64,000 nt of DNA. It comes from a virus (taxonomy: Duplodnaviria > Caudoviricetes). This document shows positions 1 to 64,000 of this stretch, one piece after another; positions within the stretch are counted from its first letter, which is position 1; every line of letters begins with the position of its first letter. Both the position numbers and the translations under genes were made by a program. The notes under the pieces were generated by a model, which made no database searches, had not been told where the DNA came from, and saw only the letters and a program-made list of their open reading frames with translations. The stretch lies in the IMG/VR virus record IMGVR_UViG_3300021255_000054; one strand, given 5' to 3'.

Positions 1-727
1 TATCAACATCAGATAGTTTAATGTTGCTAGAATTATAAACTAGAGCATTAACCATTTCTGCCGCAAATTCAGGAGTGCAATAAATAATTGGGCTACCATA
101 AGGAGCAACAGTGTTGCATAATTTCTTCATAGCAGTAGGATTGAACTGGTTGGTCGCAACCTTATTACGAGTTGGACGGCCAGCAGCATTCCAAGAATTT
201 AGTAAGCAACCCTGTACCATTTCAAATAGACGATCAACAATACCATCCTGAATGACTTCATAAATATCAGTCATAGATTCTAGACCATCGAGATAACGTT
301 CGAAATCTACATATCCAGCACCGCCAATAGCCTGAATATATAAATCAAAACGATCACGGTCTAGACGGAAAGTTTCATAGTTACCAGATTCGGTGGCGCG
401 AGTAACAAACTGCTTACCACGAACCTTACCACGGACTACGCGGAACTCTGGGCGCTGACCCTGAGCATAATTCTTTACTTCAACGAACATATCAAGAGCA
501 CTCTTGACGTTCTGTGGTAAAACTTCCTGTAGATTTTCTTCTAATAGTTCAAATACATCTTCCTTATTGCGATTGAAGACGTGACGATTGAAGTGTACAC
601 CATCCTTTGTCATTAGCTTAGCTAATTCATCACGGAGAGCGGCTTCGTAATCATAATTTTCTACTGCAAATTCAGCAGGAACGGCACGACCAAATACGCC
701 GTTCATTAATATATGTAGCTTATTCAT
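1..727 (-). CDS. Major capsid protein (runs off the window edge)
   Basis: ATG at 727 with GGAGG SD; open to position 1 (MNKLHILMNGVFGRAVPAEF...). Follows terminase-portal-protease-decoration genes as in SPbeta-like head modules. Confidence 0.8.
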   Translation of the reverse strand, partial: MNKLHILMNGVFGRAVPAEFAVENYDYEAALRDELAKLMTKDGVHFNRHVFNRNKEDVFELLEENLQEVLPQNVKSALDMFVEVKNYAQGQRPEFRVVRGKVRGKQFVTRATESGNYETFRLDRDRFDLYIQAIGGAGYVDFERYLDGLESMTDIYEVIQDGIVDRLFEMVQGCLLNSWNAAGRPTRNKVATNQFNPTAMKKLCNTVAPYGSPIIYCTPEFAAEMVNALVYNSSNIKLSDVD

Positions 728-741
728 AAGTCGCACCTCCA

Positions 742-1380
742 TTATCCTAGACTTACGATCTGATACTTAACGCCTAAACCGCCGTTAGGTATAGTGTAGA
801 ATTTAACAACTTTTGCATAAGTTCCAGCAGATGGCTTGGTAGCAGTAATCTGAGGAACAGCAGAACCAGCAACAGCCTTTACATATAAAGGAGTGGTACT
901 GATAGCTTTTAGAGCATCAATTAATACTTCTTCAGCAGTCTTCTGATTATCACCAGAAGTAACAGCTGCAAATTCAGTATCATCATATTGTAAGCAGTTT
1001 GTAGTCACTGTATCACCTAAGCCGAAGATGCCAACACGAGGATAATCTCCCTTAATCTTGCGGCCAAAGCGTTGTAAACCGTAGTGCATAATATCATATT
1101 CTTTTTCAGTGGTATATACAATACCAATAGGAGAATCAGTTGCAGCAGCAGGGGGATTAATTGCGCCTGCGGCCTTATCAGCAACTACCCACATACCGTT
1201 TTCACAAGGGGTTGCCTTAGTGAAAGCGTCTCCTAGAGGGGTCTGAGAAACAACCATACCAGTCTTTGGGAAGGCTACTTGGTTTAGTTCGAGGCTGGCA
1301 TATAGCTTTTCATCAGGATCGCGATGCTGATCTACTAAGTCACCTACGACATTAGTGATCGGAAATCTCTTCATTCCCAT
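742..1380 (-). CDS. Head decoration / capsid-associated protein
   Basis: Intact 212-aa ORF between scaffold and capsid genes; ELNQV...CENGM motif; call is positional. Confidence 0.6.
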   Translation of the reverse strand: MGMKRFPITNVVGDLVDQHRDPDEKLYASLELNQVAFPKTGMVVSQTPLGDAFTKATPCENGMWVVADKAAGAINPPAAATDSPIGIVYTTEKEYDIMHYGLQRFGRKIKGDYPRVGIFGLGDTVTTNCLQYDDTEFAAVTSGDNQKTAEEVLIDALKAISTTPLYVKAVAGSAVPQITATKPSAGTYAKVVKFYTIPNGGLGVKYQIVSLG

Positions 1381-1394
1381 AGTTTTTTTCCTCC

Positions 1395-2669
1395 TTAGTT
1401 CTTGCGATATTTTTCCATAAATAACGCGAATTGATCAACAGCGGGCTCTGATAGTGGTACTATTGGTTCTTCACTACCAGCCATTTGCTTATTAGCATAA
1501 CAAATTGCTAATTTACTTTCCAATTCATCATAGCTGAAGTTTGCAGCAGCTTCACGAATTGGATTAATATCTTCTTCTGTTAATAAAACTTCATAACGCT
1601 CTATTAAAGAATTTCTGCGCTCTTCTTCTGCATGAGCGCGTTCTGCCGCATAAGTCGCAATCTCATTACGTAAGCTCGTCTCTACTTCAGATGCGGATGT
1701 TATCTGAGCTTCGAGTTCAGCAATACGATTTTGAGCCTGCTCGTAGTTCGCGGTTAAGCTACGAATTTGTTCTTGAAGTTCATTAATCTGAGCTTCAAAA
1801 TCTACTGCGGGTTCAGCCGCAGGTTCAGGCTCCTCCCTAGAATCATCCTGAGGTTCAGCTGCAGGTTCCTGTGCGCTATCCTCTTCATTAGAGGCAGGTT
1901 CCGTGTTAGCTTCTTCTTCAGCATTGAATTCAGCAGGAGCAGCGGGCTCCTGAATTGCAGGTTCATTCTGCGCAGGAGTGGACTCATTTACTTCGGGATT
2001 CATTTCATTTTCCATTTGATGTTCCCCTCCTTCTGGTTGTCTTTCAGCCTCTTCTACTTGTGCTTTTAAATCAGCCAAAAGTGAAGAGAACTTATCATAT
2101 TGAGATTTATACTGTTCATCCTATTTTGCGAAGAAGGATGAAACAGAGAAACATGGCTCATGTGCTCCGATAATACACAGACCCATGATTTCAGCTTTAG
2201 TATAGACAAAATATTCTTGTCCATCTATATCGGCCCAATCACCTTCGATAGAATTAATATCTAATTCCATAGATTGATTTGAGCCTTTAATATAATTAGC
2301 TTCATCGAAATATTTATTAAATAGCACTACAGAGAATACCGCATAATCGCGAGTGACTCCATCCTTATCTGTAAAAGGTTGCCATCCTTTAAAACTTTCA
2401 ACGTAGCCATAGGCGCTAGCGAGCTTTGGTCCAGTGTGGCTTGCCCATCCTTGAGATTCTGGATCAAAGAATCCAACTACTGGAGTATCGCCCATACTTG
2501 CGCTAGTAATTAACATATCTGCAACATCATCTTTAATATAAGATCCATTGCGATTACCATATTTAGTAAAAACGCCAACATCTAATCTATTCATATTAGA
2601 TGAACCAATTCTCTCAGGAGAAGACATAATTACGGCGTTGTCAAAATAAATTGGTATGTCTCTTTTCAT
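1395..2669 (-). CDS. Prohead protease-scaffold fusion, 424 aa (one TAG=Gln)
   Basis: ORFs 2121..2684 and 1395..2078 are in one frame, joined by TAG at 2121-2123. N-terminal protease-like part (NRNGS, QSMEL, GLCIIG..EPCF); acidic coiled-coil C-terminus. Confidence 0.8.
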
Positions 2670-2680
2670 AATTAGCCTCC

Positions 2681-4222
2681 TCATTGCATTGATTCAATAT
2701 TAGCTGTGGTTTTTTCCGAACGCTCTTCAACACTAAGCGCTGGTCTTCCACCCTTATTATTTATGTTTTTTACCTAAACCGAACCACTACTATTTTTTTC
2801 TCCAGAATTATTTTTTTTGCTAGAATTTTCGTCACCGGATTGAGTATAAGATGATAAAAGTGGTTTCATTTTTTCATCAAGATTTAGGAACTCATTTTCA
2901 AAGTCAATACTGCTAATAAGATTGCGCTGTTTGATACCTAAAGCAATACCAGCCTAGAATTTAGAATAACCATATTGAGCGCCAGATAACCATTGTTGTT
3001 GATATTCTTTTAAATTAAATACTGTTAATGGCAGAATCTCAAAGTCAAATCTTAATCCGGTGCGGCTAAAGCGCGAATTGATTAAATAGCGTACCCAAGT
3101 ATTATACTTCTCTAAATATGTATTCATTAAAGCTTCATTCTTTCTAATTACATATAATAAAGAAGAACTATTATTAGCATTAAATAATAATTGACTATTA
3201 CCTAAAGCCATCCAGGCATTATTATTATATTTCTCTAAGCGTTCTGCTGACTAAGTTGCGGCAGAATTCTCTTGTAAATTTTCTAATGTGGTATCACCAA
3301 ATGTAGTTAAAACATCTACTGTATCTACATCAGCTAACATCTATGCTACACCAGCGTGTATCTGTTCTACTTCATCTAACTCAAATACTAAATGCCCATC
3401 ATTATCAATAGGCATACGCTAAATTAATAATTTATACATTTCATTATCATCACGCTTTTCTTCTCTACCAACAGCATTCTTCTGTTTTAAAATTTCAGGA
3501 ATACTAGCTAATAATAATGGAGTCTAATCAGCAGTAATAGTAAAGGTAACGCCGCCAGAAGAAGAAGGAACCATTACCCACGGATCTTGTTTCTTATTGG
3601 CTTTCCAACGTTTCCACGCATTCTAAATTACTAGAGGGAAATGTTTAATTTCAGCATCGCGCATTTCATCAGTATCATACTTAGTTTCAAAATAACGTAA
3701 GTTAAATTCTAGCACATTTAAATTATTAAAATCTTTATAGCGCGTGCGGCAGAACTCTAAAGGTAAATCCTACATTACTACTTTGCCGTTCAATTCCTAT
3801 AAAATACCATAATATATGCCCGTCTTGAGCCATTCTCTTGTTATATCTCTAAAAGTATTACGTACATCTAATGCTTCAACAAAATTACAAGCATTATAAA
3901 ATGCTTTAATTATTTGTGCTTTTGAACCCTTGCCCTATTCAAATAATGGAGTAACCAATGTATAGTATAATGGTAAAGATGCGAAAAAATCTATATTATT
4001 ATGATATACACCATTAGTACGATAGTAGAAACGAGAAAGTTCTCTCATTGCCGCAAGGTCACCACTACGAATAATTGCGCGAACCTCTTCTTCGGTAAAA
4101 TCTTCATATCGTACAGCATTATTTGTATGGTACCCATATCTGGAGATGCGTTGCCGAGAATCAAGCGGAACATAGTTAATCTTAAACTATGGCGATTTAT
4201 ATAACTATGCAAAATTATCCAT
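2681..4222 (-). CDS. Portal protein, 513 aa (multiple TAG=Gln)
   Basis: ATG 4222 with GGAGG SD to TGA 2681, consistent frame; the stops I read in frame are TAG (first at codons 6 and 12). Size and position between TerL and protease fit a portal. Confidence 0.8.
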
Positions 4223-4227
4223 AAAAT

Positions 4228-6006
4228 TCACCTCCTATTTTTAGGAGTAAAGAAAGCGTACTAAACAATACTTTTTCTTTTTCTTTTGAAAATTTCTTTA
4301 TCTTCATAATATTTAACCCTATACAATCCATATTCAAGAGCAGAAAAACGGTCTTTTTCTATAGAACGAGAAATTCTTTCTACTTTATACTTATTTTCTA
4401 CCCCAGTAGGCTTAAGCCGCAAATTATTTAATTCATCCATTAAACGTGAAGTCATTTCATATGGTAATAAAAATACACGTCTATCATAAGGTGTCATTTT
4501 CTTACCCTTTTTAGTAGCCATTAATTTATCCTTTACAATACGTTCATGCGCCAAAAATGAAGTAGAACCATTATTGACCGCGCTAAGGAATGCCGCGTGT
4601 ATCTCATCTTCATTAGTCGCACCAGCTTTAATATCATAGATAATAGCATTATATTTAGCTATTGGGTCATCTGCAGGGTCATGCATTTCTGGTGGTAAAT
4701 GGTGATCATTATTAAAGGCAAAATATGCGGGAAAGGTTTCACCTGTTTTTTGATCAAAAGAAGGTAATGCCATTGCATCTAATAAGCCAATACCTGGTCC
4801 ATTACCGTCAATTACAATCTCTCTTGGCTAATATAACTAAATCAATTTTTTAAGACGAGGTGCCTATTCAGTTATATAGTTCGCGCCATTAATGACTTCA
4901 GTATATACGACTTTCTTAGAAAACCGCTATTCACCTGGTAGTACCTTAATAACCATAATAGCTGTATTAGCAGAATAACGAGCAACGTCGCAAGATATTA
5001 AGTACCAAGCATCTTTACAATTCTCATTAATAGTTGCTTGACGTTCACACTTTAATATAGAACGATGTTTATTTAAGCGGCGAGAATCCAGCCACGCATC
5101 TTTACTATTACCAGACCAGATTGATAATGATTCGCGCGCGAATGAATCTTCACTTACGGTATTAGAATAACGTTGATCCATTAAGGTAGCTTTATCCAAT
5201 AATCCATAATGTAAAGGTACCTCATAAGATAGCCCCCACGAGAAGTATTCTTTTGGGCGCAATACTGCATTTACAGTAATTTCAATTAATTTCTAGTACA
5301 TAAATACAGTACGTTCAGCCGCGGTTGTTATGAAAATTTGCGCGGCAGAAGGCTCATTTGGATTCAAGGTACCATCAACTTCGCGGCGAGCAATATTCAT
5401 TTGCGGCCATAAGACTTCGTTGAATGGTATTTCTTCAATTAAGGCAGCTTCTTCCAAAATTGCAGCGGTCGCGCGCAAACCTCTTGAAGTATCTTTAGAT
5501 ACTACAGAAATCATACTTCCATTTTTTAAGAAAATTTCATAATAGTTAGAACTGGATTTAACACCGGTTTTACCATCATCAACTCTCGTAGCTAATTCTT
5601 TACGCAAGAGAGGCCAATGGCGAAATATTTCTTCAAACTTAGCTTCTGCAATTTTAATAACCGTGCCTTTAGTATCAGAAGCAATCATAATAGTAGAACG
5701 TGGTAATAACATTGCGCGCATAAAAGCGCTAAGATACGCAGTAAAGGATTTAGAAGTAGCACGGGTAGCTGTCCAGAAATGATAACGATAGCGCATACTC
5801 GCGCGCAAACTAATTCTCTAAAATGGCATTAAATGAAAATTTTTTGCGTCTTCCTAATCCTAGATCATATCTAATAGAAGGTCAGGATAACGGATCCATA
5901 AATCTAAATATTTAGTAAATAATTCCTCGTTATTATCTAAATATTCGCGCGTTAATACTACACCCTTCTCTATAGGTATACCATCACGCATATACAAATC
6001 ATTCAT
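4228..6006 (-). CDS. terL: Terminase large subunit, 592 aa (TAG=Gln)
   Basis: Three track fragments share one frame. Q-motif LMPF[TAG]R, Walker A-like ATRATSKS, Walker B ILEEA, nuclease motifs SCDVAR and KDRFSA. Confidence 0.92.
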
Positions 6007-6943
6007 CTATACCCCCTCCCATCAGTTCGGCGGCAAGATCATCATCACCTTCATATTCAATATCGGCGGTTTCATCAAATTCAACTTTTTCATTTTCAAT
6101 TTCTTCAAGCCGTTCTGTCATATTATAGCGAGCGCGCTTTTCTTCTACTTGTTCTGCAAAGTTGCCTTCATTCATTACAAGTCGTTTTAAGTAGTTCTAA
6201 ATATTTTCCATCATAAAGTCGATGGAGTCTTGTGGTTCTGTATGCCAATTGGGATGCCATCCTTTTTTGCCGTAGTAAACCATTAGTTCTCCAACAGATT
6301 CAAAGTCTGCCGCAGATTTGGCATTAGAAGCTTCAAAATGATAGGTCTTAACAATATCATCAGCTTGCTTCATCATTTTAGAAACATCAACACCCGCGCG
6401 TAAACCTTCTTTAATATGTAACTAAAGTTCACAGAAATCTCGCGCCTTTTCCTATAGAATGGGAGTGGAGACGTTCTAAGTAGCTACAATCTAATTATAG
6501 AAATTATCAAGCCATAATAACTACTCGGGCTTATATGCGGCGCTCCATACTTTCTTTAATTTTTTTAACTTACTCTCAGTTAAAGTTTCAATCTCTTCAT
6601 CAATTGTGCCTTCTTCGCGCGCAAGGCGCCATCTTTCATTTTCATCTTGCCACTATAGTGCGCTATAATGATCATCATATAATAAATTAAAGTAGGCAGA
6701 TAATGTACGCTCCTTATGTTGCGCATAAAGTTGCGTCCATTTATTAAGATCAAAGGGCAAATCTAGCCATCTCATTAACCTATCAACTTCACCTAAATTA
6801 TCCTACTTAACCATTATCTATAAACAATTAGTACAAAATAGTGACCTATGGCCGGGAAAGAAATTAGAAGGCGTATACTAAAATTTTTCTACTGGCAAAT
6901 CCTATCTACATTTAAGGCATTTGCGCAATTTTTTCTCTTCCAT
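5999..6943 (-). CDS. Zn-finger protein upstream of terL, probable terminase small subunit (TAG=Gln)
   Basis: ATG 6943 to TGA 5999 overlapping the terL start; N-terminal CLKC...CTNC; in-frame stops read are TAG. Confidence 0.6.
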
Positions 6944-8216
6944 CTATTAACTTCACCTTTCCTTTCTTGACTCTAATTGCGCGATCGCATTCTTTGCATA
7001 GGCGTGATAAGCCATTAGTACGGGCTTTATTTTGGCTAAAGAATAAGGTGCTTGGCGGCAAGAGACGCTAACAGTGTGGGCATAGTACCAATTTATTCTT
7101 GGGGGTATCTACAAAGGCGTTATTCTTCGCGGCCGCAAGCGCAATTTTGCGTGGAATCTCATCCATAAATACAGTTGAAATGTGGTTAAGGTGGAATGAA
7201 ATTCCAAATTCGCGCAATATTATGTCAATTATGTCTTCATATGGGTATTTTTGTAACTTCAAATCCAACATATAATTTTTTAGAGGAGATAAATTTGCGG
7301 CTTTGCGGTATCTATCAAAGTCCCAGAATAATGTTTTACTATAGGTATCTACTTTTTCGTGTACTTGTTGGTCAATCTCACTATAGAAGTTAATAAAAGC
7401 TTGGATATGTTTGGTATTAGTCCAATCAAAATTATGCCTATAGACAACCCACTTAACTTCGGTACCATTAGGAGTTTCGCGCGTTTCGTAATCTGATAGG
7501 TTGCGCGAGATGGTATGGGTGTAGGAGTGATCAACGCGGCGCTGCCACTCTTCAATTGGAATCCAATAGAAGGAGTCGCCGCATAGGTCATAGAATTGGG
7601 TTTTTGGATGGTCTAGGGATTGAAACTTTAGTACTGGTTTATATGAATCTAGAAGATCATACTGGTTGCGGCGAATTTCAACTAGTTGATGTTTTAGGCG
7701 ATACAGACGATAGCTGTCTTCAAAAAGTAGGGTGTTTTCGTCTGGCGGAATTTTTCCTTCTAGCTACATAATCCATTTGTCGAGGCGGTCAATGGTATCC
7801 CACACTTCGGTCATACCGGGTACATCGGAGTCGCCTGGGTCTATTAGTTCTCCAGTTTTCTTATCATAGCGGGGCCGGCGCACGGTGCGTACTGATTTGT
7901 TATAGGGACTGCGCTTGTGCGGCGACTTCAACTATTCGTGGTCGAAGAGGGGATTTTCCATAAGCTCGTCAAGAGATAGGACACGTTCGGATGCGCGCTA
8001 AAAAGTGTTGTAACGGCGCATACCATCATCTGTGGTTTCGCTCCTTTCAATAGAGTTTTTTCCATTCTCATCTTTACCATATAAGATATAAGATGCCATT
8101 TGTTCAAGGTCGGTTTGGTTAGGGTCGGTTTCTAATCCGTCTAATATTGATTCTACGGCATGAAGGCGATCAATGTCGCGTTCTATGCTATAATCTAGTG
8201 AATATGCTTTTTTCAC
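6912..8216 (-). CDS. 434-aa protein with C-terminal HTH-like segment and CxxC-CxxC Zn ribbon (TAG=Gln)
   Basis: Fragments 7998..8216 and 7068..7271 are in one frame; read through continuously with only TAG interruptions to TAA 6912. Confidence 0.7.
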
Positions 8217-8238
8217 ATATAATCACCTCCATATTTAC

Positions 8239-8268
8239 ATTTTAACATTTTTGGTTTTGCGTTGTCAA
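8239..8268 (-). promoter_or_regulatory. sigmaA-like promoter for the packaging/head operon
   Basis: TTGACA-N18-TAAAAT with TG extension on the minus strand. Confidence 0.5.
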
Positions 8269-8381
8269 GTGTTTGAGTAGTAAGGTTAATTTTAAAAAAG
8301 TTGGTGGAATTTGGGGAGGCCCGGGTGGCGGAAAATAGTTCGGTACCGAAATATCCTGATTGTACGCCCGGGGATATGAAA

Positions 8382-8409
8382 AGCTCCCGAACGTTTCTGT
8401 TCGGGAGCT
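8382..8409 (-). terminator. Intrinsic terminator
   Basis: AGCTCCCGAAC/GTTCGGGAGCT hairpin followed by a T-run on the minus strand. Confidence 0.75.
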
Positions 8410-8423
8410 GACCTATTTTATTT

Positions 8424-9221
8424 TTATTCGCCTAACAGCTGATTTAAACTTGTAAACCGTCCGCTATCAATCGCATCAATAAACATGTAATAACGTGATT
8501 CATTTGATTGAGATTGAATATTGTTTCCTTTTTCCGCGATTCCCTTTCCGCGCGACAAGTTATCCATATCGGACAAAAAATTATATTTATTGGTCCATAC
8601 TCCGCAACGTTTACCGATAAAAGCGAGCGCCTTTTCATAGTCACTTTTTTTCATATAATTAAACACTTTTTCTCTGTCCATATCGGAAAACATACCATAT
8701 ACAACGGTTGAAAAATCGCCATTCATATAATCAAAACGGGACGCGCTCGCCCACGTTTTTCCGTTGTGACCAACTTCAATCTTTCCATACTTTTTCGATA
8801 TGATATCGGTTATACCTTGTCCTTGTACTTTCAAATGATAAACACGGAGCAAATGAATATTTTTCAAAAATTTTACGCGGACAAGGACTTCTAACAAGTC
8901 ACCAAATGCTCCATAGTCCCCGCGCAAAAATTCGTCTTTTTTGAGTTGAGCGTAAAATCTCAAATATTCAAGCGGCTTTACAATTCCATAGTTGACAGCC
9001 TTTTCTGCGAGCTTATAGCCTGTCCATGCAATGACAGGTCCCTTTTTTTCGTCTGTATAGGCTTGCGGGAAAAGTTCATGTAATTCGGAATAAATGTTTT
9101 CCGCGATAATACCTAACGTTTCCATGTTTTCGCACTGTTCAATGTTTACCTTTTCAAGTAAAATTTTAACGTCGTTTTTGTCAAGTGTCGTCAATGAGTA
9201 ACGCGTGACTTTGTTTTCCAT
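8424..9221 (-). CDS. Hypothetical protein, possible PD-(D/E)xK nuclease-like fold
   Basis: Intact 265-aa TAG-free ORF with its own TTGACA/TATACT promoter and AAAGGAAGG SD; GDLLE...TDII...IEVG pattern. Confidence 0.55.
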   Translation of the reverse strand: MENKVTRYSLTTLDKNDVKILLEKVNIEQCENMETLGIIAENIYSELHELFPQAYTDEKKGPVIAWTGYKLAEKAVNYGIVKPLEYLRFYAQLKKDEFLRGDYGAFGDLLEVLVRVKFLKNIHLLRVYHLKVQGQGITDIISKKYGKIEVGHNGKTWASASRFDYMNGDFSTVVYGMFSDMDREKVFNYMKKSDYEKALAFIGKRCGVWTNKYNFLSDMDNLSRGKGIAEKGNNIQSQSNESRYYMFIDAIDSGRFTSLNQLLGE

Positions 9222-9711
9222 GGTAAACCTTCCTTTCTGTTAGGGCGATGATTTTTTTTATGCCCTATATAATAGTATAATGATTTTTTTCGTTCTGTCA
9301 ATCCCTTTTATAATGTTTTTTATGTTTTTATATGCAATTTTTATATGAAACGTTTCATGAAAACTATGCATATTTTTCATGAAATACGTTCATCAACACG
9401 CAATCGTTTTCGTGTCGTTTTGTTAACGTGTTCAATAATCAACAGAACGCCAGAAACCCTTATTTTTCAATGGTTTCAGGGCTTTTAGATGTGTCACATC
9501 CAACTTAAGTCCTTGCAGTTTTCCGACACTTGCGATATAATATGTATATGAAAAGGGGGGTTATGTAACATGAAACCGTTTCTGTGTTCAATAATTGACA
9601 AGTGTACAAAAAGTGCCATCTGGGGCGGATCCGCCGATCCGCAAGCAAAAGAGCGCACGCACGGCGCGCACTGAGCGTACACATGCACGCGCGTATACGC
9701 GCGTACGGGAT

Positions 9712-9778
9712 AAGCTGGAAGCTGGAAGCTGGAAACGCGCAGGCAAGCTGGAAGCTGAGAAAGGAGCTGACAAGCTGA
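9712..9778 (+). repeat. Cluster of 7 (A/G)AGCTG(G/A) heptamers
   Basis: taagctggaagctggaagctggaa...caagctggaagctgag...gagctgacaagctga. Confidence 0.85.
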
Positions 9779-10035
9779 ATGAATACAAGACAAACAATCG
9801 GAGCAGGGATCATGATGATGGGACTATTGCAAAGCGCGCTTTTAGGAACACCGATCTTTCTATTGGGATTTGGAGCACTTGGGGCGCTATGTATGATCCG
9901 AATTCATTAAGGGCGCGAGCCCTTCTTATAAAATTGGATGTTAAACATCCAATTTTCTTAGTTGACAGATAGATAAAGATATGATAATATATAATCGTTC
10001 CAAGGGAACGAATAAAGAAAGCGAGGTAAACAACA

Positions 10036-10308
10036 ATGACTATTACCAGCAACAACGGGCACAAATACGCACAGTCTAAAATTATTCGGTATGACAACGG
10101 CGCGATGTCTATGATCTCTTATACCACGACGGTATGCAAGGTTGATCCGAACGGATGGTTGACAGTCAACGGGCTTTATTCCCGTACAACCATCAAACAC
10201 ATCGGATGGTTCATGAGGGAATTAGGATTGACCTATCAGTTGGCAAAGGCGCTTTATATGGATGGTTTACAGTACAACTTGCACACGGGTGAGGTCAAGG
10301 CGCGGTGA
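10036..10308 (+). CDS. Hypothetical protein (array unit)
   Basis: Palindrome, TTGACA/TG-TAATAT promoter, GAGGT SD, intact ORF. Confidence 0.8.
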   Translation: MTITSNNGHKYAQSKIIRYDNGAMSMISYTTTVCKVDPNGWLTVNGLYSRTTIKHIGWFMRELGLTYQLAKALYMDGLQYNLHTGEVKAR

Positions 10309-10406
10309 GCGCCTTTATATTTTTAGATGTTAAACATCCAACTTTTCTCTTGCTTTTTTCTAAAAACTATGTTATACTATTATCATCAAAGAAGGAGGTT
10401 GGAGCA

Positions 10407-10547
10407 ATGAAAACTATTTATGAAGTATGGAATATTCGACATGAGACAATCGCCAAATTTTTAGACTTTGATCTCGCTAAACAGTTTATCAAAGACCATG
10501 GAGCACAAGCACGCTTTTGGTTTATTGTAGAATATAAGGAGCGGTGA
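10407..10547 (+). CDS. Small hypothetical protein (array unit)
   Basis: AAGGAGG SD; MKTIYEVW... Confidence 0.7.
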   Translation: MKTIYEVWNIRHETIAKFLDFDLAKQFIKDHGAQARFWFIVEYKER

Positions 10548-10645
10548 CTCCTTATAAAGTTAGATGTTAAACATCTAAAATCATATCTTGACAATCTAAT
10601 ATAATACGTATATAATGGTATCATCAAATGAGGGAGGGATTTCCA

Positions 10646-10837
10646 ATGACTATCAATTACACCATCACCGTTATCTCTAATGACGATCACGACATTCTGT
10701 TCCGCGCAAGCGGTACGCGGGAAGATTATAGCACGCCCACCTATATGATGAATGAATTGGGCCACCGCTATATGGATAGCACTGTTATCTATCATGATTT
10801 GACCAATGGTTTTAAAGTTGAAAAGTCCTTTGAATAA
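10646..10837 (+). CDS. Small hypothetical protein (array unit)
   Basis: GGGAGG SD; terminator overlaps the stop. Confidence 0.7.
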   Translation: MTINYTITVISNDDHDILFRASGTREDYSTPTYMMNELGHRYMDSTVIYHDLTNGFKVEKSFE

Positions 10838-10944
10838 AGGACTTTTTCTTATGTGTTTTTAGATGTTAAACATCCAAAAATGCCTATTGACAAATGATCT
10901 TTATAGATATATAATTGTATCATCAAATGAAGGAGGAACGAGCA

Positions 10945-11259
10945 ATGATCAACATTAGGAGCATTCGCAAGTTGGCTAACAACGACGGACTTACACTGAA
11001 AGCAGGAAAGATTATTAACTATAAGAGCGGCTATCAGGTCGCAGACTATGGGTACGAGCTGACAACAGCTGAAGAGGCTATCAAATGTGTGCGCAAGCTG
11101 AAAGGAAATTGTGGTATTTGGTATAGTGAAGGAATTTATTATATTGATCATTCCTTCCGTGTTAGTACAAAAAGAGAAGCAATCAGAATTGGAATTGAAC
11201 ATAATCAAATCTCAATTCTTAAATGGAAAGATAAGTCTCTTATCTATTGTACTCCATAA
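10945..11259 (+). CDS. Hypothetical protein, weak resemblance to phage SAM-lyase-like fold
   Basis: GIW...YID...EAIRIGIEHNQISI pattern; AAGGAGG SD. Confidence 0.6.
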   Translation: MINIRSIRKLANNDGLTLKAGKIINYKSGYQVADYGYELTTAEEAIKCVRKLKGNCGIWYSEGIYYIDHSFRVSTKREAIRIGIEHNQISILKWKDKSLIYCTP

Positions 11260-11382
11260 TGGAGTACAATTTTATTTTTAAAAGTTAGATGTTAAACATC
11301 CAATTTTTACCTATTGACATATAAGACCGGACATGTTATTATATACTTGTCCAAAGGGACAGAAACGAAAGGAGCGATTTCA

Positions 11383-11631
11383 ATGATGACCAAATGGATT
11401 TCCGTCAACGTTAGCAACTTTGCTAATGATCCGGCCTGCAATAGCGGAACGATTTTCTATGAGGATAGCACAACCGGATTGAAGCTGCATTTGCATGTAT
11501 CACAGGAAGAAGGAAAAGAAGTATTAAAGCAAGCTGAAAAGTTGCTCAACAAGCGAGCGGAATTCAATGTCAATCAGTTTAATCCTTCCATAACTTATTA
11601 TGAAATCAATGGATTTATTGACTGGGATTAA
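11383..11631 (+). CDS. Hypothetical protein (array unit)
   Basis: AAGGAG SD, promoter and terminator. Confidence 0.7.
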   Translation: MMTKWISVNVSNFANDPACNSGTIFYEDSTTGLKLHLHVSQEEGKEVLKQAEKLLNKRAEFNVNQFNPSITYYEINGFIDWD

Positions 11632-11733
11632 TCCCAGTCTTATTATTTTAGATGTTAAACATCTAATTTATAAGACTTGCGAGACTCTAAAAGGTATGAT
11701 ATAATTAGGTATCAAATGAAGGAGGGATTCGCA

Positions 11734-11898
11734 ATGACTCAAGTTTATCTCGTTTGGTACACTCCAACTAATCAGACTATTGAAGCACTTTGGGGCGTAT
11801 ATGCAAATCGTAAAAATGCAGAACGAACCGCAGATTTTATTTTACTTAACCATTACGGCACAAATATTAAAATCAATGAAGAAGAAATAATGGACTAA
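11734..11898 (+). CDS. Small hypothetical protein (array unit)
   Basis: AAGGAGG SD; MTQVYLVW... Confidence 0.7.
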   Translation: MTQVYLVWYTPTNQTIEALWGVYANRKNAERTADFILLNHYGTNIKINEEEIMD

Positions 11899-12037
11899 AA
11901 TGAATTGCCCGAAACCGGGCAATTTCATTTTGAATATTTAGATGTTAAACATCTAACTTTATCTCTTGCAATATTCCCGAAAGTATGCTATTATATACTT
12001 GTCCGAAGGGACGAAAGAAAGAAAGGGGATTTGAAAC

Positions 12038-12205
12038 ATGATCGAGTATTATTGGATGCACAAAGAGGACGGTTACATCATTCCCGAAAGTCGGCTTGAA
12101 GATGATTGCTATCTCAACGGCTATGATGATGTGATTGACCCGTGTTCGGTTGAGTACGGCAATTTCAATCTCTATTATGAAAAGACCACCTTGCGCGTAA
12201 AGTAA
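12038..12205 (+). CDS. Small acidic hypothetical protein (not in ORF track)
   Basis: AAAGGGG SD; MIEYYWMHKEDG...RVK-TAA, followed by a terminator hairpin. Confidence 0.65.
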   Translation: MIEYYWMHKEDGYIIPESRLEDDCYLNGYDDVIDPCSVEYGNFNLYYEKTTLRVK

Positions 12206-12335
12206 AACGCGCGCATCCCGAAAGGGATGCATAAAAGTTAGATGTTAAACATCTAAATTTCCCTATTGACTTTCCTATATAAAGTGATATAATGATATTG
12301 TCCTCAGAGAGAGGATAAGAAAGGAGATTAGCATT

Positions 12336-12572
12336 ATGTGGTTGTTCTATTGTGACAATAGCGGATGGATTCCTATGGGGAACGATGGACAGATGAAAGT
12401 CCCGGCCCGCATCAGCACGCGCAAGCTGCACCAGCTGGCGGAAGCATTGCTCAGCGGACGAGCTGGAAGAATTTACCTTATGACAAGCTGGACCCAGCAG
12501 ATGTCCGAGCTTGGTCCGCGCGCTTTTGAAGAATATATCCAGCGCAATGGAAAAGTAGTGGTTCATTCGTGA
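12336..12572 (+). CDS. Hypothetical protein (array unit)
   Basis: AAGGAG SD; intact ORF. Confidence 0.75.
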   Translation: MWLFYCDNSGWIPMGNDGQMKVPARISTRKLHQLAEALLSGRAGRIYLMTSWTQQMSELGPRAFEEYIQRNGKVVVHS

Positions 12573-12689
12573 ACCACTATTTCATTTTAAAATATTTAGA
12601 TGTTAAACATCTAAAATAATATGTTGACATTTTCCCGATACTATGCTATTATATAATTGTCCAAAGGGACAGAAAGGATGGTAACTCAA

Positions 12690-12875
12690 ATGGATACTCG
12701 TTATATGATGACTACTACCTATACTGATTTCTCCACCAAATGTGAACGCAGTGATGATTTTTATACACTTATGCGAGCTGCATCTATTTACTGGGAAGAC
12801 CCAAGCTGCGTATATATTCATATTTGGGATAATGCGCTGGAAAAAGATATATTCTCATATGAACAGCCCTGTTAA
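12690..12875 (+). CDS. Small hypothetical protein (array unit)
   Basis: GAAAGG SD; intact ORF. Confidence 0.65.
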   Translation: MDTRYMMTTTYTDFSTKCERSDDFYTLMRAASIYWEDPSCVYIHIWDNALEKDIFSYEQPC

Positions 12876-12950
12876 GGGCTTTATTATTTTAGATGTTAAA
12901 CATCTAAATTCATCTCTTGACTTCTCTTATAATATATGATATTATACTAC

Positions 12951-13120
12951 TGTCGAAAGGGGGAAGGGAAGATGATTCCACCGGGTTAGTAGTCCCAAGG
13001 TCACGGGTTGGTACCGGACTGGCGGGATTATATGACGCAACCAACTGCCGCTAACTTGCCGTGGCGAAGCAAGCTGGTGAAATTGAGCCAATTGGCGGAT
13101 TGATCACCCGCCAATTCTTT
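12951..13120 (+). ncRNA. Putative structured small RNA occupying a whole array unit
   Basis: Palindrome and promoter, then a GC-rich segment with hairpins and terminator AATTGGCGG/CCGCCAATT-TTTT; no standard-code ORF. Confidence 0.55.
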
Positions 13121-13236
13121 TATGTAAATAATTAGATGTTAAACATCTAAAACTAACCCTTGACTTCTTCTCTTCTTTATGATATCATATAATTGTTCCA
13201 AGGGGAACGAAATAAATATGAGAGAAGGACACGAAC

Positions 13237-13476
13237 ATGACAATGACGATTGAAAAGAAACTCCGGGACTTCAACTTCTGGGGCGGTGCCGCTACCAACG
13301 CCGCGAAACTGACTCCTGAAGAGCTGGACACACTGGAATATCAGCTGGAAGAAATGATTGGCATTGACGAACCTTGGAGCACCACGGAGGTTAATGACTG
13401 GATGTGGTTCGACTTTGAAAGTATCTGCAACGAGTGGCTTAGAATTGATTATGAAGAAGTAATGGCGAGGACATAA
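13237..13476 (+). CDS. Acidic hypothetical protein (array unit)
   Basis: Intact ORF, SD, terminator. Confidence 0.75.
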   Translation: MTMTIEKKLRDFNFWGGAATNAAKLTPEELDTLEYQLEEMIGIDEPWSTTEVNDWMWFDFESICNEWLRIDYEEVMART

Positions 13477-13598
13477 TCCTCGCCTTTATTTCATTATAGA
13501 ATTTTAGATGTTAAACATCTAATTTTATAGTTTGACATTCTCCTTAAACTATGCTATTATATACTTGTTCCAAGGGGAACAGAAAGGAAGTATGAGAT

Positions 13599-13820
13599 AT
13601 GCTTAAAGTCACAAAGACATATGCGCGCACATTGTACGATATGGGAAAGCCCGTAATGATTATTCCGAATAAGATGCGCACTGATTCTTTTATGGCGTGC
13701 TGGCAAATAAAGCCGTTTAATGATCCAAACGCCAGCTTTGATAAGCTGGTAAATGCGATTAGCTATTATAATTGTTCTCCCGAAACTGGTTTGGGACTTG
13801 CATATTATACACAGGAATAA
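13599..13820 (+). CDS. Hypothetical protein (array unit)
   Basis: Intact ORF; YYNC..ETG motif. Confidence 0.75.
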   Translation: MLKVTKTYARTLYDMGKPVMIIPNKMRTDSFMACWQIKPFNDPNASFDKLVNAISYYNCSPETGLGLAYYTQE

Positions 13821-13942
13821 GGGCCTCGCCCTTATTTCATTTTAAAAAAGTTAGATGTTAAACATCTAATTTATATGATTGACTATTTCCTAATACTATG
13901 TTATAGTGTACTTGTCCAAAGGACAGAAAGGAAGTAAGAGCA

Positions 13943-14413
13943 ATGACAGATGAAGTTATCAAGGCTATGCAAGGCGACAAGAAGAAACACAAGGCGCGCA
14001 AATGGTGGCACAAGAACGGTTACAAGGTCATGCGCGTGATCCTGTTCCCGATCTGGATTGGTAGTATCCTGCTTGAAAAAGGGCGCAAATGGCTCAACAA
14101 TCAGCAGGAATGGAGCGAAGAACGCGCCACCGAAATTCTCAACTACTACATCCCGCGCGCGTCTAAATGGGATGATAAAGACAAGTGTCTTTACTTCTTC
14201 GACAATGGTATGGGCTGGAATTACAAACTTGCAAAGCGGTATCTCAAAAGGAAAGACCGCCGTTTCTGGAAAGTGCATTGCACTTGGTGGGGCGGCAAAA
14301 TGCGTACCCTGTTGATGGAAAAATTCGAGCTTGAAGGATTCACAAAAGAGCTTGGCAACTGTTCCGAAGGTTGGACAGAAATTTCTTTCGTACTGAATGA
14401 GAAAAAAGGTTAA
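13943..14413 (+). CDS. Trp/Lys-rich hypothetical protein with one hydrophobic segment
   Basis: Intact ORF, SD. Confidence 0.75.
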   Translation: MTDEVIKAMQGDKKKHKARKWWHKNGYKVMRVILFPIWIGSILLEKGRKWLNNQQEWSEERATEILNYYIPRASKWDDKDKCLYFFDNGMGWNYKLAKRYLKRKDRRFWKVHCTWWGGKMRTLLMEKFELEGFTKELGNCSEGWTEISFVLNEKKG

Positions 14414-14567
14414 CAAACCCTTTTTCTGTGGATGATAATTGTTAAGGCGCGCGGGCGCCTTTCTATTTTAGATGTTAAACATCTAACTTTTACCATTGAC
14501 TTTCTTATATAGGTATGATATATTATACTTGTTCCAAGAGAGAAGGAACAGAAAGGAAGTATGCAGT

Positions 14568-14822
14568 ATGACTAGAGTTGGGCCGTATCTGTGGGAAATT
14601 GATGTACAGGATATGAAACTTGAAGAACTTGACGCTCTACAGTCAATCGTCAATGATACGATCAAACAGCGCAGAATGGAACAGTGCTATGAAAAGAAAC
14701 TGCATGACCTGATTGATGAAGCCAAATCCAAGGGCGTATGCTTTAACTATAATGGTCTTTGCACTTGGATTTGTCTTACTGAAACACAGGACAAGATTTA
14801 CGCTTCTCCTGACGGGGATTAA
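14568..14822 (+). CDS. Hypothetical protein (array unit)
   Basis: AAAGGAAG SD; intact ORF. Confidence 0.65.
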   Translation: MTRVGPYLWEIDVQDMKLEELDALQSIVNDTIKQRRMEQCYEKKLHDLIDEAKSKGVCFNYNGLCTWICLTETQDKIYASPDGD

Positions 14823-14940
14823 TATCCCCAATTTTATTTTATTTTAAAATAAATTAGATGTTAAACATCTAACTTTCTCTGTTGACTTTCCTGTTACTAT
14901 ATGATATACTTACATCATCAAAGAAAGGGAGGCCACCACG

Positions 14941-15246
14941 ATGGAAATGACTTATCACGTAAAGGTTCAGAGGGCAAACCGGGTACAGCATATCATTAAT
15001 GATATCGGTATGGGCCAGATTGTTAAGGAGAAGTTTGTAAACAACTGCTACACCTGTATTACTGATACTGGCATTACCATTATCAAGTCAGCTGACAAGC
15101 TGAAGATTGTAACTATGTATGTTACAACCTACAGAGAGCTGGTAAAGGTTTATGAAGGAACCAAGCGGATTCCTCCGTACCTGAAGAAGCGGGTTGACCG
15201 CAATCAGTCTAAATATACTAATGATGGGAAAACAATTTGGAGGTAA
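14941..15246 (+). CDS. Hypothetical protein (array unit)
   Basis: GGGAGG SD; intact ORF. Confidence 0.75.
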   Translation: MEMTYHVKVQRANRVQHIINDIGMGQIVKEKFVNNCYTCITDTGITIIKSADKLKIVTMYVTTYRELVKVYEGTKRIPPYLKKRVDRNQSKYTNDGKTIWR

Positions 15247-15252
15247 GCTGAA

Positions 15253-15585
15253 ATGAAGATCGCAGTTACTCAATGGTATGAATTGACGGATGAACAGGTA
15301 CAAGAGTTAATTAATAATATGTATGAAGACTTAGACTCTGTACCAGCTATGAATTATGTTGAAGAAAGGTTAATGGATTATTGCGCTTCTATGTTCGCAG
15401 ATACTTTTGAAGTTACTAACAGCGATGATGAAGTTGAAGAAATCTACAATGAAGTTAAACGCAGGATTGAAAGCGACGTTAAATTACAGTTAAAGCGTAA
15501 AATTGCAGAACTTGAAAAAGAAATTGCTAAGAGTAGAGAAGAATTGAAAACCGCGCGGGAAAAACTTTTGAGAATGGACGAGTAA
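15253..15585 (+). CDS. Coiled-coil hypothetical protein
   Basis: GGAGGT SD; co-transcribed with the previous gene. Confidence 0.75.
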   Translation: MKIAVTQWYELTDEQVQELINNMYEDLDSVPAMNYVEERLMDYCASMFADTFEVTNSDDEVEEIYNEVKRRIESDVKLQLKRKIAELEKEIAKSREELKTAREKLLRMDE

Positions 15586-15679
15586 TCGTCCATTATTATA
15601 TTAGATGTTAAACATCTAATTCTAATATTTGACTTAATTTCATTTTTATGATATTATATCTATGCAAGGAGGGGATAAG

Positions 15680-16368
15680 ATGAGTAAGAAACAGAAACCC
15701 ACCCCTAAAACTTGGGTTGAAGTATTTCAAGGAGAACGGAAGGAGTTTCCACAGGGATATTGCGTCACTCGTATTATCCCAGACAAGCGCAAGAAAGCAC
15801 CAAAACATAAGGAAAGGGAGTTTGATGACTGATGCCTTGGTGGTGGGATGTTCGTAATGTAATCAATAATAAGTTGATTCGCTTTCTGTTAAATCGTTGT
15901 GTGATTGATAGTTGCACCCTTCGTAAAATTGTTTATAAAGTATCTAATTATGAATTACAGCCAATTATGGACGAGAAGGAAAAGGAGTTTGACGAATGAA
16001 ATATAAATGGGTTATCATGCAGGAACTTGAGGATAGTGGTTGCGCGAATCCTTATTTGATTGTAGATACCGAAAAGCGCGCCGAAGAACTATGCTATAAG
16101 TTAGAATCCGAAAACCCGGGCTTTATCTTCTGGTCTTATATGTGTAAGGAGGAATAATATGAATATTGTTACTCGTACCTATTACATCCCCCGTAACCAG
16201 ATTGGGCGCTATGTAATGAATTATATTGTTGAAAAGGTTGGTTGCTCTGTCGGTGAATTTAAGTTGAATCGTCAGGCCGAAACTATTCGTTTCTCTATCA
16301 CTTGCAAAATTAACGATGTACCTACCGTTGAAAAGATTTTGCGGCTTTATGATATGTTAGGGGAGTAA
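15680..16368 (+). CDS. Four translationally coupled small genes (15680-15832, 15832-15999, 15996-16157, 16159-16368)
   Basis: TGATG/ATGA overlaps, each with an SD, inside one palindrome-bounded unit. Confidence 0.65.
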
Positions 16369-16445
16369 TTTCCCCTTCAAATAATTAGATGTTAAACATC
16401 TAAAACAAAGCGTTGACTTTTCCCGAAATTTGAGTATAATAATAA

Positions 16446-16525
16446 TTGTTCCGAGGGACGGAAGGCGATGGAACACCGTGGCAAGTGCCGGCTTACCCAC
16501 AACTTGCGCACCGCCCCTCGAACAA
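16446..16525 (+). ncRNA. Putative ~80-nt hairpin RNA between tandem promoters
   Basis: TTGTTC(C)GAGGG pairs with CCCTCGAACAA leaving a bulged C; inner GCAAGT/ACTTGC stem. Confidence 0.55.
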
Positions 16526-16654
16526 AAAATTTTCAGACTAATACTTGACTTTCAAGTAGAAATCTGATATAATGAAGATGTTCCAAGGGAACAAAAATAA
16601 AATTGTGCAGGGCGGTCTGCCGTAAACTAAACCGCAGAGAAAAAGGAGTAAATT

Positions 16655-17146
16655 ATGAAGACTGCTGAAATTATTTCTAAGATCATGGAAATCCCCGGTG
16701 CTACTATGGGTCGTGCGAACAAGACCAACTTTATCGTTGTTCCTACTGAGGACGGTTACAGCAAGGTTAGCGTGACTGCCGCTCTGGCTAAGGACACCAA
16801 GAACCACAGCGCTTTCAATTATGAAGCCGCTGTTGCCGAGTACAAGGCTTGGGAAGCCGAAGCCGCTCTCCGCGCCGCTGAACGTGCTAACAAGCCCGTT
16901 AAGGTCAAGGGCCCCAACCCCGAAGCCGAAGCTCGCCGTCAGGCTCTTGATGCCGCCATCACCGCTCTTCCTTCCTTCACGAATGCTACTGCGACCGATG
17001 TGTTTAATATGTTTGCCGAGGGTGAACAGCCCAAGACCGTTATGCTTGTCGGTTCTGCTCTTAAGCGTCTTGTCGAAGCGGGCGTTGTAGTTGCTACCAA
17101 GTCCGAGGACGCCAAGGACAAGAAGACCTATTACACTAAGGCGTAA
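16655..17146 (+). CDS. Protein with C-terminal winged-helix domain
   Basis: ...VGSALKRLVEAGVVVATKSEDAKDKKTYYTKA; strong codon bias. Confidence 0.7.
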   Translation: MKTAEIISKIMEIPGATMGRANKTNFIVVPTEDGYSKVSVTAALAKDTKNHSAFNYEAAVAEYKAWEAEAALRAAERANKPVKVKGPNPEAEARRQALDAAITALPSFTNATATDVFNMFAEGEQPKTVMLVGSALKRLVEAGVVVATKSEDAKDKKTYYTKA

Positions 17147-17297
17147 TTCCCAGCCCCTAACGGGGCTTTTCTTTTTGGGATTCTTTTTAGATGTTAAACA
17201 TCTAACTTATTGTATTGCAATTTCATTTTAAATATGATATTATACTTATGTAAACGAAAGGAGAAGGATACTCCCTAAAACCAGAAAGGAAAATGTT

Positions 17298-17585
17298 ATG
17301 AAGATTTGGACAGTTGAAGAATATATTGTTCTAGATGAGATTAGTTACTGCGTTAGTCAATTTTATGGTCATTGGGAATTTTCTACCAAAGAAAAAGCAA
17401 TTCAAGCAGTATATAATCATCTGCGCGAACTTAATATTGACGAAGAAGACATTAAAAATCATATTAAAGAATGGGATGAAGATGATGAACTACATCATAT
17501 GAGAACTAAATTTGATAACTATGATATGTATGATTGCCGTTATGATATTCGGATGATCGAACTTGATCAGAAAATCGAAATTTAA
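17298..17585 (+). CDS. Hypothetical protein (array unit)
   Basis: Intact ORF; resembles 24517..24759 (MKIW/MKIY...S..EKA). Confidence 0.7.
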   Translation: MKIWTVEEYIVLDEISYCVSQFYGHWEFSTKEKAIQAVYNHLRELNIDEEDIKNHIKEWDEDDELHHMRTKFDNYDMYDCRYDIRMIELDQKIEI

Positions 17586-17725
17586 GGGCTTTGCGCCCTT
17601 TTCATATTTAGATGTTAAACATCTAATTTCATTTTAAAATTGCCTATTGACTTTCCTATTACTCTATGATATACTTATTCCAGAAAGTGAAGGAAAACAC
17701 TTAGAAACCAGAAAGGGATTGACTG

Positions 17726-18172
17726 ATGACGATTTGGTTTGATATGGATGGAACTATTGCGAACCTGTACGGCGTTGACGGTTGGCTTGATATGCTTCGA
17801 GCTTATGACCCGAAGCCCTACGCAGAAGCTGAAGTTATGCTGAATATGAGTGTGCTTGCGCGATATCTGCATAAGGCACAGCGAGCTGGAATCTCTATCG
17901 GGATTATCAGCTGGCTCAGCCGCTCCTCTACCCCTGAATATGATGAAGCTGTTGAAGAAACTAAGCTGGGCTGGCTTGCTGAACATCTCCCCTCTGTAGA
18001 TTGGGATGAAATCAACATTGTCGATTATGGTACCGATAAGTCCATCTTTATGAATAGTGATGAAGATATTCTGTTCGATGATGAACCCAAGAACCGTGAA
18101 AACTGGGATGGACTCGCTTTCACTCCCGATGAGATTATGGAAGTCTTGAAGGGACTGACGAAAGGGCGGTAA
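17726..18172 (+). CDS. HAD-family 5'(3')-nucleotidase-like phosphatase
   Basis: Motif I WFDMDGT; motif IV ILFDD. Confidence 0.8.
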   Translation: MTIWFDMDGTIANLYGVDGWLDMLRAYDPKPYAEAEVMLNMSVLARYLHKAQRAGISIGIISWLSRSSTPEYDEAVEETKLGWLAEHLPSVDWDEINIVDYGTDKSIFMNSDEDILFDDEPKNRENWDGLAFTPDEIMEVLKGLTKGR

Positions 18173-18293
18173 GCCCTTTTTATTATAATTAGATGTTAAA
18201 CATCTAATTATATTCGTTGACAATTTTATTTCAATTTGATATACTACTTATGAAAGTTGAAGGAAAACAACTCAAACCGGAAAGGGTACTCGT

Positions 18294-19052
18294 ATGTATG
18301 TAATGATCTTTGATACTGAAACTACCGGACTGGACAAGCCTTTCTGTTATGATGTAGGCTATTTTATCGTCGATACTGATAGGCATTTTACTGCAGAACA
18401 GCGGCATTTCGTTATTGAACAGGTTTGGCACAATCTGCCGCTTTTTGAATCTGCGTACTATAAAGACAAGCGTCCGCAGTATGTCCAGCTTATGCGCAAA
18501 CGTCTTGCCATTATGGACAAATGGGGTTACGTTATGCAACAGATTAAGCGCGATCTGCGTAAGTATAATGTAACTGACGCTTATGCTTACAATTCTGATT
18601 TTGATGACAAAGTGTTCGCTTTCAACTGTGATTGGTTTAAATGCAATAATCCTCTTGAAGATATCGCAATTCACGATATTTGGGGCTATGCCAGTCAGTA
18701 TATCACAAATACTCCCGAATATAGGGCTTTCTGTGAAACACATAGTTTCTTTACTGATACGGGTAACTACAAGGCCAGTGCAGAAATTGTCTATCGGTAT
18801 CTTTCCGGTGTAGTGGATTTTGAAGAAAAGCATATGGGGCTTTATGACGTAGGGATTGAAGCGTTTATTCTTGATGAATGTATTCAACTTGGAGCAGAAT
18901 GGAATCTTGACTATAAGGTCAACCGCATTCTCCCCAGACAGATTGAAAAACCTTTTCAGATTTTCGTAGACGGCGAATGTATTGTATCGGACAATTATAT
19001 TAAGAAATATGTTCGTAACGATGTATACAAATTCACTACGGCCCAGTCCTAA
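18294..19052 (+). CDS. DEDDh 3'-5' exonuclease
   Basis: FDTETTG, AYNSDFD, HMGLYD. Confidence 0.85.
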   Translation: MYVMIFDTETTGLDKPFCYDVGYFIVDTDRHFTAEQRHFVIEQVWHNLPLFESAYYKDKRPQYVQLMRKRLAIMDKWGYVMQQIKRDLRKYNVTDAYAYNSDFDDKVFAFNCDWFKCNNPLEDIAIHDIWGYASQYITNTPEYRAFCETHSFFTDTGNYKASAEIVYRYLSGVVDFEEKHMGLYDVGIEAFILDECIQLGAEWNLDYKVNRILPRQIEKPFQIFVDGECIVSDNYIKKYVRNDVYKFTTAQS

Positions 19053-19131
19053 AACTGGGCCTTTCTTTCTTAGATGTTAAACATCTAAAACAAGTAATTG
19101 ACTTTTCCTAAAATTGTGATATACTTATAAC

Positions 19132-19232
19132 TGTCAAGAGGAGATGCGAGGTAGAGAAAATGAGAAGCGCGCCTCTGAGTTCGAGAGACAAGGGCAAAAG
19201 AAATTCAAAAGAATTTCAAAAAACCTCTTGAC
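19132..19232 (+). ncRNA. Putative leader/small RNA between tandem promoters
   Basis: TGTCAAGAGG at the first start site is the exact complement of CCTCTTGACA, which contains the -35 of the second promoter. Confidence 0.45.
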
Positions 19233-19307
19233 AACTTCCCAAACTTATGATATACTTAATACGAAAACAGGGGAAGGAAAACCCCACAAACCAGAAAGGA
19301 TACTATT

Positions 19308-19646
19308 ATGAAGAAGACTTCTATGGAAAGACTCGTTGGTTACATCAATGACAATGCCGTTACTGACCTGTTTGATATTCGTGATGAGATGACGGCCGAA
19401 CTCAAGAAGAACAAGGATAAGGCGGACGCTAACCGCGCCCTGTATGAGGAAGCGCACGATATCGTGATCGACGCTATCCCGACCGAAACTCCCGTCACCG
19501 TTGCCGAACTGTTTGAAGCGATTGAGTCCGAACTGCCGGAAGGCTTCACCAAGGCTAAGGTGAATTACGCTCTTACCCATTACTGGGAAGAGGATGTGAA
19601 TAAGATTCCCGGTAAGGTTAACTCCTATACCCGTAAGGTGAGCTAA
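19308..19646 (+). CDS. Coiled-coil plus winged-helix protein (paralog of 23523..23852)
   Basis: TVAELFEAIESELPEGFTKAKVNYALTHYW...GKVNSY. Confidence 0.75.
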   Translation: MKKTSMERLVGYINDNAVTDLFDIRDEMTAELKKNKDKADANRALYEEAHDIVIDAIPTETPVTVAELFEAIESELPEGFTKAKVNYALTHYWEEDVNKIPGKVNSYTRKVS

Positions 19647-19803
19647 TGCTCACCTTTTTCTTTTACAAGGAATTAGATGTTAAACATCTAAAATTGTATA
19701 CAGTATTCTTTTAAAAAAATGCTTGACAATTTTTCAAATTTATAGTATACTTATTCCAGAAACGGAGAAGGAAAACTCCACAAACCAGAGAGGAGCAATG
19801 CTT

Positions 19804-20214
19804 ATGAATAAGGCACAGCTTGAAACCGCTATTCGCAATGACTTTCTTGATTCTATTATGAAGTATATCTCTGAATCCCGTGAAACTGATGTGCTCCCTG
19901 TTAGCGCAAACGAACTTGCCGTTCCTTGTCTGGATGCTGAGGGCAACGAAAAGTGGGTTCTGATTAAGGTTTCTATTCCTCGTGGTAGCCGTAACGGCGA
20001 AGGCGGATACGAACCTTATGATGGTTATTCTGTCGCAGAAGATTACCAGTTTGACCTTGCTGATAAGGCAAAAAAGAAACGTGTAGCGGAAGAACAGAAA
20101 GCCAAGAAAATCGCGGCTGATGAAAAGAAGCGTGCGGAAAAGAAAGCGCTTGCCGAAGCGAATAAGAATCTGAAAGAACTCCGTAAGATTAAGGTTACTC
20201 CCGAAAGGGAGTAA
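19804..20214 (+). CDS. Hypothetical protein with Lys-rich coiled-coil tail
   Basis: Intact ORF; architecture similar to the next gene. Confidence 0.7.
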   Translation: MNKAQLETAIRNDFLDSIMKYISESRETDVLPVSANELAVPCLDAEGNEKWVLIKVSIPRGSRNGEGGYEPYDGYSVAEDYQFDLADKAKKKRVAEEQKAKKIAADEKKRAEKKALAEANKNLKELRKIKVTPERE

Positions 20215-20341
20215 CCCAATTTCATCCCGAGTTATTAGATGTTAAACATCTAATTATTCTATGTTGACATTTCCCAATATCTATGCTATACTATCCACGA
20301 AAGGTGAAGGAAAACACCAGAAAACCAGAAAGGAAATTGAA

Positions 20342-20722
20342 ATGCCTAAGATTTCTAAGACTGTTGTTGACAAGGCTCTGCGTGATGGTATTTTCTTTGA
20401 TATGTTCCAGAATGATTGTGGAATGTATGACTATGTAAAAATCAATGACCGCCAGTATGGCACTATCATTACCGATTTGAACGGCATTGAACGCTATGTG
20501 CGCATTGGCGCGATTGTCGCAGAAGAACGTGAGGATATGACTGCGCGCGAACTTATGCAGAAGGAAATTGATGAGTATAAGGCCAAGCAGGCGGAAAAGG
20601 CCGAAAAGGCTAAGAAGAAGGAAGAAAAGATTGCCAAGGATAAGGCCAAGCGCCAGAAGGAACAGGAACAGGAAGAAGAAGATGACCCTAACCAGTTTCT
20701 TCCTAATGAAGTGACGGTTTAA
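20342..20722 (+). CDS. Hypothetical protein with Lys/Glu coiled-coil tail
   Basis: AAAGGA SD; intact ORF. Confidence 0.7.
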   Translation: MPKISKTVVDKALRDGIFFDMFQNDCGMYDYVKINDRQYGTIITDLNGIERYVRIGAIVAEEREDMTARELMQKEIDEYKAKQAEKAEKAKKKEEKIAKDKAKRQKEQEQEEEDDPNQFLPNEVTV

Positions 20723-20740
20723 TAGAAAGGAATGATAATA

Positions 20741-21010
20741 ATGTTGAAAGTCACAACCTATCCTCACATTGAAGATTCTGAAATTGCTCGTCTGTGCGGT
20801 GAAGATGTAGCCGAACATATGTCTCTTCACTATGAAGCCAAAAATGGTACAAGTGAAAGCTTTTGTGTTCTGACAGAAGAAGAAATCAAAGAACTTGAAG
20901 AAGATGAAGATGATTGGTTTGATGAAAAATGGAAACTTGGCCTGACTAAAATGTTACTGGAAAATGGCTTCAAGCACGGCGATAGAGTATATATTGATTT
21001 CTTTTGGTAA
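20741..21010 (+). CDS. Acidic hypothetical protein
   Basis: Intact ORF. Confidence 0.65.
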   Translation: MLKVTTYPHIEDSEIARLCGEDVAEHMSLHYEAKNGTSESFCVLTEEEIKELEEDEDDWFDEKWKLGLTKMLLENGFKHGDRVYIDFFW

Positions 21011-21027
21011 GAGTGGAGGAAAAGAAA

Positions 21028-21219
21028 ATGCCTGATGAAAAATGCCCCAATTGCTTATCGGGAGAATATGATGTTGATAATTACTGGGATGATTTTGATG
21101 AAGACGGTGGTATCAGAGTATGGGAATGTATTTGTTCCTCCTGTCATAAAAAATTTGATATCACATATGAATATAAATGCATCAAAACAACAGTTGAAAT
21201 AGAGGTTAGCGCAAGCTAA
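21028..21219 (+). CDS. Small Zn-ribbon protein
   Basis: CPNC...CSSC. Confidence 0.65.
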   Translation: MPDEKCPNCLSGEYDVDNYWDDFDEDGGIRVWECICSSCHKKFDITYEYKCIKTTVEIEVSAS

Positions 21220-21354
21220 CCTCTTTCTTTATATATTAGATGTTAAACATCTAATTCTTTCCCTTGCAATTTCCCTATAACTATGGTATTATATCATTGT
21301 TCCAAGGGGAACACGAAAGAGGAAGGATACCTCACAAACCAGAAAGGTTACTAT

Positions 21355-22341
21355 ATGCGCAAAGAACTCCGTTATATGGTTTTGGACACTGAGACCGCCA
21401 CTCTTCCCTTTGCTAATGAAATTGCCCAGAATAATCCTGAGAAGAAGAAAAAAATTGCTATCGCTCGCCCTCTTGTGTATGATATTGGTTGGACTATCAC
21501 CAACCGCAAGGGCGAGATTTTGGATAAGAAGCAGTTTCTGATTGCCGAAACTTTTGCCGTTCCCGCCGTGTTCAATACTGCATATTATGCAGAAAAGCGG
21601 CCGCTCTATCTGGAAATGTTGAAAGAGAACAAGACCTCTATCAAGCCGTGGGGCGAAGTGATGGAACTCTTTGTTGAAGATCTTCAGCAGGTCGATGCCG
21701 TTGGGGCATACAATGCAATGTTTGACTTCAAGAAAGCAATTCCCTTTACTGAACTGTACATTAACAAACTGTACAGCCCTGATTATCAGAATTGGGAGTT
21801 CCTTCAGCGCAAGATGTGTACTAAGATTGCTAACGAGAAGTATCAGAAGAAGGAAGAAAAAGAATTTGATGGTGATTTCTTCACCTTCCGTGGCAAGTCT
21901 TATCCTCTGTTTGACCTTTGGGGACTTGCGACCAAGCACCTTTTGAATAACGCCACTTATAAGAAACAGTGCCTTGACCATAATCTTTTAACCGCAAGCG
22001 GAACATTCTTCAAGACTAGCGCCGAATCTTCTTTTCAATATCTATGCGACCGCTATGATTTTGAAGAAAGTCACACCGCACTTGATGACGCTATGATTGA
22101 AACCCATATTCTTTCTTGTGTAGCCAAGAAGCACGCTATCTCTACTGGAATTACTTTCTTCCCCTTCCGTGAATTGGGTACTACTACTGAATTTGTAATG
22201 CGTAGGAAAACTCCTCACATTAATGAAGTAATGGTAGTATATGAAGCAATCATAGCATATATTGAAACCAAGGAAGAATCTCGGTACGTGGTTGGATTGC
22301 GTAATATGTTGAAAGAATTGGAAGAATATATGGCGGGATAA
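21355..22341 (+). CDS. DEDDh 3'-5' exonuclease (second paralog)
   Basis: LDTETAT, AYNAMFD, HTALDDA; shares AYY..KRP and SAE motifs with 18294..19052. Confidence 0.85.
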   Translation: MRKELRYMVLDTETATLPFANEIAQNNPEKKKKIAIARPLVYDIGWTITNRKGEILDKKQFLIAETFAVPAVFNTAYYAEKRPLYLEMLKENKTSIKPWGEVMELFVEDLQQVDAVGAYNAMFDFKKAIPFTELYINKLYSPDYQNWEFLQRKMCTKIANEKYQKKEEKEFDGDFFTFRGKSYPLFDLWGLATKHLLNNATYKKQCLDHNLLTASGTFFKTSAESSFQYLCDRYDFEESHTALDDAMIETHILSCVAKKHAISTGITFFPFRELGTTTEFVMRRKTPHINEVMVVYEAIIAYIETKEESRYVVGLRNMLKELEEYMAG

Positions 22342-22473
22342 CCGCCATATTTCATTTCAGATTATTAGATGTTAAACATCTAAAAAGAAATATTGACTTT
22401 CTCCTAAAATTGAGTATAATATAATCATCAGGTGAAGGAAAACACCGAAACACCAGAAAGGAAGTTTAAAACT

Positions 22474-22683
22474 ATGAAGAAGCCGATTACCGTTCGTGTC
22501 AAGAAAACACTGACTTTTGATGAAACTGACGTGTGTAGCATCGCCAAAGATATGTCATATACTTTCTGGAACTCAGGATATTTTGAAGACATTGAACCCA
22601 GCGATATTGATGATGAAGATTTCGCAGGTCTGGTTCGCGCCATCGCCGATGAGTTTCAGAAAATTGTGGAGGAAGATAAATAA
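22474..22683 (+). CDS. Small acidic hypothetical protein
   Basis: Conserved leader and SD. Confidence 0.65.
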   Translation: MKKPITVRVKKTLTFDETDVCSIAKDMSYTFWNSGYFEDIEPSDIDDEDFAGLVRAIADEFQKIVEEDK

Positions 22684-22786
22684 TATGGAAATTAATGTGC
22701 GTGCGAAACATATATTCAATGAGGACTAATAGTCCTCTTTTTTATTTATAATAATTAGATGTTAAACATCTAATAAAAAATGGCGC

Positions 22787-23205
22787 TTATCGCGCCAACT
22801 TCAGAATCCGTTTGAACCAACTAACTTTCTCTTCGTAAATAGGTTCAACAGTAATTTCATAGATAATCTTATGCTTTTCTCTATCCATCAAATACAGACG
22901 AGGACTTCCCATATAATACCATACAGTTTTTCCTCTCTCGTGAACAAAATCCAAAATAGCTTTATCAGGAATATGTCTATCAAATTCCTGACCGCCATAC
23001 ATAATATCCAAACCATCTTTCTTAGGGATATACACAAGGCGCTTTTTCATTATCCAATCACCACCTGAATTTCCATATTCTCTCCACACTTATACTGAAT
23101 CAAATCATTAGCCCGCTTTTCCGCTTCTTCCATAGTATTAAAAACTTCATTGACCTCAACAAAATAACCAAGGGGCCAGCACGTACCAGTCAGACGATAC
23201 TTCAT
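22787..23205 (-). CDS. Inverted unit with two coupled genes (23205-23050 and 23050-22787)
   Basis: Minus-strand TTGACT/TATAAT promoter 9 nt from palindrome 23274; TAATG overlap. Confidence 0.65.
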
Positions 23206-23336
23206 TCCATCATCGCTCCCTTCATTTGATAATTACATTATACTCAGATTTTCCTAAAAGTCAACTACCATTATTAGATGTTAAACATCTAACTATTAGT
23301 GGTTGACTTTTCTCTAATTTGTGATATACTTATAAC

Positions 23337-23404
23337 TGTCAGAGGGAGAACGGGAGCGGAAACAAATCTCCTTGGAAACAGAAGACCCGATGTTTCTCTT
23401 GACC
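23337..23404 (+). ncRNA. Putative ~70-nt hairpin RNA between tandem promoters
   Basis: GTCAGAGGGAGAA pairs with TTTCTCTTGAC; inner CGGG/CCCG stem. Confidence 0.45.
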
Positions 23405-23522
23405 GAAAATAAAAGGGAGAAAATTTTCGGAAACCTCTTGACAAGCTTCCAAAACTGTGGTACAATAACCACGAAAGATGAAGGGAAGGAAAACCCTAAA
23501 AACCAGAAAGGAAATGAAACCT

Positions 23523-23852
23523 ATGAAAAAGACTACTATGACCGCCATCGTTACCGCTCTGACTGCTATCGACTCTGAGAAGTATTCCGACCTGATCGCC
23601 GAAGTTAATGCCGAACTGAACAAGGGCGCGGAGCAGAAGCAGAAGAATGCCGATGCCTATGAGTCCATCCACGATCTGGTTGTTGGCAATCTGGGCGATG
23701 CTCCTTGCACCTGCGCCGAACTGTATGAAGCCATCAAGGATGAACTGCCTGATGGTATGGGCAAGGGCAAGGTTCAGTATGCTCTGACTCACCTGTGGCA
23801 GGATGAGATTGTGAAGATTGAGGGTAAGCCGAATACCTATCGGAGGGCGTAA
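23523..23852 (+). CDS. Coiled-coil plus winged-helix protein
   Basis: TCAELYEAIKDELPDGMGKGKVQYALTHLW...EGKPNTY. Confidence 0.75.
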   Translation: MKKTTMTAIVTALTAIDSEKYSDLIAEVNAELNKGAEQKQKNADAYESIHDLVVGNLGDAPCTCAELYEAIKDELPDGMGKGKVQYALTHLWQDEIVKIEGKPNTYRRA

Positions 23853-23862
23853 GCCCTCCACG

Positions 23863-24201
23863 GGTTGTGCGGTAAGACATCGGCTCGCACAGATACGTAG
23901 AACATCGGTGGATTAAGCGTATCAACCACGAGGAGATTTCTGAAGGTTTACAGTGTGGCTAAACAACTAAAGCCTTCCCACGAGGGTTTCCAAGGGCTTT
24001 CAGTGTGGTTAAACAACATAAGCCCTTTTATATGGCGATGGAGGGACACGGCCTACCCCACAGTTAGCAAGTTCGACTCTTGCCGTTGCCACGACTTACC
24101 TAGTGGCAGAAGCCCTATCCACTTAAAAACGTGGGCGGATGAAGTAGACCATCAAAGCAACTACAGTGAGGGCGCTTACCCCACAACCGCCTTCGGGCGG
24201 T
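23863..24201 (+). ncRNA. ~330-nt structured RNA with a tRNA-like domain lacking an anticodon arm
   Basis: Terminal 14-bp stem 23863-76/24175-88; duplicated hairpins; acceptor-like GGCGATG/CGTTGCC plus T-arm GCAAG-TTCGACT-CTTGC; terminator 24186-24206. Confidence 0.7.
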
Positions 24202-24311
24202 ATTTTTATTTTCAATTATTAGATGTTAAACATCTAATTAAAGGTATTGCAATTTTCCTATAATATGATATAATAGCATTGTTCCAAGAGGAACGGAAAG
24301 GATGAAGTAAA

Positions 24312-24515
24312 ATGGAAAAACCTATTCGCAAATTTCAGTACATCAATGCATATGGTATCAAGAAACAACTTAATGTATATGAAATGGTCAATAATAAGTA
24401 TCCAGTAGAACTGTGGGCAACTAGATATGGGGAATATTGTGGGTCAGGTGAAATGACGAAACAAGAACTTAACGATTATTTAGAGCACTTTGGTATTACG
24501 GAAAGGATGGAATAA
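24312..24515 (+). CDS. Small hypothetical protein
   Basis: Intact ORF, SD. Confidence 0.7.
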   Translation: MEKPIRKFQYINAYGIKKQLNVYEMVNNKYPVELWATRYGEYCGSGEMTKQELNDYLEHFGITERME

Positions 24516-24516
24516 A

Positions 24517-24759
24517 ATGAAAATTTATGAAGTTATCGAGTATGTAGATAATGCAGAAAATGCTTTTGGCTACTATTCTTCTCTTGAAAAGGCACAGCAG
24601 GGAATTTTGACACGAGTAAAAGATGCTTATACAGATGAAGAGATGAAAGCTTTTCATTTTGATGAAGATGGATATGGCTATTCGACCACAGAAAATGAAT
24701 GGGTAGCCGCTTGTGATTATGTAATCTTTGAACACGAATTGGATAAGGAGATGGAGTAA
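24517..24759 (+). CDS. Small acidic hypothetical protein
   Basis: Intact ORF. Confidence 0.7.
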   Translation: MKIYEVIEYVDNAENAFGYYSSLEKAQQGILTRVKDAYTDEEMKAFHFDEDGYGYSTTENEWVAACDYVIFEHELDKEME

Positions 24760-24760
24760 A

Positions 24761-25015
24761 ATGCAGACAATTAAAAACTGGTTCGGCATTGAAACTTCCT
24801 ATAAGTTTGAATGGAATGACCTTCGTTGCGGCATTACTATCTTGAATGTAGTTCTGATTATGCTCTTTGGCTTGCAGGTATCTTGGTTCGGGCTTGCAAT
24901 CGCGCTCTTTGGTGTGTGTAAAGACCTCTCCCAGCATCGGCATATCAATGATATTCTTATGCACTTGTCTAGTGTAGTATTGAATGTATACTTCCTTTCC
25001 CTTCTGTATAGGTAG
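24761..25015 (+). CDS. Small membrane protein (ends at TAG)
   Basis: Two to three hydrophobic segments; the TAG lies in the terminator stem. Confidence 0.65.
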   Translation: MQTIKNWFGIETSYKFEWNDLRCGITILNVVLIMLFGLQVSWFGLAIALFGVCKDLSQHRHINDILMHLSSVVLNVYFLSLLYR

Positions 25016-25127
25016 GCAATGCCTATCTTCCATACTTAGATGTTAAACATCTAAAAGTTTCTCTTGCATTTTTTCCAAAGTATGATATAATTATATCGTT
25101 CCAAGGGAACAGAAAGGATGATTGAGA

Positions 25128-25560
25128 ATGCGTGAACTATATGAAAAATACTACACTATCAGATTGTGGTTTCAGCCCGATGACCGTGTGACCCCAGACA
25201 TCATTGACCTTGAAGGCGAGTATGATTCTGAAGAAGAAGCAATAGTATTCGCGCGAGAACACATTCCTCTTACTTTTGGATGGGAACATATTATTGTTCC
25301 TCATTATCGAAAACTTTCAAATTTAAAGTTGACAAATACTCCTAATGGTGATATAATGATGATGATCTCGAAAGGAAAGGAAAGGAGTAATGAGAGTGAA
25401 TAACATCATTCCGATTGATTCTGAGGAAAAGGAACTTTGTTGTTTGTGTATATTAGGTCTTGTGCTTTATGATTATATGACACCTTCGGCAAGACAATTA
25501 TATGATACTCTTACTGAAGAAGACAAGCAAGAGATTAAGAAAAAATTTATAAAAGGATAA
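25128..25560 (+). CDS. Two small hypothetical genes (25128-25403, 25390-25560)
   Basis: SDs present; internal TTGACA/TATAAT promoter near 25329. Confidence 0.55.
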
Positions 25561-25648
25561 TGAGTATGAAGTATCAGTACTACAAGGGAGAGTAAAACTC
25601 TCCCTTTTATTTTTAGATGTTAAACATCTAAATAAAAAAGTATGCACA

Positions 25649-26197
25649 TTAGTGCATACAATTCGTGAAATTACAGTAGCCAGCCGAACAAGCATAATCT
25701 ACAACTACTCCCTTTCCCTTATACATACCCACATTCCAAGCGTGCAGGTCACACATATATTTCTTCAGGAAAGCCCGTTCATCATCATCCCAACCATACT
25801 CCATTTCAGCATAATCATAGTTCCCAACATGATTGACTTTCCGCATAGCATAATAATACTTTCCGTCAATCATAAAGCGGTACATAGGCGCGAGAAGATA
25901 GGAATAAGGAGTCCGACTCAGCTTCTGGTAAACTTTATATTCCTGTTCGCATCCACCAATACGGCCGCAAGCCTTATCATCATAATCTATCTTAATCACA
26001 TAGTCCGGCCCAATCAGGCAGATACGCGCGCTCCCATAATCCATCTCAATATGGCGATGATATTCCATATTAAAGGACTCTACTCCTTCTTCTACATAGC
26101 CACGGCGATCATATTTATTCATTATATCAAAATCAGGAATATATTGCGCAAACTGCTTCATAAACTTTTCAGCCCGAATCTGCCAAGGATTAGCCAT
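25649..26197 (-). CDS. Protein-kinase-like protein
   Basis: GSARI...VIK, helix-C Glu (EQEY), catalytic loop DLHAWN, DYA in the DFG position. Confidence 0.75.
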   Translation of the reverse strand: MANPWQIRAEKFMKQFAQYIPDFDIMNKYDRRGYVEEGVESFNMEYHRHIEMDYGSARICLIGPDYVIKIDYDDKACGRIGGCEQEYKVYQKLSRTPYSYLLAPMYRFMIDGKYYYAMRKVNHVGNYDYAEMEYGWDDDERAFLKKYMCDLHAWNVGMYKGKGVVVDYACSAGYCNFTNCMH

Positions 26198-26307
26198 CTC
26201 TCAAACACCCCTTTCTTGATTACGGGATAAGTATATCATAAGTTAAGAAAAGAGTCAATAGGATATTTTAGATGTTTAACATCTAACTTACTGAGGGGCT
26301 TTCGCCC

Positions 26308-26751
26308 TCAGTCGATAATATCTTCAACAGGAACATTATACCATTCCTTAATCCGTTTATACAACATCCGTTTAGTACCACCAAACATCCAACTATCCTC
26401 AGTTTCTACTAACTGATTAGTATCAAACAAAACAATATCAAGCACATCACTATAATAGCCATTCTGCTCATTGTAACACGGCACGAAGAAAGACCGCTGT
26501 CCGCATAACCTAATTCCTGCTCTCCTTCTCCACGCTACTTCTTCAATTCGCAAATCAGAAAAATCTGTATCCATCAATCCGGCTTCATCTTTAATATAAT
26601 CCCAATTAGCATATACATTCTCACAGCAATCCTGACTATGAGTATCGATCAGAAGCCACCCATTATCAAATAAAATACCACCATTGGCATCAAATGAAGT
26701 CTTACTCAGAATCTCATCACCATCATAAACAAACCGCGCAATCTTAACCAT
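26308..26751 (-). CDS. Hypothetical protein (QDCCE / NGYYS family)
   Basis: Intact ORF with the conserved leader on the minus strand. Confidence 0.7.
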   Translation of the reverse strand: MVKIARFVYDGDEILSKTSFDANGGILFDNGWLLIDTHSQDCCENVYANWDYIKDEAGLMDTDFSDLRIEEVAWRRRAGIRLCGQRSFFVPCYNEQNGYYSDVLDIVLFDTNQLVETEDSWMFGGTKRMLYKRIKEWYNVPVEDIID

Positions 26752-26868
26752 AACTTACTCCCTTCTGGTTTCTAAGGTATCCTTCCTTTTATGTATGTAT
26801 TATATAATAAAGTAATAGAAAAGTCAATAAGGAATTTTAGATGTTAAACATCTAACTTCTCAAGACCG

Positions 26869-27273
26869 TCAAACGGTCTTGCAATAGAAACACCATTTAA
26901 TATCAAAAATATATTTCAATTCAAATCCTTCTGATTCAAGCAGATGCCGCATTCCCGCATTATCATCCCACGGAGTTGCCCCAACATTACCGTGTACAAT
27001 TTTAGTAATTTCTTGTAGAGCATATCGAGCGATACCTTTACCTTGATTTTTCTTATTACAAATACATAATCTTTTAATAGCGGTATAATTATATTGCGGT
27101 TCGGGTACAAGCGAAACAGTCGCCAATACTTTCTCGTTATCCGCAACAACATACAGCCGCCGCTGTCTATAATCCAAGTCCACTTGTGCCGGAGTAAGAT
27201 ACGTAAGATGCTTATATCTTAAAGCATTAATAACTTTCATTAAATCTTTATGTGTTGCTAATCTCAATTCCAT
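26869..27273 (-). CDS. GNAT-family acetyltransferase
   Basis: Acetyl-CoA motif QGKGIA; N..MRHLLESEGF. Confidence 0.8.
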   Translation of the reverse strand: MELRLATHKDLMKVINALRYKHLTYLTPAQVDLDYRQRRLYVVADNEKVLATVSLVPEPQYNYTAIKRLCICNKKNQGKGIARYALQEITKIVHGNVGATPWDDNAGMRHLLESEGFELKYIFDIKWCFYCKTV

Positions 27274-27373
27274 ACCATACGCTCCCTTCAGGTGATAGCT
27301 ATATTATAGCATGAATAGGAGAAAAGTCAAGCGACATTTTTAGATGTATTACATCTAAATTTATAAAGAAGGC

Positions 27374-27988
27374 TCACGCCTTCTTCTCTGCAATTATTTT
27401 AAATATAGCCGGATTACTAAATGCTTCACATAATTTATAATAAGCAGTTTCATTTACATAAAACCATTCATTAGCTCTCTGAGCTTTAGCATAAGCATAT
27501 TTTTCTAAATATTGATGGCAAAAACGTTCTGCTCTATCCGACTTTGTAGTTTCATAATATCCACCAATATATAGCATAGGATTATATGTAGCATAAGAAG
27601 ATACACGAGAATAAAGATTCTTCGCTCTTCCAACCTTAACCAAATAATATTTCTCGCCAGCGGGATTGATTCCAATCATTCCAAGAAAGTACACTCCCTC
27701 TGTACAAGGCAGCTCATCTGTTTTGGCACAATTGATTTCTAATGTAGGAATTTCATCTTTTAATGTTTCATCTTTTTTATGCACTCCCGCTTTATCATAT
27801 ACATAATGAAATTCTAAGCCATATCTGGCATTTGCACTCAAAGGGGAACGAAAATCATGATAAATACATTCCAATGTAGCTTCAGAAATATTTCCATCTT
27901 CATCTGAAAAGAACTCAACCATATTATTCCAGTGATATGTAGCAATACGTTCTTCAATTTCCTGTTCATATTTATACATTCTTTCCAT
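27374..27988 (-). CDS. T5orf172/GIY-YIG-like domain protein
   Basis: GVYFL...VKVGRAKNLYSRVSSY..NP...EWF. Confidence 0.7.
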   Translation of the reverse strand: MERMYKYEQEIEERIATYHWNNMVEFFSDEDGNISEATLECIYHDFRSPLSANARYGLEFHYVYDKAGVHKKDETLKDEIPTLEINCAKTDELPCTEGVYFLGMIGINPAGEKYYLVKVGRAKNLYSRVSSYATYNPMLYIGGYYETTKSDRAERFCHQYLEKYAYAKAQRANEWFYVNETAYYKLCEAFSNPAIFKIIAEKKA

Positions 27989-28087
27989 TCTCCCTTCACT
28001 TCATGAGTACATTATATCAGAAATTTATGAAAAGTCAATAATATAAATTAGATGTTATACATCTAATTTCACTCCCTGTCAAATATT

Positions 28088-28470
28088 GTATCCAATATCC
28101 AGTATCCAGTATCCAAAATCCCGCATCCAGTATCCAATCGCATCTCGCGCCCACTGTCAAATACTTGACAAGCTGGAAAAGCTGGAACTTGCCGCGCAGA
28201 ATTAACTAAGCAAATTAAGCTGGAAGTTCTATTCCTACCGAGCTGGAAAAAAATTAATCCCACGAAATTTTATATTACGAGAAGCTGGAAGATTCCCGTA
28301 TGAGATAGGAATACAAGGAGACGCCGCAATATGAAACTCCGTGGGAGCTGGAAATTTGCCGCTAAAAATCCGCTGAGAAGCTGGAATTGGATACTGTATA
28401 CAATTTGAATTTAAGCTGGAATTGTATACAAAATACTGGATACAAAATACTGGATACTGTATACAATTTC
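28088..28470. repeat. Repeat-rich non-coding region: 8 AGCTGGAA direct repeats bracketed by inverted ATCCAGT/ACTGGAT clusters
   Basis: tatccagtatccagtatcc at 28097-28135; atactggataca at 28386-28465; agctggaa at 28171-28421. Confidence 0.85.
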
Positions 28471-28489
28471 ATCTTAAATTTAATTAAAA

Positions 28490-28747
28490 TTAAACATCTA
28501 ACTTCTCCATTTCTTCCCAGCGCCAATCTTGTACATCTTTTCGATATCCATGATATTCATCAAGTTCTACTTTTGGCCCATCAATAACAACACATAAACC
28601 TATACGAGGAGCATAATAAAAATCTTGTGTCATTTTATATGAAGGAAAATACCACTGTTCCTTATATAATGTAGCTATTTCTGTTAACAAATCTATTGGA
28701 GCCTCAATGTCTAAAATTTTTAACCATTTTGCGTGCTTACTATACAT
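28490..28747 (-). CDS. Hypothetical protein
   Basis: Intact ORF coupled to the helicase; ends in a half-palindrome. Confidence 0.6.
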   Translation of the reverse strand: MYSKHAKWLKILDIEAPIDLLTEIATLYKEQWYFPSYKMTQDFYYAPRIGLCVVIDGPKVELDEYHGYRKDVQDWRWEEMEKLDV

Positions 28748-30101
28748 TATTTAATCCCTCCTTAGCTGCTAATAATGCTTCAAATTGTTTATCTACTAAT
28801 TCTGCATCGTGCCATTCACCCGTAATATAATAACACTATGTCTATTTCCCATCAATACGCTTTCGCGCGGATTCAACATTATATCCTGCCATAGGTAGCA
28901 CATCTTTTAATTTATTCCAAGTCATAATACGAGACGTGCGCTTCCTATTATCATCTACATCTGCGACTGCCATTTCTTCTGCCAGTTCTCTGCACTCTCC
29001 TACTGTTAGCCAACGCTCACGATATTTTTCTGGAATAGTCGGCACCCATACACGGATGTGCCGCTAGTAAGGAAACGTCATACGTGCCGCCTGAATTCGT
29101 TCATCACTGCGGAAAGAATTAACAATTAAATGACTAAAACGTTCATCATCTATGGTAATACCTTCACGTAAAGCTGCATTAACGACTACAAAGTTATAAG
29201 GCGGTGGAATAATATGGTCTTGTATAATTGATTCTAATACGCGCAATTGTTCTTTATCCATAGGCTTTTCTGTATTACTTCTTGAATGAATTTCAATAGC
29301 CTTGAATCCTTGTCTATTTGCGGCAGCTACGATTCCTTTATTAGGTTCAATAAATGGAGAATAGCACCAATAGCATGCTCCATTATCAGGATCTAAAGTT
29401 TTAATATGTTCTAGTATATTAGTAAAATAAACATCTTGAGTTAATCTATATCCTGCATCAATTTTACCTTTATAGCTCGCGCTAGTTAATAAATTATAGT
29501 ATTCTAGTACGCGTTTTGGAGTTGCGGACATACCAATACAATATATATCTTCATGTTGAATAATCTTTTCCCAAAAGCCTAATAAAATTAAAGGCATATA
29601 TTCTGGTTTAGAAGAAGAAGCTTGTATATGTACTAACACTTCACTACTAGTAATATCATTGCGCGCAAAATCAGTACTGCGCGCCTAGTTAAATGCATTT
29701 ATCGCAAAGTCAAACACAGCGTCACATTCGTCCCAACAAATGACATCTAACTCTTTTAAGAAATCCATATCTTTTGCTTTAAGTAATTTAAATCCAAAAC
29801 GCTGGTAACACATAATACCAATTTTATTGGGCGCCTCACCCCAAGTCTTTCCGGGCTGCCAAAATTCATCTGCATCACAGCACTGCGGATATTCTGCTAT
29901 AATCTAATCGCGCAATATCGTAGTAGGAACTAAAATCAGAATACGATTATATTGTTTATCGCGCGTAAAGTCTATTAACCTATTTGCAGCCCAGTATGTT
30001 TTGCCAGTCCTTATGCCACAATCTAGGATATTAAATAAGCCCTTCTATAAAGTAATTTCTCCTTGTAAATACTTGTCATCTACTGTTACCATTGGTAACA
30101 T
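28737..30101 (-). CDS. SF2 helicase-like / origin-binding protein, 454 aa (TAG=Gln)
   Basis: Walker A GIRTGKT, Walker B CWDECD, motif III SAT, EGITID, QAAR; fragments in one frame. Confidence 0.8.
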
Positions 30102-30129
30102 ACTACCACCTCCAGTATATAATTATTAT

Positions 30130-30560
30130 ATTATAAATTCAAGAAAATGTCAAGTGTTCATTTTCTGTCACTAAAATGTAAAAAGCAACTCACTCAATGA
30201 GTATATTTTCTTCACAGGTAATAAATTTTTAACTAAAATTTTTGAGCTGATTTTTGACGACACCCCCCCCCCCTATAATGTAATAAAAAAAATACTCACT
30301 TTTTATAATAAAAAATTCCCTTATATAATTAATAAATGGGATGCGGAGCGCCGAAGGCGCGGAGCGTGCCATTTATTAATTAGGCGACGCGCAGCGGCGC
30401 CCAACAAATAATTTTAAATAAATTATCAAATTTCATTTTTAATTTTAAAATAATAAAATAAATTAAAATTTATTATTTAACTTGCCCGAAAACAACCCCT
30501 ATTTTATTATGTCAAATACTTGACTTGAAGTAATTTTGTATGATATAATAAGATAGAAAA
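30130..30560. other. AT-rich divergent intergenic region, candidate origin/control region
   Basis: Strand switch point; C11 run; 14-bp inverted arms 30326-39/30369-82 around GCGCC-GAA-GGCGC; divergent promoters. Confidence 0.5.
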
Positions 30561-30814
30561 AGAAAATCCTATGTTTTTAACTTATACGTGAATGTTTGAC
30601 AAAAGTAGCAAATTTGGCACGTACCCATATTATCCCTCTCTCCACCCGCAATTTCGTATCTCCCCTCAATCCGTCTATCTCCCACACCCTCCCTTCTACG
30701 CCAACCCCTATTCTACCCCTATCCTTTCCTTCTTTTTAACTATGTCTCGATGTTCCATTTTGTTTAAATGGAATTTTGTTTTTAACCATAAATTCACCAC
30801 TGAGGTGATTCAAT

Positions 30815-31105
30815 TTGAATTTAAAATCCCAATTGAAATATTTAACGGACGAAGACGGTCCAAATATACCATTACGTACCCTCGCACTCTATTGCGCGGT
30901 TTCGCATACCACGCTAAGTAAATGGTTAAATGATAAGATTAATGTGAGTGAGGAACTATAGTAGTAGATATAGGATGGTATTAAGGATTTCGTACTAGAT
31001 GTATGCGGAGTGATGGATGACAATGACAGGTTTTATTATAGATACCTACAACCCGAGGAGTATGAGAGATAGAAATTGCGCGATAAGTACGTTCTAGGTA
31101 AATAA
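30815..31105 (+). CDS. XRE-like HTH protein with TAG-TAG-TAG-ATA-TAG run (not in ORF track)
   Basis: GAGGTG SD, TTG start; IPLRTLALYCAVSHTTLSKWLN HTH; five in-frame TAG; TAA stop. Confidence 0.7.
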
Positions 31106-31253
31106 GAGTTAGTATGCAATTAAAGAAGTAGAAATTGGATTGGATGGATTGCCGCAAATCGACTAGGTAATTGGGCAAGAGTTCCCATTAAGTATTTTTA
31201 AAGTGTACAACAGTGTCGAAGAGGCAATGGAGTATGTAAGGAAGGTGAGATAA
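31023..31253 (+). CDS. Hypothetical protein (3 TAG=Gln)
   Basis: GGAGTG SD; ends TAA abutting the next ATG. Confidence 0.55.
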
Positions 31254-31961
31254 ATGGCAACTACTAAAACTTTTTCTTATAGATATAATTTTACAAATAA
31301 ACCCGCTACTTTTAATTTGCCTACTCCTTTAAATTCATTACGAATGAGTAACTATTTTAGTGTAATTTCTAATTATACAGTTAGTTGGAATATAAATGTT
31401 TCAATTCATAATAGTGGTAGTAATGTATCTTCTAGTGTTTGGCTACTATTTGGTTCATCTTAGCCATAGCCTATAAGTTCTGGTACATATAAAGCATCAT
31501 TTTCAAACTTAGCAGGTAATAGTACGACTACTCTTAATATTACAGGAACTATGGGTTCAAAACCTTCAATTACTGATTTTTATAATTTAAATTATACAAT
31601 AGGATTTGGAAAAGCATCGTCATATATAACTATAAATAGTGCATCAGGCTATATAATATGGTCTTTTACTATTAATAACTTTCCAGCTAAAGGAGAAATT
31701 ATTTCTTCTTCTGAATTAGATGCATATAATAGACTAGTTACTATAAGTGATCATGATTTTAATCATACTGGAGTTATTACTACTGCGCATGGAAAAGCTC
31801 CATATAATAATACTAATACGACAAATGGTGCAGGAACATTTTATTTAACTTCTGGTTCATCATCTGGAGGTTTAGGTTCAGATTCAGTTTCTGATCCTAT
31901 TTCAGTTACTCCATTAAATAATTTAATTAATATAATACCAACCCCGCGTGTTTTTACGTAA
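31254..31961 (+). CDS. Ser/Thr/Asn-rich beta-type protein, probably virion-associated (TAG=Gln)
   Basis: Two track ORFs joined in frame by TAG-CCA-TAG. Confidence 0.65.
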
Positions 31962-31976
31962 AAGGAGAATTTCATT

Positions 31977-33423
31977 ATGGAAATGAATGTTTGGAAGCTT
32001 CATAAATGCAGGATGAGATATTATATAAAGCATCCCCTATATATATTTAAGCAAATTAGTAAAAAGTTAAAGTACTGCTGGCAGCGTATTACCAAAGGAT
32101 ACTGTGATGTTGATATATGGAATTGGGATGAGTGGTTGCTTGAGCTAATGCCGCAAATGCTTGATGAACTTGCGACAGTTACTGATGCGTATCCGGATAT
32201 TATTGTTGGATCGCTAGATGAATGGAAGAAATATTTGCGCGGTCTTGCGGCAAACCTGCGTTTGTATAAGGATATGGATAATACTATAGATATAGAACAG
32301 TATGATACTTGGGCCGAATTTAATAAAGCAGCAACCCAAGTACGCGAAGAGCAAGAAGCTATTTTGGAAGAAACATTTATTGAAATTGCTAAAAATTTAA
32401 GACGGATGTGGTGGTAATGGTTGCTAATTTGATTTTAAGATAGGGAAGGTATATATGCGGCGAATGTTTAATGCGGCAAGCCGATAAACTTACCCCCTAT
32501 TGTAGATTTTGCGGCGCTTCATTCTCTAACTACGAAGATATGGTTATTTAGAAGTATCTAGATTTGGAGGATGAAGAATGTTAACTGCGCGCGAAGCATT
32601 AGCAACTGCGAATTTAAAAACACCGCAAGACTTCTCACTACATAAGCATTTGGAAGTAAGAATATGGGATACAATTGCTAATGGGGGTACCCATATTCTA
32701 TATGGCGGCGAATTGCCGCAAAATGTTAAAGCCGCATTGGTTGCACTTGGATATACATTGACATTTTACTAGAGTGATAATGGTAAAGATTTAGTTAGAA
32801 TAAGTTGGGAGAATGTTAGATGAAGATTTTAGTATTTGCTAATAGGGAACAGTTTAGGAAGATAAATGGCGGTGTTTGCGCGAGAGACGAAGTTATATTA
32901 GAGGATGGCGCGAACACCGTTATTTTATGTAGAGATAGGAATATGCGCGAAAAGGTTAAGTTTTGGCATCCTAATAGGGTATATGTACCGCTAAATAAAA
33001 TGCGCGAAGCTATTTTAACATTAAGTGTAGGTACTGTACTATATCCAACTGAGGTATTTGACTTTTGATTTAATTTAAATTATAATATAAGTAAGAAAGG
33101 AGAATAGTATGATTTGGAATTTTATTATTGCTACTGAGCATTATAAGGAAGACTGTAATATATTAGACTAGGCATTTGGTAAGGGTAGAAGAACTAGTGA
33201 GATTGCTGAATATTATACTGAATGGATAACTATTACAGTAATTAATTGGGAAGGACATTCTATAAATTAGTTTCGTGGTAGGCGCGCGGATGTATTATAC
33301 GTACCTTTTAGCGCGTTTAATAATGATGAATTATATTATACTATCTTGCAGCCAATCACTGCTACAATTCGTACTACGGAATCAATGATGGAACGTATTA
33401 AGTATTATTTGACTAAAAAATAA
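31977..33423 (+). CDS. Five small hypothetical genes (31977-32417, 32417-32584 Zn ribbon, 32578-32823, 32820-33068, 33109-33423)
   Basis: Overlapping start/stop coupling is restored only when TAG is read through. Confidence 0.6.
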
Positions 33424-33458
33424 AATTATATTATAATATAAATAGAAAGGAGAATAGT

Positions 33459-33815
33459 ATGTTTAATATAAGAATTGGTACATTTGAAACTAATTCATCT
33501 AGTGTGCATACGCTTGTTATGTGCAATGATAAGCAATGGAAAGATTTTAACTTTGGTAACTTGGTGCTAATGAATAATAGCGAATTACTAACGTTAGATG
33601 AATTTATACAGAAAATCAAGGATGACTGTAATGAAGACCTAAGCGGCAAATCCTTTGATGAACTTCAGGAATGGTGTGAAGAAGAAGGTTATGATACAAT
33701 AGATAACCTAGATACATTCCTCGATAATGAACGTTTCGAAACATACCACGATAGTTATACGACTGACAAAGGCGATGTAGTACACGCCTTTGGGGTTTAT
33801 GGGCAGGATTATTAA
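33459..33815 (+). CDS. Hypothetical protein with FETNSSS.H motif, radical-SAM partner
   Basis: N-terminal motif; directly upstream of the radical SAM gene. Confidence 0.65.
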   Translation: MFNIRIGTFETNSSSVHTLVMCNDKQWKDFNFGNLVLMNNSELLTLDEFIQKIKDDCNEDLSGKSFDELQEWCEEEGYDTIDNLDTFLDNERFETYHDSYTTDKGDVVHAFGVYGQDY

Positions 33816-33817
33816 AG

Positions 33818-34711
33818 ATGACAAAGATATTAGGTGCTTATAATAATGGTAATTATACTGTTGTAATATTTGAAGATGGAACTAAGATTCGCGTTAATAG
33901 AGAAGATAAACTAGTCGCGCGCTTTCCTGAATCAATTGATATGAAGATTAGTGATAAATGCGATAGAGGATGTCCTATGTGTCACGAGTGTAGCACACCC
34001 GACGGTGAGCTCGCACCTTTTCTATTGATTCATCCGCTATTTGAAAGCTTACATCCATATACGGAGTTGGCGCTCGGTGGTGGCAATATATTCGAACATC
34101 CAGATTTATTCCCTTTTCTTACAAAAATGCGCGATCAGCATATTATATGTAACATTACTGTACATCTAGACCACTTTATGGATAATATTCTGACTATTAA
34201 AAGTCTAGTAGAGAGTGGATTAGTACACGGAGTAGGTATTAGTATCTCGCGTCCTGTTACTAATTATGAACTACTTATGATTGAGTCTGTGCCTAATGCA
34301 GTTGTACATATAATTGCAGGTATTGTTGATTTTGATACATTAGATTCATTATCTAATGAGAATATTAAATTACTTATTCTTGGATACAAGGACTATGGGC
34401 GCGGTACTAAGTATCTCTCAGCTCACCCTGAGGTAGATGAAAATATTCAGAAGTTAGAAGATGCGTTACCACTACTCCGAGATAAATTCTTCTCAATTAG
34501 TTTCGACAATCTCGCACTTGAACAGTTACATATGAAAAAGCATATGACTAAAGAAGAGTGGGATGAGAGCTATATGGGTGATGATGGACAATTTACTATG
34601 TATATTGATATGGTAAAACTAGAATACGCTAAGTCCTCAACCTCGATGCGACGTCCACTTACACATAATAATATTGAAGTTTTATTTGAGGATATAAAAG
34701 ATGGATTTTAA
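33818..34711 (+). CDS. Radical SAM protein
   Basis: CDRGCPMCH (CxxxCxxC), ALGGGN. Confidence 0.85.
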   Translation: MTKILGAYNNGNYTVVIFEDGTKIRVNREDKLVARFPESIDMKISDKCDRGCPMCHECSTPDGELAPFLLIHPLFESLHPYTELALGGGNIFEHPDLFPFLTKMRDQHIICNITVHLDHFMDNILTIKSLVESGLVHGVGISISRPVTNYELLMIESVPNAVVHIIAGIVDFDTLDSLSNENIKLLILGYKDYGRGTKYLSAHPEVDENIQKLEDALPLLRDKFFSISFDNLALEQLHMKKHMTKEEWDESYMGDDGQFTMYIDMVKLEYAKSSTSMRRPLTHNNIEVLFEDIKDGF

Positions 34712-35749
34712 TGCATATAATATGAAAATGCTTGCCGAAGAAACGCGCAATTCACAAAATCAAGAAAAATATAAAGATATTATGAAAGCAATAATCGAAG
34801 CGGCGCACGCGGGTAAAAACTTTATTGATGTAAAAGAACTTACTTATCAATGTGCACAATGGCTAACGCAATTAGATTTTGCTATTTATAAAAGACGGTT
34901 AGATAATCGTTGGACTGTTGTAGATGATGGTGATTGGTGTGGTTATCCGTCTATGTATGAAGTAGAAAATATATATCAAATTAGATGGTAAAGGAGAATA
35001 AGTATGCCTAAAAATTTAATCGAACTGGCGCAGATGATTAGTAAGAGAGACGGAATTTCCTTTAATGAAGCAATGACATGCGTGGATGAATGCGCGGCCG
35101 AGATGGAATCAGCCTTTATGCGCGGGAGCCTTAATGCCGCAGAGGACGCGCTTCGTGACTGCTTAGGTTTGGAATTGGATTATCTGGATCTCTTTATTAA
35201 TTAATAAAAGGAGTAATAATGATAGTAAAGATTGATAGAAAAAAGGAAACGTATGGTTATCTAGAAGGCGGTGATGTCTTCTTTGATGAAGAGCAGCCAT
35301 TTGTTTATTATATGGTAATTAAGAATGGAAATGGTGAATGCGTGCGATTAGATAATGGCGCACGTGATTCATTTGAGTATTTACATAAAGTATACCCAGT
35401 TGAAGCAACATTAATTGTAAAGTAAGGAGTAAGTATGGAAGTTTTAAATTATACTAAAGATGTCCCGGCCATTGTATTAATTCCTCTACTATTCATTATA
35501 CTAGGTGCTTGCGCGCTTATAGGTGCTTTTATATGGGCCTATACAGAAAGTGAGTGGGATGGCACAACTATTGCTACTGCAATTATTTCTTGTATAGTAT
35601 TAGTTTGCGGCATAATTTGGATTAGTACGATCAAAGAGAATGTCTATGTATTCGCGCGAATGACTGATGAAAAGTCATTTACTGAAATGGTAAAGGATTA
35701 TGATTTCATTGAGGAAGTCGCAGGAATTTATAAGTTGCGGCTAAAGTAA
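34701..35749 (+). CDS. Four small hypothetical genes (34701-34991, 35004-35204, 35219-35425, 35435-35749 membrane)
   Basis: Intact ORFs with SD motifs. Confidence 0.65.
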
Positions 35750-35901
35750 CTTGACAATTAAATAAAAGTATGGTATAATAAGGATAGACAGGATAGGTCT
35801 ATCCTATTTTTATATGTTTTAAAATAAAAAAACTTTAAAAAGAAAAAGAAAATATATTAAATACTATTTAGTTAAAAAACAATTAATATGGAGGTGAAAG
35901 A

Positions 35902-36102
35902 ATGAAAGAAGTTGAAATGCTTCGTGCATTAAAAGAATATGGTATTAGTATTGCTTTATTGGCGCGCGAATGTAATTGCGCACGACCAACAATTATAAAT
36001 TATATTAATGGCGCGAGCCTACCTACTGGCACGAAGTAGATATTGATAAGAGATGGATTAAAGAATTTTTTAAATAAATTAACAGAAATTATAGAGGAGT
36101 GA
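35902..36102 (+). CDS. XRE-like HTH protein (one TAG), paralog of 30815..31105
   Basis: GGAGGTG SD; ISIALLARECNCARPTIINYING; DGLKNF vs DGIKDF. Confidence 0.7.
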
Positions 36103-36107
36103 CTTAA

Positions 36108-36275
36108 ATGACACTATTCCCAATATTCTCGCGGCGAATTGCACTTGAACTAGAAAAACACGGGTTTGACATTGTTAAAATGGCACCTAATCGTAATAAA
36201 CCAGAACTTCAAGTGTATTATTTTGAAGAGACAGAAGCATTACATAAAGCCGCCCAAGAGCTTATAAGAAAATAA
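36108..36275 (+). CDS. Small DUF5659-like protein
   Basis: IFSRRIALELEKHGF...PNRNKP...VYYFEET. Confidence 0.55.
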   Translation: MTLFPIFSRRIALELEKHGFDIVKMAPNRNKPELQVYYFEETEALHKAAQELIRK

Positions 36276-36316
36276 TCTTGGATTCTATACATTCTAATTA
36301 TTCGGAGTTGATATTT

Positions 36317-36706
36317 ATGGCAAATTATAAAAACCAAAATGTAATTACTAATATATCAGTAGAGAAAATACAACATAATGAAAAAGTACAAGAATCTTGG
36401 ATGCGTCCATTTCAATGGGATAAGATGAAACAGATGATGTATTTACTTTCTGGTAATGAATATAAATTTTATATGTATCTATTTAGTTGGGCAGGTAAAA
36501 CAGAATATGAATTTTCTCCTGCCGACTTGGTTAAACGTTTAGATTTTGGAGAAGATACCGCGCGAAAAATATTTAAACATTTTATTGAGTTAGGTTTTTT
36601 AGTACAACAAAGTAATCATAGATATATATTCGATGCTTACCCATCAAAAGCGGTAGAAGCATATAATCTTAAATGGACACAACAAAATGGCGGCGAAGTT
36701 GTATGA
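36317..36706 (+). CDS. Winged-helix replication initiator-like protein
   Basis: LSGNEYKFYMYL...SPADL...TARKIFKHFIELGFL; immediately followed by iterons. Confidence 0.65.
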   Translation: MANYKNQNVITNISVEKIQHNEKVQESWMRPFQWDKMKQMMYLLSGNEYKFYMYLFSWAGKTEYEFSPADLVKRLDFGEDTARKIFKHFIELGFLVQQSNHRYIFDAYPSKAVEAYNLKWTQQNGGEVV

Positions 36707-36903
36707 TTTTTTCATACAACTTTTTGCCTATTTTTTTCATACATAAACTTGTACGATTTTTTCATACAAGTTATTGCCCGATTTTTTCATACTAGTTTTA
36801 AGAAAGTTGTATGATTTTTTCATACAACATTGCCGATTTTTTCATACAACTTTTTAAAGTTGTATGATTTTTTCAGACAGGTTGTATGATTTTTTCATAC
36901 AGA
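36698..36903. repeat. Iteron-like array, ~8 copies of GATTTTTTCATAC, several as palindromic GTTGTATGA-T5-TCATACAAC
   Basis: Direct reading; followed by an AT-rich tract at 36904-36960. Confidence 0.85.
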
Positions 36904-37109
36904 AATATAAATAATAGAAATATATATAATAAGAATATAATAAAAATAAAATAAAAATATGGCGCATTCGCGCGCAAATTGTCCCGAAAAATGGGTTATT
37001 GAATGCGGTAAAAATTACCGCATAAATTTTCAAAAAATATATACTGAATTTCATTAAACCTTATTACATACCTATGATGAAAATAACAGTATATAAGGGG
37101 TGAAGTTTA

Positions 37110-37559
37110 ATGAAAAAATGCTGCCCTCAGACCCTGCAGAACGCAGTTTTATGTAGAATTTATCCTTGGAGTAACTATAATCTAAATCTAATAATGCACT
37201 GGCTTTATGAACAGGCGCAAAAAACTGGCTTTACTGGCACCTTTGAAGATTTCTCATCACGTTATGGTTAGTATCTAGAAGATCTAGCACCAGCCTATGA
37301 AGGCGAATATCACATCACACCACTTTCTGTAGAACAAATACTTGATACTAAAAATAAAATACTTAGTGAAAATATCATAATAGATCCAATCCCTTCATAT
37401 GAAGAATTTACGGGCCAGTATAGAATCACACCTATGGCAAATGTTGATTAGATTTTGCGCACAAGTGGCCGCATTACAACAGATGATATTATAGTTGAAC
37501 AAATTCCATACTACGAAACAAGTAACGATGCTGGTGGATATACTGTAATAATAGGATAA
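37110..37559 (+). CDS. Virion structural protein with internal repeat (TAG=Gln)
   Basis: Repeat VEQ(CAA)ILDT vs VD[TAG]ILRT. Confidence 0.65.
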
Positions 37560-37572
37560 GGAGGAAAAGCGC

Positions 37573-38178
37573 ATGGCGAATCAATTTAAAAATAAAGTCA
37601 TCTATGGCGGCGATGTGTTAATTGACTTAACCCAAGATGATGTTACTGCGGCAGACGTAGCAGCAGGCAAAAAGTTTCACTTACCTTCTGGCGCGATTGG
37701 TGTTGGTACTAGCACTTACGATGCTGATACTTCTGGCGCAACAGTTGTTGCTGCAGAAATTTTAAGCGGCAAAACCGCCTACAAAAATGGTGAAGAAATC
37801 ATTGGTACAATGCCTAACCGTGGCGCGCAAAGCGGCTCTATTACCACAAAAGAAGGTACAGTTGTAATTTAGCAAGGCTATCACGATGGTTCTGGCACAG
37901 TTGGTATTGACAGCACTGAATAGGCAAAAATAATTGCTTCAAATATTCGTGAAGGTATTACTATTTTAGGTGTTACGGGCGAAATGAATGGTTCTGAAGA
38001 TATGTAGGCTACTGCCGCAACCATTACACCCTACACTACCGCACAAACAATTACGCCTACTGATCTAGGCAATTACAATGCAATTAGCCAAATTAATGTC
38101 GCGCCAATTGCATACGTAGAAACAGATAATGCAGCTGGAGGCGTAACTGTTACGATTGGCACTGTCGCTCCCAGCTAA
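37573..38178 (+). CDS. Tail-associated structural protein (TAG=Gln)
   Basis: NKVIYGG.VLIDLT.D, GYHDGSG; single frame to TAA. Confidence 0.7.
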
Positions 38179-38191
38179 GAGGTGAGCGCAA

Positions 38192-38704
38192 ATGATTAAC
38201 AAGGTTATATACGGAGATTAGGTTTTAATGGATATTACCGACACTACCGCAGCCGCGAATAATGTAGTACAAGGTAATGTCTTCTATGGCGCCAATGGCG
38301 CCCGCACCGTAGGCACTCTTGGCCTTGTAACCACTACAACCGATGGGTTAATGAGTGCATTAGATAAAGTAAAATTAGATGGTATTAATATTAAATATCG
38401 CACTACCGCAGAATGGAATAATGATAGAAATTATGTTCCTGCTCGCGGCGAGATATGTATATACTCTGACCACGGTACTTTAAATGGTGCCGTGGTCCCT
38501 GGTGTAAAAATTGGAGATGGAAACGCTTATTGTATTGATTTACCATTTGCTAAAGATGATGTAATTGCGCGCGTAGAATCTCTAATCACAACTCATATCA
38601 ATAATACAACAATTCATACTTCACCTGAGGAAAAGGCACTATGGAATAGCAAAATAACTTGTTCCATCTCAGATGAAAACTTAATATTTGAAACCGGAGA
38701 GTGA
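38192..38704 (+). CDS. Tail fibre-associated protein (KIGDG motif)
   Basis: DGLMSALDKVKLDGI, PARGE, VKIGDG. Confidence 0.7.
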
Positions 38705-38709
38705 ATTAA

Positions 38710-39669
38710 ATGGCAGAAATTAGTAAAATTACGTTGCCTTCTGGTCAAACGTATGACATAAAAGACGCAACCGCGCGTGCTGCTATCGCAGGTGGCACCT
38801 CATTCTTAGGCGTAACTACTACTGAACTTACCAATGGCGCCGAGACCGCTACTATTACTGTGGGCGGAAAAAGCATATCAGCAGTAAATGGCGGCATGGT
38901 TATCTATGGTAATAAAGAATTTGTATATTCTACTTCTGATAACTAGTGGCATGAATTCGGTGATTTATCTGATCTAGGTGACTTGGCTCACAAGGATTCC
39001 GCAAGCGGCAACTTTACTCCCGCTGGTACTGTAAGCCAGCCAACCTTCACAGGCACATCTCTAACCTCAACTGGCTCTGTAACCGCGGAAGGCTCCGTGT
39101 CTCAGCCAAGCTTTACTGGTACTGCTAAGGATGTGTCTGTAAGTGGTACTCCTTCAGGCACAATTGGCGTTGGTACTGGCACCGCAAACTATACACCAGC
39201 AGGTAGCGTAAGCGCGCCAACTATTACTGTAACTCCTGCGACCGCGACTAAGTATGTTGCTGCTAGCGCAACTGGCGGTGGCACTGTAACTGCAGGTACT
39301 GCGGCTTCTTGCACTATGCCTGTACTAGAGACAACTGTTAACGAAGAGAACTTAGTTCTAAACTGGACGGACGGTAGCTTCACAACTAATACACCAACCG
39401 CGGTTACATTACCTAGCTTTGCAAGTCAGACAATTGTATCTGGTATTACTAGCGCATCTGCAACAGCTCCTGAATTTACAGGTACTGGTGCTTAGTTAAC
39501 ATTTACCGGTAGCACAATGACTTCTACTGGTTCTTATACACCAGCGGGTACTGTTAGTAAGCCTAACTTTACTGGTAGCGCGGTCGAAGTATCCGTTAGC
39601 GGCACTCCAGCAGGTACTGTTTCTAAGCCTACATTTACAGGTACTCAGGGTACGGTTACAGTATCCTAA
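38710..39669 (+). CDS. Thr/Gly-rich fibre protein with TPAGTVSxPxFTG repeats (TAG=Gln)
   Basis: Repeats visible; fragments in one frame. Confidence 0.75.
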
Positions 39670-39693
39670 TTTTTCCTACAAGGAGGGTCTTAA

Positions 39694-40221
39694 ATGGCTG
39701 ATATTTCAAAAATAACCCTTCTAAATGGGAATTAGTATGATCTAAAAGACACTACAGCAAGGCGAAGCGTTATAGGATACGTTGCATCAAGTTCAGAAGT
39801 TATAGCGCCGTATTAGACGGATGCAGATTATAAAACAGGTTTTATAGTATGGAATTATACTAATAGAAATTTAAATGCTGCAGTTGCTATTTATGATGCT
39901 TCTAATCATAGACGAATTGCTACAAGTGCAACCGTGAGAGTTTATAATATAAACTCATATAGAGTATGGAATACTGATATTATCACTAATCGCTCATTAA
40001 CTCGTGGCATATACTTATGCGAATTATATGATGATATCATTACTTTTTATTTATTAACTCCAGAATTTCCTAAGTATGTAATTGATTAGTTAAAAAGTAT
40101 ACAACCTGAAACTATGGAAAATGTTAAAACCATACTATCTAAGTACGGTCTTGATACAACAACAGTTTACACAGAACCGACCGCAGATACAGCTACGGCC
40201 GATGGAACTATAGTACAATAA
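39694..40221 (+). CDS. Structural protein sharing the MA.ISKITL..G..YD.KD N-terminus
   Basis: N-terminus paralogous to the 38710 gene; TAG aligns near Gln. Confidence 0.6.
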
Positions 40222-40236
40222 GGAGGTACATTATAA

Positions 40237-40479
40237 ATGGCATATACTCCTACAACTTGGAGCGCTGGTGATACAATCACTAGCGCCAAATTAAATAAAA
40301 TTGAATAGGGCATTGTAAATGCTGGCGAAAGTGCTGGCGTACTGATGGTTGATATTTTACATGAGGAAGTTAGCAACGGTACTAGATATTATACTAGTAA
40401 AACTTATAATGAGATCAAAGAAGCTTTTCTAAGTGGAAAAACGGTTATTATAAGAGAAGAAGTAGAAGAAGGGGAATAA
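40237..40479 (+). CDS. Small structural protein, MAYTPTTW..GD.IT..KLNKIE[TAG]GI
   Basis: Common phage tail N-terminal motif, normally NKIEQGI. Confidence 0.65.
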
Positions 40480-40921
40480 AAATAAATGTATTACTATGGA
40501 ACTGTATGGGAAATAAGTGATAACGGCGTATCTGGTAGGTTGGAGGATCCATTTTCAGGGAATGCAATGATATCAAATGATTTAAATAGCCCATGCGAAT
40601 ATATAAAATATGTGGCTGATGATTAAAAATGATAATGTACTATATATTAGATGCTAACTATATATTAAATAATCATCCATACTACGAGATTTATACAGGG
40701 AAAGTATTAGAGGCCGATCCTAATAATCCCGATTTGCCATATGAATTCATTCAAGGGGAGGTGTCTGAATGATAATATATTATACGAAATTATCATTTAT
40801 GTCAACTTCAAGTGAAAGTGTAACAATTCCAGCAAAAGTAGCAGGCTTCTTGCAATATGTATCCGATGATTCCCCACTTGAATATATTTACAGAGAAGAG
40901 CTTTAATAGAGGTGATCTTAT

Positions 40922-42481
40922 ATGAGTAATTACATCACCCTTGAGCACTTAGATCAAACCGTTTGGTCCATTGTACAGAAAATCAACCAAGTAAAAGATT
41001 CTATTGCAGAAAGTGATCCAGTATTCGCGGCAAGCCCGGCCGCAGGGATTACTTAGAATTAGATTAATAATTGGAATAATAATATGTTTTCTTTAAATGC
41101 GCCAGAAAATGGCATAAGCTACTTATTATTGGGCGCAAATTCACAAAATGATCATTACGCATCTATATTACCAGTACACACATATGTTGATGATTCTACT
41201 GTAACCGTTTCGATCGGCGCTGATAATAAATCAGCATCTCTAGCATTTAGTACATATAATCAATATCGGTTAAATTTCACGCAGTCAAATATCACGAGCG
41301 ATAGAACATATTATTTACCTGATAAAACAGGTACTATTGCACTTGATTCTGATATACCTACGCTCACATCACTCGGGGCCGCGGCGAGTATTCATACTCA
41401 TGGTAATATAACTAATGCTGGTGATATTACTACGAATGTAGCAATTGCAAGTGGCGATAGACTAGTTATTAATGATGAAAGTCAAGCTGAATTAAATAAT
41501 TCTAGTATTACGTTTGGTACTGATACTACTCAATATTTATCTAATAATGGCACTTGGCAGACCATTCCATCATGGGCTTTAGCTTCAACTAAACCTACAT
41601 ATACAGCGAGTGAAGTCAATGCAGTACCTTACTTCGTCGAGGCTGGCCAAGGTGCGAGTACAGGTAAAATTATTAATACAGCATCTTCTATTAAATTATT
41701 ACAGTCTAAAGACTAGGCTGGAAATTCATCAATAACTATGCAAGGTTCTTCAGTAGAAGTATTAAGTTCAGCAACAAATGCTGCTTCTACATAGACCGCA
41801 TCTATAATTTTATCAACACAAGCATATCACACAGCTAACGCAATACAAAATATTGTTTTATCTGATGGTACGACTACTATTAATGGCGTAATAACTCCTA
41901 CTTCTGACTCAATGGCGGCCAATAAAAAATATGTCGATGACGCAGTAGCATCTATTGATGCAGCAGCAAGTAGCCATACTCATGGTAATATTACTAATAC
42001 AGGTGATATTACAACCATTGCAGCTATCGCTTCTGGTGATAGATTAGTTATTAATGATGAATCTGAAAGTAAATTAAATAATTCAAGTATTACATTTGGT
42101 ACGAAGACTACTTAGTATTTAGCTAATAATGGTACGTGGCAGAATTTAACACAATTATATAAGTATGCAGGCAGTGGAGATGGAAAAGTATCAGTAAATA
42201 GCAATCAAGTAACATTAGAAGCAAGCACGGAATCTCCTACATTTACACAAAATACATTAACCTTAACTGGTACAGCAACTACTATTAAAAAAGTTGTAAC
42301 TCCAACTGAAGATGGAGATGCTGCCAATAAGAAATATGTAGACGATACAGTAGCATCTGTCGCCGCATCTGGTGGAGTCTCTATTACCAATACACTGTCA
42401 TCCGGCACACTAATTGCCACTATAAACGGAACTAATATATACGCGCCAGCTTATACTGATGCAGATGGGGTGAGTTACTAA
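40922..42481 (+). CDS. Tail fibre protein with duplicated HTHGNIT repeat (TAG=Gln)
   Basis: Repeats HTHGNITN.GDITT..AIASGDRLVINDES and AANKKYVDD; single frame. Confidence 0.8.
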
Positions 42482-43260
42482 TGGCAAAAGTTTTAGTAAG
42501 TGACCAATACTTAACTCAAATTGCTACTGCAATTCGTACCCTTAAGGGAGTAACTGATACATATACTCCCGCGCAAATGGCGCCAGCTATTAATGCTATT
42601 ACCAAAAGAAGTAGTACTGACTTGACTATAAGCGGCGCAGCAGTAACTGCGCCAGCAGGCTATTATTCAGCTGATGCTTCTAAATCAGTCTCTACTATGA
42701 CATTACCCACTGCGGCCGCATCATCCGCCACATCTGGCTTTACTTCAAAAGCAACAATAGGTCGTAGTACTTCTAATCAATATATAAATATCCCAGTAGG
42801 GTACAATAGCACTGGCGGATACTATACAATAAGCGCAACTCCAAATGGTACCGCAACTGCGCCCGCTTCTATATCAGGCACAGCCGCTACCGTATCTACT
42901 GGAACTAACACATTAACCTTAACTAAGTCTGTATCAGTTACTCCTTCGGTAACAGCAGGATATATAAGCGCCGGTACAGCCGGGAACTCCAACGTTACCT
43001 TAACCGCGAATGTTACTACAAAAGCCGCCGCAACCATAACTCCAGGCACTTCAAGCCAAACAATTGCGGCAGGTACTTATCTAACTGGCACGCAAACCAT
43101 TACTGGTGATGCAGACTTAGTTGCTTCTAATATAATAAGCACTGCGAATATATTCGGTGTATAGGGAAGTGTAGTTGTGAATCATTATTATACAGGCACA
43201 ACTGCGCCTGCCTCTTCTTTAGGATCTAATGGAGATATTTATTTACAAACAGGAGAGTGA
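42481..43260 (+). CDS. Tail fibre/structural protein (TAG=Gln)
   Basis: LTQIATAIR...PAQMA; C-terminal SSLGSNGDIYLQ. Confidence 0.75.
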
Positions 43261-43264
43261 TTAA

Positions 43265-45643
43265 ATGCCTAAACAAAGTAGTATAACGAATTCAATCACT
43301 TTCCATCCATCTGGATATGATAGTTCCCATTCATCCTATTCAAGCATAAGTAGCAGCTATCCTATCACCAATGCATATGATAGCGCGTCTTCAACTAACT
43401 ATGCATATATTACCTGTAACACAGGTTCATATGCATCTACATATGTATCCTTTACATTTGACGTATCAAATGTTCCATCTGAAGCTACAATAGATTCTGT
43501 AGAATGTACAGCAAAAGTGCGCGTAAGTTCTACATCATATATTAGTACGGCAGTACTTCAATTATATAATGGCGGCACTGCAAAAGGTTCTTCTACAAAT
43601 GCGCGAACAACAACAGCAACAGAGTATAACTTAACTCCAGGTACTTGGACGCGTTCTGAATTAGATAATATTGAAGTAAGATATACAGGTACTCGTGGCT
43701 CAAGCAATAACACAAGGGCAGCCTATATATATTTCTATGGCGCCGATTTAGTAATTAATTATAGTGTCGATGGTATTTTGTATACAGTTACCGCAACAAG
43801 TACAGTTCAAGAAGTTACAGTTTCTCCTGCAACATAGGATATCCTACCAAATGGCACTGCCACTGTCATTATAAATGCTAATGATATTAGTGATTATAAT
43901 GTTACAGATAATGATGTAGATATTATAAATGAATTAGTTAGAGAATCTAATACACAATCAGGTACATTAAATACTAATTTAGGTGAATATACCTTAGTTA
44001 GTGGTAGTTTTAATAGCAACGCTACTTACTTTGCTAATATTGTAGGTAATGGTGAAGATGCAGCAACAACTTCTACAAGTGTATATTCTAGTGGTTCTGG
44101 AACAATTGCTGTCTTTACCTATGAAATGGGAATGACAGTACCATCAAATGCTATTATTAATCGCGTATGGTGTAACGTTAGCGCGCACGCGGAATCAACA
44201 TCGAATGCTAATGAATATATGTGCGCCCAACTTATTAGCGGCAACACCGAGTTAAGTGAAGAACATAACTGGAAAGAAACTGGTACTACCAACACTACAT
44301 ACACCTTAGAAGCAACAACATTGCCAACAGCTTCACAACTTGCTTCAATGAAATTACAATGTCGTGTTGGTTATTATGGCGGTGCGATCAATGGCGCGAC
44401 CGCGTATGTTCAATATGAAATTCCAGGTACTGGCTATCATTATGTATATACAATTACTGACATTGCCGCGGATCACGTAATCTTAGTTGATCTTGCGACC
44501 GCGTATATTCCGCCTGAAGAAGATCCGACATACACATACTGGCCTATAACAATATCCAGTATTAATGCGGATACCAATCCAGGTACAGGTACTACACGTG
44601 TCATAGAAGGTACTAATCAAACTATTACTATTACACCTACCGACCCATAGCTTACACTAGCTTTAGATAATGGTGTAGATATTACTTCTCAATTAGTTGG
44701 CGGCGTTCCTAATAACACTTATACAGTTACTACTCCTGCTTCAGCAGACTACGGTTTTAATTTAAATTCAAGTACTGGCTATTATGTTTCAACTAATGAT
44801 GGCATTAATAAAAGTGCATCCATAGCCCGGGTTAACTTAGATTTAGAAAGTGACTGCTTGGTTACATTCACATATATTAACTATGCAGAAGCCGGCTATG
44901 ACTATGGTATGTTTGGTAAATTAGATACCCAAATTGCTTATGATGGCTTAACAGCTTCAAGCGGCTCTTCAGTTCCATCAGATAGTACATCTAATTATCA
45001 ATATATATGTAGTAGTTCAAGTGACAATGTTAATAGTACGCGCACATTAACATATGAAGTATCTGCGGGTACACACTTTATAGAAGTAAAGTATGGTAAA
45101 GATGATGCTTCCAATAGCGGCAATGACTCATTACAGTGGAAGGTAGAATTAGAGGCTACTTCTGCTGGCGGCGAATATACATATACATTAACTAATATTA
45201 CATAGAAACATAGCTTAATATTCGTATTTGGTAATGTTAGTTATTACTTTGTTACTTCAACTGGTACTGGTTGCCGCTTATTCCCTGATGGTTAGCAAGT
45301 TAAACTTGAGGGTCAAGGCTATATAATTAATATAGTACCCGATGATATTGCTTATAAAGTATCAATCACAGATAACAATGTTGATAAAACATCAGAACTC
45401 GCGCGATTAGATGGCGTAGATAAAAATAATAATGCAGTTGTTAGTTATAGTTATGCGTTAACAAACATTACAGCAACACATAATTTAAACATTATATGCG
45501 AACCATCGAATGAGTTATTCTGGAAATCAAATGGCGCTTGGATTAAAGTAACAAAAATATATTATAAAGAGAATGGAGATTGGCGCGAAAAAGACATTAC
45601 TTTCTTGAGTGATCAAAATCTTCAAAATTTTGTATAGGGATGA
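43265..45643 (+). CDS. 792-aa Ser/Thr-rich beta-sandwich virion/receptor-binding protein (TAG=Gln)
   Basis: Three track ORFs in one frame; repeated VTDNxVD and YTLTNITxxH modules. Confidence 0.75.
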
Positions 45644-45665
45644 TGAAAATCATCCCTCTTTTTTA
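45637..45665 (+). terminator. Intrinsic terminator
   Basis: GGGATGAT/ATCATCCC hairpin plus T-run. Confidence 0.75.
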
Positions 45666-45715
45666 TTTGACTTTCTTTAATTTTATGGTATAATTAAATT
45701 AAGAAAGGAGATAGA

Positions 45716-45973
45716 ATGATGGATTATACACCAGAGCAATTAAGAATAATCACGCGAATTCATAAGAATGATTGGGTTGAAGAAGAATGGCAAGATATTC
45801 AAAAGAAACTACATCGTCAAGCACAAGATGGTGAATATAGGGCAGTTATTGGGCATATATGTCCAGAAAATATTGAAAAGTTGCGTGCCGCAGGCTTTTC
45901 AGTAAATAGTTATCCTGGTAGTGTAGTAAATTGTCATACATATGAAATAGATTGGAGTGAAGATAATGGATAA
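45716..45973 (+). CDS. Hypothetical protein
   Basis: TTGACT/TATAAT promoter at 45668; AAGGAG SD. Confidence 0.7.
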   Translation: MMDYTPEQLRIITRIHKNDWVEEEWQDIQKKLHRQAQDGEYRAVIGHICPENIEKLRAAGFSVNSYPGSVVNCHTYEIDWSEDNG

Positions 45974-46742
45974 TACTAGTCTTGGAGATAGAATGAAAAC
46001 TTATGAAGGAGTTGAGCGCAGATACCTAACTCGGCGCGAACCCCTTATTGTTCGTATTGATGGCGTACATTTTCATAGCTTTACAAAAGGATTCGAGCGC
46101 CCATTTGATGAGGTATTTCTTACCTGTATGCGTAATACTATGCTTGAGTTATGTAGAAATATTCAGGGCGCGCGACTTGGATATACCCAATCTGACGAAA
46201 TCTCACTTCTTCTACTTGATGATGACACTATTGAAACTGAGCCTTGGTTTAAGAAGAACATTCAAAAGATTGTAAGTGTTTCCGCCGCAATGGCTACTTT
46301 CTTCTTTAATAAAGAATTTGATTTGGCGTGTGCTACTTCGCAAGCATCTAGTGGTATGATGGACGCCTATATTAAAAATAAGATGGCAATCTTTGACGCT
46401 CGCGCATTCATCCTTCCTCGTGAAGAAGTTATGAATTATTTTGTTTGGCGCCAGCAGGATTGTACGCGCAATTCTATTCAGTCTGTCGGTCAGACTTACT
46501 TCTCTCATAATCAGCTTTTCGGCAAGTCTTGTAATGATATTCAGAATATGCTTCTAACAGAGCATAATATCAATTGGAATGATTATGAAATTGCTCTAAA
46601 GCGTGGTGTTTGCGCGCGAAGGGTTAAGAAAAATCTGCTTCATACAACTTGGGAACTTGATATGAGTATTCCTATCTTTAATCAGCAACCTGATTATGTT
46701 GAGGATATTGTATATCATAGAGGAGACTATGGGGTTATTTAA
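45966..46742 (+). CDS. thg1: tRNA(His) guanylyltransferase Thg1-like protein
   Basis: VRIDGVHFHSFT, GYTQSDEISL, FDARAF, YF.WRQQDC.RNSI. Confidence 0.92.
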   Translation: MDNTSLGDRMKTYEGVERRYLTRREPLIVRIDGVHFHSFTKGFERPFDEVFLTCMRNTMLELCRNIQGARLGYTQSDEISLLLLDDDTIETEPWFKKNIQKIVSVSAAMATFFFNKEFDLACATSQASSGMMDAYIKNKMAIFDARAFILPREEVMNYFVWRQQDCTRNSIQSVGQTYFSHNQLFGKSCNDIQNMLLTEHNINWNDYEIALKRGVCARRVKKNLLHTTWELDMSIPIFNQQPDYVEDIVYHRGDYGVI

Positions 46743-48723
46743 AAGAAAGAAGAAGGAACCAGAACTCGCGCCCGAACCAGAACCAGTGAAAACCCCGTGT
46801 GAAATTTTTGGGCATATGTGGCAGGATTTTCCCTGGTTTATTGTATCTAAATATGACGCGGATAAGGTGTGCCCTTCTCAAATTCTAGTAAAAGAAATAT
46901 ATGTATGCCGTATTTGTCACGAAACGAAAGAAGTCACTCTTTCAGAATATGTTTCTGATTGTAAGCATAGGGAACACGTGGACAGAGTAGAAGCAATAAA
47001 AGAAGAATTAAAAGACCATATTAAACCGCAAGAAGTAGTAATGGATATGGTTCATGATACTATTTTAGTTGATAGAGAAAAATTAAAGTATTGGGAGCAG
47101 CTTCACGCGCCCAAGGAGAATAAAAATGAAACCACTAATAGATCAAGCGAAACTACTACAGACCTTGGTTACGTCGTACGACGTTGAAGCGGGCGAGAAG
47201 GTCTCAGTAGCTAAGATATATAATATGATATTAAGCGCGCCACTTGAATATCATAGTGAAGGATATTGGTATCCAGCAATGGATGGAAATGGGTGGCGCT
47301 GCTCTATTTGCGGCCACGATATTTGTTATAATACATTCGAAGGCGATGATGAATGTTATTGTAAATCTTGTGGCTCATATATGGTTAATCATAATGAGTT
47401 TATGTTAGATAATAAAAAAAGGGAATTTGGATTAGTATGAGTAATTATATTTGTCCGCGTTGCGGGAAATCTGATTATTATGAATTATATAGGACGAGCA
47501 CACTAATAGGATGGCAGCCGCACTATGTTAATGGGGAACTTGTAAATGAAGATCCTAATTATCATAATGTAGTATGCTGTTGTATTCAATGCGGTAAGCA
47601 GTTTTCTGCGCGCGAAGAACCAAAATTTTCGCGCACTCCAAGGCGTGATATCAAGGCCGATAGGGCTAAGTATGTTCAGGAAGTAATGACAAAGCATCAG
47701 TGTCCAGTATGCGGATACTTATACTTCGCATTTACCGATGATGCAGAATGTCCTAATTGTAAGGGAGAATAATAATGAAAGAGATATTGTGTCGAGTATT
47801 AAATCGCCATAAATGGCAAGCATTAGGTACTTCTCGTGACGGTTTATATCGGCGCTATACTTGTACTAGATGCGGAATGGAAAAATGGCGAAGAATTTTT
47901 TCTTGACTTTTATTTAAATTTATATTATAATTTAATTGAAAGGAGCGAGAAGATGAAAATTTTTAAACGTTTCGAAGAGGAAGATTTGCGGCAGTTAGTA
48001 GCAGAGAAGTTACATATTGATATTAATAAGGTAACTGCCAACTACACTGAAGAATGGGAAGATGAGCATTATGAGCCGGTCTTCTATATTGAGGTGGAAG
48101 AAGATGGAAGAAGACCGGATTGTTGATATATTAGTAACGCTTGCCATATTACTTATCCTCATTCTTAAACTTTGTGGCGTTATTAAATTGTCTTGGTTTT
48201 GGATTTTATCACCGATTTGGATTGTACTTTCATTTGGTTTATTGTTGGCGTTAGCTTTTATGATTGTTATGATAATAGAAGGAGTATATTGGAAATGACT
48301 TTTGGTATTAATAAGGATATGTGTCAGTTTTTTGTTAAAGAAGAGGAACGAACTATTGTATGTAAGATTCCGAATACTACATACAAACTAATTGAATACC
48401 TTGATGAGAGGTTTGATTGGGATGATATTATGTTTGATTGTACTGAGAAGGTATTCGATGAACTAAAGATGCCTGGTTGGTTTATTGGCAAGGCTGTATG
48501 CGCTGATAACGATGAATGGGATGAAGAACTAGGCAAGGATATTGCTTTTATGCGCGCGAAGGATAAGTTCTATAAGTGTTTCTTTAAGCGCGCACAGCAG
48601 TATGTGAATAGGATTGAACTGCGGCTGACTGAGCTATGTGATGAATTTAATAATATTGGTGAGAAAGTTAGCACTAAGATGAGTGATAAAAAGCGCTCCA
48701 TTGATGAACGACTGGGAGATTAA
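46729..48723 (+). CDS. Cluster of small genes, several Zn-ribbon and one membrane protein (46729-47187, 47126-47440, 47437-47772, 47953-48126, 48104-48298, 48295-48723)
   Basis: Intact standard-code ORFs; CxxC pairs. Confidence 0.65.
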
Positions 48724-48725
48724 GT

Positions 48726-49151
48726 GTGAATATACGATATTTTAAATTTGCCAAGCAAGCTTCTTTGAAGGCTACTTATCAAGGTTCTAATAATTTCGCG
48801 CCAGCTATTGGCGCTATTGCGGTCTATAAAGGAAGTATTGTAGCAGAGGCTTGGAACTCAGATAAGACTTCACCTTTGCAGGCAAAATATAATATATATC
48901 GTTTTCGCGCGAATACCCCAGATAAAACTCATTGTGAAACCCAATTGGTACAGAAGCTCCGGTGGAAGTTTGGAGACAGTATTGATTGGGGTAAAGTACA
49001 TATTTATTTGTATCGAGCACATAAAGATGGCTCACTTGCACTTGCTCGTCCTTGTGCTTCTTGTATCGCAATGTTTTTGGATTTTAAAATTAAACATATC
49101 TACTATACAACTGAAAATGGATATGCAGAAGAATATTTGAGCGGCAATTAA
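48726..49151 (+). CDS. CMP/dCMP-type zinc deaminase
   Basis: HCE and RPCASC motifs. Confidence 0.8.
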   Translation: MNIRYFKFAKQASLKATYQGSNNFAPAIGAIAVYKGSIVAEAWNSDKTSPLQAKYNIYRFRANTPDKTHCETQLVQKLRWKFGDSIDWGKVHIYLYRAHKDGSLALARPCASCIAMFLDFKIKHIYYTTENGYAEEYLSGN

Positions 49152-49268
49152 GCCGCTTATTTTTTTTATTTATTGGGAAAAAGAAAGAGTTGTTTTGTAC
49201 TTTTGGAAATACAAAAATATAGAGAAAAGTCATTGTACTTTTCAATTTGAGAAAAAGGAGGTAATGGT

Positions 49269-52200
49269 ATGGCGTATGAAAAATTCAATCCTACGACTTA
49301 TAGTAATTCTACTTGGTCTACTGGAGACCCAATTACGTAGGAACGAATGAATAAAATTGAGACGGGTATAAATCAAGTTACGCAAGATGTTATTAAAGTT
49401 GATTCTAATGCTGATGCTTTATATGATAGTATTGCCGAAATAGATACTATAGCACGTAATGCGGGTACTACAGCGAGTAATGCTTAGACATTAGCTTAGT
49501 CAGTATCAAATGAACTGCCTGCAATAGATTAGAAGGCATCACATGGTGAATCTGCTTATAGTGCATTATCTGCAGGTATAACTGAATTTAATGCCCCGAG
49601 TATGGGTTTGCTGATGAATACTATTAAAACTTATATCAACACTGAGAATAGTACATAGAATAGTACAATCAGTTCTCATACTACAGATATAGGCGCTTTA
49701 CAAGGCGTTATTCAAAACGCTATCATTGCAACACGTAATAATGCAGTTGTAGCAAGTTCTCCAATAGAAACTCTCGCGGCTCGTATCTTAAATCTTTATG
49801 ATACTATTAGAGCAGTAGATGATAGAGTTACAACTATTGGTCAAAATACTAATGACACTGCCGGTATGATTCGTGATGAAAAATATTCTAGCCGTTTAGA
49901 TGCGTTAGATGGCGGAAAAGAAACTGTTTATTCTGGTAAAACTGTACCTGAAATTAATTAGGAATTAAATGATGCTCATACTTCTACTGCTATTAAAACT
50001 AATAATAAAGATACTGTTTATAATAGTTTAGATGAACGTTTGGAAGCATCAGAAAATAAGTTAGTAACAGTAGAAAATGAAGTTGTAACTGCTCGTGGTT
50101 CTAGTGCAAGTTTAAATGTTCGTTTAAGTCAAATTGATGGTTCAGGCGCAAATACTCAGGCTACTAGAATTAGTAATCTTGAAAATGAGGTTACTACTGC
50201 GCGTGGTGAAAGCGATAATTTAAATGCTAGATTAAATACTATGCTTACTACTAATGATGTTAAAAATAATTTATAGTATGTAAGTACTGGTGCTGATGAT
50301 CGCTCTGTATTACATGCGGCGTAGGGTAAAGCATTAAATGATAGATTAACATTAGCTGAGCAAGAAATTGCAAATGCGCATCGTGAATTAGGTACTGATC
50401 CAGAGACTGGAAACGCTATTGTTGATACATTAGATAAGCGTTTCGATGAATTAGAAGAAAGCGTTGCTGGTATTGATAATATATTAGATGGCGCATTAGT
50501 TTCTTCCATCGTGCGTACTCCCGGTGAGAATGACGGAGATCCAGATACTGATACTACATATGCTAATTTGGATGCACGTTTAGAAGCAATTGAATCTCAC
50601 GCAGCCGCAGTTCGTACCGATGTTAATGCTATGGCGGAAGAATTAGATATGCTTGATGGTACTGCTATTAAAAATACTAATACTAGAATTGATAGTATTG
50701 AGGGCGAGATTGATGCAGCTCATCGTACTGATGATGATACATTAAGTGCTCGTTTTAGTGCGGTTGAATCAGGCGTTTCTGGTTTAAATTCTACTATTAC
50801 TAATGCAGAAACTGGTCTTGCTAAGACAAAAGAAATTGCTGATGAAGCTTTAGATAAAGCAAATAAAGCGGCAGTGGCTACTGAGGTTACTAGTGCATTA
50901 GCGGGTAAGGCTTCTACTTAGAGTGTAAGTGACTTATCTGATAGAGTGACTACACTAGAAGAATCAGGGACTGTTGTAATAGATAATGTTACTTATGATA
51001 ATGATGGTAATCCTAGTAATATAGGAACTACACCATCTCCAGATGTAGATTATTTATTAAAGAAAGGTGACAAATATTATTATTGGAAATATATTCCAAA
51101 TAATACAGTTCCAGTAACATATACATGGGCTTTAATCAGTGGTGGTTCTAGTGAAGGTGGCGGCGGAACCTCATCTGCATAGATTGTAGCTACTTTACCC
51201 GCGGCTGAAGCAGCTGATATAAATACTGATTATTATGTAGGAAATAATAATGATGGATACTTACATTATCGTTATATTGAACAGAGTGGAAGTTCTACAT
51301 TATTACCAATATTAATTGGCGTTGATCCTGCTAAGTTAAAAACATATAATATGATTAAGACTACTGGTGGTACTGAATCAGAGCCTATTAATTATTTGGA
51401 TCTATATGAATTTAATTATGGTGAAAGTAATACTTTAAGAGACGACGATTTGCCTTCAGATACTAAACGTATCGCTCATATTGTACTTCCACAAGGTGGC
51501 GGCGGTAGTGCTACTACAGCTAATACCAAGTTAGTACGTATTGCGCCAACTTCAATTACTACTATCTTTAATAAGCAAGGCATCTTTTTAAGATTCTTTT
51601 ATTCTTGCTATGACAACAGTGGAGAGTCTCATGAAGGTACCTATTCATTACGTAATAGTAATAATATTGAACTATTAACAGGTAAAATTAATAGTGGTGC
51701 AATTGATGCTACAGTAAATGGATGGCCCGAGGGACGTGCGGATGGAATTACATATGATGATGGATATGTTTCTCTTAATGTAGAATCATTCTGTAGATTA
51801 GGTATGAATACTTTTAATTTAGTAATGACTACCGGTACAAATGAAACTCTTTATCGTCAATATACAGTTGATATTAAAGAATTACGTTTGGAATCTAATG
51901 CACCAGAAACATTAATCACTGATTTAAATTCTACTGCTGAATTAGTCTATACACCTTTTGGCGCACTAGAAAAATATTTACATGTATCTGTTGATGACAA
52001 TGAAATTGATACAGTACTTTTACGCGCGAATAATACTGGTAATGAATTAACATATAATATTCCTGCTTAGGCGCAAGGGCATCATAAAATACAATTTTAT
52101 CTTTCTACTGAACTTAATGGTAAGACAATCAATACTGATCCACCAATCACTAGAGATTATATTTGGCGTGATAGTACAGCAGAAGATATTACAATATTGG

Positions 52201-55200
52201 CTTCTTCATACCGTGATAGTATTAAAGAAGTTACTTAGTATGATGAAGTAGAAATTCCTTATACTCTTTATTCTACTGATTCTTCTGTATTAGTAGAATA
52301 TTATTATGATTATAATCCAGAACAAGAGAATACACCTTTCTCTTCTGCAATATTAACTAATACCAATAGCGGTATTTTACGTTATAGTGCTAATGAAGCA
52401 GGCGATCATACATTAACTATTAAAGCTAATGATGCTATGATTACTATTGGTTTAGATGTAACAGATCTACCAATTGACATTGCTCCCGTGGGCGGCGCAA
52501 TTATTGACTTTAATCCTGCTTTATTAACTAATACTTCAGTTGGGCGTGAGCCTGAATGGGTTGTTAATAAGGGATTAGCTAATGAAAAAACATATAAATT
52601 ATCTGTATCTGATAACTTTAACTGGTCCACTAATGCAGAAGATAGTGGTGGTGGCTATCGTGATGATGTTGATGGCAAATGTTTTGTCATTCGTGCTGGA
52701 GACTATGCTACTTTAAATTATAAAATGTTTACTCAAAACAATGTAGGAACTGGCGGTATTACTAAAACTACTAGTAAAGTTTTTGATCAGGGCGTAGAAA
52801 TGAAAATTATTTTTAAAGTTTCTGCTGTTCGTGATGCTAAAGCAGTTTGGCTAACAAATATGGGTAAATATGTTGCTACAGATGATAAGCAAGTAGGTAT
52901 TGAACTTAGCGCACATAGCGGTAGATTAATGACTGATAAAGCCACTTCAACTGCAACCAAAGTTACAGAAGAAGATATTATTGAATAGGGCTATGCATTA
53001 TGGGAGGCTAATCATACTTATACTCCTGGCGATATTGTAGTAGTTAAAAAGAAAACTATTTATGAATGTATTACAGAAACCATTAATTCAGTCTTTGATG
53101 ATGATGAAGAAAAGAAATGGCGTAAAATTGGTCAGCTTGAAACTGAAGTCAGTGCAACAAATAGTTACCTATATTTCCCTTATTCTGAAGATGATAAGAT
53201 TGAGTTAGACATTAATATTAATAAGACTGGTAATGGCGAAGACTTTATTATGTCTTATGAAGATGGCGTTCCTAGCAAAGCATATCCTTATGATTACGCC
53301 GCGGGCGGCGATATCTTATATCAAATAATCGGACAGGAATCTGATATTCGTATTGGTTCTCCTGACTGTGACGTTTATATTTATCATATTAAAATTTATG
53401 ACAATGCTCTTCAAACTAATCAAATTTTAAAGAACTTTATTGCAGATGGTAAGGATATTAATGAACGTGTTAATAGATATAATCGTAATAGTATCTATTA
53501 TAATAGTTCTACTGGTGAATTTACTCCATATGCTAGCTCTAGTGCTATATTAGATCCTATTCAGCTTGCAAAACAATTACCTGATGTTAAAATATTAATG
53601 TTAGAGACTCCTCGTTTTACTACTGGTAAAAAGGACTTTGTACGCGGGACTCTACGTTGTATTCAAGCAAAGGGCGGGAAAGTTTATCCTGCGACTGATG
53701 AAGATAACTGGTTCTTCTTTAATGGCTATCATGCGGGGCAAGGAACTACATCTGATAACTATGGTCAATCTGCACGTAATGTTGACTTCTTATTTGAATG
53801 TGATGGGGTACATTATCCAACTAAGAAAAAGAATTTGACTGACTTTGAAAAGAATTGGCGGTCTGCAGTTATTCATGGGAATGAAGGTTCGGTTTATCGT
53901 GATTTACGTGACCCAGCAAACCCTGCTGATAATCAAGTTATACGTGGACAATGGGAAGCCGCTTAGGGCGCGACTATTGATGAATGTATTTATGATGAAA
54001 ATCATGGAGGATGGATGGGTGCAGAATGTAAAGTATCATTAACCCATGATGCAGATAGCGGTGAAGATACATCAATTCCTAACAATTACTTCAATTTAAA
54101 AGTTAATGTTGCTTCTTCTGAGAATGTAAATAACGCTCTATTCCAGAAGAGATATAATGATTTCTTACCATATACTTCTCCCGCAAAACAGCGTGATAGT
54201 CGTATTAAAAATGGTATGGAATTTGTACCTGCAATTCTATTTATTCGTGAGACTGGTACAGGATCTCATAGTGAATTTAAGGATAATAACTGGCACTTCT
54301 ATGCATTAGGAAATATTGGTGACTCTAAAAAGTCAGACTATACTCGTGCGTATGATCCAGAAGATATGAATGAATTCACTATTGAAATTTCTGATAATAA
54401 TACCGCAAACTCTCAGTTCCAGTCTGGCGTTTATAAAAATGCTTCAACTAATAATGTTGAAACTATTGAGACTAGCGCAACCGAAACTGATCCAATGGAT
54501 TATGTATATCCAATTAGCTCTGAATAGTGGAATACGAAAGACGAACAGGGACAATATATTAATTATCGTCATAAAACACTTTCTACAGAAGATTTTGATG
54601 GAGACCATTCATTTGAATTCCGTTATGCTTGCTGTGGTGATTATCGTGATGGCGATTTAATTAATGACACACATGGTGATAGTACAGTACCAAATCCTGA
54701 TCCCGAAGAAGCAAATGATAAACCATATCTTACTAAAGATGATGTACAGTTTGATTTAAATCGTGGAATATGGGAAGCATTCTATGAATGGGTTGTCACA
54801 GCAGATGAAACACAATTCAGAAATGAAGCTTCTTTATGGATCGTGCCCGAAGCTATGGAATTCTTCTATGCATTTACTCATTATTATACAATGATGGATA
54901 ATCGCGCAAAAAATACATTCTGGCATTTTGCTAAAACTAATGTATGGAAAAAAGTTCCTATTGGACGTGCTGTTCCTGCATTATTCCATATATATGAAAT
55001 AGATGATGGTAACGGTGGGCATAGACCAATTGAAGCAACAGAAACTTTTGATAATACAAAACAATATTGGACACAATATGCTTTTGATCTCTGGATATAT
55101 GATACTGATACAGCTTGTGGTATTGATAACAACGGTGAATTAGTATTTCCATATGGTAAAGAAGACTTAGATTATCGTGAAGCTAATGACCCGAACTCTG

Positions 55201-58200
55201 GTTGGGCATTTAATGGTTCTGGCTCTATCTTCTGGCGTCGTTTGAGTACTACATTTGCAGATGGAGTTACCACAATAATGCGGCAATCTCCAGTCGAATG
55301 TTTCAGTGATGCTCAGAATTTAATTAATCAATTTGATAAATTCCAAGAGTGCTATCCAGAAGAGATTTGGCGCTTAGATATTCAGAGAAAGTATATTCGT
55401 ACTTTCACTGGTAAGTCCTATGATAATTCTATTACTACTGGTAAACAAAATATTCGTTTCTTGAAAGCAATGATGCAAGGACGTAAAAAGTATCAGCGTA
55501 GACAATGGGTTCGTGATTAGAGCATTTATTTTGGAAGTAAATATTTCCTTAATAATGTAGGCACGGATACTCATACTATTGAATTTAATACTTATACACC
55601 TACTGCAGATGGAATTACTTCCCTCGCAGTTCCCGTTGATCGCGAACATGTAGTAGTTATTCCTTATCAAGATATGTATATTAACGTTGCAGTAGGTAAT
55701 AGTACAACCAATATAGCAGATCGTATTATTACTGATCAATATGCTAAGCGCGCGAAAGCGGGCGATCGTGTAACTATTGATTGCCGTAGTGGTGGCTCTG
55801 CACAAGAAACTCGTGTATATATTTATGGCGCAGAACATATTGCCGCCATAGAAAACTTAGCACCAGCTTATACTTATTCTGGCTCATTTGGCTAGGGCGT
55901 ACGTCTAAAGCGCTTGGACTTAGGTTCAGATAATCCTGATTATAACAATCCAAGATTTACAAGTTTGAGCATTAATGCGCGTATGCCAATTCTTGAATCT
56001 TTTAGTGTAAAGAATTGTAATATGCTCGGTGGTACTATTAATTTAAGTCAGAGTAATAACTTACGTGTCTTTGAAGCAGAAGGTAGTGCTATTACTGGTG
56101 TTTCATTACCAAATTATACACATATTCAATAGTTACATTTACCTTCTACTGTTACTAATCTTACTTTAACTTCTGCTCATGACTTATCTGATTTCTATAT
56201 TCATGATGCTGATGGAGAAGAAAATTATGCCTCTTTAATTAGTTTAAATATTGATGATAGTGATTATTCTAGTAATATTAACTGGTTAGATGTTGCTAAG
56301 AGTGCCTTGAATGGAAGCTTAGATACATTATACTTACGACGCTTATCACATGCAAGTATTAATAATATTACTGAATTAGAGCCATTTGCAGTTAGAAAGA
56401 GATAGACAGAAGTAAATTATGATTCTGAAAACAACTTAATTCAAAAGATTGTATTGACTGGTATTTTAAATGTTACCGGTAATTGGTCTAATGTTGAAGT
56501 TCAACAATATGGTAAGCCTAATGGTATATGGCCTAATCTTGAATTTAATACTGACCCCGCGAATGAAAAAGTTAAATGTGAAGTTAGATATTATCACAGT
56601 GGCTATCTGGGACATGAGACACCAGAATATATTACTAATAGATTTATAGATGTCGAAACCGGAATTATTCCTGATATTTATCAAGGTATGTCTGGTGATG
56701 ATCTACCTTCAAGAGAGCCAACTGCAGCAGAAGTATTCAGCTTTGGTTCTTATAATGAAGATGGATATATTCCATATTCTGGATGGACTACAGGTACTGA
56801 CTCTAGCGCGCAATCTCTTATGGACTTAGGATATTCAGTAAATAGTCCATATTCTCCAGCTGCGGGTTAGACGTTAATTAATCTATATACTTATTATTAT
56901 GCCGAAGCGCATAAATACACTGTATAGTGGAAAGTAGGAGACAGAGTAGTAAAAGAAATTACCAATCAGGATTATGGTGGCGGTTATACTCTAAAAGCAC
57001 CAACTATTGCGGAAATGCGTAGTGCTGGTATAACAACTACAAAAGTAACACCTAATGCTAATGGTACATATACTTATAGCATTCTTACTGGTTGGGAAAA
57101 ATTACCTACTAATATCGCGCCAATTAATGATACGGAAAAGAATAGCAGTATATGCGTAATTAATGCTGTTTGGAGTGATGAAGTAACTGCAACCTTAGAT
57201 GAAATCTTTGCAGATACTACTGAATTAACTCCAGAACAATTGTTAGTCTTCTCTAGAATAAGCGCCAGTACTTCTTCTATTAGTAGTATCGCGCAATAGC
57301 GTAGATTTAATTATCAAATGGGCTACTCTGGAATGAAAGAAGGCACTACATTAGTTGATAAAAATAATGTAAAGCGTATTAGTTCTAGTACCTTACCAAT
57401 TAATATTAATAGTACAGTATTACCATTCTCTAAAAATGATGGATTTACATTAGCTATTGACTATCAATTTGGCGCGCAAGGGAACTCTACATTACCTGAA
57501 GTATTAGTAGGGTGCTATGATAGAACTGGAGATAGCGTCACAGGCTTTGCTTTATACCGTGGATTTAATGACAATAATGGTGGCACTGGTACATTTGTAT
57601 GCTATGGTCAAGCGCCATACTCCTATGATTCTACTAAACGTAGAAAGGTTGGTGACGCAGAACATAGAAATATAATCGTATTACGTCATGAAAAGAATAG
57701 CTCAATCTTACATATATATAGTAGTAAAGCGGCAAATACAAGTTCAAATTTAAATACTACTATTGATGAAGGACCAAGCACTATAATTGATATTTCTACT
57801 TAGAACTTAAGCGACAACGCACAAATTTGTATTGGTAATTTGCGCGCGGACTTAACAACTAATAGTAATTTTAGCGATGAATTAAATAATACTCGTGGCT
57901 CACAAGGCAGTGTTTATTGGATGAAGTATTGGAATGAAGACTTAGGTGCAGGAGAATGCTTATAGTTAGCATCTTGGCCTCATGAAGATATGACTGCTAT
58001 TATTACTGCTATTACTGGCGCTGCTACTGATTCTACTATGACAAGACCAAAGTTATATTTTACTAATTTAAATTGTTCAAGTCATATTACTTTAACTAAT
58101 AGTACATTAGTAGAAGGAAATGCCAATGAATAGGAAACTAAATCCGGTGGTTGGGCTGATTCTAATACAAAAATCATATGTGATAATCGTATTTGGCAAG

Positions 58201-59018
58201 GTTTGCCGCCTATTCTATAGGCAATTATTGGTAAACCTACTATTGGTTATTATAATCATGATTTCCGCATCGTAGGCAGCGAATCAACACATAGTTTAAG
58301 TACATTAAAATTTGCAAATAATTCTTATGTATATGCGCCTTCTGTTAGTAGCTTAGATAATAGCTATGCCGGAACAGATACTAATAATTATGGCTTTGAA
58401 TCTATTTATGAATTAACTGGTAAAACAGATAGCACGACTTCTGTAATTACTCCTTATGCTTGGCTTAAAGCGGGCACTAGCATGATTAGTGCTAAAGAAT
58501 ATCAAGGATCAAGTGCAGAAGTTAAATGGCGTGATATATCAAGTCCTAAAGCATATTGGTATAATATTAGATTTAATGAAAAACCAGTAACTTGGTCTAA
58601 TTCTAATAAATTAACTATTTATAAAGTTGATTCTTCTATGATGAACAATTAGACTTTCTATGATATAATTAATCAAGGCACGGGTATTAAGACTGGTGAT
58701 ATTATTATTTATACAACTACTAATAGTAGTGGAACTTCTATTGAAGGTGTATATATGTATATTAGCAGTTCTGAAGCCGCGCAAAAGGGTATTTAGACAT
58801 TACCGCAAACTAATGTATGGAAGACTGGTCCAGCAAATAGCGTTGATGGCGGTTGGATTAAGAGTACTCCATATGTTACACGTTCTGTTACAACAGGCAC
58901 TGGTAGATATCCTAACTTTATTTATATTGATCAGGAAGGTGCTATTAATTCTCCTTCTAACTCTAACGATCAAGCCGGAACAGGCGAATTAAACATTGAC
59001 TTTGCATTTACAATTTAA
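49269..59018 (+). CDS. Giant 3249-aa virion protein: coiled coil, beta-sandwich domains, CotH-like kinase domain, LRR-like region (TAG=Gln)
   Basis: All the long plus-strand track fragments from 50040 to 57803 share one frame with ATG 49269 and TAA 59018. [31 protein letters not shown] motifs. Confidence 0.8.
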
Positions 59019-59064
59019 TTAATGGAGGGATAGCTTGCTATCCCTCCTTTTTGGAGGATTTAAA

Positions 59065-59823
59065 ATGAAATATTATAAAATAGTAGAACAAGATAATATT
59101 GTAGGAGTAATTACTTCTAATGATTTTATTAAGTATTCTCCAATTACTGATTGTTATGATGCAACAACAGATGTTTATGGAGAATACGCTTCTTATTAGA
59201 ATACTTTATATAGAAGTAGTTGGATGCAACCAACCAAGACTACAGAAGAATATAAATCAGCTTTAATTATTACAATTAGTAAATCTGAATATGATGCGTT
59301 TATTGAAGCGTTAAAAGCGCAAGAAGAAATTGAGAATGTAGAAACAGAGGAAGAAGCGCGCGAAAGAGAAATAGAAGAGCAGACAAACATAGATCCAATT
59401 GATTAGTTATCTATTGAATTTATTCGCTCTTCTAAAATTAGCGCTATGTCCTACGCTTGCCGCAAAGCAATAGAGCAAGGTTTCGATTTGATATTACGCG
59501 GCGAATCTCATCATTTTTCATTAACTACTCAAGATCAATTGAATTTAATGAATATAGATACTACATAGGAATTAATTCCTTATCACGCAGATGGAGAATC
59601 ATATACCTACTATACTGCAGATGAAATAAAGCAAATTATTAACTCCGCAAATGACCATAAAGTATATCATACTGCATATTATAATTCTTTAAAAGAATAT
59701 ATCAATACTTTAGAAACAATTGAAGATATCGCGGCGATTACTTATGGAACTCCAATTCCAGATAAATACAAGTCTGAAGTTTTAAAAGTATTTGAAGAAT
59801 ATACTCAACCCTTCCATAGCTAA
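59065..59823 (+). CDS. Tail-associated protein with DUF4376-like C-terminus (TAG=Gln)
   Basis: HFSLTTQDQLNL...PYHADGE...YYNSLK.YI. Confidence 0.65.
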
Positions 59824-59848
59824 ATGCTATGGAAGAGTTGATTTATAA

Positions 59849-60319
59849 ATGGAGGAAAATATTATGGAAAATAAATTTTTTGTACATCGTATTTATAGAA
59901 CAGGAGAAATTTATACTAAAGGTATTGAAGTGCATGACACTGCAGATAATGCTATTCGTTCTTTTCATAGTGTAATGAAGATGGGTTATAATAATCCTTC
60001 TTATCCTGATATAAACTTTATTTCCTGTATGGTTACTAATGAGAACGATGAAATCTTACCAGGGTATAATGAAACTTGGAGTACAGAAAGTATTAATGAT
60101 TTTTTTGTTCATTACATTAGACATGATGGCGATACATATACAAAAGGCATAGATGTATGCAATAATTTTGCAGATGCGCTTCGTTCTTTCCATACATATA
60201 TGGAATTTGGACATAACAATCCTAAATTCCCAAATATTACTATGGTTTCCAGTAAAGTTACTGGTAATAAGAATGCAGTTTATAAGAAGGAATCTTGGGT
60301 CACTGAAGTAACAGAATAA
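59849..60319 (+). CDS. Hypothetical protein made of two tandem copies of one domain
   Basis: FFVH.I...YTKGI.V...A.RSFH..M..G.NNP..P.I occurs twice. Confidence 0.75.
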   Translation: MEENIMENKFFVHRIYRTGEIYTKGIEVHDTADNAIRSFHSVMKMGYNNPSYPDINFISCMVTNENDEILPGYNETWSTESINDFFVHYIRHDGDTYTKGIDVCNNFADALRSFHTYMEFGHNNPKFPNITMVSSKVTGNKNAVYKKESWVTEVTE

Positions 60320-60339
60320 GTTTAAATGGAGGCGATATT

Positions 60340-60678
60340 ATGGCGAAGAAAGTTGCGGCGGCCGCATTATAGTATAGTAAATGGCTAAGCCGCTTTATTT
60401 GTTGGGTTTGGGCAATATATCGCTTTACTGTTATTATTTTAGCTACGATATAGCCTTCCGCGGCGGAAGCATTAGTATCAACCATAGCGGGCATTGATAC
60501 TATTATGTTAGTTAATGAAGGCACATATTTAGTTAATAGTCTTGGCGAAAAATGGATTTATAGTGATAAATTCGTTTTTAAATGGCTAGATAAAGGCGGA
60601 TTTAAACATTTAATTAATAAAGTTATTAATGAAGAAGTAGAGGAGGTGGAGATAGATGGCGACGATACAAACGGCTGA
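60340..60678 (+). CDS. Holin-like membrane protein (TAG=Gln)
   Basis: Hydrophobic segments, charged C-terminus, overlaps the endolysin start. Confidence 0.55.
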
Positions 60679-61438
60679 TTTAATTGCTAAGTTTTAGTAT
60701 GCATTAGATAATAAGTGGGGATATATTTTAAAAACATGGCATACTCTTTGGACTAAGGAACTACAAGATGAAAAAGTTCGCTTTATGAATAAGAATTATG
60801 GCGAAAAATGGATTGATAATGAGAAAGCAAAAGAGAGTAGCAGCTATACTGCCGCGCGTTATGGCGAAAAATGGATAGGACACTGGGTAACTGACTGTTC
60901 TGGCTTATTCTATTGGGCCTTTAAAGAGCTTGGGGGCTATATGTATCATGGCTCCAATACAATGTGGAATAAGTATTGCGTTTCTAAAGGCAAGTTAAGT
61001 AAGGGAAAAAGAACTGATGGACAAGAACTTAAGCCTGGTACTGCAGTATTCGTTCTAAAGAATGGTGACGATCGTTCCCACGTAGGTTTATATATAGGTA
61101 ATGGCCTCGTCATTGAAGCCTCTGGTACTTAGAGTGGCGTAATTACCACTAAAATTACAAATTCAAAATGGTGTGAATGGGGAGAATTAAAGGGCGTAAA
61201 ATATGCATCTACACCAGCTAAAAAGGAGGAGAATAAAGTGAGTGAATTAGTTGTTGGTAGTGCTGTTGTTAATGCAGAAAAAGTAGCACTACGTAAAGAT
61301 CCTTCCACGCAAGCAAGCGTGCTCACACGTGTTAATAAAGGCGAACGTGTATAGGTATTACCTAATACAGATGAATGGCTACGTGTATCTTATCAGGGAA
61401 GAGTAGGATACATGATGAAGAAATTTTTAACTCAGTAA
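60656..61438 (+). CDS. Endolysin, NlpC/P60 peptidase plus SH3b (3 TAG=Gln)
   Basis: DCSGL, HVGLYIG, C-terminal VALRKDPS...WLRVSY.G..GYM. Confidence 0.85.
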
Positions 61439-61450
61439 GGAGGTAAGCAT

Positions 61451-63352
61451 ATGGATATTATTGATATCTTACTAGCTAAGAAAATGACTTCTCAAGGCCA
61501 AGTTGATACTTACGCGGCAAAAGCCAAAGCCGCCGCAGAAGATGCTTTGGCCGCGAGAAATGATGCAGATGCGGCGGTGCAGACTGTTACTGATGCGACA
61601 GACACAATTACTGCTACCTAGACAAGAGCAGACGCGGTATTAGATTAGGCTAATAGTACAATTGCAGATCTTAATGCCGCAATTGAAGCTATGGAAGATT
61701 AGGGATTAGATGTAGATGCGGTTGATAATGAAATTAAGAGAGTACAGCTTACTAAAGAATCCGATAATACTTCTAGCGCAGTAACTACTAATTTAAAATT
61801 AAAATATCCTGATAATTCTACCGCTAACATTAGCGCAGTAGATAAGAATTATAAATCTACAGGTACTAACGAAGATGGCGGTATGACTTAGAAAGCAATT
61901 ACTGAAGCTCTTGCGGCAAAAGCTAATAGTGCAGATGTAGCTACTAAATCATATGTTGATAGCGCTATCGCCGCAATTCCAACTACTGGCGGCACTACTG
62001 ACTTAGGTGGTAATAATGCTGGCAGTATCGTAGTAATTGGTGAAGATGGCAATATTAAACCTGGCGAAGTATCTGAAGACGCAATCATTGAGGCCCTAAT
62101 TAAAGCGGGCACATATGATATTGAGAATGCAATTGGATTAGAAATTGATTATGCTAATTCAGCATTTAAACGCACATAGGAAGCCGAAGGTAAAACTAAG
62201 GGCGCAGACTTCAATGCTTATGTAATGTATAGCGGCAGAATGCGTTGTAATGTATCTGATAATGGCGAAATTACTGCTTTCTATGGAGATTCCAACTATA
62301 AAGATGATGGTTCTAATGGTCAAGTTATGATTTATCAACCTAAATTCTATTATCAGCGTACTCCAATTAAAACTGAAACGACTAGTTTTGGTAAAGCAAT
62401 TCGCAAAGAAGCACTAATCATTTCTACCAAAAAGCAGACTGGATTTAAATGTCATCCAATCTTTATGGATGGAGATACAGAATTAGACTATGTATTATTA
62501 CCAGCATATGAAGCTAGCGTAGATGAAAATAATAAGCTAAGTTCTGTTGCCGGAGTCAAGCCGATATCTTATATCTCCATTGATTAGGCCGAAGCGTACG
62601 CACAAGCACGTGGCATAGGTTGGCATATTACTAATCTCGCGGCCGAATCTGCTAATTAGATGTTAGAGATGGTTGAATTTGGTACTTTAAATTCTTAGGC
62701 AGCATTAGAAGCAGGTATTACTAGTATTAGTTCTACTGCAGGTACAAGTTGTGCTTCTTTAACTGGCTCTACTGCTAGTTTGGGTAATAGTACAGGTGCG
62801 GCTTCCGCTACTACTAATGAAATTAATGGTAACACCGTATCATATAGTTCTGCTGGTACTCGCGCGATTAGCTATCGTGGTATGGAGAATCCTTGGGGTA
62901 ATTTATGGAAGTTTATTGGTGGCTTTAATATTGCGCGTAGTGAAAGTACGAATGGCGGCGTACCGCAAGTATGTACCAGTCTAGACTATGCCAATGGTAC
63001 TTATGAACAGTTAGGATTTAAACTACCAACATCTTGGGGTTGGGTTTCTGCTATGGGGCAATGTGATACTAAATATGACTGGGTATTCTTACCAATTGAA
63101 TGTAATGGTACTAGCGCATTACCTGTTGGTGATATTCTATATGTCAATACTTCTGCTATTGGTACTTTAATTGGTACATTAGGTGGTGCTTGGAGCTTCC
63201 AAGAACGTGCGGGCGCATTTGCTTATGCTTGCGACCATTTAAAGACTGATAGTACGCAGTATCAATATGGTGCGCGTTTAATGTTTAAACCCACTAAGAA
63301 TGCAGTCTATAACGCAAATGTAAATAAGTGGATACAGAAAGTAGGAGGTTGA
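61451..63352 (+). CDS. Tail/receptor-binding protein with C-type-lectin-like C-terminus (TAG=Gln)
   Basis: QVMIYQPKFYY, YRGMENPWGNLW, GGAW...AGAF...YGARL; single frame. Confidence 0.7.
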
Positions 63353-63356
63353 TAAT

Positions 63357-63602
63357 ATGGTAGACTATGGTAAAGTATTAAGTAGGGAGAAGCCATAGGA
63401 AGTTACTATTACTGCTTCTTCTGTATTTGTTGCTAGTGATATTCAACCTTTTACAAAAGAGATTGAAGGTTATATTGAAGAAGGATATGAATATAATTTA
63501 AAAGAGTATAGCACAAGTGAGTATTTACTTCATCAGGATGAAAAGGTGACTTCTTTAGAAGAAGAACTCAAGGCCGCAAAAATTCTATTAGGAGTTGATT
63601 AA
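63357..63602 (+). CDS. Small tail-associated protein
   Basis: GGAGGT SD; one TAG; YEYNLKEY... Confidence 0.6.
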
Positions 63603-63604
63603 GT

Positions 63605-64000
63605 ATGACATTAATTGAATTAGCGCAAAAATTGCGTCCCTATATAGAGAAAGCCGCAACTTCATTATCTGATGAAGATGCGCTTGAGGCTACTAACTTA
63701 TTTCCTAATTGGCATCCCAATTAGCCATATAAGAAAGATGAAAGAGTGCGCGATGAGGGCATTTTATATAAATGCCTTCAGCCGCATACTTCATAGGATA
63801 CTTGGGCGCCAAGTGTGGCGCCAAGCCTATGGGCGAAAGTATTGATTCCAGATCCAGATGTTATTCCTGAATGGGAGCAACCCGACAGCACTAATCCTTA
63901 TATGATTGGTGATAGAGTTATGTTTAACGGATTGGTATATGAAAGTGTAATTGATAATAATATCTGGAGCCCAGCAGCTTATCCCGCTGGATGGAAGCAA
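63605..64000 (+). CDS. Carbohydrate-binding (CBM5/12-like) protein, partial
   Basis: W....Y..DERV....LYKCLQPHTS[TAG]..WAPSVAPSLW repeat type. Confidence 0.7.

Follow-up and report, generated by a model that had tools for sequence, protein, structure and literature searches.

Do the palindromes that recur between the small genes of a large phage control these genes together, or are they the points at which the genes are exchanged? The question is raised by an 18.6-kb array at 9485-28066 of the window (the whole 64,000-nt stretch analysed, IMG/VR record IMGVR_UViG_3300021255_000054), where 35 palindromes of 19 bp each bound 34 cassettes. A preliminary description of this DNA proposed an operator regulon or integron-like shuffling, possibly both. 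In outline both halves hold, and the integron analogy fails. It is likely that the array is an operator regulon in which the operator doubles as a hotspot of short-homology recombination.

The phage and its probable early region

The array belongs to a complete genome of 189,572 bp, to which a megablast search against 50,697 deposited phage records gave no match. The genome carries T4-like genes (topoisomerase II, NrdD, RNA ligase), and its host is probably a ruminant-gut Firmicutes bacterium; the promoters and Shine-Dalgarno sites of the array are of Firmicutes type. TAG is a sense codon in this genome, which encodes a tRNA(CUA). The array genes end with TAA in 35 cases, TGA in nine and TAG in one, and the density of TAG is 8.6 per kb in the array versus 14-19 per kb in the rest of the genome. 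Both flanking genes contain in-frame TAG, a sigma-factor-like gene on the left (6912-8222, minus strand), syntenic with the array in relatives, and a helicase-like gene on the right (28737-30122, minus strand), also syntenic in relatives. The avoidance of TAG in the array agrees with a model where the early genes of recoded phages stay in standard code (bioRxiv 10.1101/2021.08.26.457843). Since the array genes are nearly free of TAG and mostly ORFans, the array is, as part of the overall best explanation, rather likely to be the early, host-takeover-type region of a TAG-recoded phage of about 190 kb.

Most array genes belong to no family in Pfam or PHROGs; 11 of the 45 lack a homolog among 25 other array segments, and another six have one in a single segment only. 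Of the cargo named in the preliminary description, a GNAT acetyltransferase (26869-27273, minus strand, mobile between arrays) and a HAD protein (core gene C, an NT5C/HAD 5'-deoxynucleotidase, 17726-18172) are supported, kinase and exonucleases are unsupported by Pfam or PHROGs, and the small-RNA units stay putative, as neither a tRNA nor an Rfam family was found in the array. The winged helix is left as a weak lead in the core multi-copy family E (19308-19646, paralog at 23523-23852), which also has a weak match to DUF6958. Two core early genes encode small basic proteins, A (10945-11259, 104 aa) with an apparently new alpha/beta fold according to the structure model, and B (14941-15246, 101 aa), which weakly resembles BECR/RelE-type RNase folds. 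The other core genes are D1 (18294-19052, phrog_20187; paralog D2 at 21355-22341) and F (19804-20214, 136 aa) and G (20342-20722, 126 aa), both with K/E-rich tails; core genes A to G are on the plus strand. A family match identifies a T5orf172/GIY-YIG-clan protein at 27374-27988 (minus strand).

Anatomy of the array

The 19-mer reads TTAGATGT-N3-ACATCTAA and is made of two 8-bp half-sites, TTRGRTGT, with centres 11 bp apart. When up to three mismatches were allowed, 35 sites were found and 0.09 were expected from shuffles, and none lies outside the array in the complete 189,572-bp genome. They start at 9485, 9934, 10323, 10560, 10859, 11285, 11648, 11938, 12238, 12596, 12889, 13132, 13504, 13851, 14468, 14854, 15601, 16385, 17187, 17608, 18189, 19070, 19673, 20235, 21236, 22365, 22755, 23274, 24219, 25036, 25613, 26268, 26837, 27340 and 28048. 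Twenty-seven copies are exact on the plus strand, one is exact on the minus strand (26268) and seven are variants (9485, 9934, 10323, 10859, 11285, 27340 and 28048), precisely as had been described, and the reported spacing of about 240-1130 bp was measured as 237 to 1129 bp between neighbours.

A unit shows, from 5' to 3', a GC-rich hairpin with a T-run, the palindrome, 9-10 nt and a -35 element (TTGAC(A/T) or TTGCA), followed by 16-17 nt and a TGnTATAAT-like -10 element; leader, Shine-Dalgarno site and ATG come after it. Such a sigma-A-type promoter (TTGACA/TTGACT-16/17-TGnTATAAT-like) is present at 33 of the 35 palindromes; for example, the one at 10588-10616 (plus strand), 9 nt past palindrome 10560, is a 12/12 match to TTGACA-17-TATAAT. 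The complete units with a -35 usually 8-11 nt from the palindrome were seen again, the exceptions being palindromes 17608 (20 nt) and 19673 (31 nt). A formal scan over the array counted 101 promoter-like and 44 terminator-like sites, where shuffles gave 59.9 +/- 7.6 and 12.0 +/- 4.2, respectively, and a terminator hairpin is found directly upstream of nearly every palindrome-promoter. The intervals are autonomous transcription units with their own promoter and intrinsic terminator.

The first 26 cassettes (9485-22773) all run on the plus strand in the order palindrome, promoter, leader, gene(s) and terminator. Five units are inverted, as previously noted, namely 22755-23274 and four within 25613-28066. 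The palindrome at 22755-22773 has no -35/-10 on either flank and is placed between convergent terminators, GAGGACTAATAGTCCTC on the left (plus strand) and GGCGCTTATCGCGCC on the right (minus strand). It is followed by the lone inverted cassette (22755-23292, minus strand; genes 22787-23089 and 23050-23205, -35 at 23264), and the palindrome at its other end (23274-23292) is common to two divergent promoters, at 23264 (minus) and 23303 (plus), 9 and 10 nt off. Three plus-strand cassettes (23274-25631) lead to a second palindrome without promoter at a convergent junction (25613-25631; terminators 25584-25606 on the plus and 25659-25640 on the minus strand). The last four cassettes (25613-28066, minus strand) hold K (25649-26197), the gene at 26308-26751, GNAT and T5orf172. 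Strong promoters without a palindrome are also found inside the array (16545-16573, plus strand, and further ones at 19228, 23438 and 25329); therefore, the palindrome is not required for promoter function.

The palindrome always separates a terminator from the unit that follows and is kept at the promoter-less convergent junctions, a location that could be that of an insulator or roadblock, where a bound protein stops read-through from both sides and does not control initiation. The symmetry of the site fits a two-way block, and a precedent exists in cluster A mycobacteriophages such as L5, in which dozens of short, lineage-variable intergenic sites of one regulator, the stoperators, stop elongation (PMC9283540). 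However, the distance to the terminator varies (about 0-16 nt) whereas the palindrome keeps a constant, phased 9 nt to the -35, and efficient intrinsic terminators are already there. Stoperators are asymmetric, orientation-dependent 13-mers of temperate phages that block elongation and serve lysogenic immunity (PMC9283540), whereas the site of the array is palindromic, helically phased to the -35 and present in a single early region only, in a genome without integrase. The array sites are not stoperators in this sense, and an insulator of this type seems unlikely.

Conservation of the palindrome in relatives

The same kind of array is found in about 45 related phage contigs. Among the 26 arrays with this type of palindrome, each of the 16 core positions is invariant in at least 97% of sites (computed on 524 single-promoter sites out of 625 sites found), and the identity of the cargo is only 65-78%. 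The gap between palindrome and -35 is 9 nt in 415 of the 524 sites (about 80%), with minor classes of 18-21, 28-31 and 39-40 nt, roughly 10, 20 and 30 nt more, whose spacer sequences are unrelated; over 39 arrays the gap is 9 nt at 621 sites and falls in the longer classes at 24, 32 and 15. This helical phasing, as read from the sequences, suggests a dimeric protein acting on RNA polymerase. Other lineages have variants that are mirrored in both half-sites, e.g. TTAGGTGT..ACACCTAA, at an unchanged position. Mixed genomes contain asymmetric hybrid sites that assort at random, and therefore the half-sites act independently. The core is perfect in 81% of promoter-less versus 92% of promoter-associated palindromes, and that the former are mostly perfect could be due to a promoter-independent function or to recent or homogenised copies. 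The invariant sequence, the fixed phased distance and the mirrored variants are operator-like behaviour and support the operator half of the earlier proposal.

The protein could come from the host, in which case the site would be the operator of a conserved host regulator that couples early expression to host physiology. A factor acting early must be in the cell when the DNA enters, and no conserved DNA-binding protein encoded by the phages was found. On the other hand, the core motif is at chance level in 185,579 species genomes, once phage fragments in bins and a single unrelated leader in Bacillaceae are set aside, and forms no bacterial regulon, and variants that are uniform within a genome and specific to a lineage fit better a phage-borne factor or concerted evolution. 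A host factor is therefore held to be improbable. The preliminary description had also suggested a search for a repressor in the rest of the genome, where no palindrome-binding candidate was confirmed. Some complete relatives with arrays lack the two HTH_3 genes, the confident predicted folds of core proteins A and B include no DNA-binding fold, and none of the core array proteins has residues tracking the palindrome type. Among the array and HTH genes no cognate protein was confirmed, with family E as a weak winged-helix lead.

Exchange of cassettes at the palindrome

Whole cassettes are gained and lost between relatives whose arrays are 93-97% identical, and the 10 kb adjoining the array on the outside are unbroken between them. 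Homology breakpoints fall within 10 nt of a palindrome in 41% of cases versus 8% at random, an excess to be read with the expectation that intergenic DNA holds breakpoints in any case. All four ends are within 25 nt of a palindrome in 17 of 29 clean indels, many of which come from phylogenetically non-independent pairs, and most of the remaining ones touch a palindrome with one junction end or more, frequently reaching into the adjoining promoter. Nucleotide alignments of close relatives place the switch of flanks inside the 19-mer, and the homology at the junctions often continues across the promoter, over 58-81 bp. From palindrome to palindrome, the GNAT and K cassettes have a constant length, and they occur at differing positions and in differing orientations among arrays. 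Of 23 divergent junctions, about 15 have a single palindrome with both promoters 8-10 nt from it. In relatives, cassettes are gained, lost, moved and flipped with the palindrome as the junction, which bears out the breakpoints suspected earlier. Shuffling is confined to accessory cassettes, and the order of the core genes is largely kept.

Such exchange could also be the work of a dedicated integron-like or homing-type system, with an unrecognised phage recombinase or nuclease acting on the palindrome and the link to the promoter being secondary; the T5orf172/GIY-YIG-clan protein or a protein of new fold would be the candidates. Crossovers inside the 19-mer, exactly one palindrome at every boundary including the promoter-less convergent junctions, relocation and flipping of cassettes as palindrome-to-palindrome units, the presence of GIY-YIG-type genes and the many array proteins without a known fold would all agree with this. 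However, tyrosine and serine recombinases are absent from the complete genome (no match to Phage_integrase or Resolvase; PF00589 was searched in six frames with stops read through, and the controls were positive), and T5orf172 is present in only three of 25 array segments. A pure recombination site would leave the strict helically phased -35 spacing unexplained, homology through the promoter is what homology-driven exchange is expected to give, and the core order is largely kept. A dedicated system is accordingly judged quite improbable. RecA, RecT and ERF are also absent from the complete genome, which encodes only a Sak4-type AAA_24 protein, an annealing ATPase.

Discussion

The most similar described elements are the PeSLs (promoter-early stem-loops) of T4-type phages, composites of a terminator and a strong sigma-70-type early promoter ahead of ORFans, between which homologous recombination drives modular shuffling in hyperplastic regions (Arbiol et al. 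2010, PMC2839356; Comeau et al. 2014, PMC4122927). PeSLs had been named as an analogue beforehand, and four features of the motif are found here: a strong sigma-70-type early promoter (at 33 of 35 palindromes in the array, in every repeat in PeSLs), the composite of stem-loop terminator and promoter (adjoining in the array, embedded in phi1/RB49), the hyperplastic region with ORFans downstream, and indel or replacement junctions of close relatives within the motif. The analogy does not extend to the phage, as PeSLs are known from T4-type myoviruses of Gram-negatives and the array phage is recoded and apparently infects Firmicutes. In addition, the PeSL stem-loop is a GC-rich terminator at a variable position within the promoter, whereas the array has a separate, invariant, AT-rich palindrome whose distance upstream of the -35 is fixed and phased and which is itself the minimal crossover site, an element PeSLs do not have, and its units are contiguous over 18.6 kb.

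Integrons and the array both consist of small, unrelated and individually mobile genes, with a repeated inverted-repeat element at the boundaries and a content that differs between relatives. Integrons depend on the tyrosine recombinase IntI, have attC sites of 57-141 bp (imperfect inverted repeats that carry R/L boxes), and hold promoter-less cassettes under a common Pc. In contrast, the array has no IntI and no attC, its site is a perfect 19-bp palindrome, promoter and terminator come with every cassette, and a conserved core order persists; it is not an integron. Exchange of cassettes is better explained by short homology, as in T4-type PeSLs, than by an integron-type system, and by analogy the array is best read as a variant of PeSL cassettes.

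The clustered small early genes of the SPO1 terminal-redundancy module, each with a strong sigma-A promoter and terminator, resemble the array as well, and we know of no report of an invariant palindrome at the unit boundaries of SPO1-like host-takeover modules in large Firmicutes phages. Dozens of intergenic copies of a short site under the coordinated control of one regulator, with site and regulator differing between lineages, are familiar from the KorA/KorB operators of RK2 as well as from the stoperators. It is very improbable that the palindrome is purely structural, a DNA cruciform or RNA hairpin (back-up terminator or RNase III site) that needs no sequence-specific protein, for although it is a perfect inverted repeat with lineage changes mirrored and pairing preserved, its sequence is invariant within a genome beyond mere pairing, mispairing asymmetric hybrids are common, the hairpin, with its AT-rich stem and -5.8 kcal/mol, is weak and lacks a U-tract of its own, and the site lies outside the main transcripts, past the terminator and ahead of the promoter.

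In the operator regulon with a recombining operator, which we favour, the cassettes would be written in standard code and transcribed by the sigma-A RNA polymerase of the host. From the conservation and phasing of the 19-mer we infer that it is most likely bound by a sequence-specific dimeric protein, which would occupy a single face of the helix, centred about 54 bp upstream of the predicted start site or one to three full turns farther away. Acting on RNA polymerase, this protein would switch the approximately 34 early promoters together, and because these promoters are already near consensus, coordinated shut-off is likelier than activation. The operator would also be where short-homology recombination or annealing makes its crossovers, because it is the longest sequence common to all units and is the same on both strands. 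Such crossovers would delete, insert, relocate and invert whole cassettes and homogenise the palindromes within a genome, and the promoter-less palindromes of convergent junctions and the shared palindromes of divergent junctions may be the footprints of the inversions.

Results

The 19-mer TTAGATGTTAAACATCTAA occurs in 35 copies at no more than three mismatches, all between window positions 9485 and 28066 (chance expectation 0.09), and a scan of the whole 189,572-bp genome found none in the remainder. The 27 exact copies, one exact reverse complement and seven variants agree with the count in the preliminary description of this DNA. The flanks of every copy also bore out the stereotyped unit proposed there: a GC-rich hairpin with a T-run, the palindrome, 9-10 nt, TTGAC(A/T) or TTGCA, 16-17 nt, a TGnTATAAT-like -10 box, a leader, a strong Shine-Dalgarno site and ATG. 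In formal scans the array had 101 promoter-like and 44 terminator-like sites, where shuffles had 60 +/- 8 and 12 +/- 4, respectively. Five units are on the minus strand. Flank reading and the promoter scan showed that the palindromes at 22755 and 25613 lie without a promoter between convergent terminators, and that the one at 23274 is common to two divergent promoters, 9 and 10 nt off. Two types of 5' leader recur in the array (for example at 13190-13215 and 17680-17720), a frequent GTTCC-AAGG-GGAAC hairpin directly at the predicted start site and a second type, GTGAAGGAAAACAC...AAACCAGAAAGG; a role of the leaders in mRNA stabilisation or processing is possible. Both types move together with the promoter module.

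The preliminary description had proposed that relatives be compared for gain, loss, reordering or inversion of cassettes with breakpoints at the palindrome, and in this comparison breakpoints were enriched there. About 25 IMG/VR contigs have the exact 19-mer, in 56 stretches and invariably in arrays (20-41 sites spread over 10-20 kb), and early protein B, which is conserved, brought in 19 further contigs when used as a query; nucleotide identity of the window cargo to that of relatives is just 65-78%. In three array pairs with 93-97% identity, collinearity was interrupted every 1-2 kb inside the arrays, while 10.4 kb just outside one array was unbroken. Of 300 alignment ends inside arrays, 41% fell within 10 nt of a palindrome compared to 8% at random, and 30% compared to 6% within 5 nt. 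Clean indels (29, of 225-1,054 bp, partly non-independent as events) corresponded to whole cassettes. In 17 of them each of the four ends was no more than 25 nt from a palindrome; in most others one or more of the junction ends coincided with a palindrome, the shared sequence frequently reaching into the adjoining promoter. The sequence common to the two ends was 23-81 bp. In five indels viewed by nucleotide, homology to the left flank ends and homology to the right flank begins at the palindrome, and the central bases come from the left copy in some and from the right copy in others, so the exchange fell inside the 19-mer.

The order of units was conserved for one part of the array only. Even distant relatives keep the core gene order A-B-C-D1-E-F...D2/G, flanked by the sigma-like and the helicase-like gene, but the accessory cassettes gnat, K, p, s, m and q differ in position and orientation. 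Wherever they are placed, the gnat and K cassettes (the latter a minus-strand gene at 25649-26197 in the window) consist of one gene between two palindromes and are nearly constant in length (482-507 bp and 592-693 bp, respectively). About 15 of 23 divergent junctions have a single palindrome common to both promoters, 8-10 nt from each, and 34 of the 85 promoter-less palindromes have hairpins on both sides; such shared and hairpin-flanked palindromes are what inversion by palindrome-palindrome exchange would leave behind.

The distance between palindrome and promoter was strictly constrained. Site statistics covered 625 sites in 26 arrays, 524 of them with one adjacent promoter. At 415 of these 524 the palindrome ended 9 nt upstream of the -35 box, while 46 had a gap of 8 nt and 23 one of 10 nt. 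The other gaps cluster at 18-21 nt (12), 28-31 nt (20) and 39-40 nt (4) with hardly any in between, and across all 39 arrays 621 sites had the 9-nt gap and the outer three classes held 24, 32 and 15. Spacer, promoter and leader sequences of the long-gap promoters are unrelated to each other, and therefore these promoters are not one inherited variant. Unlike the spacing to the -35 box, the distance from the palindrome to the upstream terminator is loose. Near-consensus promoters without a palindrome were detected on the plus strand within four units (16545, 19228, 23438 and 25329), each with an A-rich tract upstream; three of the four follow a palindrome promoter at a distance of about 130-160 nt and immediately precede a core gene (16655, E1 at 19308 and E2 at 23523). 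Strong palindrome-less promoters are present also outside the array, and similar ones recur within the arrays of relatives, indicating that the palindrome marks a class of early promoters and not promoter function itself.

At the 524 single-promoter sites, 16 positions of the palindrome (TTAGATGT-N3-ACATCTAA) were at least 97% invariant, with the central three bases variable. More distant contigs carry TTAGGTGT-N3-ACACCTAA in the same position (nine loci), and further variants are TTGGATGT-N3-ACATCCAA and TTAGGTGG-N3-CCACCTAA. Each lineage variant is mirrored across both half-sites and mostly uniform within one genome, for example in 62 of 62 half-sites. Four genomes have mixed types, and asymmetric hybrids are common in them; the 16 symmetric and 17 asymmetric sites of L115 equal the expectation from random assortment, so that each half-site is constrained separately, with either purine tolerated at positions 3 and 5. 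No residue tracked palindrome type in any core family, and the core proteins had zero fixed differences between the types. Together with the uniformity within genomes, this points to concerted evolution of the palindrome copies, which is a sign of frequent exchange among them.

The search for a protein binding the palindrome did not yield a binder. The core proteins A (10945-11259) and B (14941-15246, plus strand) are small and basic, and their confident AlphaFold models (pLDDT 93 and 90) contain no DNA-binding fold; a Foldseek search of both against PDB returned no significant match. The best, although weak, structural neighbours of B are CdiA-CT, colicin D and BECR/RelE-type RNases, and judging from its model B may be a takeover nuclease targeting host RNA. 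Of all early proteins B (101 aa) is also the best conserved, with 58-81% identity across the 17 of 25 segments in which it occurs. Sequence searches of the core cargo against Pfam, PHROGs and PDB revealed no DNA-binding family. Family E (E1, 19308-19646; E2, 23523-23852) has a winged-helix-like C-terminus with HTH_24, Mnd1 and HARE-HTH as weak neighbours, and is a lead only. A Pfam scan of 127 other ORFs yielded two HTH_3 proteins, which were rejected as they are missing from complete relatives with arrays. One of these genes (35902-36102, plus strand; 66 aa, Cro/Xre-type, not kept in all relatives) closely follows a 12/12 consensus extended -10 promoter at 35751 and has one in-frame TAG, and its translation would have to await the suppressor tRNA. 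In 185,579 bacterial species genomes the motif matched at chance level and was not a recognisable regulon. Many Bacillaceae (Neobacillus/Bacillus) have a single conserved locus with a TTAGATGT-N3-ACATCTAA hairpin (L145, L153, L155, L156, L160, L170, L186, L189, L195, L198 and others); its core sits in the transcribed leader, about 35 nt past the -10 box, and we judged it coincidental and probably an unrelated cis-regulatory RNA. A literature search on the half-site sequences found nothing relevant.

The window represents bases 81,718-145,717 of the IMG/VR record, the ends of which overlap by 107 bp and thus indicate a circular assembly. With the standard code there are nearly no long ORFs at genome 53-176 kb; with TAG as sense, ORFs of 4,525, 3,255 and 2,131 aa appear and the polymerase is fused to 1,323 aa. 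The 25 tRNAs at genome 165-179 kb (L073:5546-19349) are headed by an 85-nt tRNA with anticodon CUA. Together, these ORFs and this tRNA show that the phage is TAG-recoded. Among the genes that could be recognised are those for topoisomerase II subunits, a large DNA polymerase, NrdD, RNA ligase and NAD-salvage enzymes. Genes with in-frame TAG flank the array, namely portal, large terminase and a sigma-factor-like gene on the left and a helicase-like gene on the right. The sigma-factor-like gene (6912-8222, minus strand), immediately left of the array and syntenic across the clade, is a candidate for a middle or late sigma whose synthesis depends on the code switch. Array genes end in TAA (35), TGA (9) or TAG (1), and with 8.6 TAG per kb compared to 14-19 elsewhere the array is the largest TAG-poor block of the genome. 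Such avoidance is in line with a published model by which recoded phages hold early genes in the standard code of the host (bioRxiv 10.1101/2021.08.26.457843). The array is likewise marked as an early host-takeover-type region of a Firmicutes phage by its consensus sigma-A promoters, its strong Shine-Dalgarno sites and its small ORFan genes. Short MAG contigs with several palindromes were binned to Acutalibacteraceae, Oscillospiraceae and other Bacillota, one of them from water-deer rectum, which is a weak hint of the host; megablast against INPHARED phages gave zero matches to the array or to 20 kb of the window. The otherwise empty-looking unit 12889-13132 holds a 43-codon frame (12972-13103, plus strand) with a strong Shine-Dalgarno site and ATG; after five codons come two in-frame TAGs in succession, and from there the frame stays open. 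It may encode a peptide that is produced only once the code has switched, or be due to chance.

Few of the 45 called array genes could be assigned to a family. Pfam and PHROGs searches identified gene C as an NT5C/HAD deoxynucleotidase (17726-18172), and family searches identified a GNAT (26869-27273) and a T5orf172/GIY-YIG-clan protein (27374-27988); phrog_20187 has two paralogs in the array. The kinase and exonucleases named earlier found no support in these searches. Neither did the units said to encode RNAs: tRNA and Rfam scans of the window gave no tRNA and no Rfam family, a sub-threshold 'Termite-leu' match at 25579-25644 was merely a terminator and palindrome, and two 'RNA-only' stretches folded unconvincingly (z-scores -1.2 and -2.1). 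In the other 25 array segments, 11 of the 45 genes had no homolog and six more had one in a single segment only.

Discussion

Steps of about 10 bp in the spacing are the hallmark of a protein that must occupy a given side of the helix with respect to RNA polymerase. Assuming a spacer of 17 bp and transcription that starts some 7 nt past the -10 box, the dyad centre would lie at about -54, or at about -64, -74 or -84. We favour a dimeric, sequence-specific DNA-binding protein that would act at initiation, based on the conservation of the site, its phasing, the weak hairpin potential of the palindrome (-5.8 kcal/mol) and the somewhat greater degeneracy of promoter-less palindromes (81% perfect cores compared to 92% of promoter-associated ones). 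Because the promoters are already near-consensus, coordinated repression in the form of an early shut-off seems more likely than activation.

The preliminary description also considered an integron-like, recombinase-driven shuffling system, which is unsupported, since Phage_integrase and Resolvase had no match in six-frame, stop-tolerant searches of the complete genome with positive controls. RecA, RecT and ERF were likewise absent in these searches, and of the six families searched, the only one that provided a recognisable function in recombination or annealing was AAA_24, with a Sak4-type protein at genome 35,022-36,020. A dedicated phage nuclease or recombinase of an unrecognised family could instead target the palindrome, which a regulator would also read, and so drive cassette capture and shuffling in a lytic phage, but we consider this improbable. 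Should it exist, such an enzyme would make the array a functional analogue of integrons with self-expressed cassettes, and the rapid genome-wide switching of palindrome type would be enzyme-driven gene conversion. The economical explanation is short-homology recombination or annealing, in which exchange would take place at the longest shared identity and the palindrome would allow direct as well as inverted alignment. Short homology-type exchange has already been proposed for the promoter-early stem-loop cassettes (PeSLs) of T4-type phages (PMC2839356, PMC4122927).

The array resembles PeSLs in combining a terminator and an early promoter 5' of ORFans, with junctions of modular exchange within the motif. 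It differs from them in having a separate, invariant and phased operator-like palindrome as the minimal crossover site, in being one contiguous array and in belonging to a TAG-recoded clade of Firmicutes phages. By the defining features of each, it is neither an integron nor a stoperator system. We rate the array as a striking and analytically convenient example and not as a new principle.

Phages have their ORFan genes for host takeover and anti-defence mainly in early regions, and to our knowledge the fast turnover of these regions is poorly understood beyond T4-type coliphages. This clade provides an unusually clean natural system, with more than 40 arrays of 20-40 cassettes each, in which the boundary element is a single, easily spotted 19-mer that is probably both regulatory and recombinogenic, so that gain, loss, transfer and inversion of cassettes are readable from metagenomes. 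Additionally, the model of code-switch timing becomes testable because the array precisely delimits the early genes that a TAG-recoded phage has in standard code, and the invariant, phased putative operator with its lineage variants predicts a conserved, currently unrecognisable regulator of host RNA polymerase.

Follow-up and report, generated by a model that had tools for sequence, protein, structure and literature searches.

The window, a 64,000-nucleotide stretch of a 189,572-bp (189.6-kb) phage genome (window coordinate equals genome coordinate minus 81,717), carries an array of early-gene cassettes spanning ∼18 kb, with a 19-bp palindrome at every terminator-bounded junction (Table 1). 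The source is a large rumen/gut-type phage in which TAG is a sense codon decoded as an amino acid, not a stop. The palindrome, TTAGATGT-N3-ACATCTAA, has 8-bp arms flanking a 3-nt centre, and exact 19-mers are present at the two convergent junctions (22755 and 25613) and the divergent junction (23274) described below. Allowing up to three mismatches to the motif, we find 35 sites in the window compared with 0.09 expected from shuffled sequences; all of them lie within the array, and there are none elsewhere in the genome. Correspondingly, none of 40 strong promoters located outside the array in the same genome (0/40) has a palindrome. Within the array, four internal secondary promoters (near window positions 16545 and 19228, and at 23438 and 25329) also lack one, and the rule of one site per junction is thus restricted to terminator-bounded junctions. 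Most of the array proteins match no known family: searches of Pfam, NCBIfam, and PHROGs with ∼30 of them identified no annotated regulator, and the matches are weak or to families without known function, including an NT5C domain at 17726-18172, a weak DUF6958 match, and phrog_20187 paralogues. Rfam and tRNA scans of the window, a megablast search of 20-30 kb against a phage collection, and a literature search with the half-site strings returned no relevant matches.

Table 1. Positions (window coordinates) of the cassette array and of the features at and around its convergent and divergent junctions.
Feature	Position	Strand	Details
Early-gene cassette array	9485-28066		35 palindromes, TAG-free small genes, sigma-A-type promoters, intrinsic terminators
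Plus-strand cassette	22365-22745	+	
Gene	22474-22683	+	
Intrinsic terminator	22721-22745	+	Closes plus-strand cassette 22365-22745; stem 22721-22737 plus T run
Palindrome	22755-22773		Convergent terminator-terminator junction
Intrinsic terminator	22781-22797	-	Terminator of the two-gene minus-strand cassette
Minus-strand cassette	22787-23205	-	Genes 23050-23205 (51 aa) and 22787-23050 (87 aa); no known family
Predicted promoter of minus-strand cassette	23237-23264	-	-35 at 23264-23259, 9 nt from palindrome
Palindrome	23274-23292		Between two divergent promoters, upstream of both predicted promoters
Predicted promoter P1	23303-23330	+	-35 at 23303, 10 nt from palindrome
Predicted promoter P2	23438-23466	+	No palindrome; ahead of winged-helix gene; P2 family also in L053
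Winged-helix paralogue	23514-23852	+	Candidate palindrome reader; second copy at 19308-19646
Plus-strand genes	23514-23852 through 25390-25560	+	
Palindrome	24219-24237		Co-directional terminator-promoter junction; terminator 24186-24201, promoter 24247-24274
Palindrome	25036-25054		Co-directional junction, promoter on right
Intrinsic terminator	25584-25606	+	Ends plus-strand block
Palindrome	25613-25631		Convergence of plus- and minus-strand blocks, terminator-terminator
Intrinsic terminator	25640-25659	-	Terminator of gene 25649-26197
Gene	25649-26197	-	

The same element is widespread among related phages. We identified 555 further unique sites with identical arms in ∼25 related viral contigs, and five relatives (141 to 167 kb) have 31 to 40 sites apiece, in each case in a single block. 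The arms are identical even though the array proteins of these relatives are just 45% to 90% identical, whereas the central 3 nt vary freely (TAA, TTA, ATA, AAT, TCA, and others). The two 8-bp half-sites are spaced at 11 bp from centre to centre, and the palindrome thereby has one hallmark of an operator for a dimeric helix-turn-helix regulator, a dyad with half-sites about a helical turn apart and an unconstrained spacer. The polarity of the central bases was considered as an inversion test, and was dropped as uninformative because its bias relative to transcription direction is no more than 2:1.

A second operator hallmark, a fixed and helically phased position relative to promoters, is also present. 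Of 472 promoter-flanked cases, 367 (78%) have a gap of 9 nt between the palindrome and the -35, and 432 have one of 8 to 10 nt; among the 35 gaps longer than 10 nt, 34 are 18 to 21, 28 to 31, or 39 to 40 nt, with A-rich inserts that are mutually unrelated, such that the rarer gaps step by ∼10 nt (about +10, +20, and +30 nt). The distance from terminator to palindrome is far looser, at 4 to 19 nt. An earlier note on this DNA, which proposed inversion or insertion by crossover within the palindrome, had raised near-constant promoter spacing as a counterargument favoring a transcriptional role, and these distances bear it out. Because the gap is strict and stepped by ∼10 nt, the site also has a promoter-linked role, and we infer that it is a protein-binding regulatory site, as its invariant arms, free centre, and confinement to the early array also suggest. 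A dimeric, sequence-specific DNA-binding protein would sit on the palindrome, whose centre is near -54 of the host-type early promoters and in constant helical phase with them, and a single such protein could control some 30 promoters jointly. As the promoters are already near consensus, the most likely effect of the putative binder is to shut them off. Some of the identity of the arms across phages could, however, reflect continual cassette exchange and not protein recognition.

As the earlier note described, the copies at 22755 and 25613 lie between the 3′ ends of facing genes; each is flanked by two facing intrinsic terminators, and no promoter-like match of at least 10/12 is found beside either. 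The block-level layout of the convergence at 25613 is also seen in many relatives. Overall, there are 46 terminator-terminator junctions versus 15 promoter-promoter junctions, and this imbalance indicates that part of the pattern is block-level architecture and not the outcome of single inversions. The copy at 23274 does lie between two divergent promoters, as had been noted, with the spacings listed in Table 1; because it is upstream of both predicted promoters, it should be untranscribed and must act as DNA. A homologue of gene 22787-23050 of the minus-strand cassette is encoded on the minus strand at 8089-8397 in relative L007, and in both L007 and L057 it shares its strand with the minus-block genes. 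It may equally be the plus-strand cassettes at 23293-25612, and not 22774-23273, that have moved. Viral contigs were searched for the opposite orientation in a near-identical strain with the 22755 junction, and none matched.

Comparison of relatives shows the palindrome as the crossover point for gain, loss, and inversion of cassettes. Where cassettes have been gained or lost between relatives of 90% to 97% identity, the crossover is confined to the palindrome in five of six cases, one of them at a convergent (terminator-terminator) site. For example, sites 818 and 1427 of L007 are matched by a lone terminator-terminator site at 1871 in L030, with the crossover inside the palindrome and flanks that share no homology; the two L007 partner sites differ in their centre triplets (TTG and TAT), and the inferred crossover is in the shared left arm. 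High-identity breakpoints are within 40 nt of a site centre in 34 of 68 instances, compared with roughly 16% expected. In addition, one cassette is inverted between L046 and L008 (∼75% identity), with homology stopping at its two palindromes. We note that 19 bp of identity is short for ordinary homologous recombination. These gains, losses, and the inversion support that part of the earlier note which held that crossover within a symmetric site would leave exactly one site per junction. They do not extend to its idea of an active inversion switch: no known recombinase is encoded, no inversion polymorphism was seen at 80% identity or above among the relatives that we fetched, and relatives retain the homologue of the minus-strand cassette on the same strand. 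We find no evidence for a flip-flop switch at these junctions.

The explanation we favor, with a probability of about 0.58, is that the palindrome serves the early-gene array as a boundary element with two purposes, as a regulatory site and as a crossover point. It is the only sequence common to all of the junctions and it is symmetric, such that recombination between any two copies can excise, insert, or flip a cassette. That 35 of 36 genuine convergent terminator pairs contain a site fits this reading. The recombined unit would be a promoter-gene-terminator cassette, and each event would leave exactly one copy per junction with the 9-nt promoter gap preserved, yielding terminator-site-terminator (22755 and 25613) and promoter-site-promoter (23274) junctions along the way. 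Possible routes include short-homology recombination, template switching, and bridging by a bound protein. With recombination at the palindrome, copies at convergent and divergent junctions are its expected by-products, and the convergent-junction copies would thus be scars that double as reusable docking points, not switches.

Among the alternatives, the one that survives best, although we regard it as unlikely, is that the palindrome is an operator and roadblock only, maintained by selection at each junction for its part in controlling transcription, and that recombination at it is incidental. It would control initiation at promoters, and at convergent ends would back up the terminators or insulate supercoiling, with the bound protein blocking read-through and antisense transcription. 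The strict spacing to the -35 is consistent with this, as are several features of the convergent junctions. First, genuine convergent terminator pairs nearly always have a site (35 of 36, leaving out nine apparently site-less pairs in which the palindrome itself had been called as a terminator). Second, the sites there are conserved about as well as promoter-adjacent ones, with perfect arms in 87% and 93%, respectively, and this near-equal perfection could mean that selection maintains them in their own right, for example as a roadblock or insulator, and that they are not scars. Third, one orthologous convergent junction (∼87% local identity) has retained every one of its 19 nt despite change in the neighbouring T tract. 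Nonetheless, the convergent junctions at 22755 and 25613 are each already served by a pair of good intrinsic terminators, and a roadblock is possible only after the binding protein has been made. Moreover, crossovers falling precisely in the site between flanks without homology, in five of six events, are hard to call incidental.

We consider it improbable that the palindrome is a dedicated recombination site, with no role in transcription and acting as the att-like target of an unrecognised site-specific or protein-guided system, integron-like but with promoter-bearing cassettes, that exchanges or inverts them. A single site at each junction whatever the orientation, crossovers within sites that lack flanking homology, a cassette inversion bounded by sites, and arms that are invariant across diverged phages would all fit. 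However, six-frame searches of the complete genome with PF00239, PF00589, and PF01797 gave no matches at E≤1, whereas control genomes scored, and thus revealed no domain of a resolvase/invertase, tyrosine recombinase, or Y1 transposase. The crossover cores of classical recombinases must be identical, whereas the centre triplets of the L007 partner sites differ, although the inferred crossover there falls in the shared left arm; serine recombinases make a symmetric 2-nt staggered cut, for which an odd 3-nt centre is unsuited. Recombination alone also leaves unexplained the 9-nt, helically phased gap whose spacer sequence is not conserved, and the fetched relatives show no recent inversion polymorphism.

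It is very doubtful that the palindrome is bound by a host factor, the phage having copied an operator from a host regulator or nucleoid protein and thereby linked early expression to host state. Some 15 Bacillus, Neobacillus, and Priestia genomes do retain the same palindrome directly behind a -10 box, where it precedes a gene for a 73-aa DeoR-type helix-turn-helix protein, showing that bacterial regulators can read such a dyad, and an activator would have to be in place when infection begins. Across 596 Gb of prokaryote genomes, however, the remaining matches resemble single chance matches or phage-like contigs, no regulon was found in Clostridia, the likely hosts, and near-consensus promoters need no activator. 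Action through RNA or DNA structure, as part of a terminator hairpin, an RNA stability or processing signal, or a cruciform, is the least probable of these: the site is a perfect palindrome starting just past the terminator T tract (the commonest distance being 8 nt from the stem), but its RNA hairpin is weak (-5.8 kcal/mol) beside far stronger dedicated terminators, it lies past those terminators and at 23274 upstream of both predicted promoters, its arm variants are one-sided as often as two-sided and not compensatory, and its stem sequence does not vary, whereas drift would be expected of a pure structure.

The winged-helix paralogues (Table 1) are candidates for the protein that would bind the palindrome. 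The protein encoded at 16655-17146 was considered as a further member of this family and was rejected, hhalign showing it to be unrelated. Searches of the genome with HTH_DeoR gave no match, and those with HTH_11 gave two sub-threshold matches, both outside the array.

The array is a new form of the promoter-terminator cassettes (PeSLs) of T4-like phages. PeSLs (promoter-early stem-loops), described in the T4-type phages RB49, phi1, PST, and nt-1, are small modules, each combining a terminator with a sigma-70-type early promoter, that separate orphan genes in hyperplastic regions, and their recombination deletes, inserts, or replaces cassettes between close relatives (PMC2839356, PMC4122927). 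Here too, composites of a terminator and a sigma-70-type early promoter occupy the gaps among small orphan genes and behave as cassette exchange points, as illustrated by the gains and losses at the palindrome and the enrichment of breakpoints near sites. This phage differs in being TAG-recoded. The PeSL stem-loop is the terminator itself, whereas here the terminator stems differ from cassette to cassette and the palindrome is a separate, weak hairpin; PeSL exchange can occur anywhere in extended module homology, whereas here the crossover is in the palindrome even when the flanks have no homology. Also unlike in PeSLs, the terminator and promoter are separated by an invariant 19-bp palindrome, which is kept at 9 nt from the -35 and whose symmetry permits either orientation.

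Other known systems share parts of this arrangement. The stoperators of cluster A mycobacteriophages (the L5 gp71 sites) are asymmetric 13-mers in transcribed regions, in one orientation, which serve the prophage repressor and provide genome-wide control by one protein. The array resembles them in having dozens of copies of one short motif in short intergenic gaps, but its sites are perfect dyads situated between terminator and promoter, outside transcripts, and no integrase or resolvase domain was found in the complete genome, which thus gives no sign of lysogeny. Stoperators are mentioned in PMC12266134 and PMC9934374. As with integron attC sites and the invertase sites hix, gix, and cix, repeated symmetric sites bound the cassettes and act in crossover, and inversion between sites is possible; unlike in those systems, no recombinase gene was found, each cassette brings a promoter of its own, and the palindrome is far shorter than attC with a centre that varies between partner sites. 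Among the host-takeover or early regions of large virulent phages, the SPO1 terminal-repeat module and the T5 pre-early region are likewise tight arrays of small early genes, each with its own strong host-type promoter and terminator, although we know of no invariant dyad at a fixed distance from each promoter in either.

A more speculative extension, which we think rather improbable, is that a family of large TAG-recoded phages has an unrecognised system for protein-guided exchange of cassettes, for which the palindrome serves as the docking site. The same bound protein would both shut off ∼30 early promoters and synapse pairs of sites, and whole cassettes would be excised, reinserted, or flipped without a known recombinase; the winged-helix paralogues, with their own palindrome-free promoters, would be a possible candidate. 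If true, these phages would in effect have an "integron with promoters" serving their early or anti-host genes.

Large phages house their rapidly changing host-takeover and anti-defence genes in early-gene arrays. Across the family of 140- to 190-kb phages described here, the joints of the array are one strictly conserved 19-bp element, and this offers a handle on the co-switching of dozens of early promoters and on the shuffling of orphan genes between phages. Its fixed position at -54 predicts a regulator that a DNA bait could retrieve, and the clean crossovers within a 19-bp dyad, in the absence of a known recombinase, suggest that a short symmetric site suffices for exchange in either orientation. 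The motif also marks transcription-unit boundaries in uncultured genomes of this family, and may serve as an aid to their annotation.

The palindrome is a perfect dyad, TTAGATGT-N3-ACATCTAA, and with up to three mismatches allowed there are 35 sites in the window (0.09 expected). All of them lie within 9485-28066, and the rest of the virus record, which is complete at 189,572 bp with direct terminal repeats, has no site outside this array. Each site occupies a stereotyped gap, in which an intrinsic terminator of variable sequence and its T tract are followed by the palindrome, ~9 nt of unconserved sequence, and a promoter (near-consensus -35, extended -10), after which come a 5' leader hairpin and a ribosome-binding site. 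The leader hairpins are of two classes (e.g., 24276-24300, 22425-22460, and 17655-17700), one with a GTTCC/GGAAC stem and AAGG loop, the other with a fixed AAGGAAAA loop on a 4-bp covarying stem (GGTG/CACC, GTTG/CAAC, AGTG/CACT, or GGGG/CCCC); both classes probably serve as 5' stabilisers or translation signals.

The exact 19-mer was found in 56 stretches (~25 viral contigs), and a search with a free centre collected 555 unique sites. Five relatives of 141-167 kb carry 31 to 40 sites each, in a single block of ~16-19 kb; although their array proteins share just 45-90% identity with the window's, the 8-bp arms do not differ. The centre triplet varies (TAA, TTA, ATA, AAT/ATT, TCA, and others), with AAT or ATT in most sites of the related contig L053. 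The arm variant TTGGATGT occurs at the left end of the window array, where one or both arms of the six leftmost sites (9485-11303) show this change (position 3, G; position 17, C); these may be a lower-affinity or differently timed subclass, or reflect local gene conversion. Another variant, TTAGGTGT, occurs in one relative, in a single arm about as frequently as in both arms, and the changes are therefore not compensatory. Four short contigs binned to metagenome-assembled genomes of Acutalibacteraceae, Oscillospiraceae, and Bacillota (L074, L105, L134, and L136) have one to five palindromes each, arranged with cassettes as in the window; probably these are mis-binned pieces of related phages, and their binning is a weak hint of an Oscillospirales host.

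The near-constant spacing between site and promoter had been put forward in the earlier note in favour of a transcriptional role, and the larger collection bears this out. Of 472 promoter-flanked cases, 367 have a 9-nt gap to the -35 and 432 a gap of 8-10 nt, and 34 of the 35 gaps longer than 10 nt measure 18-21, 28-31, or 39-40 nt, with A-tract inserts that are mutually unrelated. Since the spacer sequence is unconserved, the spacing itself is under selection, with helical phase kept; the terminator-to-palindrome distance is far looser (mode, 8 nt; range, 4-19). In the common spacing class the site covers about -63 to -45, and its half-site centres, 11 bp apart around a free spacer, have by sequence the geometry expected of a dimeric helix-turn-helix operator. 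Strong promoters in the array number 32, of which 25 have the site, and none of the 40 in the other 170 kb does; the palindrome is specific to the array promoter class. Because the 23274 copy lies upstream of both predicted promoters, and the palindrome as RNA has a predicted fold of only -5.8 kcal/mol, it acts as DNA.

As the earlier note described, the copies at 22755 and 25613 lie between convergent genes with no adjoining promoter, and that at 23274 is shared by two divergent promoters. The two convergent copies have a terminator on each side, and neither adjoins a promoter match of at least 10/12. This layout matches the outcome of recombination between symmetric sites.

Window junctions and junction types among the 555 collected sites
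Feature	Flanking elements (window positions)	Sites
Convergent junction 22755	Facing terminators 22721-22737 (+) and 22797-22781 (-)	
Divergent junction 23274	Minus-strand -35 at 23264-23259, gap 9 nt; plus-strand -35 at 23303, gap 10 nt	
Convergent junction 25613	Facing terminators 25584-25606 (+) and 25659-25640 (-)	
Co-directional (terminator-promoter)		366/555
Terminator-terminator		40/555
Promoter-promoter		13/555
One or both flanks unclassified		136/555

Between these junctions, window 23860-24200 holds ~340 nt of GC-rich, structured noncoding sequence, between gene 23514-23852 and a terminator at 24186, in which two hairpins resemble each other and one motif is T-arm-like; Rfam and tRNA scans gave no match in it.

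Recombination between two symmetric copies would necessarily leave one site per junction in either orientation, with the distances to the promoter (9 nt) and to the terminator unchanged. When facing terminator pairs were scanned for independently, 36 genuine ones were found, of which 35 hold a site (32 perfect), and the arms are perfect at 93% of co-directional, 87% of terminator-terminator, and 87% of promoter-promoter sites. Comparison of relatives of 90-97% identity revealed six gains or losses of a cassette. In five, two palindromes surround the extra cassette in the longer genome, one is present in the shorter, and the alignment overlap is the palindrome alone; in the sixth, the crossover homology is at a ribosome-binding site within an operon. 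The clearest case sets sites 818 and 1427 of L007 against a single terminator-terminator site in L030 (position 1871), with no flank homology; the surviving centre triplet places the crossover in the left arm, and the event shows that a promoter-less site is a working docking point. Overall, 34 of the 68 ends of high-identity alignments are no more than 40 nt from a site centre, where about one-sixth would be expected. A cassette at L046:1445-1933 has the opposite orientation in L008 (5937-6422), judged against a neighbouring cassette that both share; homology stops at the two palindromes of the inverted cassette, and L008:7567 is a promoter-promoter junction. Many relatives share the window's layout: two opposed blocks meet at a single terminator-terminator site, and cassettes that run opposite to their neighbours show up as adjacent convergent-divergent pairs. 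The proposal that crossover inside a symmetric site accounts for one site per junction thus stands on five of six gains or losses and one site-bounded inversion; its extension to an active inversion switch is unsupported.

Such a switch finds no support: resolvase, tyrosine recombinase, and Y1 transposase domains are undetectable in the complete genome, partner sites can differ in centre (as in L007), the fetched relatives show no recent inversion polymorphism, and homologues of gene 22787-23050 keep the minus-block strand, in L007 as the final minus cassette (7833 to 8457) and in L057 in one operon together with the 26869-27273 homologue. The window layout may therefore reflect movement of the plus-strand cassettes 23293-25612 into the minus block rather than a flip of 22774-23273.

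The convergent-junction copies could be scars and docking points only, or could also be selected as roadblocks or insulators. The high conservation of these copies is compatible with either reading; at one orthologous convergent junction all 19 nt are kept and the neighbouring T tract has changed.

A lead for the palindrome's binder is a family with two copies in the window (19308-19646 and 23514-23852); the fetched stretches of relatives have one to four. It is predicted with high confidence (pLDDT, 91.8) to have a long helical N-terminal part and a C-terminal winged helix, and its fold resembles Z-alpha, PadR, Fur, and forkhead domains only weakly. Besides the first promoter, these genes have another that lacks a palindrome. 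Four strong secondary promoters, all palindrome-free, lie inside cassettes: those at ~19228 and 23438-23466 precede the winged-helix paralogues, that at ~16545 precedes gene 16655-17146, and that at 25329-25357 is inside gene 25128-25403, just upstream of gene 25390-25560. In cassettes 16385, 19070, and 23274, transcripts from the first promoter (P1) would have a ~100-nt leader. As a second lead, ~15 Bacillaceae genomes keep the same dyad directly after a -10 box and ahead of a gene for a 73-aa DeoR-type helix-turn-helix protein; such a dyad can evidently, from this arrangement, serve as an operator. At L093:4966-5340, and likewise at ~15 further loci of Bacillus, Neobacillus, and Priestia (L078-L135), the 8-N3-8 dyad follows a CodY-box-like sequence and is followed by a 13-codon open frame and the 73-aa gene. 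It is likely an autoregulated operator, and we know of no description of this arrangement.

When TAG is taken to encode an amino acid, the summed length of open frames of at least 200 aa rises from 18,734 to 42,421 aa, and a 4,525-aa frame containing 129 TAGs opens; the blocks concerned are late and structural. The genome encodes 25 tRNAs, one with anticodon CUA (genome 165546-165630). The array is TAG-free, and none of its frames of at least 250 aa requires TAG as sense, in contrast to the flanking blocks; it is therefore the standard-code, host-type-promoter part of a code-switching phage, a kind of switching described previously (PMC10879173). Array proteins are nearly all orphans; 18492-19052 and 21355-22341 belong to phage family phrog_20187, of unknown function (E values, 4e-25 and 8e-28), and 17726-18172 has a 5'-nucleotidase (NT5C) domain. 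Clusters of AGCTGGAA repeats lie at both array edges (9710-9760 and 28085-28465) and recur at L053:10217-10298; the right-edge cluster, with at least eight copies bracketed by inverted TATCCAG/CTGGATA repeat clusters, looks iteron- or origin-like.

Among known systems, the palindrome does not match invertase or integron systems in the features that define them. Nor is it an L5-type stoperator, being symmetric and outside transcripts, with no integrase found in the genome. The closest described system is PeSL of T4-type phages (PMC2839356, PMC4122927), in which, as here, terminator-promoter modules lie in hyperplastic regions and cassettes are shuffled at the modules. Unlike in PeSL, the conserved element is a separate invariant dyad rather than the terminator, is phase-locked to the promoter, alone carries the crossover, and by its symmetry allows either orientation. 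The palindrome element is thus a variant of a PeSL-like module, with a separate, promoter-phased dyad as the crossover point.

Follow-up and report, generated by a model that had tools for sequence, protein, structure and literature searches.

A modular RNA tail with a mini-tRNA and a conserved pseudoknot motif behind an early gene of a TAG-recoded rumen phage

What is encoded in the few hundred nucleotides that separate a small gene from its terminator in a large phage genome, and why should a tRNA-like unit that cannot decode stand there? The original prediction, made for positions 23863-24201 of the window (the whole stretch of DNA that was analysed, 64,000 nt), saw a single multi-domain non-coding RNA of about 330 nt, closed by the pairing of its own ends and carrying two near-identical hairpins and a tRNA mimic. 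Anticodon-less look-alikes of tRNA have been known in phages since the species 1 and 2 RNAs of T4 and are still unexplained; the present locus provides a comparative handle on them.

In the current work, the region was compared with about 90 related phage contigs. The comparison shows that it is a mosaic of independently swapped RNA modules and not one closed 330-nt RNA.

Genome setting and transcription unit

The phage record is a complete virus of 189,572 bp with direct terminal repeats, of which the window forms a part. The public runs that contain the stretch are gut samples, several of them labelled sheep or goat gut, and the phage is a rumen phage. TAG is a sense codon in this phage; a frame of 3,249 aa and many other long frames are then open in the late-gene blocks. 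The block of about 8.4-28 kb, which includes the RNA, is readable with the standard code. Of the 25 tRNA genes of the genome, one is a CUA suppressor and all lie outside the window. A set of RNA-repair-type genes is also present; the tRNA-like unit described below lies 78 kb from this tRNA and repair region. A gene for a DUF2828 protein is found about 78 kb from the RNA, and no TROVE match was detected in the genome. The elements of the transcription unit are as follows.

23303-23330, + strand: promoter P1, weaker, upstream of P2
23438-23466, + strand: promoter P2, matching the sigma-70 consensus at 11 of 12 positions, with an extended -10
23523-23852, + strand: gene of a 109-aa protein whose C-terminal half is winged-helix-like; its mRNA has the RNA as 3' tail
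23842-23859, + strand: stop-codon hairpin, with the stop codon in the loop and without a U tract here
24186-24210, + strand: intrinsic terminator, with a 6-bp GC-rich stem, a tetraloop and a T run

No further + strand promoter was found between 23466 and 24247, and the terminator at 24186-24210 is the only one of the + strand unit. Because the unit has one promoter region and one terminator, the RNA is co-transcribed with the 109-aa gene; it is a tail of about 350 nt on the early transcript of that gene. Transcription passes the stop-codon hairpin at 23842-59, which lacks a U tract. In many relatives, L035, L047 and L050 among them, the RNA is absent and a T run behind this hairpin makes it the terminator; a terminator module like that at 24186-24210 also stands behind the tRNA-like units of many relatives. 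In RNA-library contigs, the conserved leader and the gene end are well covered and the tail is thin (one piece, 23860-23958); as these are assembled contigs with possible DNA carry-over, neither transcription nor transcript ends can be read from them, and gaps in their coverage are not evidence.

Homologues of the 109-aa gene occur in about 30 viral contigs. No Pfam or PHROG family was found for the protein, and the genes beside the RNA are likewise without a family. In the AlphaFold model (pLDDT 83), residues 40-109 resemble many winged-helix domains, DNA- and RNA-binding alike, with Z values of only 5-6.7, and a Foldseek search with the model returned nothing below E 4; the modelled likeness is thus too weak for the assignment of a ligand or a function. 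In some of the contigs that bear a homologue, a non-coding stretch of 100-500 nt lies between the stop-codon hairpin and a second terminator, and the content of this stretch varies from phage to phage.

The view of the tail as a structured non-coding RNA is borne out by the following evidence. The open reading frames that overlap it, at 23955-24263 (+) and 23734-23925 (-), belong to no protein family; near-identical relatives gain and lose modules in steps that are not multiples of three; and the compensatory and G.U changes in the stems fit the + strand only. A coding region at 23955-24263 (+) was rejected, as this frame spans the terminator and the next promoter and has no family.

It had also been stated that the RNA matches nothing recognised, and the Rfam and ARAGORN checks agree, giving no call for it. 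Rfam 15 showed no match at the gathering score anywhere in the 64-kb window, and only chance-level matches at E up to 10 in 23400-24400. In the relatives, Rfam gave nothing for any module; a plant-virus tRNA-like element on L010, with E 0.59, is at chance level. A BLAST search against 50,697 deposited phages returned no match. A pistol or other self-cleaving ribozyme was considered and dropped, having no Rfam support.

Modules of the RNA tail

From the stop-codon hairpin to the terminator, the tail can be divided into the following parts.

23860-23929, + strand: module A, two hairpins and a pseudoknot; contains the 5' strand of the proposed closing stem
23866-71 with 23886-91, + strand: hairpin 1 of module A
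23892-98 with 23917-23, + strand: hairpin 2 of module A
23908-11 with 23926-29, + strand: pseudoknot of module A
23926-23977, + strand: module C, copy 1, a diverged duplicate with a 5' CCACG, an 8-bp stem and a 20-nt loop
23978-24027, + strand: module C, copy 2, the consensus form; CCACG at 23978-82 pairs with the loop at 24004-08
23992-99 with 24020-27, + strand: stem of module C, copy 2
24028-24033, + strand: U/A-rich linker with U at -1, the predicted RNase P leader
24034-24091, + strand: tRNA-like domain of 58 nt without an anticodon arm (the mini-tRNA), with the discriminator A at 24091
24034-40 with 24084-90, + strand: acceptor stem, 7 bp, perfect
24043-45 with 24056-58, + strand: D-like stem, 3 bp, with GG in the loop
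24067-83, + strand: T arm, a 5-bp stem with a canonical 7-nt T loop
24092-24185, + strand: 3' domain, which holds the 3' strand of the proposed closing stem (24175-88)

Module A is kept in L083, L127, L132, L106 and L113. Its hairpin 1 shows a compensatory double change in L127 and two wobble changes in L083, and its second helix and pseudoknot show a compensatory change (L113, in the pseudoknot) and a wobble intermediate (L106); the folding z-score of the module is -2.2. The word ACATCGG occurs twice in it, as had been noticed, at 23877 and 23902. The first copy reads differently in relatives, so the duplication is not conserved. A pairing of module A with the repeated word CCCCACA was rejected, as no consistent covariation was seen in the relatives.

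The 3' domain has a folding z-score of -0.8. In L073, whose protein is 99% identical, the domain is 97% identical and directly follows module C; this relative has a different 5' domain, a single module C and no tRNA-like unit between module C and the 3' domain. The 3' domain is in turn missing in L106 and L113, and a relative without it is seen in DNA run X3 as a joint from 24092 to 24187. Joints in public runs reveal the same module losses as the relatives, and the modules shuffle fast between phages with 97-99% identical protein. This rapid swapping offers a view of how non-coding RNA architecture evolves in large recoded phages.

The complementarity of the ends, on which the idea of a closed RNA was built, is real. 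Positions 23863-76 and 24175-88 pair at 13 of 14 positions, with one C.C mismatch, a value that only 1 of 300 dinucleotide-shuffled versions of the region attains at long range. A single RNA of about 330 nt closed by this stem does not follow from it, as the two halves belong to modules that occur separately and the pairing is not conserved. The 5' strand has a local partner 15 nt downstream within module A, with a compensatory change; the 3' partner is absent from all five relatives named above that keep module A; and RNAfold does not choose the closing stem. Despite its other 5' domain, L073 can pair 8 of 9 positions with this 3' end. Pure chance is an unlikely source of the complementarity, and the explanation preferred below leaves it unaccounted for; a pairing of the ends that is specific to the window, or an alternative one, is possible, though it would not be a conserved feature of the RNA.

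The two near-identical hairpins are present as predicted, at 23942-77 and 23992-24027, and turn out to be two copies of a widespread motif. Module C, as it is called here, has about 50 nt and consists of a 5' CCACG, a short linker, an 8-bp stem and a 20-nt loop. A search pattern derived from the loop gave 67 metagenomic loci, 65 of them distinct, to which about 10 viral contigs are added. The conservation of the loop is partly ascertainment, since the loop was part of the pattern; the 5' word CCACGAGG, which lies outside the pattern, is nevertheless at least 90% conserved. Paired cells make up 96.6% in the alignment of 71 rows. At the outer stem pair, AU (32 rows) alternates with GC (29 rows). 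Where the final base of CCACG meets the loop, 56 rows have GU, 8 have GC and 6 have AU, without an unpaired case; such values were not reached in any of 500 shuffles. Because its many G.U pairs work on the + strand only, module C acts as RNA. It is a previously undescribed, highly conserved RNA motif, present in more than 65 rumen phage contigs.

Copy 1 differs from copy 2 in its stem, which still pairs, and retains the loop. The twin form found no match in the metagenomes, all 65 relatives having one copy where the window has two, and no match to module C was found in 185,579 prokaryote species genomes. Nearly all of the loci (63 of 65) sit 33-220 nt downstream of a homologue of the 109-aa gene, and hairpin variants with a short loop hold the position of module C in some relatives. 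Some 11 relatives have a T run immediately behind the stem, with the palindrome and promoter of the next cassette after it; in these phages, module C is thus the terminator of its cassette and itself the 3' terminal hairpin of the mRNA. A C/U-rich tail stands behind the module in about 9 loci. Two other pairings of the loop were tried and dropped. A small local helix given by RNAfold is broken by U-to-C variants that fit the pseudoknot, and in a T-box-like pairing of the loop UGGY with a tRNA 3' end, the Y does not track the discriminator base.

All parts listed for the tRNA-like unit at 24034-24091 were found, as were the missing anticodon arm and the missing encoded CCA. The acceptor and T stems form a stack of 12 bp with the canonical G53-C61 pair. 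The anticodon and variable arms are replaced by 8 nt, and only 26 nt lie between the 5' strand of the acceptor stem and the T arm, in which an anticodon stem-loop with a 7-nt loop cannot form; the unit is therefore not a canonical tRNA. It has C3-G70, G4.U69 and A73, followed by CGA, and has neither G3.U70 nor CCA. The missing CCA is normal here, because most of the tRNA genes of this phage are likewise without an encoded CCA.

ARAGORN predicts no gene anywhere in the window and recognises none of the mimics, either there or in the relatives. The tRNA model RF00005 matches neither the mini-tRNA (E up to 10) nor the copies in L106 and L113, and does match true tRNAs of the same position. The tmRNA models of ARAGORN and Rfam, which cover domain-only forms poorly, gave no match to the mini-tRNA either. 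The unit recurs in L106, L113 and L114 at 95-96% identity, and the stem changes in L106 and L113 (U.G to U-A, G-C to G.U) are only such as preserve pairing. In L106 and L113, minimum-energy folding gives the tRNA-like structure; in the window, this structure lies 1.7 kcal/mol above the minimum. As the four copies of the window-type unit are near-identical, they lend weak covariation support, and the folding z-scores of single modules are modest. A scan of viral contigs for the window-type T arm gave no match. A tRNA fragment of the attP type was dropped as an explanation, as both acceptor strands are present.

The position of the mini-tRNA is a slot that other phages fill differently. In the 65 distinct loci, the element behind module C begins +32 to +35 nt from the start of the loop, and the window unit begins at +33. 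The linker in front of it is short and U/A-rich, and the base before the unit is nearly always U. ARAGORN places a tRNA in the slot in 13 loci, including Gln, Phe, Leu, Gly and Lys, and RF00005 confirms 5 of the 13 loci tested (Phe, Lys, Gly, Leu, Leu). Some 30 further loci have tRNA-like units in the slot that neither ARAGORN nor Rfam calls. Among these relatives, 21 mimics of an alanine type have invariant pairs 1-3 (G1-C72, G2-C71, G3.U70; 21/21), covarying acceptor pairs 4-7 without a mismatch (21/21), and an ACCA end in 20 of 21. These marks are the alanine identity set common to tRNA-Ala and tmRNA. A mimic of the same type also stands alone within phage tRNA arrays (L056, L059). A tag reading frame in the mimics of the relatives was considered and dropped, as no stop-terminated frame was seen by eye.

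These comparisons show the anatomy of the RNA, its conservation and covariation, and the equivalence of the slots. With tRNAs, alanine-type mimics and a bare acceptor/T-arm unit in one position, they also separate the needs of processing from those of charging or of a decoy.

Possible roles of the tail

The explanation that we prefer, and put forward tentatively, is that the region is a modular 3' untranslated tail of the mRNA, in which the mini-tRNA would be a cutting signal for RNase P and RNase Z that leaves module C as a cap. Transcription from 23438-66 would run through the gene, the U-less hairpin, module A, the two copies of module C, the mini-tRNA and the 3' domain, and would stop at 24186-24210. 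Host RNase P would cut between 24033 and 24034, and RNase Z after 24091, and the cuts would free a mini-tRNA unable to decode. The mRNA left upstream would have module C at its 3' end, the structure that also ends the transcript in relatives with no slot element. This terminator-like hairpin, capped by a pseudoknot and followed by a short U-rich tail, should hinder 3' exonucleases and may thus stabilise the message.

The cuts are proposed because the mini-tRNA keeps the features that RNase P and RNase Z use: the stack, the T loop, the GG of the D-like loop, U-1, A73 and the absence of CCA. Bacterial RNase P and RNase Z need only an acceptor/T-arm minihelix. A Y RNA with a 7-bp acceptor-like stem is also cleaved by RNase P (PMC4201824). 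If an RNase P cut does define a protected 3' end of the mRNA, a bacterial virus would here be stabilising its early messages in a new manner. The role of a pure cutting signal may be too narrow, as the canonical tRNAs and alanine-type mimics of the relatives suggest that the slot holds functional cargo. Neither the near-invariant 20-nt loop of module C nor the alanine marks of the relatives are explained by cutting and exonuclease blocking.

This cargo leads to a second explanation, possible though in our judgement doubtful, in which the mini-tRNA is itself the functional product, a decoy for a host factor that reads the top half of tRNA, and the other modules express or release it. SmpB (tmRNA rescue), the CCA-adding enzyme, tRNA-modifying enzymes, or a defence nuclease or toxin directed at the acceptor or T arm could be its target. 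Blocking the tmRNA tagging of ribosomes paused at TAG would be useful to a TAG-sense phage, and the recoding of the genome, with its suppressor tRNA and RNA-repair-type gene set, speaks for a decoy. The alanine-type acceptor conservation in the relatives indicates selection beyond the needs of RNase P, and the mimics that stand alone in tRNA arrays point in the same direction. Mycobacteriophage DS6A has a tmRNA made up of the tRNA-like domain only, and a molecule resembling it is reported to inhibit tmRNA both when it can and when it cannot be charged with alanine (PMC4131195). Because of this inhibition, a sponge for SmpB is attractive for a TAG-recoded phage; the window unit, however, has no tmRNA signal. 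It lacks G3.U70 and CCA, it matched no tmRNA or tRNA model of ARAGORN or Rfam even at E up to 10, and it lies far from the tRNA and repair region. It would escape recognition by anticodon nucleases, and the close relative L073 does without it.

Module C and the tRNA slot may also be viewed together, as an undescribed phage RNA cassette that is either a maker of 3' ends, similar to MALAT1 and mascRNA, or an array of RNA decoys; we consider this rather unlikely. The cassette would consist of a pseudoknot leader placed one RNase P leader length upstream of interchangeable cargo, namely tRNAs and alanine-type or minimal mimics. As a decoy array, it would be expressed early and shuffled fast, and its alanine-type mimics would sponge up the tmRNA-SmpB rescue that threatens a TAG-sense phage.

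Module C could, with a lower probability again, be the active part of the tail. It might be the binding site of the upstream winged-helix-like protein, for autoregulation or in a ribonucleoprotein, or it might imitate an RNA of the host, for example an antitoxin or a CRISPR-repeat-like RNA, with its duplication raising the dose. The first version agrees with the finding of a homologue upstream of module C in 63 of 65 loci, although this linkage may be plain synteny and no fold match singles out RNA binding. For mimicry, no host RNA to be mimicked was found, neither Rfam nor the 185,579 prokaryote species genomes holding a counterpart. The conservation of CCACGAGG outside the search pattern, the two copies found in the window alone, and module shuffling at 97-99% protein identity as fast as in an arms race would all suit an active motif; the short-loop hairpins in the same position in some relatives would not.

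It is somewhat less probable still that the mini-tRNA is debris of a decaying tRNA gene and the extra hairpin a recent duplication, both without function. A match to a decayed canonical tRNA had been named as an outcome that would speak against a special RNA. This came out only in part: no sequence match to any tRNA was found, and intact canonical tRNAs fill the slot in relatives. Close relatives lack the mini-tRNA (L073) or the 3' domain (L106, L113), and the twin-hairpin form was found nowhere else, as debris would predict. The acceptor and T stems are nevertheless perfect, the T loop and G53-C61 are canonical, the stem changes in L106 and L113 all keep pairing, and the anticodon arm has been cleanly removed and not eroded by scattered substitutions.

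A closed scaffold of about 330 nt similar to a Y RNA, which would display the hairpins and the tRNA mimic, for instance to the Ro60-like DUF2828 protein of the phage, is very improbable: the encoded protein, the rarity of the 13/14 complementarity among shuffles, the residual pairing in L073 and the recurrence of the 3' strand word in the tRNA-like core and in a small RNA at 16446-16525 are outweighed by halves that lie in separately occurring modules, a 5' half with its own covarying local partner, an arm order and an open acceptor stem unlike those of YrlA, a DUF2828 gene 78 kb away in a genome without a TROVE match, and cuts by RNase P and RNase Z that would split the molecule in three.

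Comparison with known systems

Several known RNAs share part of this design. Type III antitoxins (ToxI-like) are tandem pseudoknot repeats of 34-45 nt beside the gene of an endoribonuclease toxin. Module C does not belong with them, since two copies are found here only and one in the 65 relatives, and the neighbouring genes have no family.

The suggested logic of Y RNA or YrlA found no support: the RNA departs from it in arm order, in its open acceptor stem, in size and in its distance from the Ro60-like gene. YrlA RNAs have 80-130 nt and lie beside the Ro60 gene; their arms follow the order T arm, closed acceptor-like stem-loop, D arm, and their paired ends bind Ro60 (PMC4201824). In common with the present RNA, they are non-coding and carried by phages and have an anticodon-less tRNA-like domain, and one member is cut by RNase P and receives CCA (PMC4201824). 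The present RNA has its D-like arm before the T arm, an open acceptor stem, and ends whose pairing is not conserved. No motif of the GNCGAA type was found in 23850-24215, and the Rfam Y RNA model gave no match.

In murine gammaherpesvirus 68 and in tRNA-punctuated transcripts, tRNAs or tRNA-like units are RNase P and RNase Z sites that release the neighbouring RNAs. The herpesvirus likewise combines a viral tRNA mimic, which is not charged, with two hairpins. There, however, the mimic comes first and the hairpins are microRNA precursors, whereas here the hairpins precede the mimic in a transcript of bacterial type.

The species 1 and 2 RNAs of T4 (RNA C and RNA D) and RNA1 of T5 are small stable tRNA-like RNAs of phage tRNA regions. 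Like the mini-tRNA, they are phage-encoded and co-transcribed, with tRNA-like processing, a tRNA top half without an anticodon, and an unexplained function. They differ in having 115-140 nt and lying in tRNA clusters, whereas the mini-tRNA has 58 nt and stands in the 3' tail of an early mRNA behind a conserved leader motif; no sequence similarity to any deposited phage was detectable for the present RNA.

The tmRNA of DS6A is likewise phage-encoded and has an acceptor stem and a T arm without an anticodon arm, and the slot units of the relatives share its G3.U70 and ACCA. The unit of the window differs from it in having C3-G70 and G4.U69, no CCA, and an additional D-like stem.

A close arrangement is that of MALAT1 and MEN-beta with mascRNA, in which RNase P cuts 5' of a tRNA-like unit and a structured element protects the new 3' end. 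The same order is found here: a structured element, a short leader ending in U, and directly downstream a tRNA-like unit that has about 60 nt and does not decode. The 3' end of the upstream RNA would be set by this unit in both systems, cleavage and protection being predictions in the phage. The differences are the bacterial host of the phage, an mRNA as the upstream RNA, a pseudoknotted hairpin as the cap in place of a triple helix of U-rich and A-rich tracts, and the lack of any sequence relationship. Anticodon-less tRNA mimics of phages and punctuation of the tRNA type are thus known kinds; the modular cassette is undescribed, and its conserved motif is new.

Alanine-type mimics in related phages

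Anticodon-less tRNA-like RNAs of 79-110 nt share a common acceptor end in the related phages. The pairs G1-C72, G2-C71 and G3.U70 are present in all 21 of these RNAs, acceptor pairs 4-7 covary across the set, and an ACCA end is found in 20 of the 21. Together, these pairs and the ACCA end represent an identity of the alanine/tmRNA type. Neither ARAGORN nor Rfam called any of the alanine-type mimics.

Two settings can be observed for these mimics. In L004, L067, L077, L081, L108, L015, L128 and other loci, they occupy the slot right behind module C, a pseudoknotted hairpin of about 50 nt in the RNA tail; free-standing members lie inside phage tRNA arrays:

L056:65-171, free-standing anticodon-less tRNA-like RNA
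L059:9339-9450, free-standing anticodon-less tRNA-like RNA

The core of the type-2 mimics (L015, L103, L118 and L128) contains CCTCGTGG, located about 35-45 nt into the unit, which is the exact reverse complement of CCACGAGG, the word conserved at module C's 5' edge. Through this complementarity, a leader-body pairing could possibly form in type-2 mimics, in competition with the module C pseudoknot.

tRNA-like units elsewhere in the genome

A small hairpin RNA (window 16446-16525) is located between two promoters, 5' of a further winged-helix-like gene. Three of its words recur in the mini-tRNA, the 58-nt anticodon-less domain of the window: the acceptor strand's first 9 nt, the sequence of the T stem, and CTTACCC(C)ACA. 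As the hairpin RNA lacks a T loop, it resembles a paralogue or recombination partner.

The tRNA array, outside the window, contains five further acceptor/T-arm units, none called a tRNA by ARAGORN; in two of the five, the acceptor stem is 8 bp and the T stem 4 bp long. The array also carries a tRNA with a CUA anticodon. TAG is a sense codon in the late genes (28 TAGs lie in frame in the 3,249-aa reading frame at 49269-59018, for instance), and the early block is without TAG.

Genome 168789-168863, acceptor/T-arm unit
Genome 178126-178208, acceptor/T-arm unit
Genome 178293-178378, acceptor/T-arm unit
Genome 178891-178958, acceptor/T-arm unit
Genome 179728-179811, acceptor/T-arm unit
Genome 165546-165630, tRNA with CUA anticodon

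Rearrangement and surroundings of the RNA tail

The 109-aa winged-helix-like protein encoded upstream of the RNA tail is 97-99% identical to the window's protein in L073, L106 and L113; nevertheless, the RNA modules behind the gene differ from window 23853-24210 in both set and order. Judging from this comparison, the tail is reshuffled much faster than the gene diverges.

A 19-bp palindrome, composed of TTAGATGT, 1-5 variable bases and ACATCTAA, occurs in 30 copies in the genome, all confined to the early block (window 10560-28048; genome 92277-109765), one per cassette boundary and mostly immediately 5' of a promoter. In almost every related locus, the same palindrome comes after the terminator. 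The copy nearest to the RNA tail is:

Window 24219-24237, 19-bp palindrome

In L086, L088, L105, L130 and about 20 more loci, a long C/U-rich tail, absent from the window's own RNA, comes after the slot element and ahead of the terminator. Built of CCTTCC-type repeats, this tail is similar to an anti-Shine-Dalgarno sequence and could pair by complementarity with the purine-rich leaders that these early genes carry (e.g. window 23478-23495).
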